From a virus (taxonomy: Duplodnaviria; Caudoviricetes): a DNA stretch of 64,000 bases. The DNA lies in IMG/VR virus record IMGVR_UViG_3300014205_000173; one strand, given 5' to 3'. The position numbers and the translations under genes were made by a program. Within the stretch, counting starts at the first letter, position 1. Each line of letters opens with the position of its first letter. The notes beneath the pieces are model-generated. The model was given only the letters and a program-made list of their open reading frames with translations, did no database searches and was not told the origin of the DNA. Of this stretch, positions 1 through 64,000 are shown piece by piece.

Positions 1-76
1 CAAAAACATCTGCTGCTAGTTCCAAGTCTTCATCTTCACCGTATCTTTCTGCCTTGACAATAATAATTTTTTCCAT
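1..76 (-). CDS. Hypothetical protein, N-terminal part only (MEKIIIVKAERYGEDEDLELAADVF...), runs off the window
   Basis: ATG at 76 on minus, four bases after the upstream stop; AAAGG upstream; frame open to the window edge. Confidence 0.55.
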   Translation of the reverse strand, partial: MEKIIIVKAERYGEDEDLELAADVF

Positions 77-80
77 TTTA

Positions 81-368
81 CTATCTACCTTTCAACACTC
101 TAAAATTTTTAAAATTTAAAACAGCTTCTCTAACATAACCTACTCTTTCTTTTGTTTTAAAAAAGAATTTAAAGTAGTAATATACAAAAAACAAAACCCA
201 TCCAACAAAAACAAATAAAAAATTATTTAAATAATTTCTGTAAGTATTGTTTTGCAAAAACACAATTCCAAATCTTTTATAGAATAGTTTTTGAAGTCTT
301 ACTGTATAAACAACTCCAACCAAATACATAAGCATTAAAAAAACTATAAAAAACAAAAAGACATTCAT
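81..368 (-). CDS. Small membrane protein with two hydrophobic segments
   Basis: 95-aa ORF in operon orientation; two Phe/Val/Leu-rich stretches and a basic C-terminus. Confidence 0.65.
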   Translation of the reverse strand: MNVFLFFIVFLMLMYLVGVVYTVRLQKLFYKRFGIVFLQNNTYRNYLNNFLFVFVGWVLFFVYYYFKFFFKTKERVGYVREAVLNFKNFRVLKGR

Positions 369-373
369 TTTAT

Positions 374-673
374 TTACTCAAAAAGTTTATATATAATACC
401 TGAGAAAAGTCCAGAAATACCAGTAACAACTAGCCAACAAAGCGTAAACATTAAGGGTTGTTTTATTATTGAATTATCTAAATATAAAAACACACAAAAA
501 ATAGAAAACCAATGTCCCAAACAATACGAACATGAAACAAAATGTCCCCAAAAATCACCAAATTTATTTTCAATAAAATTTCTAAATTTTAGAAATGGAA
601 GTCCACTTGCAATTGTAGTGGATAAAGTACCACAAGCTATTCCAAGAATAATGAAATCAAATATATTTAACAT
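374..673 (-). CDS. DUF1360-like membrane protein
   Basis: Three hydrophobic segments; motif G-H-F-V-S-C-S-Y-C-L-G-H-W resembles the CxxC..W signature of DUF1360. Confidence 0.65.
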   Translation of the reverse strand: MLNIFDFIILGIACGTLSTTIASGLPFLKFRNFIENKFGDFWGHFVSCSYCLGHWFSIFCVFLYLDNSIIKQPLMFTLCWLVVTGISGLFSGIIYKLFE

Positions 674-824
674 TCATATTGTTCTTTCTTTTCTTTTTTT
701 TAATTTCTTTCTTATATTCTTTCAATATTGTTTTAATTTCAAAATTTTCCAATCTTCTTTTTTTTCTTGTTTCTCTAAGTTTCTTGTCTCTTAAGAGTTT
801 TCTTTCTTCTTTATTTAATCCCAT
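657..824 (-). CDS. Small, very basic (Lys/Arg-rich) hypothetical protein, 55 aa
   Basis: Start reassigned to ATG at 824, which has GAGG upstream; the track start at 884 lies inside the tRNA. Confidence 0.55.
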   Translation of the reverse strand: MGLNKEERKLLRDKKLRETRKKRRLENFEIKTILKEYKKEIKKKKRKNNMNVKYI

Positions 825-839
825 AACATCCTCATTTAT

Positions 840-925
840 TGGCAGGAGCGGAAGGATTCGAACCCCCATAAGGCTGACGCCCACAGATTTGGAGTCTGCT
901 GTCTTTCCAGTTAGACGACGCTCCT
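840..925 (-). tRNA. trnW: tRNA-Trp (anticodon CCA), 86 nt, CCA end encoded, atypical long variable arm
   Basis: Folded by hand: acceptor AGGAGCG/CGCTCCT, D stem GTCT/AGAC, anticodon stem GCAGA/TCTGT with loop CTCCAAA, 15-nt variable region, T arm GGGGG-TTCGAAT-CCTTC, G73-CCA. Confidence 0.92.
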
Positions 926-943
926 ACAATCAACGAAAACTAT

Positions 944-1411
944 CTACGTTTTACCCGTCACGTTATCAATAGTATTTTGGCCATCAGAAAAATACGAGCC
1001 AACTATTTCTATTATTTTTAATAACCCTAAAGCAGCAGTTGGATTCCCCGTTAATGTTGCGGACAACCCAACACCAACCAAAACAAGAGACGCATTTGTT
1101 GCTGCTTTAATTTTTCTCTCATATTCAAGAGCTTCAGAAATTATTTTATCAATTTCCTCAGAAGTAACTTTGGGGAAATATTTAGTCCAATCAACAGAAT
1201 TCCCAGTAAAACCTCCTTCACTGTTAACAGAGCCATAACTATCTCCCGGTCTTCTAAGACTGCCTTTTCCAAGTCTTTCTTTATAGCCCTTTATTTGATT
1301 AAGAGTTTTTGCCCCACCTACTATAAGTTTGTCAAGTTGTTCGTTTGTAACTGTAACTTCAAATTCTCCAATAGAGTCTGAAACTACTTTAATTTTATTG
1401 TAATTAATCAT
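944..1411 (-). CDS. Hypothetical protein with a C-terminal Gly/Ala-rich hydrophobic segment
   Basis: 155-aa ORF; GGAAGG upstream; segment ASLVLVGVGLSATLTGNPTAALGLL. Confidence 0.75.
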   Translation of the reverse strand: MINYNKIKVVSDSIGEFEVTVTNEQLDKLIVGGAKTLNQIKGYKERLGKGSLRRPGDSYGSVNSEGGFTGNSVDWTKYFPKVTSEEIDKIISEALEYERKIKAATNASLVLVGVGLSATLTGNPTAALGLLKIIEIVGSYFSDGQNTIDNVTGKT

Positions 1412-1424
1412 TTGTCAACCTTCC

Positions 1425-1916
1425 TTAGCTAAATAGCTTTTTAAAAACATCAAAAAAACCGCTTAAAAAACCTGTCTCAGTTTCAGTTCTTTCTTTTTCT
1501 ATCTTATCAATAGCTTCCATAAGTTTTGGATCTTTTGCCCTACTTATTTGTTTATAAAACTCTGCATAAGACTTCAATATCTCAACCCTTCTTAACTCTC
1601 TATCTTTCTCCACAACTACCTTATGCTCTTCTAACTCATCTAATGAAAGGAATGGAATTTCTGAAACCTTATCAAATGGTTCTCCGGTTATTTCAACATA
1701 AGCTTTAACTACAAGGTCATAGTCACTTTGCAAATCAATAAACTGATTTTCAAGATCTAATCTCTCTACTTTTGTTCTATATAAAGCTTCGTCATAAGCT
1801 TCGACCAATCCCTTTCTATTTTGTGCATCAATATCTTTGAGTGTATCTAACTGTTGGTTTGCGCAACCAACAAAAAAAACACAAACCATCAATAACAATA
1901 TTATTCTTTTTTTCAT
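1425..1916 (-). CDS. Putative lipoprotein, coiled-coil rich
   Basis: MKKR + hydrophobic core + FVGC lipobox; AGGAG SD; helical E/K/L-rich body; amphipathic C-terminus. Confidence 0.8.
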   Translation of the reverse strand: MKKRIILLLMVCVFFVGCANQQLDTLKDIDAQNRKGLVEAYDEALYRTKVERLDLENQFIDLQSDYDLVVKAYVEITGEPFDKVSEIPFLSLDELEEHKVVVEKDRELRRVEILKSYAEFYKQISRAKDPKLMEAIDKIEKERTETETGFLSGFFDVFKKLFS

Positions 1917-1927
1917 TTATTTCTCCT

Positions 1928-2935
1928 TTAACAGTGTTTACATAAAAGATTTTGTCTTTTAAATCCTATAAATTCTTTTCTTAAGTTTTGTATTTCTTCA
2001 CCATTCCATATTTCTTGCAATGTATTCCTGTGTGTATTACCAACGTTTATTTTCCCTTCCACATCTTTACAGCATACCGTAACATCACCATTTGCTTGTA
2101 CGATTAAATTTCTCCATGGAAAATCACAAACCAACTGATGTTGTCCTAATTGTTCTTTTGTTTTTCTATCACCTATCTGTGCAGCCCAATCATCAACATC
2201 TTTAATATATACTAAGATTTTTTCACTAATTTCCCTTCTCGAATGTCCTTTTTCGTATTCTTCGTAATATATTTTTATAAACTCATCTATATCTTTTTTT
2301 GTAAACTTCTTGCCAATTTCTGTCCAAACTTTTTGTAAAAAAACTTCTAAAAAATTGTTTACCTTTTGTGGATTTTCATTCTTTTCTATAAGCCCAATAG
2401 TGCCAAACTTTTCTGGTATCCAATTATATATTGCTTGAATAATTAGCTCTGGTTTATTTTTTTTTCTAGTATGTTCCCTAAGTATCCAATGAAAATTTTG
2501 ACATAGTTTTTCATATGATCCTCCAATTCTTATTTTTTCATAATCTTCTTTTGAAAAAGCATCTAAAGATAAAACTATTTTATCTTTTTCATCCAACATA
2601 CTTATCCATGTGCATATTTGATCTTCAGTTAAGGCTAATAAGTTCGTGCTAAAATGTATTTCTATTCCAATGTTTTTACAATAACCAATCATTCCTAGTG
2701 CATTTTTATGAACAAAAGATTCTCCAAAAAAATAAAAATTAAGTCTTGTTTTACTACCAAAAATCTTTATTTGATCAGCAATGTCTTTAAAGTGTTTAAA
2801 GTCCATGTTGAAATTTTTTCTTTCCATATCTTTCAACGGACACATAACACATTTTAGATTACATATGTTAGTGTTTTCTAGAAATATTATTTCTGGAGGA
2901 TTGTTTGTTATTAACTGATCTGTTCTAAATGTCAT
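1928..2935 (-). CDS. Radical SAM protein with C-terminal SPASM/twitch domain
   Basis: CNLKCVMC motif; FGES; C-terminal CDFPW..GDVTVCC..GN..LQEIWN..CKHC. Confidence 0.92.
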   Translation of the reverse strand: MTFRTDQLITNNPPEIIFLENTNICNLKCVMCPLKDMERKNFNMDFKHFKDIADQIKIFGSKTRLNFYFFGESFVHKNALGMIGYCKNIGIEIHFSTNLLALTEDQICTWISMLDEKDKIVLSLDAFSKEDYEKIRIGGSYEKLCQNFHWILREHTRKKNKPELIIQAIYNWIPEKFGTIGLIEKNENPQKVNNFLEVFLQKVWTEIGKKFTKKDIDEFIKIYYEEYEKGHSRREISEKILVYIKDVDDWAAQIGDRKTKEQLGQHQLVCDFPWRNLIVQANGDVTVCCKDVEGKINVGNTHRNTLQEIWNGEEIQNLRKEFIGFKRQNLLCKHC

Positions 2936-3978
2936 TTACTTTTATTCTGAATGATAATTTCTTTTTTTAATTCACTTTGAGAATAAGCCCTTAATTCTCT
3001 AGCATCAAATTTTTTTACTAGATCAATATATGCTTTTGTGTCTTGCATATATCTTTTAGAATATCCATCTGGAGGTGTTATCGTTGTTGTTAGCTCAACT
3101 TTAACTCCTAGTTCTTTACTTTTTTTATATAAAAAATCCAAACTACTATCACTATCACACCACTTAAATAAAATATATTTCCAAAGAACTTCTGGACCTA
3201 CCTGCATTTTGCTTCTCAAAGAACATAAAATTTCCATATTTTTCTTTACTTTTTCCCAGCATCTTAATTTGTAGTATTCGTAAAACTCTTCATCATTTGT
3301 TCCATAAATTGCCATTTCTATTCTGTTAATACCACACTCTAAAAATTTTTTAGCCTTTTCTTCACTATCAACATACCACATATTTGTGCAAGATGTTATA
3401 AATACGTTTGGAAGTTTTTCTCTAATTCTTCTTACAAAATCAAAAAACTTAGGATGAGCCAAAGACTCTCCTTGACCATATGTAACGACAGTTTTAGTGT
3501 CATCTGTTAATCCGTTTAAAAATTTCTCAAATATATCCTCACTCATATCCAATCTCTTTAAAACAGTTTCCGGAGAACGAGTTCTATGGCACTCACTGCA
3601 CTTATAAACACACTTTGTTGTTAATTCTAATTGGACGTATTTTGGGCTTCTTAAATTATTTAAAGACGAAAATATTTCTGATGGATTATCAAAAGAATTT
3701 TTATATAAATTAATGTTATATTTTAACGGACATTTAGAGCATGTTTCCAAATATCTTCCTTCTTGATTTATAAAATTATTTCTTAATTCTTTATAGTTTT
3801 TTCCATTCCATAAATCTTCAAAAGAATCAAAATCCTTTAAAAAACCCATGCTCATTATTCTTTTACCGTTTTCATCAAACCAAAGTTCTGGCAAACAATG
3901 ACAAATAACTTCTCCATCACATAAAATATGTGTATGCATAAACGGTCTATCACAAAAAATACTGTTCTTATATTGCAT
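2932..3978 (-). CDS. Radical SAM protein with N-terminal SPASM/twitch domain
   Basis: N-terminal CDRPF..DGEVICHC..FEDLWNG..ELR..CSKC, followed by CVYKCSEC and GQGESLAHP. Confidence 0.88.
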   Translation of the reverse strand: MQYKNSIFCDRPFMHTHILCDGEVICHCLPELWFDENGKRIMSMGFLKDFDSFEDLWNGKNYKELRNNFINQEGRYLETCSKCPLKYNINLYKNSFDNPSEIFSSLNNLRSPKYVQLELTTKCVYKCSECHRTRSPETVLKRLDMSEDIFEKFLNGLTDDTKTVVTYGQGESLAHPKFFDFVRRIREKLPNVFITSCTNMWYVDSEEKAKKFLECGINRIEMAIYGTNDEEFYEYYKLRCWEKVKKNMEILCSLRSKMQVGPEVLWKYILFKWCDSDSSLDFLYKKSKELGVKVELTTTITPPDGYSKRYMQDTKAYIDLVKKFDARELRAYSQSELKKEIIIQNKSK

Positions 3979-4816
3979 TTTTAAAAGTTCCTTGAAATAT
4001 TATTTTATCTTTGTTAAAAATATCTTTATTAAAAATATTTTTTTCAATAAAACATTTTATTAAACTAAAAAAAAGTTTATGCCCATCTCCATTTAAGTGA
4101 GCTACATCAAACGTAAAACCACCCCTTTTAAGTTCCATCATATCTTTGGTTTCCAAAAATAAAATATTTTTATTCTTACAAAATTTTTTTATTATCCTAA
4201 AATGACTTTTACTAAAATCATCTAGCGAAACATGCGCTATGTACCTATACAAAAGAACTACGGGAATTATATTTTTATTTTTTAAATATTCACAAAACTC
4301 AAATAAAACTTCTACTGATTTACTTATCATTTCATGACTTTTGTTAATATATTCATATTCACTTATTACATCTTCTTCACTAACTATCCATTTATTTTTA
4401 TCTGAAAATTTAGAAGCAAAAATACTTCCATATTCAGAACAATGGTGAATCCTTATATCTTCCATTAATTCTGGCAAAGGTTGTCTTATATAATCTGGAA
4501 CTTGAATCATTACATATTTTATATTGTTGTAAAATTTTTCATAACACTTAAACCATTCAAAACAATTTTTTATACCAAAAGAACTTCTTCCCATATTTAT
4601 AAATTCTATTTTTTTATTTTTATAATGTTCAGAAAGAAGTTTTGTAAAATCATTGCTTCCATCTGGGACATATCCATAGGTTATTGAACATCCAACACAT
4701 ACGAACTTATCCCAAGTATCATTTTCTACAGGATATTTTGAACCACAAAAATTAAAATCATTACAATGATTTGGAAATCCAAGTTGATCTTTTATGAAAT
4801 TATTATTTAATTTCAT
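3968..4816 (-). CDS. SGNH/GDSL-fold esterase or acyltransferase-like protein
   Basis: GCSITYG (block I), INMGRSSFG (block II), DVAHLNGDGH (DxxH, block V). Confidence 0.75.
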   Translation of the reverse strand: MKLNNNFIKDQLGFPNHCNDFNFCGSKYPVENDTWDKFVCVGCSITYGYVPDGSNDFTKLLSEHYKNKKIEFINMGRSSFGIKNCFEWFKCYEKFYNNIKYVMIQVPDYIRQPLPELMEDIRIHHCSEYGSIFASKFSDKNKWIVSEEDVISEYEYINKSHEMISKSVEVLFEFCEYLKNKNIIPVVLLYRYIAHVSLDDFSKSHFRIIKKFCKNKNILFLETKDMMELKRGGFTFDVAHLNGDGHKLFFSLIKCFIEKNIFNKDIFNKDKIIFQGTFKNAI

Positions 4817-4917
4817 TTAAATTTACCAAAGTGGATAAATGTTTTTACTATTTTCTTTTTTAAAAATAGATTTAACTTTAAATTTCATATATACATACAA
4901 GCAAAATATTTTTTTTA

Positions 4918-5907
4918 TCATTTTTCATTTAACTCATAGTCTACCATCGTTTTAACTAGATCTTTAAATGAAACTTTTGGTTCCCACTTAAGTTTATTTT
5001 TTGCTTTTGAAAAATCCCCAACAAGTAGATTTTCTTCTTTGGGTCTCATAAATTTAATATTTTGTTCAATATATTTCATATAATCAGCAATACCAACATG
5101 AAGAAATGCTTCTCTCAGAAAATCATTTACTGTATGAGTTTCTCCTGTTGCAATGACATAATCATCAGGACTAGATTGTTGCAGCATTAGCCACATTGAC
5201 TCACAAAAATCTCCTGCATATCCCCAATCTCTTGAAGACTCAATATTGCCCAATAATATTTTTGGGACGTTACTATCTCCATATTTTTGAATATGTTTAA
5301 AAATATTTACAACACCAGTTGATATTTTTTTTGTTACAAAATCAGAACCTCTCCTACTTGATTCATGGTTGTACATTATACCATTACAACAAAACATTCC
5401 ATAAAAATCCCTATAGTTAACAACTGCATAATGAGCGGCTGTTTTGGCTACTCCGTATGGATTTCTTGGATTTATTTTAGTTTTTTCATTTTGTGGAGAA
5501 TCAGTTACATTACCAAATATTTCACTTGAAGATGCCTGATAAACCTTTATGTCTTTTTTAACCACTCTTACTGCTTCAAGACAATTAAAGCATCCCTTTG
5601 CAACTACGTCAAACGTTAATAACGGTTGATTCCAAGACTCTCCAACAAAACTCATTGCAGCTAAGTTATAAAGTTCATCTGGCTCTGCTGTTTCTATTGA
5701 GTTTATTAATGAAGACATATCCGTAACGTCTCCATATAATATTTTAAAATTACTATTGTTTAAAATACCTTTTATTCTTTGCAAATTATCATTAGATGTT
5801 TTCCTTGCAATTCCATAGACCAAATAGCCTTTGTTTAAAAGAAATTCGGCTAAATATGAACCATCTTGCCCCACAACCCCAGTTATTAATGCTGTTTTTT
5901 TATACAT
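4918..5907 (-). CDS. gmd: GDP-mannose 4,6-dehydratase
   Basis: ALITGVVGQDGSYLAEFLL, YNLAAMSFV, YQASSSE, PYGVAK, NHESSRRG, RDWGYAGD, DDYVIATG. Confidence 0.97.
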   Translation of the reverse strand: MYKKTALITGVVGQDGSYLAEFLLNKGYLVYGIARKTSNDNLQRIKGILNNSNFKILYGDVTDMSSLINSIETAEPDELYNLAAMSFVGESWNQPLLTFDVVAKGCFNCLEAVRVVKKDIKVYQASSSEIFGNVTDSPQNEKTKINPRNPYGVAKTAAHYAVVNYRDFYGMFCCNGIMYNHESSRRGSDFVTKKISTGVVNIFKHIQKYGDSNVPKILLGNIESSRDWGYAGDFCESMWLMLQQSSPDDYVIATGETHTVNDFLREAFLHVGIADYMKYIEQNIKFMRPKEENLLVGDFSKAKNKLKWEPKVSFKDLVKTMVDYELNEK

Positions 5908-5925
5908 TTTTTAACGCTTCCTTTA

Positions 5926-6714
5926 TTAATTGATACTTTCCATAAACTTAACACTTTCAATTATTTTTTCAGGAGTCGGATTCCAACCATTTTCAGTCAA
6001 ATATTTAACTTTTACATTAAATGGATTCCAATCATTTATATACCTATTTTCCAAATGATCACTACCCCAAACCAACTGAGGGCATTCACAAAGTGTTGCA
6101 AAATGCATAAGACCAGCAGACGGACCTATTATCATTTTACTAGAAGATAAAATATTAGAAACCATTTCAATTCCAATATCCATACGATCTATTGTTCCGT
6201 CTATATATTCTGAAGACTCTCTTAAACCTAATGAAGTTACTGTATATCCCATATTCAATATACAATCAACAGTCTCTCTACATTTTTTTAAATTCCAGTT
6301 CCTTTCTCTTTTTGTATAAACACCCTCATTAAATCTTCTTGCACAAATACAAATATTTTTATCTTTAACAATATTTTTATTGTATGAAATAAATTTTTGT
6401 TTCATTTGTTTGTTAAATGTATTTAAATGGGTTTTTAAATCTAAAACTCTTATCACTCTTGTAGGACTATACTCTTCGTGTATATTTGGTACGTTATTGT
6501 GTCCTATACATTCATATCCATCACAGTTAGTAGAATTTGTATCATATGGAATAAATTTTGTACAAAAATCTTTATAAATAAATTCGTACATACTTCTACT
6601 TGAAATAATTACTTCGTCATAGTCTTTTGCTATTTCACGAAGATATCCTTGCCATTCAAATAGCTCCATTCCAAATTCACCAATAAATGGTCCTGCAAAA
6701 AGTTTTTTCCCCAT
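5926..6714 (-). CDS. GT-B glycosyltransferase, GT9-like; paralogue of 15852..16670
   Basis: GPFIGEFGMEL N-terminus; IIGPSAGLMHFATLCECP motif; start moved to ATG 6714 by alignment with the paralogue and adjacency to the upstream stop. Confidence 0.7.
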   Translation of the reverse strand: MGKKLFAGPFIGEFGMELFEWQGYLREIAKDYDEVIISSRSMYEFIYKDFCTKFIPYDTNSTNCDGYECIGHNNVPNIHEEYSPTRVIRVLDLKTHLNTFNKQMKQKFISYNKNIVKDKNICICARRFNEGVYTKRERNWNLKKCRETVDCILNMGYTVTSLGLRESSEYIDGTIDRMDIGIEMVSNILSSSKMIIGPSAGLMHFATLCECPQLVWGSDHLENRYINDWNPFNVKVKYLTENGWNPTPEKIIESVKFMESIN

Positions 6715-6715
6715 T

Positions 6716-7513
6716 TTACTGACACAAAGCACAAATTCCAAATGACTCATACTTTCTCATAACATCACGCTCCTTAATCAGCATTCTATCAACCTTTTTC
6801 TTACATACCGGACAATCATTTTTTGTTCTTCTAATAAGAACTTGTTTGTTCTCTTCATCTAAAGGTAATTTTAATAAAATATCTAAATCTTCTTCATGCC
6901 AAAGTCCAACAATGCTAGGATCAATCTTTCCTGACCTTAATAGATTTATAAAATTAACTATATGATCATGGTATGTATTTTCTGATTTTATGCTAACTAT
7001 TTTAGCACCATCATTTTTTGAATTTACAGTTTCAAAACCCCATACAGATGTATTTGTATTTAGGTATTTCATAAAATAATCAGTCTTCCAAATAGCAGTG
7101 TGTATGCTCGTTCTATATTCAGAATCTTGATTTATCAATAAAACATTATCGTGAAATGGAGCAGAATACACATTAAGATGAGCATGAAGCATTGCCTTGT
7201 CCGCACCATTCTTTATTTCATTCTCCATAATTTTTAATTCATCTAATTTTACATATTCAAATAAAAAATGATCTTCTAAGTGCATTACAAAATATTCGTC
7301 TTTAAAACACGAAAAAAATTTTCTTAAGTTCGTAGTCCAATATCCTGAATCTTTACCTAAAGATATTATTTCAAAATTACTTGGTAATTTAATTGGAATC
7401 TTATTAAAGCATAAAATAATACACTCTTGATTTTTCCAATATTTATTGAATAACTCACAAAAAACAGGAATTATATACTGATATTTATCTGATACCGGAA
7501 TTACTACTTTCAT
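6716..7513 (-). CDS. Putative GT-A glycosyltransferase with a C-terminal CxxC...CxxC zinc-ribbon-like tail
   Basis: MKVVIPVSDKY start; HLEDHFL acidic motif; AIWK..SVWGFE; tail CPVC-x24-CALC. Confidence 0.6.
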   Translation of the reverse strand: MKVVIPVSDKYQYIIPVFCELFNKYWKNQECIILCFNKIPIKLPSNFEIISLGKDSGYWTTNLRKFFSCFKDEYFVMHLEDHFLFEYVKLDELKIMENEIKNGADKAMLHAHLNVYSAPFHDNVLLINQDSEYRTSIHTAIWKTDYFMKYLNTNTSVWGFETVNSKNDGAKIVSIKSENTYHDHIVNFINLLRSGKIDPSIVGLWHEEDLDILLKLPLDEENKQVLIRRTKNDCPVCKKKVDRMLIKERDVMRKYESFGICALCQ

Positions 7514-7533
7514 TTTTATTTTCCTTAATATTA

Positions 7534-8184
7534 TTACCTACTTACATATAATTCGTTTGATTTTACGTTCTGTTCTTCTACTTTAAATTTATGAAATGAA
7601 AATCCCAAACTATAAAGTTTTTTCAAAAGTATATCTTGTTCTTTTTTTTCAAAGTGTATTTCCATAGAAATTTGACTTATTTTTTTTGCAGTTTCTTCGT
7701 TCATGTCGGTAACAATATCATACTCAGTTCCTTCTGTGTCTAACTTCAAATAGTCTATACTATCTATTTTTAAAAAATTTAACAGACTATTTATCTTCAA
7801 TGTTTTTACCTTGTATTTTATTGTTTTAATAAATTCTGAATCGTGCATCAAATAATTTTCATATAGCCCTTTTACATTGCCCCACTCTTTAAACTTATTG
7901 TTATTAGAAACTACTTCCATAAACTCAATTTCTTCTTCTTCATGCTCTCCAACTAACGCATTTTCATAATAGGTAATTATTTTGTTGTTATTTTTTTCTA
8001 AAAATTTAAAATTTGATTTACAACACTCAAAACCATATAAACGATAATCAGTCCCACTTAAATATGGAGTTAAACTTTCATTTAACTCACCCATACACGC
8101 ACCGCCATCAACAATAATAAACTTAGACTTAATTTTATCAATATCAATATAGTGTCCAAATACTTGTTTTATATTTTTATTCAT
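7534..8184 (-). CDS. FkbM-family methyltransferase
   Basis: IVDGGACMG, YGFEC, ENAL, IDYLKLDTEGTEYDI, QISMEIH. Confidence 0.88.
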   Translation of the reverse strand: MNKNIKQVFGHYIDIDKIKSKFIIVDGGACMGELNESLTPYLSGTDYRLYGFECCKSNFKFLEKNNNKIITYYENALVGEHEEEEIEFMEVVSNNNKFKEWGNVKGLYENYLMHDSEFIKTIKYKVKTLKINSLLNFLKIDSIDYLKLDTEGTEYDIVTDMNEETAKKISQISMEIHFEKKEQDILLKKLYSLGFSFHKFKVEEQNVKSNELYVSR

Positions 8185-9430
8185 AATTTACTTCTTGCTG
8201 TCTTTCGCACATTATATGCTTATACTTTTCTTTTAGTCTTTTTTGATGATCTTTTAATTGATTATTCGTAAAATGATCAGTATTCCAAAAATCATTAGAA
8301 TATTCGTCTGTATTTTTCCAATCAATATTCTTATATTTTTCTGGATTTTTTGCATAAATAGCGCATCCGGGATATGGGCAAAGAATTGTAAAACCAACAA
8401 AATCTGGTTTTATTTCATCAATTAATGACTCGGTTAAAGAAATATCTTCTTCCGTTTCATTTGGCATTCCAAGAATAAAAAAACCTCTTCTATAAATTCC
8501 AATATCTTTAGCCCATTTAAAGGCTCTTTTTAAAATTACAGTATTAACACCCTTACCTACATCTTTTAATATTTTGTCACTCCCGCTTTCACAACCTATA
8601 TTTATTTGATTACATCCACTTTTTTTCATCCAGTAAAACATTTCTTCTGTTGCAAAAGAAGCATGTATTAATGCTTCCCATTTTGTATCAATACCATACT
8701 CTATCTTTTTTTTACAAAATTCTATTACATAATCAGCAGAATTGTCAAAAGTTGCATCAACAAATTTAAAATAATCTAAATTATATTCTTTAGAAACATA
8801 AAGAATTTCTTTACACAAATCATCAATATCTCTTCTTCTTATTGGATTTGTTTTACTATTAAATTTACCTGTCATTATTTTTTCTGAGCAGAAAAAGCAG
8901 GACACAGGGCATCCTCTACTTGCCTGAAAACTAGCAGTTCTCTTCCCGTTTATACTTTGACACAAGGCAATTGTTCTTTCGTTTTTTATTGCCTTTCTAT
9001 CAGGAAATGCAAGCTCTTCAAAATTCATTTTCCTTCCTAAAACAACTTTATCTCTATTACCATTTAATATATCTAAAATTGCCGCTTCTCCCTCGCCAAC
9101 AACAACTTGATCTACACCGTCAATTAATGCCTCTCTATTAACAGAAGTAGTATGCCATCCACCGAAAACACTTATAACTTTTTTGTTTTTTAATTTAATT
9201 TGTCTTGAAAGGTTTACCCCATGACTAAAACAAGGAGAGGTACATGAAATAAAAATAAAATCAGAATCTAAAGATCCATTTATAATTTCTTCATCAGTAT
9301 CAAAGTTTGCATGAAAGAAATTGATATCAATTTCTTTTTTATACTCTTTTTTTACATAAGAAATTAAATATGCAAAACCCAAACACTCCCATGTATTATG
9401 ATAATATGGTTGAATGAAAGTTATTTTCAT
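8177..9430 (-). CDS. Cobalamin-binding radical SAM protein (class B methyltransferase-like)
   Basis: LGFAYL, GGWHTT and VVGEGE B12-binding-domain motifs; ASRGCPVSCFFC; GCESGS; FILGMPNET; PYPG. Confidence 0.92.
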   Translation of the reverse strand: MKITFIQPYYHNTWECLGFAYLISYVKKEYKKEIDINFFHANFDTDEEIINGSLDSDFIFISCTSPCFSHGVNLSRQIKLKNKKVISVFGGWHTTSVNREALIDGVDQVVVGEGEAAILDILNGNRDKVVLGRKMNFEELAFPDRKAIKNERTIALCQSINGKRTASFQASRGCPVSCFFCSEKIMTGKFNSKTNPIRRRDIDDLCKEILYVSKEYNLDYFKFVDATFDNSADYVIEFCKKKIEYGIDTKWEALIHASFATEEMFYWMKKSGCNQINIGCESGSDKILKDVGKGVNTVILKRAFKWAKDIGIYRRGFFILGMPNETEEDISLTESLIDEIKPDFVGFTILCPYPGCAIYAKNPEKYKNIDWKNTDEYSNDFWNTDHFTNNQLKDHQKRLKEKYKHIMCERQQEVNYE

Positions 9431-10458
9431 TTTTTTAAATATCCTATTTTTTCCATATAATTTTTTCCAGGAGCCTTTTTCTTTAGATAAGATTCTACTG
9501 TTGTATTTATTATATCTATAAGTGTATCTTGAGCTTTAATTATATTTGGATGTGTTGGAAGAGGCAAAATATGATCATATACATAATCTGTATTCGGCAA
9601 ACCAAAAACTAAAGGTTCGTAATAAACTTTTGATTCAAATCCATTTTCAACAAACGCATTTGCTACAGCATTTCTCATGCCATTACTGTCTAACAAAATA
9701 GCATAAACACTATGATTTGTGTTTTTTAAAACCTTTTGTTCCTTAAAACTAAAATTTAATTTATTTCTATATTTTTCAATAATACCACCATGAACATTCT
9801 TATATTCATTGTCGTAATATTCTATAGATTTCTTTGCAATAAAAGCATTTATTTCAGACATTCTACCAGAAAGTCTTCTAAGTTCTGTTGCTGTTTCTGC
9901 AACAGAGTCATTTTGGGTTAAAATCATTCCACCTTCAGTTGCAGTTACTATTTTTGTAAAAGACAAAGAAACAACTTCGACAACACCTCTATGTCCTAGT
10001 TTTGGTAAATCAAAACCATGCGCAGCATCAATTATTGTTGGAATTTTTTTACAAGAATCTGATTGATTTCCAAAAATATCAACAGGAATAGCAACGTCGC
10101 AATGCTCTTCATCTACATTTTCCATTAACCATGTATCTTTATTTATATCGCAAAAAACTGGAGCATTTCCCAAACAAGATTCCAATGCATAGAGAGTGCT
10201 AGGCCAAGTAAATGCAGGGAGAGCTATTTTTTTATTTGAAAAACCACAAGATTTAATAGATATTATTAATCCAGTAGTTGCATTTGAACATGCAATTGCA
10301 TGTTTCACATTAAATCTTGATTTAAATATAGACTCCAATTCATTCATATGTTTACCAATACTAACCCAACCACTATTAAGTATATTTTCTATCTCGCTAT
10401 AGTCTTCTTTTTTTAAAACTATATTTGGTGTAGAAAAACCATATTTGAAATTATTCAT
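9427..10458 (-). CDS. DegT/DnrJ/EryC1/StrS PLP-dependent nucleotide-sugar aminotransferase (Lys-type)
   Basis: SNATTGL, PAFTWPST, IIDAAHG, SLSFTKIVTATEGG (catalytic Lys), RMSEINA, LPLPTHP. Confidence 0.9.
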   Translation of the reverse strand: MNNFKYGFSTPNIVLKKEDYSEIENILNSGWVSIGKHMNELESIFKSRFNVKHAIACSNATTGLIISIKSCGFSNKKIALPAFTWPSTLYALESCLGNAPVFCDINKDTWLMENVDEEHCDVAIPVDIFGNQSDSCKKIPTIIDAAHGFDLPKLGHRGVVEVVSLSFTKIVTATEGGMILTQNDSVAETATELRRLSGRMSEINAFIAKKSIEYYDNEYKNVHGGIIEKYRNKLNFSFKEQKVLKNTNHSVYAILLDSNGMRNAVANAFVENGFESKVYYEPLVFGLPNTDYVYDHILPLPTHPNIIKAQDTLIDIINTTVESYLKKKAPGKNYMEKIGYLKK

Positions 10459-11632
10459 ATGTATACCCTATTGTCTTTTCTATTAAATTAAATAATAAAT
10501 CTAAATGTTTTTCATTTATAAAATGACTATTCCCAATATAAAATCCGTTAGAATTTAATATATCTGAATTGTTATAAACAGTACCAATTTCCACATATTT
10601 TGAAAGAAATGGCTGTATCGTTAAGTTGCCACCAACAACTGGTCTTGTTTCTATTTTATTTTTATTAAGGATTTCTTGTAGTCTATTCTTAAAGTTACTG
10701 TCTTTGCAAATAACCGGCAAACAAAAGCTTGAATTTCCATTTACTTTTGGTATGTAAAAATATTGTGGATATTTTTTTATAAAGTTTACAAACTTTTCAT
10801 AATTTGATTTTCTTATTAAATTGTTTTCACTTAAATGTTTTAGTTGTGAAATTCCTAAAACTGCATTTATTTCTGTATTTCTAAAGTTAAAACCATCTGT
10901 TAGAAACAGAAATTTTGAATCTATTTCTGGATGTTTTTTTGATTCTTTAATATACTCTTCTTTGGGAAGCTCTCTAGCCAAGCCATGACTTCTTTTTACC
11001 TTCATTAAACAATATAAATCATAGTCGTTTGTACAAACAACGCCACCTTCGATTGTGGTACAATGGTGCCCAAAATAAAAACTAAAAGTAGAGCCTTCAG
11101 AAAAATTACCAACCTTTATATTGTTTATTTCAGCACCATGACTTTCACAACAATCTTCTATAAATATAGCGTTTGGTAAAATATTTTTATATAATTCTAT
11201 ATCTGCTGGAATTCCAAGCAAATGAGTAACAAAAACTACTTTTATATCCGTATTTTTCTCAACAATTTTTTTCAAACATTCAACATCAAAACTAAAATCA
11301 TATAGGTTTATATCACAAAAAACAGGCTTTAACCCCATTTGAATTATTGGAGTTATATTTGTTGACCATGTACAACATGGAACTAAAACTTTATCATTAA
11401 AATTTAAATTATATTTTTCTTTTATTGCAGAAACAAGAAGTAAATTTGCAGTGCTTCCAGAAGAAACATATAAAGTATGTTTACACCCCAACCATTCTGA
11501 CCACTTTTTTTCAAACTCAATAACCATATCACCATTAGTAAATTTATCAGTATTGTTTATAAAATCAATCATACTATCTTTATCTTCTTTAGTAATTGCA
11601 TTACCCATTAATGTCCAAAAAACTTCTTCCAT
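10451..11632 (-). CDS. DegT-fold PLP enzyme, ColD/RfbH-type (GDP-4-keto-6-deoxymannose 3-dehydratase-like)
   Basis: SSGSTANLL, EDCCESHG, SFYFGHHCTTIEGG (His at the usual Lys position), RSHG, GFNFRNTE, IETRP. Confidence 0.88.
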   Translation of the reverse strand: MEEVFWTLMGNAITKEDKDSMIDFINNTDKFTNGDMVIEFEKKWSEWLGCKHTLYVSSGSTANLLLVSAIKEKYNLNFNDKVLVPCCTWSTNITPIIQMGLKPVFCDINLYDFSFDVECLKKIVEKNTDIKVVFVTHLLGIPADIELYKNILPNAIFIEDCCESHGAEINNIKVGNFSEGSTFSFYFGHHCTTIEGGVVCTNDYDLYCLMKVKRSHGLARELPKEEYIKESKKHPEIDSKFLFLTDGFNFRNTEINAVLGISQLKHLSENNLIRKSNYEKFVNFIKKYPQYFYIPKVNGNSSFCLPVICKDSNFKNRLQEILNKNKIETRPVVGGNLTIQPFLSKYVEIGTVYNNSDILNSNGFYIGNSHFINEKHLDLLFNLIEKTIGYTYE

Positions 11633-11648
11633 AAAAAATACTCCGTTT

Positions 11649-12002
11649 TTAAGTAAACCCTTTATATAACTTTATATTTGGTTCAGAAAAATTTTTATGA
11701 TGATTTTTATCTATATAGTTATCTAGGAAAAAATTTATTGCCCTTATTAACTTTGGTCTTCTATCTTTAAAACAATAATCAATTTTTCTTTTTAATTCAG
11801 CTACTTCACTATCTGTATTTGCTTCAGATACTGCATCTTCAAGCTTCCAAGTTCTTATATGTAGTACAATAAATCTATCTAATATCTCAGCGAAACTTTC
11901 ACTAAATTCAAGCCCATCAATAGAAAGAGGCTCGTTCTCAAATCTTTCGCTTATTTCTTCAAGAAGTAATTCGCTTATTTTTAAAATTCTATTTTCAGAC
12001 AT
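11649..12002 (-). CDS. DUF4254-like helical protein
   Basis: ESFAEILDRFIVLHIRTWKLED...KRKID...R..LI..IN pattern; context inside a glycan cluster. Confidence 0.6.
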   Translation of the reverse strand: MSENRILKISELLLEEISERFENEPLSIDGLEFSESFAEILDRFIVLHIRTWKLEDAVSEANTDSEVAELKRKIDYCFKDRRPKLIRAINFFLDNYIDKNHHKNFSEPNIKLYKGFT

Positions 12003-12004
12003 TT

Positions 12005-12916
12005 TTATATTCCTAGTTTTATTTTTACAGTTTCAATAAATCTTTCAATACATATATTATCACATCCATTTTTTTCAAAAATAGAAACCCCGTTTATATT
12101 TACAGGAGTTAATGCGTCAAAGTTTCTATTATGATTTGGCAGCCAGTTTGTAATAAGATAAATACAAGATTTAGAATATGCACCTAAAACCCAACCAGAA
12201 CCACTATCGGTAGTTACACACAAATCTGACTCTAAAGAATATTTTATTTGGTCAAAAAAACTTAAATCTATAAATTTTTTATAATTCATAGAATTAGACA
12301 AAGTAGGCTCATTCCCGTATCCGTAATGATAAACATTAATTCCTAAATCAGTAATTTTTTTTATCGAATTAGACCACCATTCCTCAGACGGAGAACGTCC
12401 TGTCTTATCTCCATATCCAGCAAAAGGCCAAATTGCTATACTATTCTTAAAAATAATATTCTGAGAAGAATCATACTCTGTTGTATATGCAGTACTTTGA
12501 ATTGGTTTTATTCCAGATTCAAACCATTTATATAAATTTGGATAAAAATCTTGTGGAGATAAAACTCCATTCAAATCTGTTATTCCCGCAATTCTTGCTG
12601 TTTCCTCAATACAATTTCTTTCATTATACCAGTGTACGCAATCATGATTTTGATTTAGTTTACATTTAAAGTCACAAGAATTAAATATTTTTAAATCTTC
12701 TTCCCCAAAAGAAGACCAGTTATCAGTTATTTTTATTTTGTCTATAAGGGGATGATTTATAAATAAATCTAAAGCTTGAGAACACTTTTTTTCTATAACC
12801 CAAAACTTATAACTATCAGGATATTTTTTTTCAAAATAAGTCAATACAGGCAATGCCATTATTAAATCACCAATAATGCCATAACTTACTCCCCAAATTT
12901 TGAAATTTTTATTCAT
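12005..12916 (-). CDS. GT9 (heptosyltransferase-like) glycosyltransferase
   Basis: GIIGDLIMALP, NHPLID, IAIWPFAG, VTTDSG motifs. Confidence 0.8.
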   Translation of the reverse strand: MNKNFKIWGVSYGIIGDLIMALPVLTYFEKKYPDSYKFWVIEKKCSQALDLFINHPLIDKIKITDNWSSFGEEDLKIFNSCDFKCKLNQNHDCVHWYNERNCIEETARIAGITDLNGVLSPQDFYPNLYKWFESGIKPIQSTAYTTEYDSSQNIIFKNSIAIWPFAGYGDKTGRSPSEEWWSNSIKKITDLGINVYHYGYGNEPTLSNSMNYKKFIDLSFFDQIKYSLESDLCVTTDSGSGWVLGAYSKSCIYLITNWLPNHNRNFDALTPVNINGVSIFEKNGCDNICIERFIETVKIKLGI

Positions 12917-13591
12917 TTAAATACCTAATGTTTTAATATCTTCTCTAATTTGATCTGTTCTATTTTGCTGATCATAAGTTCCCGCACCAGCATAATGAAG
13001 GACATACGACTTAAATCTATCATCACCAAACATAGTCATATGGTTCCATTTATAATCTAATTGATGTATTTTATGCCCATACTTATGAATATGATAACAC
13101 AAATGAACATCATCCATACCAAAAGACATAAAATAATGTTTCCCATCTATTGGAGTAAAAATATTTTTATGAATTTTTGAAAAAACAGCAAATCCAGTAT
13201 TTATATATCCTTCAGTCCATCCTACATCGCCAAATTGTGCCTGAACTAATTTTATTTGCCCCCTTCTATGTTCTGCACTACTACCAACATCTTCATATAT
13301 ACTTCCAACACACTCTTCTGGAACCTCTTCAAAAATATTTGGACAATTATCATTTATAATAACATCTGAATCTACAGATAAAATTCTATCATAAGTATTA
13401 AACAAATTATAAAATTCCATAATTCTATAATGAGGTCTTGGAGGGTATTCATTTGTCCAAATTGGCGGTTCCTGATCTAAAACCTTAAAATCCGCACCAC
13501 ATCTTTTGGCATATTTTTCTATTATTGGAAAAGTCATTTGAGTCATTTTATTTATTTTACTATCAGCCCTTGTTGCCATTAAAAGTTTCAT
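12917..13591 (-). CDS. GT-A glycosyltransferase, GT8-like
   Basis: YDRILSVDSD (DxD), PNIF, YINTG, KWN, LHYAG. Confidence 0.82.
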   Translation of the reverse strand: MKLLMATRADSKINKMTQMTFPIIEKYAKRCGADFKVLDQEPPIWTNEYPPRPHYRIMEFYNLFNTYDRILSVDSDVIINDNCPNIFEEVPEECVGSIYEDVGSSAEHRRGQIKLVQAQFGDVGWTEGYINTGFAVFSKIHKNIFTPIDGKHYFMSFGMDDVHLCYHIHKYGHKIHQLDYKWNHMTMFGDDRFKSYVLHYAGAGTYDQQNRTDQIREDIKTLGI

Positions 13592-13640
13592 AAGTTTATA
13601 ATATTCCTATATGTCGTAGTCTTGGGTTTCAATTTTTTCC

Positions 13641-14579
13641 CTATACATTTTTTATGTCGCCTAACACTTGTTTCATTCTCTCTTTAAATGTATGTTCTTT
13701 TATTGTACGTTGATAACCTCTCTCGGCAATTTCCTTTCTTTCATCTTCATTTTTTAAATAATATTGTATTTTATTATAGCAGTCTTCGGCACTCGTGTAT
13801 GTGGCACATTCCTTACCTACTTCAAAAAGTTCTTCTATACCTTTAACATGTTCTGTCAAAAGAAATCCTCCCGCTCCTGTAACTCTAAAATCTCTTGCTG
13901 AATTAGCCAAATCAACATCAGACCAGCCACAATGTCCTAATACAATTTTTGAACATTGGCACATTTTATTATGATCTTCTCCAAGGTATTTTTCAAGCCC
14001 ATGAATGTTGAAACTTATTAAATTTAAATTAACACCCTTTTTTTCTAAAAACTCCATAAGACCAATTCTACCATATGGTCTTGGTGTTTGATAGATTGAA
14101 CTTTTTGATCCAGCAAAGCATACTTCAAAACCATATTTAACATAATCTTCATCTGTTAAAATTTCTTTTTTGTGTATTGTTGGGTCTATTCCCTCTTGCA
14201 AGTATTTTACTATTGTATTCGGACAATACTTCTGAGATTCTGCAACATTACCTCTTGGTTTGCAATAATATATATCCATTAGATTAAATAGATTTAACAA
14301 TCCACCCCATTCTTTTACTGAATATCTTGCATCAACATTATAGCAAACGGTTTTTACTTTTGGAAATAGTTTTTTATAATTTTTCATAACTTCCAAAAGT
14401 TCTATTTCCCTAGAACAAAAAAGAAGATCTGGTTTAAAACTTTCAGTCTCTGGAATAACACTATTGTAATCAGTTTTTGCATCAACAACTCTAACTTCGC
14501 AACCTAATTCTTCAAAAGCATTTTTTATATAAACCCCAGTCTGACCATCAGACACAGGGAAAGCCAATAAAACCTTCAT
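13641..14579 (-). CDS. CgeB-like (Glyco_trans_1_2) glycosyltransferase
   Basis: GIDPTIH, VCFAGS, SKIVL, RDFRVTGAGGFLLT, ERKEIAERGYQRTIKEHTFKER. Confidence 0.85.
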   Translation of the reverse strand: MKVLLAFPVSDGQTGVYIKNAFEELGCEVRVVDAKTDYNSVIPETESFKPDLLFCSREIELLEVMKNYKKLFPKVKTVCYNVDARYSVKEWGGLLNLFNLMDIYYCKPRGNVAESQKYCPNTIVKYLQEGIDPTIHKKEILTDEDYVKYGFEVCFAGSKSSIYQTPRPYGRIGLMEFLEKKGVNLNLISFNIHGLEKYLGEDHNKMCQCSKIVLGHCGWSDVDLANSARDFRVTGAGGFLLTEHVKGIEELFEVGKECATYTSAEDCYNKIQYYLKNEDERKEIAERGYQRTIKEHTFKERMKQVLGDIKNV

Positions 14580-14593
14580 ATTTTTCTCCTTGT

Positions 14594-15862
14594 TTATCTT
14601 TCACATAATATTAATGGACGCCCTTCTACGCTGTTCCCAATTATTTTTGATGATTTAAAATTTCCTATACCTTTTATAAAATTAGAAAAATCATAAAAGC
14701 TACCAATATCTAATGCCGAAAAAACATCAGAAGAAACTTCTATAATAAAATATTTTTTTGCCTTTTTACAAACTTCAGCCATTAATTCTATCCAACTTTC
14801 TTTACTATATTTATGTTGAGTAAAAAATAAATGGAAAATACTAAGTCCCAAAACAATATCATAAGATTGCATTTTTTTTACAGAGTCCAGACTTATTTCC
14901 ATAAACTCAAAAACACAATCTACATTAAATTTTTCTGACAAAAATGTATTAAACTTTATTTTGTTTAAGTCAAAATCAACACCCTTTGTTTTCATTCCTA
15001 AATCATTAAAATAATAGCAAAACCAACCAACATTAGTGCCAAAATCAAAAAGAGTTTTACCTTTAATATCAATTTCAATATTTTCTTTAATTAAAATGGC
15101 TCTATCTGTACATGTCCTGTTTGCTGGTACTAGTTTTCCAAAATTAGAATCATTTGGATCTGTTTCTTTCTTAAAAGTATCTTTTAAACTTGTGAAAAAT
15201 ATAGGTTGATGAACATTGTCTAAACTCTGATACTCATCAACAATTACTTTATTAATACTATCACTTAAAATCATTTCTATTTCCTTTTTTGTTAGTTGTG
15301 TTCCATGCTCAAAAATAAAATTTTTCAAAAATACACTATAGTCATAACAGTCATTTGAATTCAAAAAAGATTTTTTAAAATCATTATCGTCATTAAAATC
15401 TATTATTTTTATGTCCCCATTTTTATCACAAAGTATATGATTTTTATTTGTTGTCCAATTTAAATTTTTTAAATATAGCTTTCTTGTGATATAAAAAACT
15501 TTATAGCATATTTCTTTAAATTTATTATCTATATTTTCAGTAATATGGTTAAGCATTTCAATTACCATAAAATGACTGTTATCAAAATCATCACCCCATC
15601 CGTAATAATATACCATCCCATAATACTGAAGCTCCAATGCACCTAAATCTTGAGAAAACTTTTTAAAATTTTCTTTTTGCTGATTTTTATCCTTCAAACA
15701 TCTTGTTTTAATCGACTTTATTATAACATTATTATTTTTATATTTTCCAAAATAAATATTAAAATTACTTGCGCCCTGTTCATCAAATAAAGAAATATTC
15801 TCTACTTCGTTTATTTTTATTTTTTTGTTTTCATCAAAAACAGTCTCTATATCACAGTCCAT
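14594..15862 (-). CDS. Kinase-like domain fused to a class I SAM methyltransferase (WbdD-like parts in reversed order)
   Basis: N-terminal IYFGKY..VIIKS, MVIEML, HIL..GDIKIIDFND; C-terminal LFDFGTNVGWF, GVDFD, YDIVLGLSIFH. Confidence 0.72.
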   Translation of the reverse strand: MDCDIETVFDENKKIKINEVENISLFDEQGASNFNIYFGKYKNNNVIIKSIKTRCLKDKNQQKENFKKFSQDLGALELQYYGMVYYYGWGDDFDNSHFMVIEMLNHITENIDNKFKEICYKVFYITRKLYLKNLNWTTNKNHILCDKNGDIKIIDFNDDNDFKKSFLNSNDCYDYSVFLKNFIFEHGTQLTKKEIEMILSDSINKVIVDEYQSLDNVHQPIFFTSLKDTFKKETDPNDSNFGKLVPANRTCTDRAILIKENIEIDIKGKTLFDFGTNVGWFCYYFNDLGMKTKGVDFDLNKIKFNTFLSEKFNVDCVFEFMEISLDSVKKMQSYDIVLGLSIFHLFFTQHKYSKESWIELMAEVCKKAKKYFIIEVSSDVFSALDIGSFYDFSNFIKGIGNFKSSKIIGNSVEGRPLILCER

Positions 15863-16670
15863 TTTCTAAATTCTCATAAAACTTCATAAATTTTTCATAA
15901 ACAAAATTCACTTCAGGGTCCCAACCGCCATCATCATATATATATGTTTTTGTTGAAAATGGATTCCAAAACTTTTCGTAATTACTTCGATTTTGATTTC
16001 CAATACCATGAACATTTGATGTCCAAACGAACTGAGGACATTTGCAAAGTGTTGCAAAATGCATTGGTCCACTTGAAGGTCCAACAATAACTTTTGAACT
16101 AGATAAAACATTAGATAATTTTTCTAAATCTAAATCCATAAAGTTTTTAGTTCCTTCTATATATTCAGAAAATCCACTAACGCCTATAGAACCAATAGTT
16201 AGTCCGTTTGCTTGTATTTTTTTAATCAAACTTTCCCATTTTACTTTAGACCAATTTCTACTTAATTTATAAGAATCGTTCATAGATAAAACCATTCTTG
16301 CATGTATTATAATATCTACTTTAAAATCTAATATTTTTTCTCCATATGAAATAAACTTAGGAACAACTCCTTTAAAAGTTTCATTTGCATCTCCTTCGTT
16401 ATCTATATATATGATTTTTGTTGGTCTAAATATTTCATGAAGACCTCCCTTGTACTTGAAATCATAGTTTGTCCAACCAGCACACTTACGTAACTCCGCA
16501 TCAAATGGAACAAACTTCGTACAAAAATCTTTATATATAATTTCGTGTTTTGTTCTACTTGAAATAATTACTTCATCGTAATCTTTCGCCATTTCACGAA
16601 GATACCCTTGCCATTCAAACAATTCAAATCCAAACTCTCCAACAAAAGGTCCTGCAAATAAAGTACTCAT
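15852..16670 (-). CDS. GT-B glycosyltransferase, GT9-like; paralogue of 5926..6714
   Basis: GPFVGEFGFEL; RNWS..KW; IVGPSSGPMHFATLC. Confidence 0.72.
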   Translation of the reverse strand: MSTLFAGPFVGEFGFELFEWQGYLREMAKDYDEVIISSRTKHEIIYKDFCTKFVPFDAELRKCAGWTNYDFKYKGGLHEIFRPTKIIYIDNEGDANETFKGVVPKFISYGEKILDFKVDIIIHARMVLSMNDSYKLSRNWSKVKWESLIKKIQANGLTIGSIGVSGFSEYIEGTKNFMDLDLEKLSNVLSSSKVIVGPSSGPMHFATLCKCPQFVWTSNVHGIGNQNRSNYEKFWNPFSTKTYIYDDGGWDPEVNFVYEKFMKFYENLENGL

Positions 16671-17707
16671 AAATTAAATTCCTTGCTAAATTCAACTATA
16701 TTATTTGCAACATTATCCCATGAAAAATTTTGAATCGTTTCATACCCATTCTGGGCTAATTCGTTTCTAAGTTTTTCGTTATTGGCTAACAGTTCTATCT
16801 TGTCTGCTAAAATCCTTGGACTATTTTCTTCTCCCTCTTGGTAAATAAGACAATTTTCATTATTTTTTGCAAAATCTGCTACACCGGGGGTACTACAAAT
16901 TACTGGTTTTTTACACGACATCGCTTCTGACATACAACAATTAAATGCAGATACATAATCTGGAGCAATATAAATATCACAAATAGAATATACATCCGCT
17001 AAAGTATTTTGATTCCCTATGGTCGGTATACAGGAAAAATTTTCTGGAAAATCCTGTTTTGTTAAATCAAAATATATAAAATTATATTTATCTTGATCTA
17101 AAAATTTAGTCGCCTCTATAATATCATAAGTTCCTTTGTTTGATCTTCTAGCCCCACCACGAGACCCACAACAAAGTATATTTATTTTACTTGTATTTCT
17201 AAACTTTTTATAAATAGAAGAGTTTACATCTTTTGGATAAAACTCTTTAAAGTTAACACCTTGACTGATAAATTTCTTTTTATATTTATTTTCTTTGTCG
17301 TGTTTTTTTGAAACCTCATACAAGTCTTTGCTACAAGAAGTTCTAGCCATATCTAAATCTGCAAACTGTTCATAACACGCACCATTAGCACAACAATAAT
17401 GCATTACATGAACTTTAGATTTTGTATATTTAGAAAATGACATAGTTACAGGGTCTTGATTAAATAATAAATCAAAACCATCAATAGACCTTAAAAATCT
17501 TTCTATATTTTCTTCTTTGTCATATATGTTAAATGGAATATTATTCTTTGATGGGATATTGTCCTCACAAAACGACGCTTTGTGTTTTCCGACATTGCCC
17601 AATAAATAAAAATCATGCCCTTGTCTTATTAATGCATTACCTGTCTCTATAGAACTTCGTACACCACCTAAAGGTCCTTTTGTTGTTAAAAACCATCCAA
17701 TTTTCAC
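16667..17707 (-). CDS. GT4 glycosyltransferase
   Basis: GTG start with AGGAG SD; GGVR, QGVN..F, KG, EAMSCKKPVI, FSWDNVA. Confidence 0.88.
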   Translation of the reverse strand: MKIGWFLTTKGPLGGVRSSIETGNALIRQGHDFYLLGNVGKHKASFCEDNIPSKNNIPFNIYDKEENIERFLRSIDGFDLLFNQDPVTMSFSKYTKSKVHVMHYCCANGACYEQFADLDMARTSCSKDLYEVSKKHDKENKYKKKFISQGVNFKEFYPKDVNSSIYKKFRNTSKINILCCGSRGGARRSNKGTYDIIEATKFLDQDKYNFIYFDLTKQDFPENFSCIPTIGNQNTLADVYSICDIYIAPDYVSAFNCCMSEAMSCKKPVICSTPGVADFAKNNENCLIYQEGEENSPRILADKIELLANNEKLRNELAQNGYETIQNFSWDNVANNIVEFSKEFNL

Positions 17708-17716
17708 CAGAATCTC

Positions 17717-18538
17717 CTATAGTCCTATTGACTCGTAATCTAAACCATAATGACTGTTAAGTGGATATCTTATTTTGGCACCTATCCTAGACCTCACCCA
17801 CGCCCCTCCCTCCATACTTTTTTGCTTCATTTCGCCACTCCATTTTTCATGAAAATAAATATTGTTTTTTGAAATTTCTGGATTTTTTACAATATTTTGA
17901 GTTGCACTAAAAGTATGATAAACCAAACCACAAGATATTTTTCTACACGAAACAACTCTTCCAACATTTAACTGATTATAAAAATCATGATCTTCATATA
18001 GTGGCTTCCTAAACTTTTCATCAAATCTAAAGTTATTAAAAACATTCCCTTTCATACAGAAAAAATAAAAACAAAAAGAATCGCCGATATTATCTTCCCA
18101 CATAATTTTTGCTTTATTGTAAATTTCATTAAGTCTTTCTTGACTCATAAGCTCTTTTACGGAATTCGAAGGAATATTTATACATTCTGGTGAAACAATA
18201 GAAATATCACTATTCTCTTCCAAAAAATTAACACAATTATCTATTGTATTTTCCGAAACAATTAAATCGTTCTGTGTTAAAATAACATAATCACATTTAT
18301 TTTTCTTACACTCATCAATACCTTGATTCCAAGCAATAGCACAAGATAAATTTTCAGAATTCTTTATAACTTTTATATTTCTATATTTTTTTAGATTTTC
18401 ATATGAACCATCATTGCTATTGTTGTCAACTACAACAACAAAAACTTCATTCTTACTATTATTTTTAAATATGGAATCCAAACACCTTTCCGTATATTTC
18501 CAATTATTATATATGGCAAATGTTATTCCTATTTTCAT
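17717..18538 (-). CDS. GT2 glycosyltransferase
   Basis: YNNWKYT..CLDS, VVDNNSNDGS, AWNQG, QND, FDE.F..YEDHD. Confidence 0.9.
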   Translation of the reverse strand: MKIGITFAIYNNWKYTERCLDSIFKNNSKNEVFVVVVDNNSNDGSYENLKKYRNIKVIKNSENLSCAIAWNQGIDECKKNKCDYVILTQNDLIVSENTIDNCVNFLEENSDISIVSPECINIPSNSVKELMSQERLNEIYNKAKIMWEDNIGDSFCFYFFCMKGNVFNNFRFDEKFRKPLYEDHDFYNQLNVGRVVSCRKISCGLVYHTFSATQNIVKNPEISKNNIYFHEKWSGEMKQKSMEGGAWVRSRIGAKIRYPLNSHYGLDYESIGL

Positions 18539-19153
18539 TTAAATTTTTCTACCTTTCACACAAAGACTATAGTTACATAAAGATGTGTCTGACACAGTAT
18601 TAACATACCTTTCTACATCAACTATCCCCTGTTCCTCTAATAAGCTTTTTAAAAAAGAATAGTTAAAAAAAGCTTTATGATGACCATTTAGATATAAAAG
18701 TTGAAAAAGCGCCATTTCCTTAATTTTAAAAGGCTCTTTCTCTGGAGTATCCCACCATAATCCTCTATCATTTTTTGTCTCTTCCCACCACTGATCCCAT
18801 TCACCAGTTTTGTCATAATATCTACCTACTATTTGATCAAAATCAGGAACTACAATATCAATAGTTCCACCACTACTCAGAATTCTTGTCCATTCTTTTA
18901 GAATAGACCTTGTTTTTGAAATACAAAAATGTTCTAAGGCATGAGAAGATCTAACATAAATAAAAGAACCACTAGGAATATCTTTTAAATTAGTTACATC
19001 CATATATACGTCTGGAGTTCTATATGTAACCTCTTCACTTACTTTCTTTGAAACAATATTATCTAAATGCCCGGGAGGCCAATCTATATTTAAAAATCCA
19101 TTTAAAGACATACTTCCACTAGCTAGATTAACTTTATCAAATCCCTTGTACAT
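18539..19153 (-). CDS. Class I SAM-dependent methyltransferase (Methyltransf_11-like)
   Basis: VNLASG..GFLNID, SHALEHF, WTRILSSGGTIDIVVPD. Confidence 0.85.
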   Translation of the reverse strand: MYKGFDKVNLASGSMSLNGFLNIDWPPGHLDNIVSKKVSEEVTYRTPDVYMDVTNLKDIPSGSFIYVRSSHALEHFCISKTRSILKEWTRILSSGGTIDIVVPDFDQIVGRYYDKTGEWDQWWEETKNDRGLWWDTPEKEPFKIKEMALFQLLYLNGHHKAFFNYSFLKSLLEEQGIVDVERYVNTVSDTSLCNYSLCVKGRKI

Positions 19154-20141
19154 TGTAAGTTCCTTTTAAGTTTTCTATAATTATTTTTGCCCAACTATCC
19201 CAGCTTAAACTTCTTAATGCAAAATCTTTTCCATTTCTTCTTACGACATCATATTTTTCTTTATTATTTAATATTTCTATAATTTGACCCTTTAAACTTT
19301 CAACTGAACTTAAATCAAAAATCACACATTTATTTTCTCCCAAAACTTTTTTTATTCCGTTTACATCATCAACCATTAAAAGACCACCACTTCCAAGTAT
19401 TTGTGCAACTCTTTCATTTATATATTTATATCCATCTGGTCTAATGTGTGTACATATATTTATTTTACTATTACTAAAAACCTTCCTACTTTCATTAAAA
19501 TTTATCCACCCCTTATAATTATTTGGATAATGATTTCCCAATTCTTTTGTTCCGTATATCCTTATATCTAAATTTGGAAAGTTTCCAATAATTGTATCCA
19601 TTAAAATTTTTCTTGATAAATGATGATGTCTTGTAATAGAAGCTCCGTGATAAAGATTCGTACAAACCAAACTTATATCACATATATATTCTTCGCTCTC
19701 TTCAAAGTAATGTACAGAAGGATCAAATCCCGGCGGACAATAAATAGCTCTTCCAAAACCACTATCTAAGTAATCGTTAATGCTTCCTTCGCAACAAGTA
19801 AAAACGGTATCAAAAATTTTTGACTTATTCTTTATATTGTTTATTTTATCCTCAAACTGATTAGGATCATCCCAAGAATAAAGTATAAATGGCTTTTTAA
19901 AATTATCCTTTATGTAAGAAAGATTTGCTTCACTTAAAGTTTCCGATCTCCACCACAATACAATATCAGGATCTTGTTTTTTTAAATCATTTAAAATCAT
20001 ACTTACTTGTGTTTTTGGAAATTCTGAAAAATAATAATGCGCAGGAATAAAATCTACTTGAACACCGTTTCTTTTTAGCGCATTTGCCGCACCCAAATAT
20101 CCATCAGCAAGGTTATATGAGCCAACTAAAGTTATCTTCAT
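19137..20141 (-). CDS. CgeB-like (Glyco_trans_1_2) glycosyltransferase
   Basis: WDDP, GFDPSVH, SKINIC, NERVAQILGSGGLL motifs. Confidence 0.85.
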   Translation of the reverse strand: MKITLVGSYNLADGYLGAANALKRNGVQVDFIPAHYYFSEFPKTQVSMILNDLKKQDPDIVLWWRSETLSEANLSYIKDNFKKPFILYSWDDPNQFEDKINNIKNKSKIFDTVFTCCEGSINDYLDSGFGRAIYCPPGFDPSVHYFEESEEYICDISLVCTNLYHGASITRHHHLSRKILMDTIIGNFPNLDIRIYGTKELGNHYPNNYKGWINFNESRKVFSNSKINICTHIRPDGYKYINERVAQILGSGGLLMVDDVNGIKKVLGENKCVIFDLSSVESLKGQIIEILNNKEKYDVVRRNGKDFALRSLSWDSWAKIIIENLKGTYNVQGI

Positions 20142-20147
20142 TAAGAA

Positions 20148-21146
20148 CTATCCTATCACATTTTTTATATTGTTTTCTAAAATACTTTTATTTTTTTTTG
20201 AAAACTCCACAATAACTTCACGACAATTTTTTGACATTTTTATATAAAATTCCTTATCGTTACATAACTTTCCAATTATTCTTGAAATTTCAAAAATATT
20301 TTGATGATCATCAACAACCAGTTGACTTATCCTGCTGTCGGAAGAATATGGAACTACTTTAGAAAGTATTGTTGGAATCCCATAATACATATGTTCAGCC
20401 GCTACATAATTAAAACTTTCAGAAAGAGAAACTTGCATACAAAAATCAGATTCTTGAATTTTTTTAAGGTATTCTTGCCTATTCATCCAATCAAAATTTT
20501 CAAAATTACTTAAAATCCTACTAGCAGCATCTATATATTGTGAATTGTTAGAGGAATTTTTATAGTTTATATGAAGTTTTGCTTTATCCTTATGATGAGA
20601 TAAAGCAATCATTTGTGCTAAAATATTTTTTCTAGCACAAGGAGCACAAAACATATCTACAATGAATTTTTCATTATTTTTTTTATTTTCAATCTTATTT
20701 AATTTTAAGTCTTGATCATCCATATACACTGGAAAATATATAACTTTTTTATTTAAAATTTTAAGTGATTCATAATCAGTTTCTAATGGTATTGCCAAAA
20801 AATCAATTTGACCAGTCTCCAAACAATTCCATACATCAAAAAATCTGTTAGTTTCTCCGCTTAATTCTATCTGAGTTACAGGAGAACACCACATTAAAAT
20901 TACCTTTGTTTTTTCTAATGTGTTTTGAACCAAAGTTTTAATCCTGCTATCCCACCCGCCAACAAAAAGATAGTCAGGAGGATCTGACTTTAATTCTTTA
21001 ATTGAAGTAAAAGATATATTTTGTGTATCGAAATTTCTTACAACAATATTTGCCTCTGGATATTGCTCTTGAACAACACTCTTAATGCTATCCAAACAAG
21101 TAACTACTCCCGGCCAAAAATTAAAAGTTGAAAAAACAATTTTCAC
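20148..21146 (-). CDS. GT4-like glycosyltransferase
   Basis: RKNIL and QVSLSESFNYVAAE (Ex7E); start moved to GTG 21146 (AGGAG SD, TAGTG overlap with the upstream stop). Confidence 0.78.
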   Translation of the reverse strand: MKIVFSTFNFWPGVVTCLDSIKSVVQEQYPEANIVVRNFDTQNISFTSIKELKSDPPDYLFVGGWDSRIKTLVQNTLEKTKVILMWCSPVTQIELSGETNRFFDVWNCLETGQIDFLAIPLETDYESLKILNKKVIYFPVYMDDQDLKLNKIENKKNNEKFIVDMFCAPCARKNILAQMIALSHHKDKAKLHINYKNSSNNSQYIDAASRILSNFENFDWMNRQEYLKKIQESDFCMQVSLSESFNYVAAEHMYYGIPTILSKVVPYSSDSRISQLVVDDHQNIFEISRIIGKLCNDKEFYIKMSKNCREVIVEFSKKNKSILENNIKNVIG

Positions 21147-22263
21147 TAGCAATCTCCTAAACAATTACTTATTAGTTTATTAAACTTTTCCATCTCTATT
21201 TCAGGAAGATATTTTTTAGAAACCTCTAAGCCTTGTTCTGAAATTTGTTTATAAAATCCACTATCCTGATTTAACATATTAATTGCGCTTTCCCATCCAT
21301 CTATATCATCTATAGGCAAATTAAAACCACCACCACCAATTAAGTACGGTAAATTCCCATAATTTGAGGCCAATACTGGGATTCCGTTAAACATAGCCTC
21401 CAGAGCAACCATGCTAAACGTCTCATCAACTCTAGATGGAATTAATAAAATTTTAGTTTTAGAGTAAATCTCTGAAACATTGTCATTAGAACTAACTAAT
21501 GTTACGTTTTTCAATAGACTTAATTCTCTATTTATAATTGCGTTTGGATGATGCTGTTCATTTCCTTTGCCGACACAAATAAATTTTAAATTAGGAAGTT
21601 TTTTTGCTATTTTTATAAAAATATCTCCTCCCTTACCCTCATCGGGATTAATTAAAGTAATATATTCTTGTTTTTTTTCTTTTGCAATAATTCTACCTAA
21701 GTCTACTATAGGATGAATAATATTTTCACATTCAATTCCAGTATATTTTTTTAAAGCAATTTTCATAAACTTAGAATTTACATAAAGCTGATCCGCTTCA
21801 GAATAACATTTAGATGCTTCTTTTAAAAGTTTAACAGACGTAATTTCTCTTGTTAACATATTTACAAAGTTAGAATCAACCTCACAAATATTTCTCCAAA
21901 AATGAACACCTATAATGGTTTTTGCATTATTCTTTTTTGCTGCCCTTATAATTCTTAAAGAATCAAACGATTGAGTTATAACAATATCTGGTTTTGTTTT
22001 TTCAATAAATTTTTCAATAAAATCACCTTCCGGTTTTAATCTAAAAACAGGAATCCCATCCCATTCAACATATTCATCTTTTTTAAAGAAAACATCATTG
22101 GGATTACAGTAACATGCCGAATAAACAAAAAAACCTTTTTCTTTTAAATTCTTTAAAACTGATAGATGAAAAAACTCACCCCCACCTAAAGCCGGAAAAT
22201 AAAAAAAAATTTACCAAGAAATAAAATTTTCTTAGCTGATTTCTCAGTACTTTTTATAGTCAT
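21146..22263 (-). CDS. GT4 glycosyltransferase interrupted by a frameshift in a T9 tract near its 5' end (about 372 aa if restored)
   Basis: ATG 22263 gives MTIKSTEKSAKKILFLGKFFF, then stops four codons later; the -1 frame continues YFPALGGGEF... without a stop into the track ORF 21146..21859 (ETFSMVALEAM). Confidence 0.82.
22201..22209 (-). repeat. Poly-T9 homopolymer at the GT4 frameshift site
   Basis: A9 on the plus strand; T7 or T10 would restore the frame. Confidence 0.8.
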
Positions 22264-22299
22264 ATTATATGTTAGTCTCCTAAAAGTCCTAATTTCATT

Positions 22300-23478
22300 T
22301 TAGTTCCAATTAACTCCAAAAAAACCTTTAAACATATCATTAAAATTGCTATTTACACTTTCTATATTGGCTTTTTCGTTTATTCCAAACTCTTCTTTTA
22401 AGATTTTTATTCCGTTTTTTGGATCATAAGATCTTTTGTAAGAAGACACAATGCTTTCATTTATTATCAAATCTTTTGCCTTATAAATAGCATCATTCCA
22501 ATCCCAAATATCGCAACTTTCAACGATAAAACCAGTAATTCCCGGAATAATCAAATTAGGTAAGTTTCCTTTACGACTTCCAACAACAGGTGTTCCTGAA
22601 AGAATAGCTTCACATGCAACCAAACTAAATGTTTCGTCCATAAAAGTAGGGATTATAACAACATCAGATTCTTTATAAAGCTTTGACATTTCTTCTCTAG
22701 AACTTTTACCTAACAATCTTACATTTGAGCACCCGGAAAAGAAAGATTTATCTACTTCTTTTGTATCTACTACTATAAATTCAAAATTTCCCATTTGCTG
22801 AATGAGGTTAAAAACAATATTTCTTCCTTTTGTAAAATTAGAATTTACAGTAAGAATTCTATTTCTTATAACCCGATCTGTTTTTTCAAAAAACTTAAAA
22901 TTATTAACGTCAACAAACGGATATAATAAATCCAACTTATTGTTTTTAATTAAACTTGGAAAAAATCTCTCAAATATAGATTTAGTAAAGGTAGAGTTGC
23001 AGAAAATCTTCTTACAAGAACTATATTTTTCTAAAGACCTTTTAAGCCCCATCCCATTGGGGCATTCATTTCCGAATTCACAATTTATAAGGCTATTATA
23101 TCTACATTTATCTGTTAAATGTAGTTGGCAAATATCTTCAAATAGTCCATGTGCAAAATAATAACAAGGAATTCCGTATTTTGCTGCAATAGAAACTACA
23201 GGATCTGACCATAAAAGTTGTGTTCCAATAAAATCTGGTTGATTTGAATTTATATAGCTTAAAACGCACTTTTCAATAGACTCTGCACTTTGTATTATTT
23301 TTACACCATTTTTTATTAAAACATTTGTTCTAGTAAATTTTTTACCACTTTCATCTAAAAAGCAAAAGACATTTATGTTAATAAAAGAAGATAATTCTTC
23401 AAAATATTGCTGCATTGAACGTTCTGCTCCACCAATAGGTGGAGTGAAGTGCAAACAAAAAAACCCAAAATTTTTCAT
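22300..23478 (-). CDS. GT4 glycosyltransferase
   Basis: PPIGGAERS, KGR, ETFSLVACEAILSGTPVV; ATG 23478 overlaps the upstream TAA. Confidence 0.9.
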   Translation of the reverse strand: MKNFGFFCLHFTPPIGGAERSMQQYFEELSSFININVFCFLDESGKKFTRTNVLIKNGVKIIQSAESIEKCVLSYINSNQPDFIGTQLLWSDPVVSIAAKYGIPCYYFAHGLFEDICQLHLTDKCRYNSLINCEFGNECPNGMGLKRSLEKYSSCKKIFCNSTFTKSIFERFFPSLIKNNKLDLLYPFVDVNNFKFFEKTDRVIRNRILTVNSNFTKGRNIVFNLIQQMGNFEFIVVDTKEVDKSFFSGCSNVRLLGKSSREEMSKLYKESDVVIIPTFMDETFSLVACEAILSGTPVVGSRKGNLPNLIIPGITGFIVESCDIWDWNDAIYKAKDLIINESIVSSYKRSYDPKNGIKILKEEFGINEKANIESVNSNFNDMFKGFFGVNWN

Positions 23479-24779
23479 TAACAAATCTCTTTTAATATTT
23501 TTTCAGCTTTATCTATACATTTACTCCAAGTGTACTTTTCCTGTATTAAATTTTTCATATTTTTATTTTTTTCAATAGCAACGCCATAATTCTCCATAAT
23601 ATCTCGCATATACCCCCTAACAGCATCAATTGTTTTTTTACCAAATCTAGGAAATTTTTGTCCAAAAAAATCTCTAGTTATCCATCCCTGCCACTCTGGA
23701 ATATCATTACAAACGACCCACTCATCAACACTAATTGGATATGAATTTTTACTATCTATATAATCAGTAAATCCAGTGTGAAATGGAGCAACTAATGGCA
23801 GCCCCATTTGACTAGCTTCAAGTGCAGGAAGACAGTATCCTTCTCCTCTGCTTGTGCTAATAAAGACATCTCCAAGTTTATATAAACTTGGCATTAATTC
23901 TTGATCAACATAATCACTACACCAATATATTGGCGCATGATTCTTATTTCCCAATTCATTTAATATTCTTAAAATATCATTTTCTATTGCGTCTTTAAAT
24001 TTTTGTTCATGAGACATGGATGCATGACGACTAAAAATTACTAACGAAACATTGTCTTTTTTAGAGAATTCTTCTATGTAAGACTTTAACAAAACATCAA
24101 ATCCTTTTCTAAAACTCCATCTAAATACTGATAGAAATTTAAATCCTGTAGGTTGATCAGGAACCTCATTTAGTTGAGCAACTGATTGGTTTAAAAAAAC
24201 TTTAAAATTAAAACACATATTTTTAATTACATAACTTTCATCAAAATAAATATCATCGACACCTATAGGCATAACTTCTATTGGTAATTTCATACCATTT
24301 CTTAAAAAATCATTTTTATTATATTCCGTTGGTGTCCAGCAAAGATCATAGTAATGATTGCACCTTTCAATAAAAGGTTTGTTCGTATCTTTTGATTCCA
24401 TCATAGAATATATGATGTTCTTTTTAAATTTAGGAATATTCCAAAGAGGTAAATGTGCAACAACACTAATTTGATTTGGATTTAAATATGGAATTCCTTT
24501 ATGTTGACCTTTATTATCTTTTATAATAATTCTTTTACTATTTAAAAATTTTTTTTCTTCTTCAGAAATTTCACAACTACCCCTAATCGCTTCAAATCCA
24601 ACCCTCCAACCTCTATCTGTAAGTCCCCTTATGTAATTTCTAGACATTAAAGCATATCCACCATAATCAAAACCAGTTGAAGTCCATACCACTTGTGGAT
24701 TTTCAACCCCCGGATTTATAATTTCATATGGAATTTTTATATTCGGAATTCTAGGTCTTTCACAATCTAAACTTTGCAT
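23478..24779 (-). CDS. GT4 glycosyltransferase
   Basis: GGYALMSR, WTPT, FLSVFRWSFRKGFDVLL, SRGEGYCLPALEA, YTWSKC. Confidence 0.9.
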   Translation of the reverse strand: MQSLDCERPRIPNIKIPYEIINPGVENPQVVWTSTGFDYGGYALMSRNYIRGLTDRGWRVGFEAIRGSCEISEEEKKFLNSKRIIIKDNKGQHKGIPYLNPNQISVVAHLPLWNIPKFKKNIIYSMMESKDTNKPFIERCNHYYDLCWTPTEYNKNDFLRNGMKLPIEVMPIGVDDIYFDESYVIKNMCFNFKVFLNQSVAQLNEVPDQPTGFKFLSVFRWSFRKGFDVLLKSYIEEFSKKDNVSLVIFSRHASMSHEQKFKDAIENDILRILNELGNKNHAPIYWCSDYVDQELMPSLYKLGDVFISTSRGEGYCLPALEASQMGLPLVAPFHTGFTDYIDSKNSYPISVDEWVVCNDIPEWQGWITRDFFGQKFPRFGKKTIDAVRGYMRDIMENYGVAIEKNKNMKNLIQEKYTWSKCIDKAEKILKEIC

Positions 24780-24790
24780 AAAGTTCCTTT

Positions 24791-27700
24791 TTATAATAAA
24801 AACTCAGGAATCCAATTAAACCTAGAATAAAAAACATCTTCAGAAATATTACTTCCACTAGAATCTATATTCCTATAAATAGAATACCAATTTGTCTGGG
24901 AATTTTCTGAAACCTTAAACGGATGAAAAAAAACTTTTCCAGAAAGAGATGGTATGTTTTTTACCTGAGTTAAATCAAATTGTCTAAAAACCAACTTACT
25001 AACATCATTTGAATATAAGATACCTGTACCGGGATTATCTTGGCCAATATAAATTTTAGAATCAATTTGGTTCATATAGTTAAAAAACGCATAAAAATCA
25101 CCGCCATCTTGCTGAACAACACTTAACCATAGCCATCTAGAAGCATATGCGGGATGAGTTTCAAACCAAAAATCACTATTAAAAGCATCTTCCCTTATAT
25201 CTGATGGGAAAAAATTATTAGATTCAAACGATGATCGTCTTGGAGAATATGATTTAGGTAGTTCTTCAGAACTATTCGTAAAAGCAAATGTCAAAACATT
25301 AGATCCCGTAGTATCTAAATTATTAATATCTGAAAATCTATAACAAAAAAGTCCTAAAACCGGTTTTTTACTATTACTTTGACCGTAAAACCAACCTAAA
25401 TAATAAATTCTATGATCAGTATTTGAAATTTTTATATAATTTGGGCAATACGAATAATATATCGTTGTTCCGTTTGCAGTTCCTCCAAAAGTGTTTGGGA
25501 CTACATTTTTTTTGAAAAAGTTTCTTGTATCAAAACCGTCATCATTAGCATACATGATTCTTATATTTTCGCCACCAGACATTGAATTAGATTCTGATGT
25601 ATTAATTAATCCTAAAAACTCTTCTCTTTGATTTAACTCACGAACAGTGTCCGGCAAACTTGAAACGATTGTAGATTGTGACAAAAGATATTTATTATTT
25701 AACACATCTTTTTGTAATGGATATTTTCCTGAGTGTCCAGAGTAAAATAATTTATAATCAGCACCGTCTCTATAGATAAACGGATCTTTCACAACAAATG
25801 CATCTGGTATTAAAGAAGAAAAAATTGATGTTTTTTCTAAGGTGTATCCAAATCTAAAATTAGAAGAAGAAATATATTGCCACATAGTTCCAAAAAACCA
25901 GTCTCTATACTTCTTACTTCTTTCTGTTGGAATAATGTCTGATTCAGAGTTTAAAAACTTATATTTTTCGTCATAAAATCCTTGAACTGTATCTCCATTG
26001 AGATTTGATATTTTTGAATCATTTAACGATATAATATTCTCAGATTTATAATCATCTTCAGAACCAATTGTTTTCATGTAATGAGTACCATAGAAAATAT
26101 TGAAATCTGAATAGTTTGATACTCTAAATCCTGAAAATGAACATCTTTTGTCTGAAACCATTAGTGAAACATTGCTACTTTCAGGTGTTATGTACGGGGT
26201 TACTCTTGTATCTTTTGGTGTAAAACTGGGTCTTAAAGAAATTATATCAAAATGATTTAATGGGAAACCTTCTGAATTTTCTTTTAAAGGAGCGTTTGAA
26301 ACAATACCAAAATTGTTAGAGCTAGAGGCATCTTCAATAAGAGCTATTTTATATATTTTATTTTTTAAAGAATCCTCACTATTCCTTATTCCAGATTCCC
26401 TGCCGAAATCAATCCAAATAGGAGAACTCCATGCTACATGTCCATTAAATTGTGTGACTTTCAGGTAATATACATATTCTTTACCACTAACTCCTTGATT
26501 TGATATTTCTGTTTCAATAAAAGTAAGGTCTCCTGAATCACTACCAAAATCAACCTTATTTAACTGTGTTTCTGATGTTGAGAATGTATCTAAAATATTT
26601 TTAAAACTATTAAAGTTATCAACTTCAAGCTTAACTATTTGAAATCTACTAATATTAGAATTATCTCCAGCCGCTCTAAACTTAAAAGAAATAGATTTTA
26701 ATGGTGTTAAAGTTGTTGTGTCTGTTGACGTATCTTTAAATTGTTTTCCAATTCCAATTGGTATATCTCCATAAAATGCCTGAAACTCTAAATATATTCT
26801 TGCACCTGTTGTTGCATAGCAAGATCTGTTTTTCAACGCATTAAAAACATTTTCTCTAGATATATTAGAGGTTATTACTGCCGTTATACCTCTGTTGTTT
26901 CCTGAAGATATAGAAGGTAAAGTAACCTTACTTGATCTATCTCCAAGATAGTATCCTGGGCGAGAAGAATATCCACCAGAATTTGAAATAAACGCAAACT
27001 TTTTACCCATCTGAAGAGCATAATTAACATATTGTGAATTTTGACTTATAGAAAAATTTTCATTGACAAATTCTGTTTGATTCTGTATTCCTCCATGATC
27101 TGAAAAAATTTCAATAGCAGATTCTTTTATAGAAATAAAGTCACTTGAATCTGAAACAGGAGAATAAGACATTATTGTTCTGTAATTTTCAAAATCAAAT
27201 CCCCTAGAATTAAATATTGTACTAGACTGATCATTTTCATAAGCAGTATGAACTGGATAAGAAATTACATCATAGTCTCTTATGTCGGAAATCAATTGTT
27301 CGATCTGTGATTTTGCACTAGACAAGTCCTTGGGGCTTGTTGGCTTAGTGTCTGGAATATCATCAAAATTACCAAATAGCACAACTCTCTCACCGAAGTA
27401 ATCTTGCGATCTATGTCTAATTCCGGGTATTAAAATAATTTCATCAGTACTCTGATCTAAAGTTTCTTTTTTTATAAAATCCCATTCTTCTTGATCTATG
27501 CTGTCTATATCGTCAGAAGTTCCTAAAAAACTAATTTGAGAAATATTTTTTGAATAATTTTTAATAAACTCTATAGATTGTCTACCATCAGAATGTATTG
27601 TTGGTACATTAAAATCACCCCAATATATATTCGTTATAGATCCCATTGGTTGTACTTTTATTGGATTGCTCTTGTATTCAGAACCATTAAATTTCAATAA

Positions 27701-30700
27701 AATTCTAACAAAACCAGAAGAAGATTCTTGAGTTGAAACTGTTATTACCTTACTCCCATTATCTTCTTCCAAAAATTCATAAGAACTTTGATCAAAACTT
27801 CCAAATCCAGAACTATCAAATTCCAAATTTACTGTTCCCAAATAAGATCTAGATATTAAACCCAAAGAATCTACAGCTAAAACATTTATTTTAAATGGAG
27901 TTCCAGCAGAAACCGTTGTAGGAGCAATAACAACACCCTTTACTGCCACTGATCCACAAAAACTTAAGTTAGGAGATAATGGTTTATCAAAACCATTAAA
28001 ATCACTATCATTTGCTGTGACATCTGAGTTTTCAGAACCCTCAACTAAAGATACAGAAGGGATTGTTCCTATGTCGTTTGAATCTCCGATAATAAATGTC
28101 GTTTCTATTTCTCCAACAACTTTTTCTGTTTTATCAAACAATAAATTTTCTTGATAAAAATAAGTATTAATACCAGTTCCACCAAAAGAGGTGTCACCAA
28201 GAATAATTGTCATAGACCCATTTGATTGAAATATTTTTGACGAGTAAGTGGTATTTATTTGAAATAAAAGTTCTTCTGAATCAGAATTTGATATAGAAAA
28301 GTTATCAGTTTCAACGTTTATAGATACATAATTTTGACCTGATGGAGAAATAACATTATATGGTTCTAAAAACAAATTTTGTTTATAAAATTTAAAACTA
28401 TTTAAATCTTCATCTGTACTTAAATTAATTCTAAGTCCATTTGTTAAAGAAACAACACCGTTTGAAAAACTATTTTCAGATCTATTTATATATTGAGCTG
28501 TTATAATGCCTGTTGAATTTAGTGTCGAAGATAAATTTGATGGAGAAATTCTACCAAAAACATCACCTTCACCTAATTGAGAAGAAACCAGAGGAAGAGG
28601 ATTCCTTTGAGTAGTAGTTGTCCTTGGATCATCATAATATGTCCATGCAATATCATGCATTTTGAATGTTTTATCTTCGTCTGTATAGTTTGTAACTTTT
28701 GCACCAACCCTATATACAGAATTTGTGTTTGTAAATTTAGATTTATAAATCTTTGATAATCCTTGTTTTTCAAAGAAAATAATACGACCAAGACTTGGTA
28801 TACAAAAATATTTAGAAGAAGAAATTGGTTCGGTAAGATCTTGTATCCCTTCTGTTGCGTCAAAAACGCTTATTCCAAAATCTTGTGGCCAAGCACCACC
28901 CTCCAATACATAAAAGAATCCGTCTTCAGTTATTAAATTTTCCCAGTTCTTTCTCTTAACAATCATCCTTTTACCATGAGGAAGTTCTTTGTAAAAATCA
29001 TAATTAGTAGAATCGGATTCTAAAAATCCAAAATTTAAAACAACTTCTTCTGTTGTAAAATTTCCAAGCAAACAATCATCTATTGAGTTTATTTGAAATT
29101 CAAAAATTTCTTTTTCTGTATCCGTTTCTTTAGATTTATAAAAAATAAAACTTTCTTTTGGATTTATATGAGTTATTTGTATTTGTTTTATTTCAGGAGA
29201 GCACGAAGATAAAATTGTATTTAGAGTTATTTGTATTTGAAAATATTTCCCAAATAAATCAATAATATTATCCTGATTTGAAGTAAGATTTTCTATCCAA
29301 TCAGTCCAAATATCTTTGTCCTTTGAGGCTCTAATCTTATAAGTAACTGTTGTTTCTGGAGGAATATTTGAATCTATTTTTATTTTTGTAAAGTTTTTAA
29401 ATTCATCATATTTTATTATTTTATTCCAAGATCCAGTTCTTTCTCTATACTGTTCTTTTTCCAAAAAAATATCAGATATTTCAGAAAGTAAGTTTTCACT
29501 AAATCCAGCCAAATAAACATTAACATTTTCTCTAGACTGTTTTATTGAATTTAAATATTCATAATTTATATTATAACCAACTGTAACTATATATATTTTG
29601 CTTCTAAGATTTTGAAACTCAGAGTTATTTTGTATTAAATATTCTATAGATTTACCTACAGTTGAATTAAATCCATCAGTAATTATAAGCAATATTTTAT
29701 CTGACTCACTAAATCTTTTAGATATTATATTCCCTATTTGATATTCAAATTCTCTATTTTCATAAGAAAAATCAGAACCGCCATGATTTATAGATTTTGA
29801 AATTAAATTAATAGCTTCATTTAATGGTGTTTGATTGCCTTGAAAATTTATACTTTTTAAATTTTCCAATTCACTTAAAACAAAAGTGTCACTTGATGTA
29901 AACCCTTCTGTTATGTTAACAATTCCAGAAATGCTAAACTCATCCTCTAAAAGTCCACGTCCTTGTGCGTAGTTTTTTATTTTTTGATATTCAGAGTCAG
30001 AAAGACCAAATGTAACTAGCTGATAAAATGGTGTTGATGTTGCTGTGCTTGAAATTTGAGAAACAATCTCCTTTGCCATATCAATTCTTTTAAAATCAGG
30101 ATCATTGGAAGACATACTTCCAGAGCAATCTAAAAGAATGCTAACTGCTGCATTTGAAAATTTAGTAGATTCAACAAAGGCATATATAATTCTACTATTT
30201 AACGGATTCGTCAATATGAATTTTACTCTTTTTTCATCAAGCCTACTTGAAATATTGCTAAAATTTCCACCACCATTACTTGATATAAACACTCCTCCAT
30301 GTTGAGCAACAAACAGTTCTTGTGAATTTGAAATATTTGGAAGGATTCTTGTTGTTTTACTTTTAAGAAGTCCCTGAGAATAGAAAGTATCATACTCACT
30401 CATTCCTTCAAATTCAAAACTATCAACAAAAATATCACCAGAATCTGTAGACCTAAAAAATCCCTCGTTATTTCCAACATAAACCTTGTTGTTTTCCAAA
30501 AGAATTGTATTGGCTTGAGAAATAGTTTCTCCACCAACTTGTGACCAAAAAGAACCATTAAATCTATATATTCCATTTTCTGATGCTATAAAAATTAATG
30601 AGGTAAAGCTATCACCTTCAGAAGTGTATTCATACCCATATCCATATCCGTAAGAATTATAAAAATCTATTTCAAAGCTATCAAAACCATATCCTATTGA

Positions 30701-32167
30701 ATATCCATCAACATTAAGAACATCAAAATAATCTAATCCACTACCATAGCCATACCCATATCCATATGTTATTCCTGAAGTTCTATCTCCAGAAATCTGA
30801 TTAACAACTATTCCATCAGGCAATCCGTCATTAATAGATGACCAAGACAAACCCTGATCTAAGCTTCTATAAACACCATTATCTGTTCCAACTAATATCT
30901 CTGTATTTGACAAGAAAATGACATCATTAATAATTCTACCCTTCAATCCTCCAGAACCAAAAGGAAGATCATTTACAAGGACCCATAAAACAGAGTTTGA
31001 CTCAATCAAACCTTCGGTTATTGTTGCAACATATACGCATCCTTTTTCGGAAGAATTTGTGTTGTCAAAAGCTATTGCAATATCTCCATCTAAGCTAAAT
31101 TTGACGGAACTAATATTTCTTACAGAATTATCATCAAGTAATAGTCCAGATATATTTTCATTCCAAGTAGATCCTGAATTTGTACTAAAATAAACTCCAG
31201 AATAATAATTTGAAGATACCAGCCAGCACATTGCACGGTTCGTATTTCCTGCTGGATTTATTATATCTGCATAATTACAGTCATTAACAGATAAATAAAA
31301 GTTACTTTCTGACCAGTCTACCTGATAGGATTTAGATCCTTCTACAAAAAGAGAAGAAATATCTGCACTATAAATTCTTTTTCCAGAATCACTTATTGAT
31401 ATATAATTTCCAGAAACATCTACTGAATTTCTTGATGCGATAATAAAGTCTTGTCTATTTGATAAGGTTGAAACCTCTTCCAAACCACTTGGAAGATTTA
31501 CAAAAACTGTTTTACTATTTTCTTGATCTGTAAAATCAAAAACATCATCAAAAACAATATCGTTAAAATTGCTATATATTTTAAAGTTTCTCTTTATATT
31601 TATATCTGAAATAAAATCTACAGTTTCAAATCCATATGCATATTCTGCCGATGATGAATTTGATTGTATGTCAAAACCATACCCCAACAAATCTCCCTCA
31701 AAGCCTAAAACGTTAAAGTAATCTAAAGGATCGTCATAACCATACCCGTATCCATATCCATAAACATAAGATTCATTATATGCATTTCCTTCAGATGGAA
31801 ATGTTGTAAAAGAATAATCCGAAGAAAAAGAGTAAACTTGTTTATTCGTGGTAATATTTGAAGAAAAAACCCATTCAACAAAATTCTTTTTAAAAAACTC
31901 TTCGTCTGGTAATTCGTCATTTTTCCTTTGAGTCAAAACCATTGAGTAGTAATCTGGATCTAATAATAAGCTTCCAAAATCAAAAACGTACCACCCCTCT
32001 TTCTCGATATCATTTACTGATCTTTCAGAAAAAGCCAAAGCAGAGCCGGTTGGGAATCCTCCATTAATATGATCTGATTTATAAATTGTTAAAATTAATT
32101 TAAAATCAGTAGAATCCCCTAAAACAGGAGTTAGATAGAGGGCAATATTTGTTATTAGCTGACTCAT
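24791..32167 (-). CDS. Giant multidomain putative virion/fibre protein (2458 aa): 2 YG modules, Asp-box propeller, vWA, beta-sandwiches, degenerate PHP-like domain, C-terminal GH32/43-like propeller
   Basis: Asp boxes STNSGSTW, SLDQGLSW, STDSGDIF; MIDAS DCSGS..TPL..TDG; YWGDFNVPTIHSDG..RSCYATTGARI; KDPFIYRDGADYKLFYSG; no signal peptide or anchor seen. Confidence 0.75.
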   Translation of the reverse strand: MSQLITNIALYLTPVLGDSTDFKLILTIYKSDHINGGFPTGSALAFSERSVNDIEKEGWYVFDFGSLLLDPDYYSMVLTQRKNDELPDEEFFKKNFVEWVFSSNITTNKQVYSFSSDYSFTTFPSEGNAYNESYVYGYGYGYGYDDPLDYFNVLGFEGDLLGYGFDIQSNSSSAEYAYGFETVDFISDINIKRNFKIYSNFNDIVFDDVFDFTDQENSKTVFVNLPSGLEEVSTLSNRQDFIIASRNSVDVSGNYISISDSGKRIYSADISSLFVEGSKSYQVDWSESNFYLSVNDCNYADIINPAGNTNRAMCWLVSSNYYSGVYFSTNSGSTWNENISGLLLDDNSVRNISSVKFSLDGDIAIAFDNTNSSEKGCVYVATITEGLIESNSVLWVLVNDLPFGSGGLKGRIINDVIFLSNTEILVGTDNGVYRSLDQGLSWSSINDGLPDGIVVNQISGDRTSGITYGYGYGYGSGLDYFDVLNVDGYSIGYGFDSFEIDFYNSYGYGYGYEYTSEGDSFTSLIFIASENGIYRFNGSFWSQVGGETISQANTILLENNKVYVGNNEGFFRSTDSGDIFVDSFEFEGMSEYDTFYSQGLLKSKTTRILPNISNSQELFVAQHGGVFISSNGGGNFSNISSRLDEKRVKFILTNPLNSRIIYAFVESTKFSNAAVSILLDCSGSMSSNDPDFKRIDMAKEIVSQISSTATSTPFYQLVTFGLSDSEYQKIKNYAQGRGLLEDEFSISGIVNITEGFTSSDTFVLSELENLKSINFQGNQTPLNEAINLISKSINHGGSDFSYENREFEYQIGNIISKRFSESDKILLIITDGFNSTVGKSIEYLIQNNSEFQNLRSKIYIVTVGYNINYEYLNSIKQSRENVNVYLAGFSENLLSEISDIFLEKEQYRERTGSWNKIIKYDEFKNFTKIKIDSNIPPETTVTYKIRASKDKDIWTDWIENLTSNQDNIIDLFGKYFQIQITLNTILSSCSPEIKQIQITHINPKESFIFYKSKETDTEKEIFEFQINSIDDCLLGNFTTEEVVLNFGFLESDSTNYDFYKELPHGKRMIVKRKNWENLITEDGFFYVLEGGAWPQDFGISVFDATEGIQDLTEPISSSKYFCIPSLGRIIFFEKQGLSKIYKSKFTNTNSVYRVGAKVTNYTDEDKTFKMHDIAWTYYDDPRTTTTQRNPLPLVSSQLGEGDVFGRISPSNLSSTLNSTGIITAQYINRSENSFSNGVVSLTNGLRINLSTDEDLNSFKFYKQNLFLEPYNVISPSGQNYVSINVETDNFSISNSDSEELLFQINTTYSSKIFQSNGSMTIILGDTSFGGTGINTYFYQENLLFDKTEKVVGEIETTFIIGDSNDIGTIPSVSLVEGSENSDVTANDSDFNGFDKPLSPNLSFCGSVAVKGVVIAPTTVSAGTPFKINVLAVDSLGLISRSYLGTVNLEFDSSGFGSFDQSSYEFLEEDNGSKVITVSTQESSSGFVRILLKFNGSEYKSNPIKVQPMGSITNIYWGDFNVPTIHSDGRQSIEFIKNYSKNISQISFLGTSDDIDSIDQEEWDFIKKETLDQSTDEIILIPGIRHRSQDYFGERVVLFGNFDDIPDTKPTSPKDLSSAKSQIEQLISDIRDYDVISYPVHTAYENDQSSTIFNSRGFDFENYRTIMSYSPVSDSSDFISIKESAIEIFSDHGGIQNQTEFVNENFSISQNSQYVNYALQMGKKFAFISNSGGYSSRPGYYLGDRSSKVTLPSISSGNNRGITAVITSNISRENVFNALKNRSCYATTGARIYLEFQAFYGDIPIGIGKQFKDTSTDTTTLTPLKSISFKFRAAGDNSNISRFQIVKLEVDNFNSFKNILDTFSTSETQLNKVDFGSDSGDLTFIETEISNQGVSGKEYVYYLKVTQFNGHVAWSSPIWIDFGRESGIRNSEDSLKNKIYKIALIEDASSSNNFGIVSNAPLKENSEGFPLNHFDIISLRPSFTPKDTRVTPYITPESSNVSLMVSDKRCSFSGFRVSNYSDFNIFYGTHYMKTIGSEDDYKSENIISLNDSKISNLNGDTVQGFYDEKYKFLNSESDIIPTERSKKYRDWFFGTMWQYISSSNFRFGYTLEKTSIFSSLIPDAFVVKDPFIYRDGADYKLFYSGHSGKYPLQKDVLNNKYLLSQSTIVSSLPDTVRELNQREEFLGLINTSESNSMSGGENIRIMYANDDGFDTRNFFKKNVVPNTFGGTANGTTIYYSYCPNYIKISNTDHRIYYLGWFYGQSNSKKPVLGLFCYRFSDINNLDTTGSNVLTFAFTNSSEELPKSYSPRRSSFESNNFFPSDIREDAFNSDFWFETHPAYASRWLWLSVVQQDGGDFYAFFNYMNQIDSKIYIGQDNPGTGILYSNDVSKLVFRQFDLTQVKNIPSLSGKVFFHPFKVSENSQTNWYSIYRNIDSSGSNISEDVFYSRFNWIPEFLL
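30626..30766 (-). repeat. YG module copy B (in the 2458-aa protein)
   Basis: YGYGYGYGSG-LDYFDV-LNVDGYSI-GYGFD-SFEIDFYNS-YGYGYGYEY. Confidence 0.9.
31625..31762 (-). repeat. YG module copy A (in the 2458-aa protein)
   Basis: YGYGYGYGYDDP-LDYFNV-LGFEGDLL-GYGFD-IQSNSSSAE-YAYGFE. Confidence 0.9.
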
Positions 32168-35100
32168 TCTATAATAAATTCCTGTCCAAGAACTTTTCCA
32201 CCAGAAATAGATTCAAGATTTCCAACTCTTCCTATAAACTTCCATTCCGTCCCATCTTCATTTCCCAAGAAAACTCCCTTATTTGTAGAAATATATATTT
32301 TTCCATTAGACTCTTCTAAGTTAAAGACAATATTTGCACCAACATCATCCAATAGTGATGAAAGATTATTAAGAAATTCCCAGTTAGAGTCAAAACTTTC
32401 ATTTGTAAAGTCAGAAGAATTTCTCACAAATCTAATATCATTAAGACTGTTGCTTACTGCTACAGCCAATACGACATTAGAAGAAGTATAAATCATAGAA
32501 ACAAATTTATATCCAACTAAATTGCTTGATAAATTTTGTGATTTAATTACATTTTGTCCATTTTCTGTTGAATAAAAAAGACCACTATTGGTTCCAACAA
32601 TCCAGTTCCCGCTCAATGTAGATACACCACAAAGAATTCTTTTTGATCCAGAAAACTTTTCTATATCAACAATAAATGAGAACGAATCAACAAGATCTCC
32701 AGTAGCTCTCTTATATCTTGGTGTGGTTAAGAAGCTTCCAGAGCCATCTATTTCTGTTGGATCTGGAATTAACCTATAAGGAAATACTCTATATGCATAA
32801 TACATATTTGACTTCAAAATAGGAGCTAGCTGTTTTTTGTAATCAGAGTCTTCTCTTAATGCAGTTAGTAATTCCTTGTTTGTCATACTGCTTCCATTCG
32901 TGATTAAATCTTCATATGCTCTGATATCTGCTTTATTTTCCAAATATCCGGTTGATGTTATTGAAAACGATCCATCTGCCTCAATTCTTCTTGCTTCACC
33001 TATAGTTGCATCAACTCTGTCAATTATTGGAAAATCTGTTGTTGGGTAATTTTTCCCCTGAGGATAGTTGTTAGGACTATTTACATTTGGGAAATCTCCA
33101 ATAAAAATAACACCATTCGTATGGTAGGTAATTGAATCTTGACTTCCAACATATTTTTTCTGGTTTGAAGATTCTTCAAAAAGCAATCCAGAATCACTGT
33201 TTTCAAACTTTGCACTTTTACCAAAAGAAAAACCACTTTCAGGACTACTAAATCCGTTTGGATAAACAGAACCATTTTCTGGCAACCAAACACCATTACT
33301 ATAGCTCTCTGCAATTTCAAACGTTGAGAATGGTCCATACCTTACAATTAATGCAGAATCCCACCCCTTATACTCTAAAAGAGAAGAAGACATTGAAGAT
33401 TTAGCCCAAACAGATTTACTTAGCATTTCTTCTGTTTTATCAGTCCAACCACCATCATTAGGATTTGAAATGCTTCCCCAAGAAAATTGAATACTTTTCT
33501 TAATGGAAATATCACCTGAGTATGTTATTATTGTTTTTGATATTGGTCTTTCTACAGTTATATATAATCCATTTTCTCCTCCTCTAAAAATTCTTCTAAC
33601 TCCCTTGTCCACAGATTCCCATATTACATTTATTTCGGAATCTAACTGTTCTACATTCCTATAATTAACACGATCTACATCACTTGACCACAAACCATTA
33701 TCTGTTGCTAAAATTATAGAATTATCACTTAATGATATAAGATCTTTGATATTACTAGGAATAAAGGAACTCGTAAGTTTCTGCCAAGTTGTTCCATTGT
33801 TTGATGTTGTATGAACACCTTTGTTTGATATTGCAAAATTTTCATCAGAATCAAGCTTACCTATTTTATTTACCTTTATATATCCACTATCATACTCTGG
33901 GTTTTGTAATAAAAATGGAATTGTTAAAGGATTTACTTCATCCTGACCTATTTTTATCTCATCTAAACCAAATTTTTCTTCCTTTCTAGATATTTTGAAA
34001 GTTAAATATTTAGTTAAATCATCTGTTTTAAATGTAATTTTTTCAAAATTACTTAGAATATTGTCATTTTTTGGGTATGTTTTTGCTATTATTGTATTTG
34101 AGTCTGTAAATATTTCATCACCCATTTCAAAATTATCAAAAGTAACATTTGTTATAAGACTATCAGAATCTACTTGAACATTAAACTCCTCTCTTATTGG
34201 ATCGTAATATTTTTTTATTCCCAAAGAATCAAATCCTAAAAATATAGAATTAGAAAATTCAGAAACAATAGAATATTTATTTAATCCAGATCCACAATTT
34301 AATATTAAATTCCAACTTAAACCAAAATCTATTGATCTATAGATATCTTCAGTAGAAGTTATTGCGTATAATATTCTAAAATCTTGGGTGTCAACAAGTA
34401 CTTGTTTGTATCCTGTATCTGGCAATCCATTGCTGTCCAAACTAAGTTTTGCCCAAGATGTTCCATCATTTGTTGAGTAATAAATTCCAATATCAGTAGA
34501 GATATACAAAACATGTTTAATAAAATTTCTAGTTTCTTCTGTTTCTGAAATTTCTATATTTAATATATCTGCATTAGATGGTATTCCGTTTGTTTTTTCT
34601 ACCCATTTTATTCCGTTATCATTAGAAATATAAACCTTACTATAAAGAGATCCTTGTTCTTTAAAAACCATCCAAATAGGCTTTACAATTCTTGGTTTTT
34701 TAATTAGAGTAGATTCTACTCTATATGGGACAGAAAATCTATCAAAAATATTTGCATTTCCCTGATTTATTATTCTGTAAATGTCCGAAACCAATCCAAC
34801 TGTAGTTAATCCCGTTTGTGAGTCATAAGAGTTGTATGAAATCTCAAAACATAATGGTCTTACAATAACTGTATTTACTGACAAGATTCTTCCTGTGAGA
34901 TCTTTTCCACTAAAAACGTTTCCTGAAATATAAACATTCAAACCATCTAATTCGGATGTAAGTCCTTGCATCCTATCTCTTTCGGTATAAATATTACCAA
35001 TTCCTATGTCGTAAATTCTATAAAAATATGGAATACCTGACTTTAATGTTATATCATTATCTACATAGAGGCTTTCAGAAAAATTATCCAAACCAATATA

Positions 35101-38100
35101 AACAACTTCTGAATTGAAAATTTCATTACCAACAGAATATTCTTGTGCGTTTGTTGGATTTTCTTTTGGATTTTCATAAGAAGATCTTATTATTAATATT
35201 GTCTCTCCATTGTTTTCAATCTGAACAGAATTTTCTGTTTTAGAAACAAAACTATTTATTCTTATTTGAACAACGTCTCCAGTAGTTGGAAGTCCTTCTG
35301 TAGATTTTGCGTAAACTTTAGTTTCTGAATCCTTTATATAAAGACCGTCATCTTTAACTCCAACCAAAATAATATCTGAATTTACAGAAAGAATTTCAGC
35401 ACAAGTTATATTTCCACTTTCAAACCCAAACTGATCACAAGACCACTCCCACCTGAATGTAGTTCCTCCATCAATTGAGTTATATATACCATTCATTAGC
35501 CCACGATTAGATGTCCCAACAACAACTCTATTTTGATTATTTGGATCTTGAGAAATACAAGTTATATTCCATCTTCCATATTCTATTCCGTATTGAGTAA
35601 AAAATCTAGATTCAAGTCCAGAAAAAGTTAGAGAATCATATTGGTGTATTCCAAAACCAAGTGTTGGAATGATTAGATTTTCTGTTACTGTAATTTCATT
35701 TATTGGAATATTAAAATATTGTTGTTCGTTTCCAGTTAAAGATCTATCTTGTTTATCCCATCCTGTAGTTAGGTCAATAGCAAACAACCCTACATTGTCT
35801 TTACCAGATCCATAAATTGAAGTAGAATAAAGAGTTCCATCATAATATTTAAAATCTGAAAAAATTCCGTTTGGCTGATTAGGAACTATAAATGGTTCCC
35901 AAAACATCATATCACACCCATATGATCTATAAAGAAATGATGAGTTTAAGGCGGGAGTATGTTCGTAGTATGTTTCAAAATAATTACTATTTTGACCAAA
36001 AATAAGATAAGAAACTATTCCAACTTCAGTTTCGTCCGAATCCTCGGAAAAATTTATACCCCAAGAATTTCTTGGCATAAACTTACTATCATATAAATCT
36101 TTCCTGCCTGAAAAAATTTGTGTCCAAGTATCAAGCTGAGAAGTTATTGTAAGTTGTGTTGCCTCTCTATTTCTTCTTCCTGAAATTAAGGAGACTTTCT
36201 TGTGATAATTTTTTATTTCATCATTCCTGTCAGAAGTAAATGGCATTAGGAATAATTTATTATCAAATCCACCAACAAGAATTACATTAATTGCGTTTAG
36301 AAAACAAATTGCCCCACGATGATTTCCTATCGTAAAATGATTTGTTGCTTCCCAATTATAGCTATTCATCCCGGGGCGATCTACCCAACTAAGATTCTCA
36401 ATAAATGACTGTTTAACGTCTATACTTGTTATTCTCTTTTCCAAATCAACTTCTTGTGGTCTTAATATAACAAAGTCATGTGTTATCTTTCCATAAAGTG
36501 CTGATCTAGTAGCATAAATAACAACGCTACATTCAAGAGCAGTAGAATCATTCCTTACGACAAGATCTGTATAACAGTGTTCAATTATATCAGAGTCATT
36601 TTCTTCTGAAAACTCAAAAGGATGCCATATACTAGATCCATTTTCCAATATAAGTATATTGTCCTTTCCTCCTGCATAAAAATCACCAGACACACTATCT
36701 TTTGTTATTCTATAAATTGTTTGAATTGATAAGCCTTCGGCAGACCCTATATTTGTAGGCAAACCAACTATTTCTGTAGGATCTTGATTCGTATCATTTT
36801 GACTGTTAAATTTTATTTTACAAATTTCAACTTCTGTTTCCGTAATTCTATTATCAAAAACTCCAGCAAAAATTATTGGATTTTCACTAACACTAGAAGC
36901 CTCTGAAAGATAAATGTGCGAAGGAGATCCAATAGATGATGTCCTATCAAAAACTTTAATATTTTCTCTATTTGAAATAAAATCAAAATCTTCAAGAACA
37001 GAATCTTCTCCAGTTGAAGATATTAAATTTTCAGAAAACATAACATAATCAATTATAGTACCTAAACTATTTTCAATTTCTAAAACTCCCTTAATTTCAT
37101 AAGGCAATAGAACAACTTCATTCCACCTTCTTCCATTATTTACTGTGTTAAGAATAATGTTAGAGTAAGAATACATACCACTTGTAGATGTTTTGTCTAC
37201 AAAAAAATCACTAGAAATAGGATTCCCACTTAAAACATAAACAGGTCTCCAACTTCCTATGTTAAATTTATCTTCTCTGTAAATAGTTCTAGGATCTTCC
37301 TCAATAAAGGAAAGAAACGTTCCATCAGATCTTTTTATACAAAGACCAATGCTTGTAGCTATTATAATCTCTTGAGACAAACCTTCTATAACATTTCTAA
37401 CTTCTAAAACTTTATTTTCAACACCTAAAAGATTGTCTGAAAATAAATCATTTTTACCAAAATCAACACGATTATTATCTGTTACTTGAATTAAAATATC
37501 ACCAGCAGAAACATATAAAATATTTGAAGTATCTACAAATATATTTGTAATATTTTCGGCTTCATTAAATTGGTTTTTTACAATAAACGGAGTTGGACCT
37601 CCCTCAAAAGACCATAATCCCTTTGTTGTTGCTACCACAATCCTTGAGGCATTTTGTGCGAATTGATCAGTTAATGAAATAGAAATTTTCTTACTGTCTA
37701 TCTCAACACGCCTTCCACTGGCATCATAAAAATCCAAATAGTAATAGTAAGTATCTGGACAAATTAGGCTTACGTCATTTATTGAAGAGTTTATTGAATT
37801 AGAATCGCCTGAAAAAAGTATACAGTGATCTTCTCCAACCATTTCTGTTATAAGAAAATTTTTCCCGGAAGATGAAATCTCGCTTTCACCATCAACTCTT
37901 TCTACATAAACTGTATCTAATGCATTGGCTAGAACTTTTCTTGATATGTCATTTTCTCTAACATTAACCAACATGTATTGATTTACAAGACTATTTGTTC
38001 CTATGCTTTGTCCTGATGTAACTGAAAAATTTTGAGCAACAATTTTCCACGCTAAAAAGTTTTCTCCATCAACACTAATCGTATCTTCTTGTATTGAAAA

Positions 38101-41100
38101 TATTTGACCTAAAGTTTGATTGATGTTATAAACTCTATCCTCATATACGGGTCTTATCTCTGATTTACTTCTACTTAATAAAGAGTTAGGATAAACACTG
38201 GAATTGTTTGCCCACGTTAAAAATATTCCTGGAGGACTATTTTCACCACTAGATATATAGTCCAATCCATTTGTTTGAGATATTGCTTTTACCTCTCCCT
38301 TAAACCCGCTTGACTCAGAATATCTTTCAACGGTGTAATTCGTTATAGATCCATTTTCTATAACATATGATATTACAGAAATTCCATCTGCCCCCAAGGC
38401 TAACCAAATTCTACCAAAATTATCTTCAAAAATATCAAAAACATTTAAGCTTCCAATTTCTATCACACCAAAATTATAAAAATTAGAACCTATAAAAACA
38501 TTTACTCCGTCAGATTCTGTTGCAATCCAATATGCATCATTGCTGTCTTTAAAAATTTTATTTATGTTTTTTATGTTTCTATTAGATGGAACAAACAGTT
38601 CAGATCCATTAAAAACAAAACTATCTTTATTGTTAGAATAGATATTGTCGTCTGTATCTACAACAACTATATCTTTGTTTTCTATAAAAAATTCCTTACA
38701 ATCTAAAAACGTATTGGTTTTAAACACAGACTCATTTGGAGAGTCTAAGTCCAAAGTTGTCTTACAATAACCATTATCTGTTATAAAGTACAAATTACCA
38801 AAAGAATCTACATCTACCTTTTTAATGTTTTCAGAAGGAATCCAAGAATCATTTATAAAAATTCTTGTTGAATTTCCATTTGTAACTACAGCATTTATTG
38901 AACCATTATCGTTGACATTAAAATCAACACAACCATCAACAAACCCATTGCTTTCCGAAACAGATATTTGATTCCAATCTACGCCAAAGGCATTTGATAT
39001 ATAAATACCATTATTTGAATTACTACTAGAAGGTCTAGATGAAGAAACAACAAAATTTCCAAACTGACTTTCAGGAACCATTCCTTCAAACCCAAGAATA
39101 TCTTCTACACTTCCTATTTTTAATAAAACATCCAAAGAAAAATCTATATTTCTATTGGTAAATTCAATTGCGTAATCTCCATTCAAACTTAAAATAACAG
39201 TATCTTCTTCTAAAGAAATTCTTGAAACTCTTCCTCTTATAATTTCTTCTGTATCCGTATAACAAATGAATATATTTCCATTATAATCTTCTATTAAAAT
39301 ATTTTCGTTTGTATTTGAAACCGTTCCAGTGATCTTTGTTTCATTTATTAATGGACTATATTCTACTCCACTTATGTTGAAAATAATAGTTGGAAGTAAA
39401 ACTAATTTATTTCCTTGCGACTCAACTATTTTTGATGAAAAAGAAAAGTTTATTCCATTTTCCCTAAAGATAACTGGACGTTTTACCCATATATTTTCTG
39501 GAATAAATGGATTACTTCCAAAAGAACCACTGTTAGAAATTGTTATTTCGTTTGTATTTTCAGAAACATTTAACGATAGTATGCTTGCAGAGGCAGTAAA
39601 TGCTTCTCTTGGATTATTTATAGAAACAAATATTTCATCTTCATTTTCACCGGAAGGATTTAATAGTATTTTTGAAACTAAGTAATTTGACGAATCTTCT
39701 CCCGGCAAAAACTCACCTTTATATGATGAAGATTCAGATGTAAATGAGTCTTTTGAAACTAAGATTCTATTGTTAGAAATAAATGCCATTCTATCATTAT
39801 TTGTTTCAGAAACTACTATCGGATATGTTATTTCTGATTCACTTCTAACTTCAATCCACTCTCCTGTTAATAGGTTTGCAGAATTAGTATCTATTTGTTT
39901 TTTAATAATTGAATTAGAAGATGTTACAAATAAAAAGTTACCATATTGAGAGTTAACAAATTTTAATCCACTTCCTAAAATATTTTCAAATGTAACTGGA
40001 AGAGAAATATCTGTCCACTCTATGGCGCTTCTACTTCCATCAACATATCTAGAGTCATTTATAGTTCCAACTCTAAGCTTATATTCATTCCCTAATATAA
40101 AGGCAGCAAAAAAAACTCTATCAAAAGTATTTCCAATAAATTCTCCCGGAACATCTTCTATATCTATAATTTTAAAGCTAGAAATATCAAAATCAGTATC
40201 AACTTCAGACCAAGAAATACCAGAATTTATTGATACATAAAGTTTGTTGTTATAATTTGAGTAGATTGGACTCCCTATGTTTATTGAAAAAATACCAGAA
40301 AGATTTGCAACAGCATCTCCTATTAGTATAAGTTCTACATACTGTTGACCGATTACTAAATCATTATAAACTCTATGAAAAGCTATTGTGTATGTATTTT
40401 CTCCAAAAGAAATCTCTCTTCCAACAAGTAAATTCTCCTTCGACAAAATAGTATTTAAAGAGGCTTCTGAGTAAGGAATTTTAAAGGAAGTTAAATTACT
40501 AAGAAGACAAGTTGAAGTTTCTCCAACAATTAAACTATCTCCATTAAATGCTGAATTTAATTTCAATGTTGTTGTTTGTGAATTTAATGAACTATTTGTA
40601 TTTCTATGATAATATTCTCCATATCCAGAATTTTCTACAGTATATATATTGTTTGGTTCATTAACATTATCTGCAATCAATGTTGCATCTTTTAGCGTAA
40701 ATGGTCTTGGTATCTTATTGGCATCTAAAAATAAATTCAATTTATAGCTAGAATTATTCCACTGATCATTTGTTTGAAAATCTATATTAATAAACTTGTT
40801 ATCTACTCTAGCTAAATCTCTTACTGAGTCCCAAAGAAATGATTCTTCATTAAATCCTCTTTTAGTATAAATTCCTTCAAGAGTTAGAGATTCGCTATAT
40901 TCAGACAAATAGGAAACATTAAAGTCTATATCTTGAGAAGTTTGTCTTGTTGAAAATTGTACTGGGCTGTTAAACCCTGGAGTTGTTTCTGAATTAAAAA
41001 CCGAAACCCTTCTTTCCCAAATATTCCCATCATCATTGGAATATAAAATAGGTACTTTCACAAACCTACTAAAAGCATCATTGTATTGTATTGTTAAAAA

Positions 41101-44100
41101 AACCTCATTTTTATCTTTAGGATTTATTGACAAATGACCTTCTGACTTCAACAAAGATGGAGTCATTAAAAGCTCACCAAACAATCTAAAGTCTGAGGCT
41201 GGAATTTCTTTTTCAGAAAATACAAAATTATTATCTGCATCAAATGTCATTGTTGTATATGACATTTTTTCAAAAAAATAATTATTTGATCCCAATTTAT
41301 ATTCTATTTTATAACTAGATATAAACTTTATTTCGTCACTACCACCATGAACAACAGTTAACCCACTTATCATATTTTCAGATTTGAAAATATTTTCAGA
41401 TATTCCACTTGAAACTAATTCTATGTCATACACACTCTGCCAACTATCGCCACCATCCAAACTCTTATATATTACATGCTTCCTTGTTCCAAAATCATAT
41501 GGACAATATGGATAGTATGATTTTCCATCAGTTATTAAATTTTCAGGTGAATCATAAACCCATAAAAGCTCTCCAGAAGAAAGATCATCAGAATTTATTA
41601 ATGGTTTCCCAAATAGATATTTTTTTATTCTGTTTGGCGAGTCCTTTATAGAAAAGTCATTAACCCTACATTTTATATAGATAATATTTGGATTTGTACC
41701 AACAGAAACTTCATCAACATTTAATGTTATTGGAAGAAATTCTGTAGAACAACTTTCCCAAACGATTGAAGTAACTCCACCACTTTCATCGAAAGCGTTT
41801 ATAGACTTAAATACGCCACCACCACAAGTTGCTGCATAAACAATATTTGAATTATTTGGACAAATACTAACTTCTTGAACATAAAGATTTTTAAGTCCAT
41901 TGTTTGCTTGCTCCCATGTAAGTCCACGATCTCTAGAAACCATAATTCCGCCACCATAAGAATATGATAAAAGATTATAGTTTTCTGAATAGTCAAAAAC
42001 AGAGTTATTTAAAACATCTTCTTTCCTAGGTGGAACTCCTACTGTTTTCCAAGAAAAAATTTTAGACCTTACACATCCCGACATTCTAACGAAGATGACA
42101 CTATCTCCAGAACTATAAACACCTCCATGTTCTGTTCCAGCATAAACTGTTTTCCCATCAGCATATAAACACCAAACTTGAGGATGCTTTTCTAGCCCTG
42201 TATACTGATACCAAGTTGTTGTTAATAAAACATATCTCCAAACACCTTCCTTTATTGTTCCTACATATAAGGTTCCATCATCTGCTGTTCCATATGCAAT
42301 ACTTATTGCATATTTATCAGAAGACCCAGACAATTGAGACCATGTTGGAGAAACAACAGTCACATCTGGACAATAATAAACACCATTGATTCCACAGGCC
42401 AAATAAACTCCATTAGAACCGTCTTCAACTGCGTCTCTAATTAAAATTTCCAGAGTTTTTTCACCACCAATATCTAGGGCATTAAAATCTGACGGAAGAC
42501 CATTGTTTATTTTGACGTATTCTTGTGCGTCCATAAAAACAAATCTGTCGTATCCATCCCAGCTAAATCCATTTTCCCAAGAAAAACCAATATAATTATC
42601 CACAGGATAGGTTGGATTCTCTAATATTGAAAAATTACCTTCACTTTGAGAGTTTTGTCTTCCAATTGAAAGTTTTATTTTGTATTTTAGTCCAGAAAGT
42701 TCAACTGACTTTACAATAAATGTTATCGGATCTTTAATCCCACCAACTTCATCTACTCCTTTGGATATTATTAGGTATGAGTTTAGTAAGCTTTCACTCC
42801 CGTATGCAGATATAAAGCTTCCAATATCACTGTAGGCAGGATGAGTAGAGTCTATTTCAAACATAAAAAGTTTTTCTAAAAGTTTATTAAACTTAGTATT
42901 TTCACTAAAATCCTTAGAATATCCCTGATTCGTATATCTGTATCCTGGATATTCAATTAACTCATCTTGTGCTTCGTCAAACTGTGTTTCTGAAAATGCA
43001 TATCCATAAGTAGTGTAATCATCAAGATACCCTGACAATGGTTCTGGCAATAAATATCTTTCTGCATTTCCGCTTAAGAAAACCCCATCTCTATCAGTAA
43101 TAACTAAAAGCCTTGTATCTCCTCCAGACAATGGTATTATTTTTACTATTGAGTTTTTATCTGGATGATGTTTAAATGGTTCTTCATATGGAGATTCTCC
43201 ATTCTGTCCATTAAACATAAAATCAAACTTAAAAAATGTCTTTGAGTTCGGAGAAACGCTCCCGCTTCCCTTTAAATCTTCTTCTTTCTTTCTTTCGTTA
43301 TTTGTAACTGACGAAGTTGCAACATTACTAAACTTATGTTTATTCCTAGAAGATTCAGAAATTATTGTATTCCCATTCCAACCAGATCCTTCACCAAAAG
43401 AGTCTGTAATGTAATTTATATTTCCAGAATCTAAAACATAATATAAATTTCCTAATTTTTTATCATATCTTTCTTGCTGATCCCAATCAAAAATCCCATT
43501 TGTAATTGTTCCTGGACTTTCAATTTTTTCATAAACAACAGAACCATCATCATCTAAAACTATTGGATATAAATTGTCAATACCATCGTTTACTCTCCAA
43601 ACCTTCCATTCAGAAGAGTTAATATCTTTAGAAGAAACTTCACTTGGAATATTTCCAATCCAAGAATTTTCCAAATAACTATTTGAAATCTGATCTCTTT
43701 TAAATATTCCAGATCCATCTGTTCCTATCCAAATTCTATCTAGATCTATATTCGCATCCTGATCAACAACTGTTTCTATTGAAGAAATATCGTTTTCTGG
43801 AAAAACAATTTTAGTCCATGTCCAAATAGAAGTTAATGGATTTAATGCGTCTGAAACTCCTTTAAAAACACCATTGTCCGAAGTTCCTAAATACAATATT
43901 AAGTTGGAAATATCTCTATATAAATCTATTGAAGTTATTTTTTCATTATTTATTAAATCTGAATCACTTAAAATTTTTGTAAAGTCAGTATTTGTTGTAG
44001 AAGAATCATGAACATAAACGCCACCATAAATATTTGTTGGAGAGGCTGCATATAAATAGTTTCCTGTATTATCAAAACACAAAGAACTAAATTTTGCATA

Positions 44101-47100
44101 AGGCAAATTTGTATCTGGATTAAGTTCCAAACCATCACTTATACAATACCATTTTTGTGTATCGGTGCTCCTATCTGTATATACAAAATTATCACTTACT
44201 GTGAACAATTTACCACTTGAAGTTATTACAAGATCTTTGCACGTCCTTTCTTCAATCTGATATTTACACTTTAAAATTTCACCTTCTTGAACAAAAGAGT
44301 TAAGGTTAGTACTATCAACAACAATATAGTCCCCATCTATTTCTTTTACTCTAAACGTAATAAATGGTCTTTTCTCAAAATACACAAAAGAACCTATTAA
44401 ATTTTCCTCGTTTAGTCCTACTCTATTCGTTAGTTTTATTCTATCAGTTTGAATGTCACTATAAGATCCATCTGAATATAAAGAAATTTTGTCATAAGAC
44501 CCATCGTATCTTTCTATTCTACATTGCACCCTATGATAATTAGCACTATAATAAGTATCTCCACTTACAAGCTTCTTAGACGCAGTAACTTCATACTCAT
44601 AATTACAGGAAGGATCTTTTATTATAAATCCAAGCAAAGAATTATCAACAGAATAATCTGTAGAAAGTTCGTCCTCATAACTCAATAGAATGCTTGCTTG
44701 ATTTTTTCCGTCTTCAAAAAGATCATCATAAACTACATATGTTCTACCTTCTAAGTTTGAAGAAAATATTTTTTGAGTATTAGAAGTAGTAAAATCATAC
44801 TCAAAATCGTTATAAAAATCAGGAGATGAATTTACAGAAGATGGATCTCTTAATATGGCTCTCCAGTTATTATGAATTTCTAATCCAAAATATTTATGCC
44901 ATAAATAGTATGGATCTTCTGTCTTATAGATAGTATTCCAGTTTGCTTCATCAGAATCTTCTTTTTTTTCTATTCTTAATGCTAACTGCCCACGAGCCGG
45001 AGAAGCTTCTCCGTCATAATATTGATCTAATACACCAAGCACTTTGGAATTATAAACTTTATAAAATAATTTGTTTTTTGGGTTTCCAACATAATAACCA
45101 GAAAGAGCATCTTCCGTCTGATACTCTAATGGTATTTCTGAAACTGTTTCATAGTCTACAATTAAAACAGTTTCATCCTCGCTAGTATTTGAGTCTGTCC
45201 AAATTGTAGATTTAACAGCATAGGCATTTTTATCATCAAAAGAACCTAACATTACTCTTGAGTCTTCTCCATTTGACTCTTTAGTAAATGATATTGATAT
45301 TGTATTTAATGCTTCACCAAATGGCTCGTTTGTTGAATACCAATAATCTCCACTTTCACTATCAATATTTGCACCAGATCTGTTTGCAAAATATGGATAA
45401 GTACCTTCTAGAACAAACTCCATCCTTCTAACATCTAAAGTTTCATTTTTATCGTTTAATAAATAATTAAATTCATAAACTGGACCTCTATCATAATTGT
45501 CTAAAATTTTATAAAACTTTCCATCTGGCATTTTTGCAAAATAATCAACAAATTTATGGTCTTCTAAAACTTTAGCAACAACAGGGTCTACGTCTACCTG
45601 ATAGAACATTCTTTTAGTATCTGTCTTTTCTGAACTTACATAAAGAGAATAATTTATAGCAGGGCTATAGGAGTCATGTAACGCTCCAGTTTTCTCGATA
45701 CCAATAGAGTCAAAAGAAATACTGTTACTTGCTGTGCCATAATTGTTTGCTGAAAAATTTGTTCTTGCAATATTTCCAGATCCACCCAATAGTTCAGAAC
45801 TATAGACTCCAAGAAAATTCATTCCAAAATAAACTTTATCTACATCTGATTTGTTGTTTACTATTTTTAAAATTGAAGAAGATATAAAATTAGATCCAAA
45901 AAGCAAATCTGTTGAAATCTCATTTGTCTTAGAAGAAATGTTTTCAGTTTCAGAAGAGTATTTTTTAACAAAAAGACTGTCATTCCCATAATAATAAACA
46001 GATCTAGAATCTGACAAATCTTTTTGATAGGAAAATGTGGTAAATGTTTTTTCTGAATTTCCAGCTAACCATATCCAGTTATTTCCATAATCATATGATC
46101 TATATAACCCAGACTCTAATATTGCATTTAAAATCCAAGGATGTTTGTCATCTAGAACAAGGTTTAAAATTTCAGGACTATCTTTTGTATTTTTATCAAA
46201 AATTGTGTTCCACACATACTCCCAAGTATTACTGCCTGAAAGCGTTCTATAGAAACCTCTATCTGTTCCAGCAAAACATATTTTATCATCAACAACAATT
46301 ACATTGTTTACTTTTACAGTAGATATATCTAAGTTGATATCTGAAATTACTGGCTGTCCTCCCCAAATAACAGTCCACTCATTGGTTTCGTTATTATATT
46401 GGATATATGCACCATCAATTTTTTCATCAAAAGAAGAGTTTCCAATAGGGTTTAGGGTTTCTAAAATAACTCCAGTCTTAGAATAAATTATTGAATTAAC
46501 ATCTCTTATCCAAATATTTTCATCAGTACCTGCATAAAATTTATTATTTACAGAATCATTAAAAACATAAAACAAAACATAATCAACATCACCAATGTCC
46601 GTTGAATTTTCTGAGTAAATTTCATTTTCAATAAAGCTTCTATCAAGATCTATTATAAAATCATTATCCCTGTAATTTGACACAAAAATATTTGTTAGCT
46701 TGGAAGTTATACTATTATCCATTGCCGGAATAGTAACAGATTGTAAGTTTTCAAAAAGTGTAGAAATTTCAAAATCATCATCTGTATTTATATATTTTAT
46801 AAAAATATTATCTCCATTTAGAGTTGCTGAAACTAACTCTATAGAAATAACATTGTCAGAAAGTAAATTTTCAGTAAAATCAGAAGATGTTAATTTGTTT
46901 CCGTTCTTAAATACAGTAAAAGTTCCCTGTTTGCCTTCTCCCTTCAATAAGGTAAACGTGGATTCAGAGCCATTTGCAACAAAATATTCATAGCAATAAA
47001 CTCTTTGAATATAAAATCTGTGAAGTGTATTTGCAGAAATTGTATATTTATAATTTTTATTATTTTTAGAGAATGTTATTGATCTTCCAACAAAAGCCCC

Positions 47101-50100
47101 AGGGGCATACACTGTATTTACGTTTTGAATCCAAGGATCATTTTGTCCTGAAGATGCTCCAAATGAAGTTATATCAAAAGAAACTTCTGTTGATGTAGAA
47201 AACTCCTGTATATCTTTAAACTTATGTTTTAACTGCATTAGCAATGTTAAAAGATTACTTGTTCTTATCCCGTCCATTTCGTAAGTAAGACCCATTGTTT
47301 CTAAAGAAAAAGAATCTTCAATTTCTTTGTGAGTATACTTTCCGGTATCTGTTATGTGCGAATCTTTTACTGTTATTCTTACTATATCTTCTATATTTAA
47401 TGATTTGTTAAAGTTAAATTTAGCGTTATCTTTTGTCCAATATTCTAACAAATCTATTCCATTTAAATTTAAAGAAATTTTTTCTATATCTTTTGAAGAA
47501 ATATCAAAATCTTCAATAAGTGAAAACGTTTTATATTTAGACGCAATTGTTATTGAATCTTCTATGCTTTGTGTTGAACTAAATTGTATTGATTGTCTAA
47601 ATGGATCAAAAGAATATGTTTCTACATTATTGGTTTCATACAATTCAGATTGAGGTATTCCATTAATAAGACCTAATGGTTCTAGTTTTGAATAAACCTC
47701 TACAACTAAATCTTGTGGAATTTGGCTAAAATCAGCAGAGTATCCGTTTCCACCTTCTACAACAATATAATTTCTATCACCTTCAATTCCAAATCCTATT
47801 ATTTTTAAAGGGTTTTTCTCATAAGCCCCACCAGCACCATCTGGAAAATATATCCAATCTCCTTCTTCAAGACCTTCAACCGCATTTGATATTTCGAACC
47901 CAAACGCATATCCGTATTCAGATAAAGACTCAAAACTACCAACGCCATAACCCATTTCAAATGAGTCAAAATCAAAAACATCAAAATAATTTAAATCTAA
48001 TCCATAACCATATCCGTAACCATATCCATAAGATCCATTTTCTTTTATTACATAAATTTTATTTTGAACAGAATCTACTCCAACAATTTTTAAATATTGT
48101 TTAGCTGAATTAAAAAAATTCTTATCTTCTGGCTGTCCAAGAAGTTGTGTTATATTTCTCCACGAACTACCCTTATCTGTAGATTGAAAAACACCATATT
48201 TACCTAAAGAAAATACAACATCGTCTGTTGTTGAAAGGGAATCTTCTTTATATATTCTATATGACGGATACAGTAAATCATTTATTGATGTTACATAATC
48301 TAAATTTTCAGATCTATTATACTCTACTGGTATTAAAGAATAATCAAATGACAGACTAAAAATTCCATCATCTGCTGATAAAACAAACTCGTCATTAATT
48401 ACCCTAATATCATTTAAGTCTTTTGAAGAACTAAAAGCTTCAGAAAATGTACAAGAATCAATTTCGTAGTTTACGCTAGAAATTGAAGTAAATGTTTGAT
48501 TAGAAACATATAGGTTTTCTGTTGTTAGAATAAAAAGCCTTGAATCATAAAACATTACTTCTATTGGAGTCCCCGAAAAAACAAAAGAATGTTTTGTCCA
48601 CTCTTTAATCATTCCAGATCTATAGAAAGACCCCTCTTTTTTTGGAAACGTTTTAGATAAAGTTCCCTGAAGTGCTATTTGTGCAGAATACGGAGAAGTT
48701 AAATTATATTGTATTAATGATATTTGTTTTTTTTCTACAAGCTTGTTTCCGAAAAATATTAAAATATCACCACTGTCTACTAATTTATTTGTTAGTCCAT
48801 CCCAAATAGTATTGGGCTCAAAAGTAATAGATGTTAATTGTGTGGTATTTGAAGGTATTGTAGATTCAAATCTATATTTTCCTATAGAGTTAAAATAAAG
48901 AGACCCTTCCTCTCCAACAAAAATAATGTCATTAGATAATTCGTCTTCATAATTTAAAGAAAATATCTTTGTTGCAGTTGTCCAAGTAGGCTCTCCAGTA
49001 ACATCAACCCACGTATATTGATTATCAACATAATCAAAACAATACACTTTTCCACTATCAGTTAAGATATATACTGTTTTTTCTAGATTTAAAATTCCCT
49101 TTCCAGAAACGGCAGAAACTATTCCACCTATAGAATCTACTTTCGAGTAATATATGTTATTTGTTCTTATATCTGACGGAGAATCTCCGGTTGTGTTCAG
49201 TACCTGTAATATCTTAGGAACCGGATCTGCTGTAGAACTTAAATTTATATTTGACCAAGAAATTGCAACAACAAACTTTTCGCTTATTAAAAAAATTAAA
49301 TCCCAATTATTTGTTGTTGGAGAATTAGCCGTTTTTACTGGTAAAACACAAAAAGGGGAATCAAACTCCTTTAGGTTATCCGAGGTATCAAAATTTATAT
49401 TTTTCCACCCTTCAAAATATTGACCCAAAGTTGATCCCATCAAAAAACCTTTTCTTGTTTCACTACTTTTTTGGCTTTCATCAAATGGAACAACATAGTA
49501 TAAAAGTCCATCTTTCGTACACAAATGAACTATTTGTTTTGAAGGAGTAATCCCAACACCGGGAAGTATTTTTGGTTGACCAAAAATATCAAAACAATTT
49601 CTTCCTGTCATTTTTTTATTATATACAGGAAAAAATTCTTTAAGAAAATTTTTATCTATATTTTCCGTTTGATGAACAAACTCTTCCCCTGAAGATGGAT
49701 TGTCAGGCTTCATTATCTCATTAAAAATACCAACGTGACTGAGCCTAGGGATTAAATCTTCATTAATTTTTCCAGATTTAATACTTTCTCCGCTAATCTC
49801 TATATCTATTTTTTCTTGAGACGGATTTGTTTGGGAAATAATAAGTTTGTTTTTTATTTGTGTATAGTTATTTTTTACATAAAAAACTAATTGAACAGTA
49901 TCTGTAGAATCAAGTTTTTGAGAAAACTCTAAAGTTATTGTACTTCCACTGTCTGTTATTGTTACTGGATCTGTATTAAGAAACCCATTAATAAAAATAT
50001 CTAAATCATAAGTTCCGCTATCAAAAGAAAATCCATAATATTCACTAAAAGATTTTCCGTTTATTTTTTTATCAAAAATATATGTTTTATTATCAGTGTT

Positions 50101-51063
50101 TGTAGCATATCCAATCAATCCAGTTTGTGTTGTTAAAAGAATTTTTTCAGGACTTTTTGTAGAAAAATCATTGGTATGTTTGTGTTCTAAAAGATTTTTA
50201 TAAATAAAACTATCTGCCGATTTTGTAAAAACAGAAACCCTAATTGAACTATCTATTTTTATAATAGAAGTATCATCTGTTTCAATGTCTGAAAGTGCCA
50301 ATCCATATTTTGGCTCTATCCTAACCGTTATACTGTCTTCTCGGTGAAGTGGATTCTCAAAAATAAGAGTTTTACCATTTACTTCAAACCCATCATAATA
50401 TGGCTTTCCATTAACAAACGCTACAATTTTCTGCGTATTTGGATTGTACTCTCCATCTATTATAAAGTTTTTTATTGGATAATCAATGTCGTTTGGACTT
50501 GGTGTAGTATTTCTATATGGTCCTGTTTTACCAGAAAGCTCACTATTGCCAACAGATGGGCTAATTGTTATTTCTGTAAAATCATCCCACTCAATCAACT
50601 TATCCTCAGTAACTATTCCCTGAAGATCTTGAGCTTGAATTTTTCTTATTGATTCTGGGCTAAGTCCAACAAAAACAACGCTTTTTCTATTTACCCCAAC
50701 GGCAGAAGATATGTTAATTTCTGTTTTTGTTCTTATTGCTAAATAATAAGTTTCTTTAACAACTTCTCCGGTTTTTTCGTCAAAAATTTTATTTCCGGTT
50801 AAAACATCTATTTTATCTTGTACAAATGGTATTATTCCTATTCCTGGAGAAATAGTTAACCCTAGATTTCCATTGGTTGTATTTTGAAAAACTTCCCACC
50901 CATTAAGAATTCCACCACCAGTAATCTTCAAAAGAGATTCTAATTGATTTTCTATTGTTTGAAATCTCTTATAATCTGCATCAGAATAATATAGATCGCC
51001 GTCATCAAAAAACTCCATTCTATACGTTGGTGTTTTTTTTAGCTCTGGTCTTTGTCTAATCAT
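32164..51063 (-). CDS. Giant putative tail-fibre/baseplate-associated protein (6299 aa) with many Asp-box beta-propellers and one YG module
   Basis: 18.9-kb uninterrupted ORF; more than 10 SxDxGxxW boxes; regulator-propeller-like blades (IFEDNFGRIWLA); repeated [VF]xxNG..[IL]xF..DxI modules; HKH motif; ATGA overlaps at both ends. Confidence 0.75.
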   Translation of the reverse strand: MIRQRPELKKTPTYRMEFFDDGDLYYSDADYKRFQTIENQLESLLKITGGGILNGWEVFQNTTNGNLGLTISPGIGIIPFVQDKIDVLTGNKIFDEKTGEVVKETYYLAIRTKTEINISSAVGVNRKSVVFVGLSPESIRKIQAQDLQGIVTEDKLIEWDDFTEITISPSVGNSELSGKTGPYRNTTPSPNDIDYPIKNFIIDGEYNPNTQKIVAFVNGKPYYDGFEVNGKTLIFENPLHREDSITVRIEPKYGLALSDIETDDTSIIKIDSSIRVSVFTKSADSFIYKNLLEHKHTNDFSTKSPEKILLTTQTGLIGYATNTDNKTYIFDKKINGKSFSEYYGFSFDSGTYDLDIFINGFLNTDPVTITDSGSTITLEFSQKLDSTDTVQLVFYVKNNYTQIKNKLIISQTNPSQEKIDIEISGESIKSGKINEDLIPRLSHVGIFNEIMKPDNPSSGEEFVHQTENIDKNFLKEFFPVYNKKMTGRNCFDIFGQPKILPGVGITPSKQIVHLCTKDGLLYYVVPFDESQKSSETRKGFLMGSTLGQYFEGWKNINFDTSDNLKEFDSPFCVLPVKTANSPTTNNWDLIFLISEKFVVAISWSNINLSSTADPVPKILQVLNTTGDSPSDIRTNNIYYSKVDSIGGIVSAVSGKGILNLEKTVYILTDSGKVYCFDYVDNQYTWVDVTGEPTWTTATKIFSLNYEDELSNDIIFVGEEGSLYFNSIGKYRFESTIPSNTTQLTSITFEPNTIWDGLTNKLVDSGDILIFFGNKLVEKKQISLIQYNLTSPYSAQIALQGTLSKTFPKKEGSFYRSGMIKEWTKHSFVFSGTPIEVMFYDSRLFILTTENLYVSNQTFTSISSVNYEIDSCTFSEAFSSSKDLNDIRVINDEFVLSADDGIFSLSFDYSLIPVEYNRSENLDYVTSINDLLYPSYRIYKEDSLSTTDDVVFSLGKYGVFQSTDKGSSWRNITQLLGQPEDKNFFNSAKQYLKIVGVDSVQNKIYVIKENGSYGYGYGYGYGLDLNYFDVFDFDSFEMGYGVGSFESLSEYGYAFGFEISNAVEGLEEGDWIYFPDGAGGAYEKNPLKIIGFGIEGDRNYIVVEGGNGYSADFSQIPQDLVVEVYSKLEPLGLINGIPQSELYETNNVETYSFDPFRQSIQFSSTQSIEDSITIASKYKTFSLIEDFDISSKDIEKISLNLNGIDLLEYWTKDNAKFNFNKSLNIEDIVRITVKDSHITDTGKYTHKEIEDSFSLETMGLTYEMDGIRTSNLLTLLMQLKHKFKDIQEFSTSTEVSFDITSFGASSGQNDPWIQNVNTVYAPGAFVGRSITFSKNNKNYKYTISANTLHRFYIQRVYCYEYFVANGSESTFTLLKGEGKQGTFTVFKNGNKLTSSDFTENLLSDNVISIELVSATLNGDNIFIKYINTDDDFEISTLFENLQSVTIPAMDNSITSKLTNIFVSNYRDNDFIIDLDRSFIENEIYSENSTDIGDVDYVLFYVFNDSVNNKFYAGTDENIWIRDVNSIIYSKTGVILETLNPIGNSSFDEKIDGAYIQYNNETNEWTVIWGGQPVISDINLDISTVKVNNVIVVDDKICFAGTDRGFYRTLSGSNTWEYVWNTIFDKNTKDSPEILNLVLDDKHPWILNAILESGLYRSYDYGNNWIWLAGNSEKTFTTFSYQKDLSDSRSVYYYGNDSLFVKKYSSETENISSKTNEISTDLLFGSNFISSSILKIVNNKSDVDKVYFGMNFLGVYSSELLGGSGNIARTNFSANNYGTASNSISFDSIGIEKTGALHDSYSPAINYSLYVSSEKTDTKRMFYQVDVDPVVAKVLEDHKFVDYFAKMPDGKFYKILDNYDRGPVYEFNYLLNDKNETLDVRRMEFVLEGTYPYFANRSGANIDSESGDYWYSTNEPFGEALNTISISFTKESNGEDSRVMLGSFDDKNAYAVKSTIWTDSNTSEDETVLIVDYETVSEIPLEYQTEDALSGYYVGNPKNKLFYKVYNSKVLGVLDQYYDGEASPARGQLALRIEKKEDSDEANWNTIYKTEDPYYLWHKYFGLEIHNNWRAILRDPSSVNSSPDFYNDFEYDFTTSNTQKIFSSNLEGRTYVVYDDLFEDGKNQASILLSYEDELSTDYSVDNSLLGFIIKDPSCNYEYEVTASKKLVSGDTYYSANYHRVQCRIERYDGSYDKISLYSDGSYSDIQTDRIKLTNRVGLNEENLIGSFVYFEKRPFITFRVKEIDGDYIVVDSTNLNSFVQEGEILKCKYQIEERTCKDLVITSSGKLFTVSDNFVYTDRSTDTQKWYCISDGLELNPDTNLPYAKFSSLCFDNTGNYLYAASPTNIYGGVYVHDSSTTNTDFTKILSDSDLINNEKITSIDLYRDISNLILYLGTSDNGVFKGVSDALNPLTSIWTWTKIVFPENDISSIETVVDQDANIDLDRIWIGTDGSGIFKRDQISNSYLENSWIGNIPSEVSSKDINSSEWKVWRVNDGIDNLYPIVLDDDGSVVYEKIESPGTITNGIFDWDQQERYDKKLGNLYYVLDSGNINYITDSFGEGSGWNGNTIISESSRNKHKFSNVATSSVTNNERKKEEDLKGSGSVSPNSKTFFKFDFMFNGQNGESPYEEPFKHHPDKNSIVKIIPLSGGDTRLLVITDRDGVFLSGNAERYLLPEPLSGYLDDYTTYGYAFSETQFDEAQDELIEYPGYRYTNQGYSKDFSENTKFNKLLEKLFMFEIDSTHPAYSDIGSFISAYGSESLLNSYLIISKGVDEVGGIKDPITFIVKSVELSGLKYKIKLSIGRQNSQSEGNFSILENPTYPVDNYIGFSWENGFSWDGYDRFVFMDAQEYVKINNGLPSDFNALDIGGEKTLEILIRDAVEDGSNGVYLACGINGVYYCPDVTVVSPTWSQLSGSSDKYAISIAYGTADDGTLYVGTIKEGVWRYVLLTTTWYQYTGLEKHPQVWCLYADGKTVYAGTEHGGVYSSGDSVIFVRMSGCVRSKIFSWKTVGVPPRKEDVLNNSVFDYSENYNLLSYSYGGGIMVSRDRGLTWEQANNGLKNLYVQEVSICPNNSNIVYAATCGGGVFKSINAFDESGGVTSIVWESCSTEFLPITLNVDEVSVGTNPNIIYIKCRVNDFSIKDSPNRIKKYLFGKPLINSDDLSSGELLWVYDSPENLITDGKSYYPYCPYDFGTRKHVIYKSLDGGDSWQSVYDIELVSSGISENIFKSENMISGLTVVHGGSDEIKFISSYKIEYKLGSNNYFFEKMSYTTMTFDADNNFVFSEKEIPASDFRLFGELLMTPSLLKSEGHLSINPKDKNEVFLTIQYNDAFSRFVKVPILYSNDDGNIWERRVSVFNSETTPGFNSPVQFSTRQTSQDIDFNVSYLSEYSESLTLEGIYTKRGFNEESFLWDSVRDLARVDNKFINIDFQTNDQWNNSSYKLNLFLDANKIPRPFTLKDATLIADNVNEPNNIYTVENSGYGEYYHRNTNSSLNSQTTTLKLNSAFNGDSLIVGETSTCLLSNLTSFKIPYSEASLNTILSKENLLVGREISFGENTYTIAFHRVYNDLVIGQQYVELILIGDAVANLSGIFSINIGSPIYSNYNNKLYVSINSGISWSEVDTDFDISSFKIIDIEDVPGEFIGNTFDRVFFAAFILGNEYKLRVGTINDSRYVDGSRSAIEWTDISLPVTFENILGSGLKFVNSQYGNFLFVTSSNSIIKKQIDTNSANLLTGEWIEVRSESEITYPIVVSETNNDRMAFISNNRILVSKDSFTSESSSYKGEFLPGEDSSNYLVSKILLNPSGENEDEIFVSINNPREAFTASASILSLNVSENTNEITISNSGSFGSNPFIPENIWVKRPVIFRENGINFSFSSKIVESQGNKLVLLPTIIFNISGVEYSPLINETKITGTVSNTNENILIEDYNGNIFICYTDTEEIIRGRVSRISLEEDTVILSLNGDYAIEFTNRNIDFSLDVLLKIGSVEDILGFEGMVPESQFGNFVVSSSRPSSSNSNNGIYISNAFGVDWNQISVSESNGFVDGCVDFNVNDNGSINAVVTNGNSTRIFINDSWIPSENIKKVDVDSFGNLYFITDNGYCKTTLDLDSPNESVFKTNTFLDCKEFFIENKDIVVVDTDDNIYSNNKDSFVFNGSELFVPSNRNIKNINKIFKDSNDAYWIATESDGVNVFIGSNFYNFGVIEIGSLNVFDIFEDNFGRIWLALGADGISVISYVIENGSITNYTVERYSESSGFKGEVKAISQTNGLDYISSGENSPPGIFLTWANNSSVYPNSLLSRSKSEIRPVYEDRVYNINQTLGQIFSIQEDTISVDGENFLAWKIVAQNFSVTSGQSIGTNSLVNQYMLVNVRENDISRKVLANALDTVYVERVDGESEISSSGKNFLITEMVGEDHCILFSGDSNSINSSINDVSLICPDTYYYYLDFYDASGRRVEIDSKKISISLTDQFAQNASRIVVATTKGLWSFEGGPTPFIVKNQFNEAENITNIFVDTSNILYVSAGDILIQVTDNNRVDFGKNDLFSDNLLGVENKVLEVRNVIEGLSQEIIIATSIGLCIKRSDGTFLSFIEEDPRTIYREDKFNIGSWRPVYVLSGNPISSDFFVDKTSTSGMYSYSNIILNTVNNGRRWNEVVLLPYEIKGVLEIENSLGTIIDYVMFSENLISSTGEDSVLEDFDFISNRENIKVFDRTSSIGSPSHIYLSEASSVSENPIIFAGVFDNRITETEVEICKIKFNSQNDTNQDPTEIVGLPTNIGSAEGLSIQTIYRITKDSVSGDFYAGGKDNILILENGSSIWHPFEFSEENDSDIIEHCYTDLVVRNDSTALECSVVIYATRSALYGKITHDFVILRPQEVDLEKRITSIDVKQSFIENLSWVDRPGMNSYNWEATNHFTIGNHRGAICFLNAINVILVGGFDNKLFLMPFTSDRNDEIKNYHKKVSLISGRRNREATQLTITSQLDTWTQIFSGRKDLYDSKFMPRNSWGINFSEDSDETEVGIVSYLIFGQNSNYFETYYEHTPALNSSFLYRSYGCDMMFWEPFIVPNQPNGIFSDFKYYDGTLYSTSIYGSGKDNVGLFAIDLTTGWDKQDRSLTGNEQQYFNIPINEITVTENLIIPTLGFGIHQYDSLTFSGLESRFFTQYGIEYGRWNITCISQDPNNQNRVVVGTSNRGLMNGIYNSIDGGTTFRWEWSCDQFGFESGNITCAEILSVNSDIILVGVKDDGLYIKDSETKVYAKSTEGLPTTGDVVQIRINSFVSKTENSVQIENNGETILIIRSSYENPKENPTNAQEYSVGNEIFNSEVVYIGLDNFSESLYVDNDITLKSGIPYFYRIYDIGIGNIYTERDRMQGLTSELDGLNVYISGNVFSGKDLTGRILSVNTVIVRPLCFEISYNSYDSQTGLTTVGLVSDIYRIINQGNANIFDRFSVPYRVESTLIKKPRIVKPIWMVFKEQGSLYSKVYISNDNGIKWVEKTNGIPSNADILNIEISETEETRNFIKHVLYISTDIGIYYSTNDGTSWAKLSLDSNGLPDTGYKQVLVDTQDFRILYAITSTEDIYRSIDFGLSWNLILNCGSGLNKYSIVSEFSNSIFLGFDSLGIKKYYDPIREEFNVQVDSDSLITNVTFDNFEMGDEIFTDSNTIIAKTYPKNDNILSNFEKITFKTDDLTKYLTFKISRKEEKFGLDEIKIGQDEVNPLTIPFLLQNPEYDSGYIKVNKIGKLDSDENFAISNKGVHTTSNNGTTWQKLTSSFIPSNIKDLISLSDNSIILATDNGLWSSDVDRVNYRNVEQLDSEINVIWESVDKGVRRIFRGGENGLYITVERPISKTIITYSGDISIKKSIQFSWGSISNPNDGGWTDKTEEMLSKSVWAKSSMSSSLLEYKGWDSALIVRYGPFSTFEIAESYSNGVWLPENGSVYPNGFSSPESGFSFGKSAKFENSDSGLLFEESSNQKKYVGSQDSITYHTNGVIFIGDFPNVNSPNNYPQGKNYPTTDFPIIDRVDATIGEARRIEADGSFSITSTGYLENKADIRAYEDLITNGSSMTNKELLTALREDSDYKKQLAPILKSNMYYAYRVFPYRLIPDPTEIDGSGSFLTTPRYKRATGDLVDSFSFIVDIEKFSGSKRILCGVSTLSGNWIVGTNSGLFYSTENGQNVIKSQNLSSNLVGYKFVSMIYTSSNVVLAVAVSNSLNDIRFVRNSSDFTNESFDSNWEFLNNLSSLLDDVGANIVFNLEESNGKIYISTNKGVFLGNEDGTEWKFIGRVGNLESISGGKVLGQEFIIE
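47893..48030 (-). repeat. YG module copy C (in the 6299-aa protein)
   Basis: YGYGYGYGYGLD-LNYFDV-FDFDSFEM-GYGVG-SFESLSE-YGYAFGFE. Confidence 0.9.
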
Positions 51064-54000
51064 CCGTTATCAACTCTATCAATTAAATCTTTTACTTGGT
51101 CTCTTTCACCATCTGTTTCAAATAATATGGCCATTTCGTCAACGCTTGGAATACTTCCATCTGTAGAAATAAATCTTATTCCAATTCTAAATTTATTATT
51201 ACTTTGAACTCCTATCGAAGATAAAGAAAAAACTTCATTTGTTGGAATAATTGTATATTCATCAAAATTAGTAATAACTTTACCATTTACATCTTCTTCC
51301 GTAGAAATTCCAAATTGAATGTCACTTAAAGCTACTCCTGACGGACTTGTTGGAATATCTCCGTTGTATGTCAGTATACTTCTTACGATATTTGAAGTTA
51401 AATTAAATGTTGTTGTAAAGAAATTTACTGAGTTTTGCTTACTATATGTTATCGTAACATCATCTACTGTTGGAGTTACATCTTTTATTGAAGATTTTAA
51501 AATTATCTTAAACTGAATAAATCTTTTTAGTATTAAATTATTATTATTATCTACAGAAAGTTGTGAAAAGTCAACTAATTCCTGTCCAGAAATAGTAAAT
51601 GGATCTAAAATTTCAGTAACAGTTTCTGTTCCAATATTGTTCCAAGTTTTCAATAAAAGATCTTCTTCAGAAGATCCTGTTCTAACTTCAAACTCTACAG
51701 TGGTTCCTGTTGGTTTTGATGATGTCCAAGAAATTTCTTTCCAAAATCTAAAGTCAGATCCACCATCAAATACATTTGAGATATAGGTAGCTTGCGCTTC
51801 TTCTAGAATTTCACCGGCATATGTTGGTCTTGTCTCTGCTGGTATCGTAGAAGAAATTGTTGGTCTACTGTCATCTCCACTATCTCTATCAATTTTAATA
51901 GCCTGATAATTATAATATGATGTTATTTCTTCTGCGGTTGGAGACTCTTTAAATCCAACAACTGCTTTTAATAATTTTTCTTCAATTATATAATTTTCTT
52001 CAGGATCAACTTCCCAATCCTGTTTTGGGAATCTAGAATAGTCTTTATCAATAATTCTACCAAAAACACTCCTGTATGCTCTTGACATAAAATTCATATC
52101 TTCATTATTTGAGCCAACTAACGGGACAAAGAAGTAATTACCATCAGAATCTTCCCAACCGGGCTTTGAATAAAGAAGTCTCAAATAATTTTTGTAACTT
52201 TCTTCTGAAAACGTATTTTCAGTTAAATTTCTTAATCTTGCTGTGTGCCAACCACGAATTAAATAAACTTCCTTTTCTTTTTCTGTTTCCCCACTTGTTG
52301 AATTAAAATAAATTGACGTTATCTTTTTAACATATTCTCCATCTTCCTCAACATATCTTTCAACATCTTTTCCAAAAAAATCTATAGAAAAATCACTATA
52401 TGAATATAAATCCTTCTCTATTTTAAATATATATGTTCCATCCTTAGGAATATAAAAAGATCCAGTAGAAACTAAGGCGAATTTAATATTAAACTCATTC
52501 CAAAGAGACATGCTTGATCCTATTTTCTGATCAATAGGAGGTATTGGCAATCCATCTATTTTTGGCCACCATCCTCTGTCAAATTCCAAGCCAGTAGAAT
52601 CATCAATTCCATCCAACCCATCTACAACAACATTAAACACATAACTATCATCTGGTAAATATTCCGAGTCAACATTTAAAATTGTAGAAATATCACCAGA
52701 AACAACCAACAAATCACCATCTATTGAAATATTTTTTATTTCATTATCTATACTTCCTAAAGAAATGTTGTTTCCCAAACTATCAACTATTGAGTATGAT
52801 AAATTCCTCATAGTATAGTCTATTCCAGATTCATGCAAAACAACATAAGATTCATCTAAAGATGAATCATAAAATACTTTAAATATTTTTGCACTAACAG
52901 TATAGTTTTGACCAAAAACAAGTTTATTATAAAAATTTATACCAAGCAATTGATGGTGTTGTACTTGGTCTAATATAGTTTGTGGTGTAGAAATAAATCC
53001 TATATGAGAGTAACCTTGATATATCCTTGTTGTCCAACCTTCATTTGAAGATATGCCAGAAGAAGTATCATCAAATTCTGCTGGATCTATATATATGTAC
53101 TCATCTGATGTTCCAACAATAGCTGTTGGTGTTTGATTGTCTCCCGAAACTAAACTATCAACATCCGCTGTTATGTTTTTTGTTATTTTTAAAGAATCAT
53201 TTATTATTGAATTTACTGAAGAAGGAATTTCATCTTCAACTGGATAATAACCAAATTTTACAGTTCTATTTTCAGTATCAAAACTATCCTTTAGAGAATC
53301 TCTCCATCCTGTTCCACTTTTTGTAATAAAATTAATTTCTTCAATATCTTCAGTAATATATTGAAATTTTCTACTTAAAATTGTTGCAGCGATTCCTTCT
53401 TCATCCTCAATTAATATCCAAATTTTTTGTCTTAAAACGCTACTAATAGTAGTTCCGCCATCGCTATCAGCAGAGTAATCATCTGTCTGCAATCCATTTG
53501 AATCAAATCTAATTGATGGCGATAAATTATTTGATCTAAACACATCCAAAATTTTAAAAGAAAAATCTTGAGCAGAACCTATTATTAAGCTTTTCCCTAT
53601 AAACTCCTCTCTATTGTTATATATTTCTTTGGCAACAGGATTTGATCTTGCATAATTTTCTGTGTTTTCATCGAGAAACCCAATAAGAGTTCTAGGGGTA
53701 GATCCCGGGTTTACTGGAATATGAAAATTTTGAACATTTACAATATTGTTATTTTCACCAACACCCTGAGAATAATCTTCAGCAGTATCTGGGATATAAT
53801 GTCTAACGTCATTTGGATCAAAAAACCAATCAGGACCTTTATACCCAGAAGAAAATCCCTTTACCTTTATTGAAATTGGTCTTTTAAAATTCCATCCAAC
53901 AATAGAAGAATATGGTGAGTATACATTATAACTTAATCCATAATTATCACTAAATCCAATTAGCAGATCATTAACATATGGATGATTTATAAGTCCCCCT

Positions 54001-57000
54001 AAATTATCACCAACCAAAACATCTTTCACTACAATTGTTCTGTTATTTTTCGTATCTGTTGGTAATAAATTTGTCCAAAATTCATAAGAGTTTGAAAGAA
54101 CTGTTTTTAATTCTTTTGAAATTAAAAGACGATCATCTGCGACGATAGTTGCACTTTCAATAACATTTGCTGGAGATATTGTCTGAGAACCTTGAATATA
54201 AAATGGCACCGAATAAACTTCTGACTCATTTCCAGCTTTATCTTTTACCTTAAAAAATAAAATTTTAAATCCACCACCAGAAACACTAATACTATGAGTA
54301 AACCTTTTAAAACCATAGTCAGTTCTTGATGTTTCTATGTCTAAAACGTCGCTATTATTCATCGAGACATATTCTATATCTGGAGAATTATCCATATAAT
54401 ACTCTACAGCATCTATAGGACTTCTAGACGTTCTAATTTCACTAAAAATATCCTCAGAAATACTTGAAAAATTTAAATCATAGTTATATGCATATTCATT
54501 TAGTTTTTGAATTTTAATTGGAACTTTTGATGGAACTCCATCTGTTTTTATTCCAAAAAAATGTTCCGATGAAACCTGAGATTCTAAATCTCCACTCGCA
54601 AGCTCAACAGGAATATCTACTTCTAAAAACTTTATAGAATCTATTCCAGAAGTACTTTCATCAACATCAAAAGAGAATTTTACAACATTATCACTATCGG
54701 GATATATGAAACCAAAGATGTTTCCAAGCTCAAAAGTATCTCCAGAAATATAAGATTCTACTCCAGAAGGCAATGAATTGTTTTGTATTTCACTTCTTAA
54801 AAATAAACTTTCCTTTTGAAGAGAATCATACCCAAAAACACTTCTATCTATTTGTTCGTTAATTAATTCTGAAGACAAAACAGTTAAATAAAGACCTGAA
54901 ACACCAATAGTAGATGTTCTTGCCCAAGATATATTTTTAAAAAGCCCTTGAGTTGAATAGTCTTCAGAAATTAAAGACTGAATAAACTCTGCTTTATCGT
55001 CACCTTCTTGAAGATTAAAGATCCAAGAGGGTCCGTTTTCTCCAGTTATTTCAACATTTTCTGTCTGAATATCATTTCCTTCCCAAACGAAGGTTCTGTC
55101 ATGTGATAGGTGAGTTGATGGATATATCTTATCTAAAACTTGTTGTAATTCTGAAAAAGAATCTTCAATATCTATTGCTATAGATCTTTGAAAAATATGG
55201 TTAGAGAAATCTTTTAAAAAAATCTTCTTTCCAACATCACCGTCCTCTATATCTGCAACAGCAAAAAAACCCCTATCTGTTTGATTGTAAGATACAGGAT
55301 ATGTTAGTTCAGAACTCCAACCATCCTCATACATTGTGTATCCACAATTCAAATAATTCAAATCTGTTTTTGTTACCCCATTATTAGCAAAAGTTCTATG
55401 TTTTAATATTTTCCCCTTGCCAAAAATATTGCCGTTTTCAGGTCTTGAATTCCATTTAAACATATTGTATAAATATGGGTTTATTTGTCCTAAAAACTTA
55501 GACGTATTATTAAATCTTAAAAAGTCATTAGTATATATTAAATCTTCCAAAATGACTAAATCTTTTTCGCTATCATCTACTCTTGCACTTTTTATTTCAA
55601 TTGAATCCCAATTTATTGTATTATCTGGATTTGGATTTGGATCTGCATTATAAATATTTGGAATTGGATTTTTAGTCAAATTATTATAGGCAGTTCCATA
55701 GCTATAGTATGGTATATATTCAAACTCAGAAATATGTAATCTTACAGACCCATTATATTTTGTAATATCTGAATTGAAATTTAATTCAGTATTTCCCCAT
55801 CCAGTTACTGTTTTAACTTTATCTTCATAGTGAATTTTAATGTCTTCATATATTGTTTTTTGTGACGGAGAATCTTCATACATAAAAAGATCTCTTGGAG
55901 AAACCCTAGCTCTTCCTATAAAAACTTCATCTAAAGAAATATCTGAACCAAGATTATTTTCTGTTGTGAAAACTGACGTACAATCAGAATCTGGTCTAAA
56001 GTTAAATTCAACATAAGGATATGAAACCTGTATGACTGGATCTACCCCTTCATTTTTTAAATTCTTTTGATATTCAACAAGTTGAAGAGTTTCTTCCTTT
56101 AGATATATTTTTAAAGCTTGATCCTTCGAAAATGTTGGATTTAGATTGAAAAACATTTGATAAGAAAATGGAGAAATATAGTAAACCATATCTTCAGTTA
56201 ATGTTCCTGAATAATTCTCATGATTTACTACGCCCAAATTAGATCTAGTATAAAGAGTTGTGTTTGACGGATCAAACAATAAATTATTACTATCATTTGG
56301 TTTTTTCTGATTATTCCTATTTTGAATAACAGAAAATCCTCTTCTTGGTAAAAACGTATAGTCCGTTATACTTCCTGACGGGTTAACCATAATCTTTTTT
56401 ACTTCATCTTCATCTTTATACTGACCATAAGCAACTAAATCAACTACATTAGAATTTGTTCCGGTTTTTTTAAAAATAAGAAAAAAATCTTGGTATGGTG
56501 AAGGATATCTTACTTCAACATATTCTTCTCCAACAATAGAATTGAATGTAACAGATTCTGTTTCATCTGGAAATTTATATGTTCTTTTTTTAAATCTTCT
56601 AGAATATGCCGGGAATGTAGAGATAAAATTTTCAGTGGATTCAAATCCAATTGGATGGTTTGAAAATCCCTGATTATTATAAACACTATTTGATATAAAT
56701 GTTGGCAATCCTTGTGGTACAAAATTTACAGTCTGAGAATCACCATCATCATAATCTGCGGAATTTAAAATCAAATTAAGGGTTGGAAATATTTTTTTAC
56801 CATTAACAATTTGATCAGCCGAAACATCATCAAAAGGTCCTAGACTACTTTCTTCCTTGTTTACAGAATACTGATAAACAGATCTTACTAAATTTTGAAT
56901 AGAATATTTAGAATCATAAACCCTAGAAGATCCAGATCCAAGTATTTCAGTTAGTGATGTAGCGTTTTTATGAAAAGAAATTAATCCATAATATCTTTTA

Positions 57001-57632
57001 GAACTTTCACTTCCACTCTGAGCTTTTATGTTTATAGAATTGTCTCTATAGTCATAGTATATATAGAGACCGGGTTGCCCATCACGATCAATATGCCTAT
57101 CTTTAACAGAAACACTATCGTATAATCTTTCTGTGTATATGTAGGGGGAAGAAAGATCATTTAAAGATGTTGATAGCTTCCCAAGTGGAGATTTTGTTAA
57201 TGCGGATATATTCCTAATTACTGGAACCTTAGAATCTACTCTAACTAATCCATTTTCTGCCCAATCACTCCATTCTCTTGCAAGGGTTCCCTGCGTTCTA
57301 ATTCTCCAAACAAAGATACCATCTTCTGTTATTTCAGAACTTAAATCTAATGTTATTTGTTGTGAATTTCCAGAACCACTATATTCATAATAGTCATAAT
57401 TAGAGTTATCCAAATTAAAGGATTCCAACACCGTCTCTATTTCTTCCCTAGAGTTAATTTTTAATTTTATAACCTGTATTTGATATAAATATTGAACATC
57501 CTCTCCATTATATTTCCAAACAAAAGAGATATTTTTACCATTAGACCAATGATAATCGTTTTGTGGAGAAACTATTGTAGGAGTTCTACTTTTAATAATA
57601 AAGAAGGATACATTAGTTTGCTTTGAAATCAC
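51060..57632 (-). CDS. Large putative virion structural protein (2190 aa): N-terminal FN3/Ig-like, PA14-like domain, C-terminal beta-sandwich pair
   Basis: GTG start with AAGGAG SD; PTIVSP..FVW..YQIQV..WRIR..WSDW; GSFYIPKDGTYIF..VYLIRGWH; YIS.VFDGG..W..ISW..P.GT.V.FEVRTG. Confidence 0.72.
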   Translation of the reverse strand: MISKQTNVSFFIIKSRTPTIVSPQNDYHWSNGKNISFVWKYNGEDVQYLYQIQVIKLKINSREEIETVLESFNLDNSNYDYYEYSGSGNSQQITLDLSSEITEDGIFVWRIRTQGTLAREWSDWAENGLVRVDSKVPVIRNISALTKSPLGKLSTSLNDLSSPYIYTERLYDSVSVKDRHIDRDGQPGLYIYYDYRDNSINIKAQSGSESSKRYYGLISFHKNATSLTEILGSGSSRVYDSKYSIQNLVRSVYQYSVNKEESSLGPFDDVSADQIVNGKKIFPTLNLILNSADYDDGDSQTVNFVPQGLPTFISNSVYNNQGFSNHPIGFESTENFISTFPAYSRRFKKRTYKFPDETESVTFNSIVGEEYVEVRYPSPYQDFFLIFKKTGTNSNVVDLVAYGQYKDEDEVKKIMVNPSGSITDYTFLPRRGFSVIQNRNNQKKPNDSNNLLFDPSNTTLYTRSNLGVVNHENYSGTLTEDMVYYISPFSYQMFFNLNPTFSKDQALKIYLKEETLQLVEYQKNLKNEGVDPVIQVSYPYVEFNFRPDSDCTSVFTTENNLGSDISLDEVFIGRARVSPRDLFMYEDSPSQKTIYEDIKIHYEDKVKTVTGWGNTELNFNSDITKYNGSVRLHISEFEYIPYYSYGTAYNNLTKNPIPNIYNADPNPNPDNTINWDSIEIKSARVDDSEKDLVILEDLIYTNDFLRFNNTSKFLGQINPYLYNMFKWNSRPENGNIFGKGKILKHRTFANNGVTKTDLNYLNCGYTMYEDGWSSELTYPVSYNQTDRGFFAVADIEDGDVGKKIFLKDFSNHIFQRSIAIDIEDSFSELQQVLDKIYPSTHLSHDRTFVWEGNDIQTENVEITGENGPSWIFNLQEGDDKAEFIQSLISEDYSTQGLFKNISWARTSTIGVSGLYLTVLSSELINEQIDRSVFGYDSLQKESLFLRSEIQNNSLPSGVESYISGDTFELGNIFGFIYPDSDNVVKFSFDVDESTSGIDSIKFLEVDIPVELASGDLESQVSSEHFFGIKTDGVPSKVPIKIQKLNEYAYNYDLNFSSISEDIFSEIRTSRSPIDAVEYYMDNSPDIEYVSMNNSDVLDIETSRTDYGFKRFTHSISVSGGGFKILFFKVKDKAGNESEVYSVPFYIQGSQTISPANVIESATIVADDRLLISKELKTVLSNSYEFWTNLLPTDTKNNRTIVVKDVLVGDNLGGLINHPYVNDLLIGFSDNYGLSYNVYSPYSSIVGWNFKRPISIKVKGFSSGYKGPDWFFDPNDVRHYIPDTAEDYSQGVGENNNIVNVQNFHIPVNPGSTPRTLIGFLDENTENYARSNPVAKEIYNNREEFIGKSLIIGSAQDFSFKILDVFRSNNLSPSIRFDSNGLQTDDYSADSDGGTTISSVLRQKIWILIEDEEGIAATILSRKFQYITEDIEEINFITKSGTGWRDSLKDSFDTENRTVKFGYYPVEDEIPSSVNSIINDSLKITKNITADVDSLVSGDNQTPTAIVGTSDEYIYIDPAEFDDTSSGISSNEGWTTRIYQGYSHIGFISTPQTILDQVQHHQLLGINFYNKLVFGQNYTVSAKIFKVFYDSSLDESYVVLHESGIDYTMRNLSYSIVDSLGNNISLGSIDNEIKNISIDGDLLVVSGDISTILNVDSEYLPDDSYVFNVVVDGLDGIDDSTGLEFDRGWWPKIDGLPIPPIDQKIGSSMSLWNEFNIKFALVSTGSFYIPKDGTYIFKIEKDLYSYSDFSIDFFGKDVERYVEEDGEYVKKITSIYFNSTSGETEKEKEVYLIRGWHTARLRNLTENTFSEESYKNYLRLLYSKPGWEDSDGNYFFVPLVGSNNEDMNFMSRAYRSVFGRIIDKDYSRFPKQDWEVDPEENYIIEEKLLKAVVGFKESPTAEEITSYYNYQAIKIDRDSGDDSRPTISSTIPAETRPTYAGEILEEAQATYISNVFDGGSDFRFWKEISWTSSKPTGTTVEFEVRTGSSEEDLLLKTWNNIGTETVTEILDPFTISGQELVDFSQLSVDNNNNLILKRFIQFKIILKSSIKDVTPTVDDVTITYSKQNSVNFFTTTFNLTSNIVRSILTYNGDIPTSPSGVALSDIQFGISTEEDVNGKVITNFDEYTIIPTNEVFSLSSIGVQSNNKFRIGIRFISTDGSIPSVDEMAILFETDGERDQVKDLIDRVDNG

Positions 57633-58597
57633 AGGTCTTCTCCTTCGTTAAACGCATACGATGCAACCGTTAGATTAAAAACTACTTCAGAATAAATTTT
57701 TTGTTCTCCACTGGAAGCGATTGTTAAGTTTCCATCATCAATTTCAGGAGCTTCATAAATCATCGCAGAAACCGTTCTTCCACCACTTCCAGTTAGATTT
57801 CTTGATACTTGTGGAGTTTGTCTATTTAGCTGAGTTTCTTTTCCCCACCCATCAATTTGATTTAAAGAAATATCTTTGTTTATAGAAACCTCAACAGAAG
57901 AATATCCATCAGAATCTGTTTCTAGTGAACTTGGATTTATTATAACTCCCGGAGACCCCCAAAAAAATACCCTTACATTTCCCTGAGGAATACTATCTTT
58001 CAAAACTCTTGCCCTAACAACAATTGTATCAATAGAATTTGCGAAAACAAAATTTGCATACTCATAACCCCAACCATAAGAGTATGAGGATTCGAAGTTT
58101 GTAACATTTGAAGGACTTTCATCATCCTTATATCCATATCCTAAAAGATTTCCAGAAAGACCTATAACATTAAAATAATCTAGGCTGGGAGCATTTGGAT
58201 TTGAAAACTGACACTGACTACTTGTTGCCGAAATACTTACAGAATGCCCGGTTACAGAAACTTCTATTTGTCCTGTATCTGGGTTGTATGAAGAAACTAC
58301 ACCACTAATTGTTTCAGCTTCATCTATTGCATCTACTGTAATTATATTACCAACTTCCCAACCTAATCCTAACTCAATAAAACCAGTAATATTCCCAGAA
58401 AAAGAAGGTGTTAATGATGTAATATCTATATCACAAAATCCAGATCCATGAACCCCAACAATTGTAAAGTTACTTGTAGTTCCATACCCATATCCATAAA
58501 ACCCTTCATCTATTGTTTCTAGCTGTAGCTCCCACCTTGAAAAAACAGAAGAAGTTTGAGTTGTTAATATAAGGAGTTCTTGTTCTGCTATTGCCAT
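57629..58597 (-). CDS. Putative virion protein (322 aa): split YG module, tail-fibre-like beta domain, Big-1/Ig-like domain
   Basis: GGAG SD; YGYGYG then later LDYFNV..GYGY..YSYGWGYEY; GVVSSYNPDTGQIEVSV; ARVLKDSIPQGNVRVFF..TDSDG. Confidence 0.72.
   Translation of the reverse strand: MAIAEQELLILTTQTSSVFSRWELQLETIDEGFYGYGYGTTSNFTIVGVHGSGFCDIDITSLTPSFSGNITGFIELGLGWEVGNIITVDAIDEAETISGVVSSYNPDTGQIEVSVTGHSVSISATSSQCQFSNPNAPSLDYFNVIGLSGNLLGYGYKDDESPSNVTNFESSYSYGWGYEYANFVFANSIDTIVVRARVLKDSIPQGNVRVFFWGSPGVIINPSSLETDSDGYSSVEVSINKDISLNQIDGWGKETQLNRQTPQVSRNLTGSGGRTVSAMIYEAPEIDDGNLTIASSGEQKIYSEVVFNLTVASYAFNEGEDL
58058..58498 (-). repeat. YG module copy D, split by a ~100-aa insertion
   Basis: YGYGYG at 58481-58498; LDYFNV-IGLSGNLL-GYGY..SYSYGWGYEY at 58058-58183. 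Confidence 0.8.
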
Positions 58598-58609
58598 ACA
58601 AAAAACTCC

Positions 58610-61600
58610 TTAGATCACAAAAGATGATAGTCTAATATTCCAATTAACTAAAGATTGAGGTGTTATGTGATCTCCATCAGAATCAACCAACGGAGTATAA
58701 ACCTTAAACCCATTCATCCTTATTGTATTAGTACCTGAATTTAAAACAGTAACCCTTACCTTTTGAATATTTTTTAATGGGAAATCTATATTTAAAGGTC
58801 TTTCTATTAGTCCAAGCCCCATTGTAATATTGTCTGAGAAATATCCATCCTCATCCATTTGTGTGTTTACAGAAATATTTCCATCATAATCAGTAACAAT
58901 ACTATCTGAAGAAGATCCAAATATTGTTAGTGTTTTGTCTCCAAAAGCATTTGGTCTAAACGAATGTCTTGATAACTGATTTTGTGAAAAGTTTGTAGAA
59001 AAATTAGAACTATGATTATTTAATATAAATTCAATTAAATCTGAACTAAATCCCTCTTCAGATAAAAATTCACTGTTGGCTTCTTCTGAATCCAAAATTC
59101 TAACGTCTACAATCCTAGACTCATTTTTACTTCTTGGAATCCACCTAACTAAAGCATATTCATAATTCAAAATATTTCCAACATATATTGTTTCCCAAGT
59201 ATCTGTGCTATCAGTAACCTCAACTCTTACCGTTCTTGTGTTCTCTGAATTTGTAATATTCATACTTATTCTATTTATAGGTATCTCTTCTCCTAAATTC
59301 ATTGTAACAGAAGAGTTAGCTCCTTTAAATGACGCAAACGCAGAAGAGTTTGTTGTATATCCTTCAATTATACCTTTCAAATCATCTACAATAATAAGTT
59401 CTGGATTATATACGCTTCCCGTGGTTGTAAATGTATTATCAACATCCTGAATGAATGTTTTAAATTTTAAATTATTTAATCTTAAAATTAATCCAGAACT
59501 TACTTTAATTCTTATAGCTTTTGTATACACAGAGAGTCCAGAAAGTGAAACTGTTTCATCTCTATCAGAATCAAAAATCACATCTCCTATAGAAACCCAA
59601 TCACTATCAGAATATAAATCCCTACTATAGATTTGTTTTTCAAATATTGGAATTATTGAGAAGTTAAATGAGGATAAATCATCTGCATTATAATCGGTTC
59701 CGTCGTAATATGCATTAAACCCTATCTTACTGATGTAAATTGGTTTTGGAAAAATAACATAAATATACCCAACCGAAGAAAGATAAACTCCGCCATTTAT
59801 ATTTTCTGTTAAAATATTTTCAACGTTAGCTAGTGATCCTTGAGATTGTACATTTCTATGATAAATTCCACTAACAACAATATCTTTATCTGTTGTTAAA
59901 CTTGTTTCTTTTGCGCCAGAAAAATCAACATCTGTAAACCTTAATCCCTTAACAATAACTTCAGCAAATGGCGACTTAATAGACTTCACAGTATCATAAG
60001 TAACATAGTCATAGCTTACCAAAGGAAATGCATTGTCTTTAATTAATTTAGTACTTTCTAGTCTAAAAAAGTTAGATTGAAGATCTGTTGGTAATGATTT
60101 ACTAAATAACATTATCTTTTCAAATAAGCCTACATCAACTATTCTCTCTTGAGCAATTGGTATTGTTATTGACTCTGGATCTGTAAATAATTCTTCTAAT
60201 GTTTCTGCATGTTTTAAAGTTAATGTTGTTTGTGTTGGATCAACTAAAAGGTCTGGTAAATTAATTTCACCAACTTCTAAGTCTTCTACATTTTTAATTT
60301 CAACAGGACTAAATGCCGTTTCTCTTAAATTATACATCATTGAAATATTCTGTGGAAGTTTATCTCCAACAGTCAATCTCGTTATATGTCTTTTTGGAAT
60401 GTTTGAATCTATCAAGTTAGTTTCCAACGAACTTGTTGTAACTCTTTCTTTTTCAATTTTCATTTCTGTTAAAAATGTAACTCTTCCAGCTTGAGAAATG
60501 TCAACCTTAAATGTATTTACTTCCTCAAGGGTTGAAAATCCGGGCAAAGCTCTTTCGTAAGAAGGTTTATCTATATCGAAATTATATGTGTTTATTCCTA
60601 TTCTACTGCCTTCTGCATTTATTGTAGTTTCGCTAGTTGAAACTCCAGCAGAAGAACCCGCAAAAACCCTTGTTAGCCCCCAATCTTTTGGATGTTGTTT
60701 ATACCCATAAGTTTTATAAACTTGAGCACCTCTATTATCGTTGTCCGAAACTAAATAGCAAATTCCACCTTGAGAAACAAGTCTTGGATTTCTATTATAA
60801 AGATCATTTTCTATTGTTCCTCCAACTTGTGGTGCTTGGCTACCAAGTAAATCTGGAGAGCCTCCAACCATCCAACAATACTTTCCAATTCTTGGATTCT
60901 CTCTTCCAATATTTAATGCAGGATAGTCCCTTAATAATGTTGAAGATTCAAAGAAATCATATTTACTTAAAGTTTTATGATGATAAACCCCCCACTTACT
61001 TCCCAAAAACTCCATTGATTTGTATGGAGCAACAACCAATCCCCTATCACCATCACCCTCCCACTGATTTACAGGAGTAGTTGGGCTTGAAATAAAATCA
61101 TCTGCATTATCATCTATCTTATACGAAGTATCATCATAAAACTCAAAAGCATTATTAAGTGTTCTTCTGTCATACATTATCCATCTAATTCCATGATCAA
61201 AATAATCATAATTAGATATAAGTGCAGTAACATTTTCCTCATCAACACCAGAAAGATAAACGTAATTTCCGATAGTTACACCACTAGTAAATTTACTTAT
61301 TTTAAAGCTTCTTGTGTAAAACTGATTTGATTCTATAAACTCAGGAAGAAATCTTGTTCTCACTAATCCAGAGGTTATAAGATCTGACAAGGCAGGTCCA
61401 TCTGCTGTAATAAGTTTTCTTATTGCAACATATCTTGTTCCAGTAGGTGTTCCATCGTCATTAAAAATAGTTCCTTTTTCATAAGGAAAAACTAATGCAG
61501 CACTTGCATCAACTTCACTTCCACCATTGTCATCTAAGTCAAAATAAACATCTTCTTCATAGGTAAACCAAATTGGAAATTTTCTTAAAACCTTTGTTCT

Positions 61601-64000
61601 TCCAAAACTAATATCATGGGCTATGTGAAATGGTGTTCTATAGTCAGAAAGACCATCATATTTTCCAGAAGATGAAGTCCAAACATGCAATATTTTTTCA
61701 ACTAGCTCCATATATACTACACGATCAGGAGCCTTAAACGAAACCAAACTTCCACTAACGCTCGTTTCGTCAACCGCACACTCTGTATATCCAACAAGCC
61801 AATCCTGACTTATGTTTCCATCAATAACTTCATCAAATGTTAATAGGTTGTTTGTTTTATATACTTCTGCCATACTAGGTTTAAATGCAGTAGAAATAAG
61901 CCAATAGTTATTTGCATAATCTGTTGCGAACACTGCTGTTGGCTTATGCTCTTGCAAACACATATATGTATTTCCACCGCTAGATACATAGTCTCCGAAT
62001 TGATATGTGTTTGACGCAACTCCATTATGTGCAAAGTATGTTTGTGTTGAATTTTCAGCAGAAGTTTGAGTTAGTGCTGTTGCTGTTCCAAAATATAAAG
62101 TATCATACACACTTAAAATAGAAGTTATCTCATATTCGTGTTCAAGACTTGGATCGAATCCTCTACCGTCTAGCCCACCTAAAATTCCTATCCATACTAA
62201 ATCTCCAGCACTATATGCATCTTCCAAAACTGGTTGAACTCCACCAGAGGCACATCTGTAAACATGTCCATCATACTTTATTAAATCTCCCAACAAGTAT
62301 GGTAAGCCATCCCACTCTTCAACAATTCTTGTTGCTGATGATCTTGCGTGCATTTGTCTTGTAAAGGCAGATGTTTGAACCAAAGAAGCTTTAACTAATG
62401 ATGTTCTAAAATCTAAACTATTTGCAATAGTTGAAATATTTAATTTCCATATACCAAACTTCGAAATAGCATCAGGAGAACCATATCTTGCATCACCATT
62501 ATAGCTATTTGAATTTCTTCTATTATTTAATATAGTAAAATATAAATATCCATTTTCTCCAATAGAGTTCCCTATAAATTTCGCTGCCTTGTAGTCTGAA
62601 TCTATATTTGGATAAACTCTTTTGTTGTCAGACGCAAAATCTGGACTAACCCCCAGCGATGAAGAATCTATAACCCTCGCCTCAAATCTTCCATCATAAG
62701 GATCTTCATTTTCAATTCTTACTACTCTAAAATTCACTGTACTTGGAGCAGTATCTTGAGAAAAGTCAGAAAAAGAAACAATTAAATTACAGAATGGTCT
62801 GCATGGTCTAATTACATCATTTTCCCCAGTTGTATATTCATCAAGGTGTTTTGGAAAAACCTGCATTAAAGCAAATAAAGAATCCCCTTCAAGCGTTTGA
62901 GCAACAGTAGTTTCGTGAATTCCAATATATCTATTTGTATATGATGTATTTGGGTTCCCTAGTACAGCAACATTTGTATAGACCCCTCTTTCATCAGTAT
63001 TTGTTACATCATATGGATCATAATCTGATGTAACTTCAATATCTATAAAAGACCAATCGTTTGGAGAGTCAACGCTAGATATTATACCCTTAAAGGTCAT
63101 TTTAGGAGATGAACCTGAATAGTACGGAACAGAAGTATACCAGCTAGTATCATTTGTTTGATATTTAGGGAATCCAATATAATATTTCCCAATTTTAGTT
63201 ATATTATTATAACCACGAATAAATCTATCTTGATCACTTGTAGATGGTATCGTAACATAGTCTAAAATCTCTACCTCATCTCCCGGCTTTTCTAGTGAAA
63301 AATCTATATATGATGGGTTTGAGCTTGTGGTTGGAACTCTATTCCCATCATCATCAACATCAGAGTATTTCATTTCTGCGAAATGCGCCCAATACTCCAA
63401 AGAAGATCTATTTGAAGTATCGTCTATAATCCCTCTTTCATATTCTATTCTATGTTTATCTTCTTCATATCCGTCATAAATACTTACAACTCCAATCTTT
63501 TTATATTCAGTATCCATATATGCATCTGGCAAATACGGTTTAGGAATTGGAGGTAATCTATCTGGCTGAACAAAAACAATAAAACTAGCATTTTCATCAA
63601 GTGTAGGGCTTGCATTTATAGTTTTGTTATAAAAAGCTTTTCCAGAAAGAGGAAGTGTGCCTTCCTTGAAATAATAAAACCTCATCATTGACTGATCTGT
63701 TTCTTCGCTTGTTCCGTTAGCAGAATTAGTAGGAGGTTCTTGAAAAAATTGAACTGAAATATCATTTGTTATAGAAGATTCTTTTTCAACATAAAGAAAT
63801 GTAGAATAACCCCTTCTTGCAGAAGCTCCGGTTCCACCTAAGCTTACAGAACCAGAATCAAAATCACTAACGCTATCAACTTCCTTTCCGGTAAATCCAA
63901 GAACAAAACACCCTGTTCTTAAGCTACCAGAAGAAGATGTTGGAACTAATTCATTAGACCAATCTTCTGTTGATGTTTTTGCTAAAAAAATAGGGAATAT
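58610..64000 (-). CDS. Large putative virion/receptor-binding protein, 5'-truncated by the window (>=1796 aa), with CBM5/12-like and discoidin-like domains
   Basis: The frame of the track ORF stays open for 104 codons upstream of 63688, to base 64000; WDGLPYLLGDLIKYDGHVYRC; YQFGDYVSSGGNTYMCLQEH; VTMNLGEEIPINRI..TWET. Confidence 0.75.
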   Translation of the reverse strand: MFPIFLAKTSTEDWSNELVPTSSSGSLRTGCFVLGFTGKEVDSVSDFDSGSVSLGGTGASARRGYSTFLYVEKESSITNDISVQFFQEPPTNSANGTSEETDQSMMRFYYFKEGTLPLSGKAFYNKTINASPTLDENASFIVFVQPDRLPPIPKPYLPDAYMDTEYKKIGVVSIYDGYEEDKHRIEYERGIIDDTSNRSSLEYWAHFAEMKYSDVDDDGNRVPTTSSNPSYIDFSLEKPGDEVEILDYVTIPSTSDQDRFIRGYNNITKIGKYYIGFPKYQTNDTSWYTSVPYYSGSSPKMTFKGIISSVDSPNDWSFIDIEVTSDYDPYDVTNTDERGVYTNVAVLGNPNTSYTNRYIGIHETTVAQTLEGDSLFALMQVFPKHLDEYTTGENDVIRPCRPFCNLIVSFSDFSQDTAPSTVNFRVVRIENEDPYDGRFEARVIDSSSLGVSPDFASDNKRVYPNIDSDYKAAKFIGNSIGENGYLYFTILNNRRNSNSYNGDARYGSPDAISKFGIWKLNISTIANSLDFRTSLVKASLVQTSAFTRQMHARSSATRIVEEWDGLPYLLGDLIKYDGHVYRCASGGVQPVLEDAYSAGDLVWIGILGGLDGRGFDPSLEHEYEITSILSVYDTLYFGTATALTQTSAENSTQTYFAHNGVASNTYQFGDYVSSGGNTYMCLQEHKPTAVFATDYANNYWLISTAFKPSMAEVYKTNNLLTFDEVIDGNISQDWLVGYTECAVDETSVSGSLVSFKAPDRVVYMELVEKILHVWTSSSGKYDGLSDYRTPFHIAHDISFGRTKVLRKFPIWFTYEEDVYFDLDDNGGSEVDASAALVFPYEKGTIFNDDGTPTGTRYVAIRKLITADGPALSDLITSGLVRTRFLPEFIESNQFYTRSFKISKFTSGVTIGNYVYLSGVDEENVTALISNYDYFDHGIRWIMYDRRTLNNAFEFYDDTSYKIDDNADDFISSPTTPVNQWEGDGDRGLVVAPYKSMEFLGSKWGVYHHKTLSKYDFFESSTLLRDYPALNIGRENPRIGKYCWMVGGSPDLLGSQAPQVGGTIENDLYNRNPRLVSQGGICYLVSDNDNRGAQVYKTYGYKQHPKDWGLTRVFAGSSAGVSTSETTINAEGSRIGINTYNFDIDKPSYERALPGFSTLEEVNTFKVDISQAGRVTFLTEMKIEKERVTTSSLETNLIDSNIPKRHITRLTVGDKLPQNISMMYNLRETAFSPVEIKNVEDLEVGEINLPDLLVDPTQTTLTLKHAETLEELFTDPESITIPIAQERIVDVGLFEKIMLFSKSLPTDLQSNFFRLESTKLIKDNAFPLVSYDYVTYDTVKSIKSPFAEVIVKGLRFTDVDFSGAKETSLTTDKDIVVSGIYHRNVQSQGSLANVENILTENINGGVYLSSVGYIYVIFPKPIYISKIGFNAYYDGTDYNADDLSSFNFSIIPIFEKQIYSRDLYSDSDWVSIGDVIFDSDRDETVSLSGLSVYTKAIRIKVSSGLILRLNNLKFKTFIQDVDNTFTTTGSVYNPELIIVDDLKGIIEGYTTNSSAFASFKGANSSVTMNLGEEIPINRISMNITNSENTRTVRVEVTDSTDTWETIYVGNILNYEYALVRWIPRSKNESRIVDVRILDSEEANSEFLSEEGFSSDLIEFILNNHSSNFSTNFSQNQLSRHSFRPNAFGDKTLTIFGSSSDSIVTDYDGNISVNTQMDEDGYFSDNITMGLGLIERPLNIDFPLKNIQKVRVTVLNSGTNTIRMNGFKVYTPLVDSDGDHITPQSLVNWNIRLSSFVI

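Follow-up and report, generated by a model that had tools for sequence, protein, structure and literature searches.

Giant putative tail-appendage genes run into a conserved glycosyltransferase cassette in a large uncultured phage

The window analysed here, a 64,000-nt stretch of the 287,662-bp contig of an uncultured phage, carries a block of five giant-block genes (322 to 6299 aa) that share a single orientation and lead into a 24-gene glycan cassette. Both the phage origin of this locus and the conserved linkage of the giants to the glycosyltransferases (GTs) are supported by sequence comparison with relatives. We tentatively propose that the phage glycosylates its own virion, a reading in which the target, the late timing and the sugar pathway are inferred.

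The minus strand carries every window-tiling ORF of at least 100 aa, and the genes of the giant block and the cassette are co-oriented without exception (29/29). Giants B and C, C and D, and D and E overlap by 4 bases at each junction, and giant E is separated from the first GT by 11 bp (24780–24790), confirming the short gap and shared orientation given in the preliminary description. Within the cassette (1928–24779, minus strand, 22.85 kb), neighbouring genes overlap or are at most 49 bp apart, with the one exception of a 101-bp gap at 4817–4917. GC3 is uniform at 0.14–0.22 across genes, the single outlier of 0.38 being an artefact of a frameshifted gene, and the cassette is therefore no recent import.

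Table 1 Giant-block genes and cassette genes of the window
Feature	Position	Strand	Remarks
Giant A	58610–64000	−	>1795 aa, N-terminus beyond window; weak CBM5/12-like and discoidin-like matches
B	57629–58597	−	322 aa; Tyr-Gly module interrupted by ~100-aa insert, then Ig-like domain
Giant C	51060–57632	−	2190 aa; no recognisable domains
Giant D	32164–51063	−	6299 aa; multi-propeller, 11 Asp-box motifs, Tyr-Gly module at 1011–1059
Giant E	24791–32167	−	2458 aa; N-terminal beta domain, two Tyr-Gly modules, Asp-box propeller, VWA, DUF3604/PHP-like region
Conserved seven-gene core	17717–24779	−	Pfam
GT4 (first after giant E)	23478–24779	−	core
GT4	22300–23484	−	core
GT4	21146–22263	−	core; broken by frameshift in T9 run
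GT4-like	20148–21164	−	core
Glyco_trans_1_2	19137–20141	−	core
Methyltransf_11	18539–19153	−	core
GT2	17717–18538	−	core
Variable middle part	11649–17707	−	without orthologues in G001
GT4	16667–17707	−	middle part
Unknown protein	15852–16670	−	middle part; GT9-like hint
Unknown protein	14594–15862	−	middle part; weak methyltransferase domain
Glyco_trans_1_2	13641–14579	−	middle part
GT8-like protein	12917–13591	−	middle part; DxD motif
Heptosyltransferase-like protein	12005–12916	−	middle part
117-aa protein	within 11649–17707	−	middle part
Sugar-nucleotide and tailoring part	1928–11632	−	ten genes
ColD-type 3-dehydratase	10451–11632	−	E 2e-61 to PDB 2gms
DegT aminotransferase	9427–10458	−	catalytic Lys present
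B12-binding radical SAM	8177–9430	−	CxxxCxxC
FkbM methyltransferase	7534–8184	−	clear match
Two unknown proteins	6716–7513 and 5926–6750	−	tailoring part
GDP-mannose 4,6-dehydratase (GMD)	4918–5907	−	E 6e-112
SGNH-like protein	3968–4816	−	weak; Pfam E 0.05 and motifs
Twitch/SPASM radical SAM (two)	2932–3978 and 1928–2935	−	CxxxCxxC

Seven relatives were readable at this locus: six metagenome contigs (L001–L006) and G001, a 140-kb IMG/VR virus record that is 42% complete. All seven keep the order D, E, GT4, GT4, GT4, GT4-like, GT1_2, methyltransferase, GT2, with E at 33–63% identity across them, so that the adjoining of giants and GT cassette holds beyond the window itself. Upstream on the same strand, G001 encodes a head–tail adaptor (phrog_195, E 9e-7) and a minor tail protein (phrog_290, E 1e-9); Pfam matches to tape measure, sheath or Sipho_tail were absent from its 140 kb (42% complete). 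The locus in relatives also contains homing endonucleases and an intein. Together with the orthologous block in a virus record with tail genes, and with a Tyr-Gly/DYF DNA pattern that has no occurrence in 185,579 cellular species genomes, these features uphold the assignment of the window to a virus and not to a cellular chromosome. To judge from G001, the giants of the window appear to lie in a tail or late-operon context.

The giants themselves are not simple fibres but multi-domain, propeller-rich proteins that include a VWA domain and a PHP-like region. Close relatives of the truncated giant A are 1936–2033 aa long, and its C-terminal 800 aa are similar to two giants of G001. Giant C has a G001 orthologue with 34% identity over the full length, and giant D, which has no sequence match in the PDB, has orthologues in L001, L002, L004 and G001. 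In giant E, the first Tyr-Gly module spans residues 132–183, and the Asp-box propeller bears the second at 465–516; the VWA domain follows with an invariant DxSGS metal site (680–684), and the DUF3604/PHP-like region lies around residue 1757. AF2 predicts the Ig-like domain of a B-like relative with confidence, but not its Tyr-Gly module. Searches of the giants against PHROG, Pfam and the PDB gave no significant match, and so none to known families of tail fibres, baseplate proteins, Dit or Tal; the giants bear no signal peptide and no Ser/Thr-rich acceptor tracts like those of known heavily O-glycosylated adhesins.

The cassette is built in two layers, a seven-gene GT/methyltransferase core that is clade-wide and a strain-variable part that would make and tailor the donor sugars. 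Counting as clear only those GTs that pass the Pfam cut-off or are plainly GT-B or GT-A, we found eight; four to five others carry sub-threshold GT8-, GT9- or heptosyltransferase-like hints, so the earlier count of ~13 is an upper estimate. Likewise, two of the three SAM methyltransferases described before (Methyltransf_11 and FkbM) are clear and the domain of the third is weak, and the SGNH call is weak, with motifs recognised by eye. All three radical SAM enzymes stand, one of them B12-binding and two with SPASM/twitch domains, as do the deoxy- and amino-sugar enzymes, namely GMD, the ColD-type 3-dehydratase and the DegT aminotransferase. Behind the same GT core, G001 has a PseB/CapD-like dehydratase and an RmlD-like reductase in place of the sugar-nucleotide part of the window.

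From these enzymes we infer a route in which GDP-mannose would be converted to the 4-keto-6-deoxy sugar by GMD, to the 3-deoxy sugar by the ColD-type enzyme and to the 4-amino sugar by DegT; FkbM and the B12 radical SAM enzyme would then methylate the product, with further radical SAM tailoring. The colitose pathway (GMD, ColD; PDB 2gms, 3gr9) is a close comparison, and the window has GMD and a ColD relative that aligns with 2gms over its full length, FGHH lying opposite SHH, so that His replaces the catalytic Schiff-base Lys. In contrast to that pathway, the cassette lacks a ColC-type reductase and has instead a Lys-bearing DegT aminotransferase, and the end product is therefore probably an amino-trideoxy or perosamine-like sugar and not colitose. 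The combination of GMD, ColD-type and aminotransferase steps with B12 and twitch radical SAM enzymes may yield an undescribed sugar. Alternatively, the product could be a glycoconjugate, either soluble or lipid-linked, or a secondary metabolite bearing sugars, with the radical SAM enzymes acting on a peptide or small molecule. SPASM/twitch radical SAM enzymes do commonly mature peptides, and radical SAM clusters are present in another IMG/VR contig, but no precursor-peptide-like small ORF and no NRPS or PKS domain was seen, and the radical SAM genes adjoin GMD, the ColD-type gene and DegT. The simpler reading is radical SAM chemistry on sugars, as performed by enzymes of the BtrN, DesII and GenK types, and we regard such another product as highly improbable.

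In the virion-glycosylation model that we tentatively favour, the window would hold the distal tail genes (tip and appendage) of a ~288-kb phage, running unbroken into a cytoplasmic glycan cassette. Late in infection, structural proteins would be glycosylated stepwise in the cytoplasm, the neighbouring appendage proteins being the first candidates, and the outcome would be a glycan coat on virions that differs between related phages, as on mimivirus fibrils and on mycobacteriophage capsids and tails. Adjacency is in itself weak evidence of a common pathway, because gene order in late regions is conserved regardless of joint function. The cassette was described as soluble, and indeed no hydrophobic 19-residue segment was found in any cassette or giant protein; none of the 24 cassette genes (0/24) encodes a polyprenyl-phosphate transferase, flippase, polymerase, ligase or ABC exporter. 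Gene content, solubility, tight packing, conserved order, the tail genes upstream in G001, the lack of export genes, the variable outer layer and the conservation of the first GT4 count for the virion, while the missing Ser/Thr-rich tracts of the giants and the reading of similar cyanophage clusters as host-surface modification count against it.

A rival reading is remodelling of the host surface. The cassette could build or alter a glycan of the host envelope, such as LPS O-antigen or capsule, through the carrier lipid and export machinery of the host, blocking superinfection or keeping progeny off debris, and the adjacency to tail genes would then be incidental. GMD, ColD-type and DegT enzymes typify the synthesis of O-antigen sugars, the sugar genes vary among relatives in the manner of serotype loci, and a hint of a diderm host comes from a lipoprotein encoded just downstream. 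This is also the published reading of the cyanophage 'LPS' or cell-wall clusters, which comprise 15 genes in P-SSM2 (PMC7824862) and, in S-SCSM2R, 22 genes of which 13 encode GTs (PMC12801897). Like the cassette, these are large phage-borne clusters in which NDP-sugar enzymes accompany GTs of many families and whose content differs from one related phage to the next; since similar-sized phage clusters are already published, the notion that the cassette is much larger than tailed-phage loci was overstated. However, the cyanophages are T4-like myoviruses, their clusters have not been described as continuing the tail-fibre genes in a fixed arrangement, and neither a ColD-type dehydratase nor a radical SAM set is reported there (PMC7824862, PMC12801897). 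Moreover, among the 24 genes there is no phosphoglycosyl transferase for initiation and no Wzx/Wzy-type, ligase or ABC gene, functions that host genes could supply, and no membrane segment is encoded; in every relative the cassette is packed tightly among the structural genes. We therefore consider host-surface remodelling somewhat unlikely.

Glycosylation of modified bases in the phage genome is a further use to which GTs are put. Known GT clusters place mono- to trisaccharides on 5hmC and sometimes lie near structural genes (10.1101/2023.12.21.572611), but those clusters (Pyle et al.) are defined by a cytosine methyltransferase and 5mYOX/TET, and the cassette contains no such domain. There is also no Thymidylat_synt (hydroxymethylase-type) match in the 140 kb of G001, and 8–13 GTs with a deoxy-amino-sugar pathway go far beyond known DNA glycans, making DNA hypermodification extremely improbable.

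The tyrosine-dense module said to be common to three giant-block proteins is real, with four copies in E (two), D (one) and B (one). It is ~50 aa long, follows the pattern (YG)3-4 .. LDYF[DN]V .. GYG .. (YG)2-3[FY]E and is detected with domain E-values of 1e-12 to 4e-22, far beyond chance. In B it is split into residues 33–39 and 138–181, with ~100 aa between. The module is rare (52 matches among 1.84 billion representative proteins), and it constitutes a new domain family seen only in giant phage tail proteins; G001 alone has nine copies.

It had been suggested that this module is the glycan acceptor, the proximal GT4 enzymes O-glycosylating tyrosines in the (YG)n strands. The restriction of the module to tail proteins of this clade, the GT core that follows each readable E orthologue and a low AF2 confidence that would fit an exposed element are all consistent with a tag of this kind, as is the weak GT8-like hint of one cassette protein, GT8 being the family of the Tyr-glucosylating enzyme glycogenin. 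However, the Gly, Tyr and Glu positions are invariant and the three-strand layout is fixed across 33–63% divergence, which points to a folded element, and the module is more conserved (48–53% identity) than the whole protein (41%). In B it accommodates the 100-aa domain insert, and copy 2 is missing from two of ten E orthologues. Furthermore, the co-occurrence of module and GTs is a single synteny with no independent events, and a 266-kb phage has distant relatives of three core genes without the module. Hence the acceptor proposal is unsupported and decidedly unlikely. More probably, propeller-rich tail proteins carry the module as a small beta insert, structural or adhesive in role and particular to this clade, that is set partly into propellers. 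RiPP-type maturation of the module by the radical SAM/SPASM enzymes was also considered and rejected: G001 has its nine modules and no radical SAM gene in 140 kb (42% complete), and the radical SAM genes are therefore not tied to the module. The fullest version of the model would have a clade of uncultured ~290–330-kb phages use a late, wholly cytoplasmic pathway of 13–24 genes, in which the GT core is conserved and the rare-sugar genes, radical SAM tailoring included, are exchanged as a module. A methylated deoxy-amino glycan that differs by strain would thereby cover a tail-tip apparatus of >13,000 aa, the Tyr-Gly module serving as the site of Tyr-O-glycosylation; with all these parts taken together, this version is very unlikely. 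Were it true, bacterial viruses would have in this module their first sequon-like glycosylation tag, and in the whole pathway their most elaborate virion glycosylation system.

Among cellular systems, the serine-rich-repeat adhesins of Gram-positive cocci are very large surface fibre proteins encoded beside their GTs; GtfA/GtfB and accessory GTs, soluble and of GT4 type, build an O-glycan stepwise in the cytoplasm, and the system has a dedicated SecA2/Y2 export route. Those proteins are cellular and have a long Ser-rich repeat as acceptor, a repeat absent from the giants of the window. The fibril glycosylation clusters of the Megavirinae, with 6–33 genes of clade-specific content (Notaro et al. 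2022, PMC10117803), resemble the cassette in virus-encoded nucleotide-sugar pathways for rare bacterial-type amino and deoxy sugars and in soluble GTs, and these clusters are taken to coat large surface fibrils. They differ in belonging to eukaryotic giant viruses whose glycans and target proteins are chemically shown, whereas the window comes from a tailed phage, whose sugar route would start at GDP-mannose and whose cassette includes radical SAM enzymes. Mycobacteriophages glycosylate structural proteins by their own cytoplasmic GTs (Freeman et al. 2023, doi 10.1016/j.chom.2023.05.028), and, as outlined in PMC12619734 and PMC12801897, they do so in another host phylum with a few GTs that modify capsid and tail-tube subunits at their C-termini, these outlines naming neither a sugar-nucleotide pathway nor giant appendage proteins.

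If the glycan is indeed placed on the virion, it would follow that tailed phages as well as giant viruses can encode a large glycosylation toolbox of their own, and an outer layer that varies among close relatives would bear on host recognition, phage competition and evasion of anti-phage or immune defences. The first GT4 of the core is itself an object for study, being conserved enough to host an intein in its catalytic motif: in one relative, it carries an intein inside the EX7E motif. The best solved relative of this first GT4 is a chlorovirus GT, PBCV-1 B736L, at a weak E of 5e-4.

All sizeable ORFs tiling the window lie on the minus strand, and GC content is 26–34%. The five giant-block genes, A to E, which encode putative tail-appendage proteins, run co-oriented into the 24-gene glycosylation cassette, with four-base overlaps at B/C, C/D and D/E. 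The 11-bp gap that the preliminary description reported between E and the cassette is confirmed at 24780–24790. Within the cassette, junctions are overlaps or gaps of at most 49 bp, save one gap of 101 bp. GC3 spans the same range in the giants and the cassette (0.14–0.22), and this uniformity rules out a recent horizontal import of the cassette. Promoter and terminator scans of the window gave results at chance level and were uninformative on transcription units.

Positions and products of the features discussed in the window
Feature	Position	Strand	Product
A	58610 to beyond 64000	minus	>1795 aa
B	giant block	minus	322 aa
C	giant block	minus	2190 aa
D	giant block	minus	6299 aa
E	24791–32167	minus	2458 aa
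Cassette	1928–24779		24 genes
GT core	17717–24779		seven cassette genes next to E
Third GT4 gene	21146–22263		split by frameshift
Unknown-family paralogue 1	15852–16670		
Unknown-family paralogue 2	5926–6750		
Adjacent radical SAM genes	1928–3978		two proteins
tRNA-Trp (CCA)	840–925	minus	
Genes past the cassette	81–1916		four small proteins

The window belongs to a contig of 287,662 bp, and E has orthologues in six metagenome contigs and one IMG/VR virus record, G001 (140,188 bp, 42% complete by CheckV). A DNA pattern recovered the latter; scans of IMG/VR using B or the E alignment had not detected it. In all seven relatives, as far as the contigs extend, the order D, E, GT4, GT4, GT4, GT4-like, Glyco_trans_1_2, methyltransferase, GT2 is kept. 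G001 also carries A-like, B-like, C, D and E genes in the window's order and, upstream of this block on the same strand, genes for a head-tail adaptor (phrog_195) and a minor tail protein (phrog_290). Where the window has only its short gap, two metagenome contigs have GIY-YIG/NUMOD3 homing endonuclease genes separating the E orthologue from the first GT4 gene (L001:9693–10493 and L003:7480–8433). In L001, the first GT4 orthologue (10504–13107) is further interrupted by a LAGLIDADG intein (Cys1 ... HN/Cys+1) lying exactly within the EX7E motif, with the junctions GEGL/C...VHN/CIPTLE. The viral relatives and the homing elements rule out a cellular chromosome, as does the absence from species genomes of the Tyr-Gly module, the Tyr-dense element of about 50 aa found in B, D and E, whose back-translated pattern had 0 matches in 185,579 such genomes.

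By Pfam, the cassette encodes five GT4 proteins (one of them a weak match), two Glyco_trans_1_2 proteins, one GT2, a Methyltransf_11, an FkbM, two DegT-family proteins, one B12-binding radical SAM protein, two radical SAM/SPASM proteins and a GDP-mannose 4,6-dehydratase (GMD; E 6e-112). Over its full length the larger DegT protein is related to ColD (GDP-4-keto-6-deoxymannose 3-dehydratase; E 2e-61), and it has a His at the Schiff-base Lys position of aminotransferases; the smaller one is a true aminotransferase, since that Lys is present. For several further proteins, similarity to the GT8, GT9, heptosyltransferase, methyltransferase or GDSL families amounts only to hints below threshold. The roughly 13 glycosyltransferases counted earlier are therefore an upper estimate, resting in part on such hints, and the SGNH assignment is a weak call with its GDSL hint below threshold. 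Two of the unknown-family proteins, which have only a faint GT9-like hint, are paralogous to each other (47% identity over 266 aa).

A frameshift in the T9 run at about 22201–22209 interrupts the third GT4 gene, and similarity to intact orthologues runs on past the shift (query 18–367 of the protein from metagenome contig L004). It may reflect an assembly error in the homopolymer, a programmed slip or decay to a pseudogene. In both L003 and G001 the counterpart is fused to the preceding GT4, giving a protein of about 1000 aa.

After the common GT core, G001 continues with methyltransferases, GT2 proteins, a PseB/CapD-like dehydratase and an RmlD-like reductase, followed by thymidylate kinase; no GMD, ColD-type enzyme or radical SAM protein occurs anywhere in the 140 kb of this 42%-complete record. 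The same GT core is thus joined to other sugar genes, and the cassette pairs a conserved core with a swappable sugar-supply module. CxxxCxxC is found in all three radical SAM proteins of the window. Their genes accompany the sugar-nucleotide genes and not the Tyr-Gly module when the window is compared with G001, and we read the products as putative sugar-tailoring enzymes. The domain layout is reversed between the two adjacent radical SAM genes, with a twitch/SPASM-like Cys domain at the N-terminus of the upstream product (NCBIfam N_Twi_rSAM, below cut-off) and at the C-terminus of the downstream one. Another viral contig, L026 (IMGVR_UViG_3300017752_002492; 37% GC), carries a cluster of several radical SAM genes of the twitch/SPASM and B12 types, with distant similarity to the window's.

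No cassette or giant-block protein has a hydrophobic segment of transmembrane length, none of the cassette genes showed a flippase, polymerase, ABC exporter or phosphoglycosyl transferase domain, and all giants lack a signal peptide or Ser/Thr-rich tract. The enzymes would act in the cytoplasm late in infection, glycosylating phage structural proteins stepwise, and the adjacent appendage proteins would be the first candidate targets. Glycosylation of virion proteins is the most economical reading because the glycosyltransferases are all soluble, the cassette is without export genes and the giants are without signal peptides, because the cassette is packed tightly into the structural array in all relatives, and because a conserved core is combined with a variable outer layer. 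We hold this reading tentatively, since proximity of genes within a phage late region counts as weak evidence. The main rival is that a host surface glycan is remodelled with the carrier and export steps of the host. This is the published view of cyanophage 'LPS' clusters, one with 15 genes and one with 22 genes of which 13 encode glycosyltransferases (PMC7824862, PMC12801897); for the window we consider it somewhat unlikely. Those clusters resemble the cassette in size, and the earlier claim that the cassette far exceeds loci known from tailed phages was therefore overstated. Glycan hypermodification of DNA is very unlikely, since the methyltransferase, 5mYOX or hydroxymethylase partners that define it (10.1101/2023.12.21.572611) are absent from both the cassette and the 140 kb of G001.

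The giants had no tblastn matches among cultured phages outside the clade and nothing beyond the clade in PHROGs, PDB (searched by sequence) or ESM Atlas, and no known tail family was matched by their sequences. E contains Asp-box propellers like those of the GH74 and BT4663 types, a VWA domain (residues 670–870) with an invariant DxSGS metal-binding motif, and, at about residue 1757, a DUF3604/PHP-like segment kept in all orthologues; the pairing of the last two is unusual in a phage appendage. In D there are 11 Asp-box motifs, where chance would give about one, and A gives weak CBM5/12-like and discoidin-like matches. The giants are multi-domain, probably carbohydrate-facing appendage proteins, and simple fibres they are not.

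The Tyr-Gly module follows the pattern (YG)3-4, LDYF[D/N]V, GYG, (YG)2-3[F/Y]E and has two copies in E and a single copy each in D and B; in B, an insert of about 100 aa separates the first strand from the remainder. Among ten E orthologues (33–63% identity), several Gly, Tyr and Glu positions are invariant, module identity is 48–53% versus 41% for the entire protein, and copy 2 is absent in two. A nine-copy profile retrieved 52 proteins at E ≤1e-3 from 1.84 billion representatives, namely E-like and D-like giants, other giants of 2.9–4.5 thousand residues, proteins of about 1.4 thousand residues, and a B-like family of 160–330 aa in which an Ig-like domain comes after a module close to the N-terminus. 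AF2 models of E 1–640 and of one B-like protein show each module as three strands, at pLDDT of only 25–49, and place the second E copy as an insert within an Asp-box beta-propeller. We regard this as a new domain family. A small folded structural, docking or glycan-binding element fits better than an acceptor, given the conservation pattern, the tolerated domain insert, the propeller position and the fact that some orthologues have lost copy 2. Nothing specific speaks for the proposal that the module is a glycan acceptor tag, which appears quite improbable.

What is new here is the fixed coupling of the cassette to a tail-appendage block of >13,000 aa across a whole clade of huge uncultured phages, and the layout in which a conserved core is joined to a variable sugar module, featuring ColD-type and radical SAM chemistry. 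The system resembles the clusters for fibril glycosylation in Megavirinae, which are clade-specific (PMC10117803), and also the virion glycosylation of mycobacteriophages, where the glycosyltransferases are reportedly few. An unrelated huge phage, L025 (IMGVR_UViG_3300025930_000007; 266,490 bp, 56% GC, 92% complete), carries distant relatives (29–37% identity) of the first GT4, Glyco_trans_1_2 and Methyltransf_11 within about 6 kb, and no Tyr-Gly module anywhere in its record. Immediately downstream of the cassette in the window, ARAGORN identifies the tRNA-Trp gene. The genes past the cassette encode a lipoprotein of 163 aa with the lipobox FVGC, a body resembling a coiled coil and an amphipathic C-terminus; a protein of 155 aa; and two multi-TM proteins of only 95 and 99 aa. 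They may form a candidate lysis cassette with spanin-like and holin-like members, and as such would be a hint that the host is diderm.

Follow-up and report, generated by a model that had tools for sequence, protein, structure and literature searches.

A recurrent tyrosine-glycine module in the giant proteins of a huge-phage group and its possible role in binding

Introduction

In huge phages, tens of kilobases go into giant proteins with next to no annotation. In the stretch of phage DNA analysed here (64,000 nt, referred to as the window), two such proteins and a small one carry the same short module rich in tyrosine and glycine, and the question raised by this locus is what the module is and what it does there. 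A recurring module of this kind can serve as a marker for a family of related structural proteins, and the domain boundaries that it provides can guide expression and structural studies. At ~50 residues, it is also a compact test object for binding, modification and self-association.

Results

Four copies of the module in the window

All six frames of the window were scanned with a profile HMM of the module. Exactly four copies were found, all on the minus strand (Table 1), and these are the four that a first-pass annotation had located by reading the sequence. That annotation had assigned them to three giant proteins; there are indeed three hosts, but one of them is small. Scores from residue-shuffled proteins (200 shuffles of each of five large proteins, 1000 in total) reached 9.7 bits at best, compared to 42–55 bits for the window copies. 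In copy D, ~100 residues separate the (YG)3 strand from the rest of the module, and this strand is invariant in 15–29 family members.

Codon usage in the core was compared between copies. The same codon is used at only 4–8 of 7–13 identical residues, and core DNA identity is 57–74%. The codons are therefore mixed, and the module is not a DNA repeat, as the first-pass annotation had also concluded. Origin as a DNA microsatellite or as low-complexity sequence was rejected on the basis of these mixed codons, shuffle scores of 9.7 bits or less, and the retention of both position and sequence at 25–60% protein identity. The proposed selection at the protein level is borne out by orthologues of the 322-aa protein that are 51–59% identical overall, in which the motif elements are all invariant.

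Table 1. Module copies in the window and the open reading frames that carry them. Scores are from the profile HMM.
Feature	Coordinates	Strand	Residues in host protein	Basis	Score (bits)	Description
Host ORF, 2458 aa	24791..32167	-				Carries copies A and B; weak VWA_2 and DUF3604 matches
Copy A	31610..31762	-	136-187	Translation	44.1	(YG)4-5, LDYFNV, 8 residues, GYGF, tail YAYGFE
Copy B	30620..30766	-	468-516	Translation	52.5	
Host ORF, 6299 aa (W6299)	32164..51063	-				Carries copy C; propeller-like repeats
Copy C	47878..48030	-	1012-1062	Translation	42.1	
Host ORF, 322 aa (W322)	57629..58597	-				Carries copy D; relatives match the Big_1 Ig-like family
Copy D, first strand	58481..58498	-	34-39	Translation		(YG)3
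Copy D, inserted domain	58199..58480	-				~95 residues, within the loop between strands 1 and 2
Copy D, remainder	58043..58198	-		Translation	54.5	LDYFNV, 8 residues, GYGY, 16-residue loop, YSYGWGYEY; invariant in orthologues

Conservation of the module

Approximately 100 instances retain (YG)3, LDYFDV, GYG, FE and YGYG[YW]GYE. In a count over ~105 instances from 70 proteins, strand 1 has Y (98%), G (100%), Y (96%) and G (96%) as its main columns, followed by F (95%), V (86%), G-Y-G (100%, 86% and 84%) and E (93%), the last of these ending strand 4. Phe almost never replaces the strand 1 tyrosines (1%, vs. 98% and 96% for Tyr). The Tyr residues at module positions 11, 41 and 43 are freely swapped for Phe or Trp. 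The near-absence of Phe from strand 1 would also fit chemistry that requires a hydroxyl, for example a modification.

The gap between L[DN]YF[DN]V and GYG, which had been described as fixed at 8 residues, has exactly this length in all four window copies. Across the family, 60 of the 71 instances agree, and the genuine exceptions have 17–23 residues inserted between strands 2 and 3. Both the LDYFDV motif and its predominant spacing are thus kept in homologues. The stretch after GYG, on the other hand, had been characterised as 8–16 acidic or serine residues and is usually 11 residues long with a conserved F-E.

The conserved glutamates bear on one further reading, in which G-Y-E and F-E would mark sites where a prohead-type maturation protease cuts the giant proteins. 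Cleavage of virion proteins after Glu, within short motifs, is known from large myoviruses (T4 and phiKZ, for example), and in the module the strand 4 Glu is strongly conserved and F-E is common in the loop. However, such cleavage needs 3–4 residues and not a 50-residue module with invariant glycines, and a cut inside a propeller or Ig loop would split folded domains. We consider this reading very improbable.

Insertion into different host domains

Copies are found at many internal positions, from residue 35 to ~5630 of their host proteins. There are 1–3 copies per protein, each standing singly and hundreds to thousands of residues from the next. The sites can be followed between genomes, in particular to a 140-kb phage contig from IMG/VR (G001). 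By position, copy A has its counterpart at residue 146 of the G001 2440-aa protein, and copy C corresponds to residue 991 of the G001 6287-aa protein, with shared flanks. Copy B has counterparts at the same position (residues 453–482) in more than 10 homologues. The third module of the 6287-aa protein corresponds to a clean ~46-residue gap in W6299, inside a propeller-like repeat, and in place of its first module W6299 has an unrelated shorter segment. Loops within the module itself tolerate inserts of 17–100 aa. Strands 1 and 2 are linked by 2 to ~100 residues, depending on the member; this loop has 13–23 residues in compact relatives vs. ~100 in W322, P0004-6 and P0023. Together, the indel pattern and the tolerance of loop inserts suggest that the module behaves as an insertable unit.

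These observations agree with the portability proposed in the first-pass annotation, given that the module recurs in ~70 proteins of the same phage group and forms a clean present-or-absent block between orthologues. Its placement inside other domains, also proposed there, holds for an Ig-like domain and for the propeller-like Asp-box repeats that flank copy B, the Asp-box-like motifs having been spotted by eye in translations and not by profile match.

A structural role that involves no ligand has to be weighed at this point. The module could be a rigid Tyr-ladder hairpin that stabilises or spaces its host domain, which would account for the tight packing constraints implied by invariant glycines and fixed loop lengths, as well as for the predicted order of the module. 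Orthologous propellers occur with or without it, however, so the host fold does not need the module, and its many residues of exposed type (Tyr, Asp, Glu) would be unusual for a mere brace. Bracing of the host domain is therefore an unlikely function.

Distribution of the module

A search of 1.84 billion protein representatives returned 49 clusters that match the module profile. Most of these are giants of 1–6.3 kaa, and the remainder are a small family whose members have an Ig-like domain. The contigs that carry homologues measure 105–349 kb. A DNA-pattern search of IMG/VR gave G001, which has 9 copies in 5 proteins with the same gene order, and two chance matches that were recognised as such by translation. 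No module was detected in 185,579 species genomes (two-pattern scan, confirmed by tblastn), and 50,697 phage records contained no tblastn match to the 322-aa protein. The window itself was matched to one DNA sequencing run, from a landfill metagenome that probably represents its source sample, and to no RNA run.

Pfam-A contained no family matching seven module copies (hmmscan, E up to 10), Pfam searches with whole host proteins gave nothing at the module positions, and PHROGs searches with the host proteins had no match at the module. The module profile had 0 matches among PDB sequences (hmmsearch, 177,635 sequences, E up to 10). An ESM Atlas feature search with the P0049 module yielded no usable match, and no description of such a module was found in literature on YG runs and phage. 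The first-pass annotation had not recognised a family either. As judged by these sequence searches, the module is an undescribed protein family of ~45–50 residues that is confined to a single huge-phage group, with contigs of up to 349 kb.

Each genome carries the module in three to five different structural proteins, with conserved gene order. This could reflect a role in assembly: the flat Gly or Tyr face of a module in one chain or fibre protein would pack against that of a module in another, so that the giant proteins are bundled, cross-braced or docked on a common virion partner. Alternating Tyr-Gly strands would offer one flat face for close sheet packing. The many internal positions and the 1–3 copies per protein argue against such a role, as an address for docking would normally occur once, at a terminus, and the copy number per site differs between orthologues, which is a poor fit to an obligatory joint. 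A complex prediction for two copies of module B from an 11-row alignment scored 0.00, with the fold of the partners uncertain, and is no argument for or against binding. Pairing during assembly is conceivable but rather unlikely.

Host proteins and genome context

In relatives of the 322-aa protein, a Big_1 profile match of 25–40 bits begins directly C-terminal of the module. The cut-off of 34.9 bits is passed by P0036 (40.5) and P0068 (36.6) and not by P0049 or P0004, and the 322-aa protein of the window has no Pfam match at E 0.01. Host proteins carry adhesin-type domains, namely Big_1, VWA and weak CBM_5_12 and discoidin-like matches. The weak CBM_5_12 match in the upstream 1948-aa giant protein lies away from the module. 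In G001, which also encodes a phage DNA polymerase and helicases, the giant-gene block makes up ~77 kb of the 140 kb and comes after a minor-tail-protein gene. This gene order and these domain types suggest that the host proteins are virion fibres.

Directly downstream of the giant genes, the window contains a 24-gene sugar/glycosyltransferase cluster, and in G001, too, the giant genes lead straight into a large cluster of this kind. The window also has two SPASM/twitch radical SAM genes at 1928–3978, and the modules are 20–55 kb away from them. These radical SAM proteins match no named maturase family above threshold and score far below every NCBIfam cut-off. G001 had no Radical_SAM or SPASM match in its 140 kb, the record being an estimated 42% complete. 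A contig that keeps both the modules and the glycosyltransferase cluster, with no radical SAM gene in these 140 kb, weakens the link between the module and radical SAM enzymes.

The neighbouring genes point to a possible role in protein tailoring. Enzymes of the phage itself would then use the module as a recognition or acceptor site, resulting in Tyr-linked glycans or in a radical cross-link, for example at the invariant Y-F-[DN] triplet. Virion glycosylation is on record for mycobacteriophages (Freeman 2023, as cited in PMC12619734). In the present phages, the large cluster right after the giant genes, the two radical SAM genes and the strand 1 tyrosines that are almost never Phe would all fit. 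Other observations do not: a recognition tag would have no need of glycines that never vary, loops of set length or a predicted beta structure, and the tyrosines at positions 11, 41 and 43 can be Phe or Trp. To our knowledge, the cluster includes no glycosyltransferase from a family known to act on Tyr. The absence of radical SAM matches from the 140 kb of G001 with its 9 modules and the lack of a fitting maturase family likewise count against this role. We regard a modification site as unlikely. The more specific form, in which the module is a dedicated tag for cytoplasmic glycosylation and radical SAM machinery of the phage and the fibres carry Tyr glycans or cross-links, seems less likely still. 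The functions listed in the first-pass annotation (Tyr glycosylation or modification, an inter-subunit beta-zipper or amyloid-like staple, dityrosine cross-linking, a chaperone or assembly address) may apply, but none of them gained support from the present analysis.

Predicted structure

The structure of P0049, a compact homologue, was predicted by AlphaFold2 from 29 sequences. Strands were assigned at residues 32–40, 55–57, 64–69, 74–77 and 80–89. The module is modelled as beta strands that loop out of the Ig-like domain (pLDDT 75–85), with pLDDT 82–83 over both YG strands and only ~63 in the LDYF segment. Between residues 20 and 227 of P0049, 93 residues of the Ig-like domain align with intimin D00-D0 (Z 12.5, rmsd 1.9). 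As this match spans the module, the strand before it would be part of the Ig domain, with the module looping out. Atlas, Foldseek and VIA searches with the whole P0049 model returned Ig-like domains only and were driven by the host domain. For the 322-aa protein of the window, a prediction from only 4 sequences gave a pLDDT of 33. It is from the secondary-structure string of the homologue and this one alignment range that we infer the strand pairing and the exposure of tyrosines considered below.

Discussion

The reading tentatively favoured here, which may well prove wrong, is that the module is a new beta mini-domain that can be inserted into other domains and presents tyrosines on virion fibres, with binding as its probable purpose. 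The strand order would be (YG)3-5, a short turn, LDYFDV, an 8-residue G-x-x-G turn and GYG as strand 3, followed by an 11-residue loop with F-E and by YGYG[YW]GYE as strand 4. Such a module may be a small beta domain that folds autonomously. The alternating Tyr-Gly strands 1 and 4 would pair and so bring the ends of the module together, so that the unit could drop into surface loops of other domains. Cross-strand aromatics reportedly stabilise glycine in beta sheets, a result attributed to Merkel and Regan in 1998. Putative insertion sites are, for the giant proteins, propeller blades and, for the 322-aa protein, the first Ig-like loop. From these, the module would project as a finger with 6–10 tyrosines on its surface. 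Among amino acids, Tyr shows the strongest enrichment in protein binding sites, and the most likely job of such a finger would be binding, through several weak Tyr-mediated contacts per fibre. Candidate ligands are a polysaccharide of the host envelope or a neighbouring glycosylated fibre.

If the module is indeed a finger that binds glycans or the envelope, the phages would have a new type of adhesion module, which might also serve as a scaffold for Tyr-based binders. If it is instead a site of modification, it would link the glycosylation cluster to its substrates, and the virus would encode a system for tailoring proteins that comes with a portable acceptor domain.

Several known systems resemble the module in part. 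RiPP-type radical SAM substrates, as for three-residue cyclophanes, are short precursor peptides whose genes adjoin that of their SPASM maturase and are inherited together with it. Such a substrate was rejected: the motif lies within proteins of 322–6299 aa at the distance from the radical SAM genes given above, and the 140 kb of G001 provide no sign of co-inheritance. Big_1, of the intimin/invasin type, is the probable host domain of copy D and not the module itself, and no described Big_1 domain known to us has a Tyr-Gly segment inserted between the first strand and the second. Small carbohydrate-binding modules with a planar aromatic face, such as CBM1 and CBM5/12, are all-beta units of 35–60 residues with an exposed strip of Tyr or Trp that occur as accessories in large extracellular proteins, and the predicted form of the phage module is similar. 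CBMs are usually separate beads on linkers, whereas the phage module is a loop insertion, and assignment to CBM_5_12 or another described CBM was rejected for want of a Pfam match at the module.

Short aromatic-rich hairpins with Y-F-D, a turn glycine and aromatic-Gly are also found in CW_binding_1/Choline_bind repeats and in the YG repeats of glucansucrases and clostridial toxins. Cell-wall-, choline- and glucan-binding repeats belong to proteins with surface or adhesive roles, where stacked Tyr and Trp hold carbohydrate or teichoic-acid ligands. These repeats are 20-residue units in long tandem arrays, whereas the phage module is a single four-part insert of ~50 residues; the spacing of conserved Gly and aromatic residues also seems to differ. 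With no Pfam match at E up to 10 and no tandem arrays, membership in the CW_binding_1, choline-binding or glucan-binding families was rejected.

A further parallel is the ultralong CDR-H3 of bovine antibodies, in which YG-rich D segments contribute to a stalk and knob, the stalk being a beta-ribbon that projects far (PMC7366855). In both cases a YG ribbon would carry a tip, although this is an analogy only and not a case of common ancestry. The tip of the antibody is a disulfide-rich knob, whereas that of the phage module would be an LDYFDV-8-GYG hairpin without cysteines, held on YG strands that would pair.

Conservation of the Tyr-Gly module

Translation of the window recovered the four copies of the Tyr-Gly module where the first-pass annotation had placed them: A and B in the 2458-aa protein, C in the 6299-aa protein and D in the 322-aa protein. 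Each consists, in the same order, of a YG run, L[DN]YF[DN]V, exactly 8 residues, GYG, a loop and Y-x-Y-G-aromatic-G-aromatic-E; in copy D the first YG run lies ~100 residues ahead of the remainder. A six-frame scan of the window with a profile HMM of all collected instances returned exactly four matches (42-55 bits), and the maximum among 1000 shuffled versions of the large proteins was 9.7 bits. Codons were mixed, as had been claimed, with just 4-8 of 7-13 identical core residues using the same codon and core DNA identity of 57-74%. Because synonymous codons differ between copies, the repeat is preserved at the level of protein.

Three orthologues of the 322-aa protein, with 51-59% overall identity, retain every motif element unchanged. 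When a seven-copy profile was compared with 1.84 billion representative proteins, only 49 clusters matched at E < 0.001. The majority are proteins 1,000-6,300 residues long in which the module occurs one to three times, and the remainder are small relatives of the 322-aa protein. Profile searching also found homologues 1357-1503 aa long, in which a copy lies at about residue 355-365. About 105 instances, from 70 proteins, came out of a local HMM round. The first-pass annotation had allowed that LDYFDV and its spacing might be lost in homologues; both are kept. The 8-residue spacing holds in all four window copies and in 60 of 71 pattern-defined instances, but is not absolute, since real exceptions of 17-23 residues occur. 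Between GYG and the last strand, the commonest length is 11 residues.

Residue frequencies (percent) by module column, from the local HMM round
Segment	Frequencies
Strand 1	Y98 G100 Y96 G96 Y86 G76
Core	L60 D78 Y81(F18) F95 D61/N31 V86
After turn	G100 Y86 G84
Loop	F43 E48
Strand 4	Y75 G53 Y83 G93 Y50/W32 G100 Y62/F19 E93

At the C-terminus, several compact members of the 322-aa family (P0041, P0044, P0046, P0049) carry a further short Tyr-Gly run of the H-Y-G-Y-G-Y type, whereas the 322-aa protein and its close orthologues carry E-G-E-D-[LI].

Pfam gave no match at the module, with whole proteins or with isolated copies (isolated at E up to 10), and neither PHROGs nor the full set of PDB sequences, searched by profile, gave one. 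No copy was found by a pattern-plus-tblastn scan of one genome per species across 185,579 prokaryote species, and in IMG/VR the module occurs in only one contig, G001. Judged by sequence, the module is a new family for which no relatives are detectable. It is confined to a small set of huge phages, all of them known from metagenomes alone.

Genomic context

The window is a section of a 287,662-bp metagenomic contig, and the single public run containing it is a landfill metagenome. All of its genes are on the minus strand and G+C is ~30%. Most of the five large ORFs overlap the next by 4 bases (e.g. 32164-32167, 51060-51063 and 57629-57632), an arrangement suggestive of translational coupling throughout the large-ORF block, 24791-58597.

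Large window ORFs, from upstream to downstream
Feature	Coordinates	Strand	Type
1948-aa protein, 3' 1796 codons	58610-64000	-	ORF
322-aa protein	57629-58597	-	ORF
2190-aa protein	51060-57632	-	ORF
6299-aa protein	32164-51063	-	ORF
2458-aa protein	24791-32167	-	ORF

Downstream of these lie ~24 genes, including glycosyltransferases, sugar aminotransferases, GDP-mannose dehydratase, methyltransferases, one B12-binding radical SAM protein and two SPASM/twitch radical SAM proteins. Two radical SAM genes stand side by side within 1928-4816 (minus strand). The upstream one (2932-3978) places its SPASM/twitch domain N-terminally, ahead of the radical SAM core, and is weakly similar to NCBIfam N_Twi_rSAM; in the downstream one (1928-2935) the domains follow the usual order. 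Both fall below the cut-off of every named family, and the 282-aa ORF preceding them has no match. Beyond the window's end, upstream of the 1948-aa protein (L006:1-4106, L022:1-4134), lie genes for two more proteins. One, of 591 aa, combines GT2 and GT9 glycosyltransferase domains, so that the giant block has glycosyltransferases at either side; the other, of 856-861 aa, belongs to no known family. The moraphages, large phages of aquatic habitats that form one lineage, have four core glycosyltransferase families (2025 paper, PMC12619734).

The related contig G001 (UViG_3300031576_001126; 140 kb, 34% G+C) bears nine copies across five proteins of 1373, 4146, 443, 6287 and 2440 aa. It shares with the window the order large protein, small module-bearing protein, ~2195-aa protein without the module, ~6290-aa protein, ~2440-aa protein and glycosyltransferases, an order that recurs in a 349-kb ENA contig and in fragments of 10 kb. 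Copy positions agree in matching proteins (residues 136/468 in the window vs 146/458 in G001, and 1012 vs 991). G001 encodes a phage-type DNA polymerase, helicases and an exonuclease, and a minor tail protein gene lies directly ahead of its 77-kb giant-gene block; these genes speak for a phage as the source and for a location in the tail region. The block itself (19196-96400, L015-L019) is uninterrupted, occupies ~77 of the 140 kb and runs from after the minor-tail-protein gene to a glycosyltransferase cluster. Most of its 13 ORFs encode 1079-6287 aa; three small ones (188-443 aa) are interspersed.

The adjacent glycosylation cluster and the near absence of Phe from strand 1 fit a module that serves as a modification tag. 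This is unlikely, as the invariant glycines and fixed loops would be left unexplained and no Radical_SAM or SPASM match was found within the 140 kb of G001, a record estimated to be 42% complete.

Insertion and predicted structure

In the alignment of the G001 6287-aa protein with the window 6299-aa protein, module three of the former stands opposite a clean gap in the latter, midway through a propeller-like repeat; where the former has its first module, the latter has an unrelated shorter stretch. Such orthologous propellers lacking the module are hard to reconcile with a pure structural brace, which we consider improbable. That copy B interrupts a propeller, as stated earlier, is plausible, because Asp-box-like motifs (S-x-D-x-G-x-x-W type) and strand-like segments were seen by eye on the flanks of copies B and C; these motifs gave no profile match. 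An assembly zipper would account for one module being common to several structural proteins and fits less well with its internal, variable and multiple positions; that role is doubtful. A protease site, for which a few residues would suffice, is very improbable.

In the 322-aa family, the loop from the first YG strand to LDYFNV spans 13-23 residues in compact members vs ~100 in the window protein, and other loops accept a whole VWA domain. The small protein seems to be a scaffold for several different insertions. In the homologues P0023 and P0027 (L022:10001-12109), a complete VWA domain of ~380 residues lies within an Ig-like-domain loop. Copy D contains a beta-rich domain of ~95 residues (58199-58480, minus strand), common only to the closest orthologues and P0023 and with no Pfam match.

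AlphaFold2 gave pLDDT 33 for the window 322-aa protein with a four-sequence alignment, and mean pLDDT 67 for its compact homologue P0049 with 29 family members. Confidence in the P0049 model was 86-95 in the Ig-like domain, 82-83 in the two YG strands (32-40, 80-89), ~75 in the GYG strand and ~63 in the LDYF segment. Predicted strands are 23-30, 32-40, 55-57, 64-69, 74-77 and 80-89. Structurally, the model came closest to the Big_1 Ig domains of intimin and invasin (Z 12.5, 93 residues, rmsd 1.9), in an alignment spanning residues 20 to 227; the Big_1 profile match starts right after the module. In this model, strand 23-30 would be the first Ig-domain strand, and the module would loop out between the first and second Ig strands with its ends close together. 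Strand 1 may pair with strand 4, and the tyrosines may be exposed. The module is probably an ordered, insertable mini-domain, a conclusion firmer than any on binding.

Possible function

Two paired, alternating Tyr-Gly strands would form a ribbon, with every Tyr ring lying over a neighbouring Gly. Glycine in sheets is reportedly stabilised by a covering ring in this way (Merkel and Regan, 1998). Tyr, Gly and Ser form a classic minimal binding surface. The host proteins have adhesin-type domains and one to three copies each. Taken together with the antibody stalk described below, these points lead us tentatively to favour a Tyr-covered finger that would add binding of a weak, multivalent kind, either to polymers of the host envelope or to neighbouring fibres, a reading that may well prove wrong.

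Viewed more generally, as a small accessory beta module that is rich in aromatic residues and belongs to adhesive proteins, the module has precedents. By analogy, its YG runs resemble those of bovine antibody D segments (PMC7366855). Antibodies with ultralong CDR-H3 have a stalk-and-knob arrangement, in which a beta-ribbon stalk reaches far from the antibody surface (PMC7366855).
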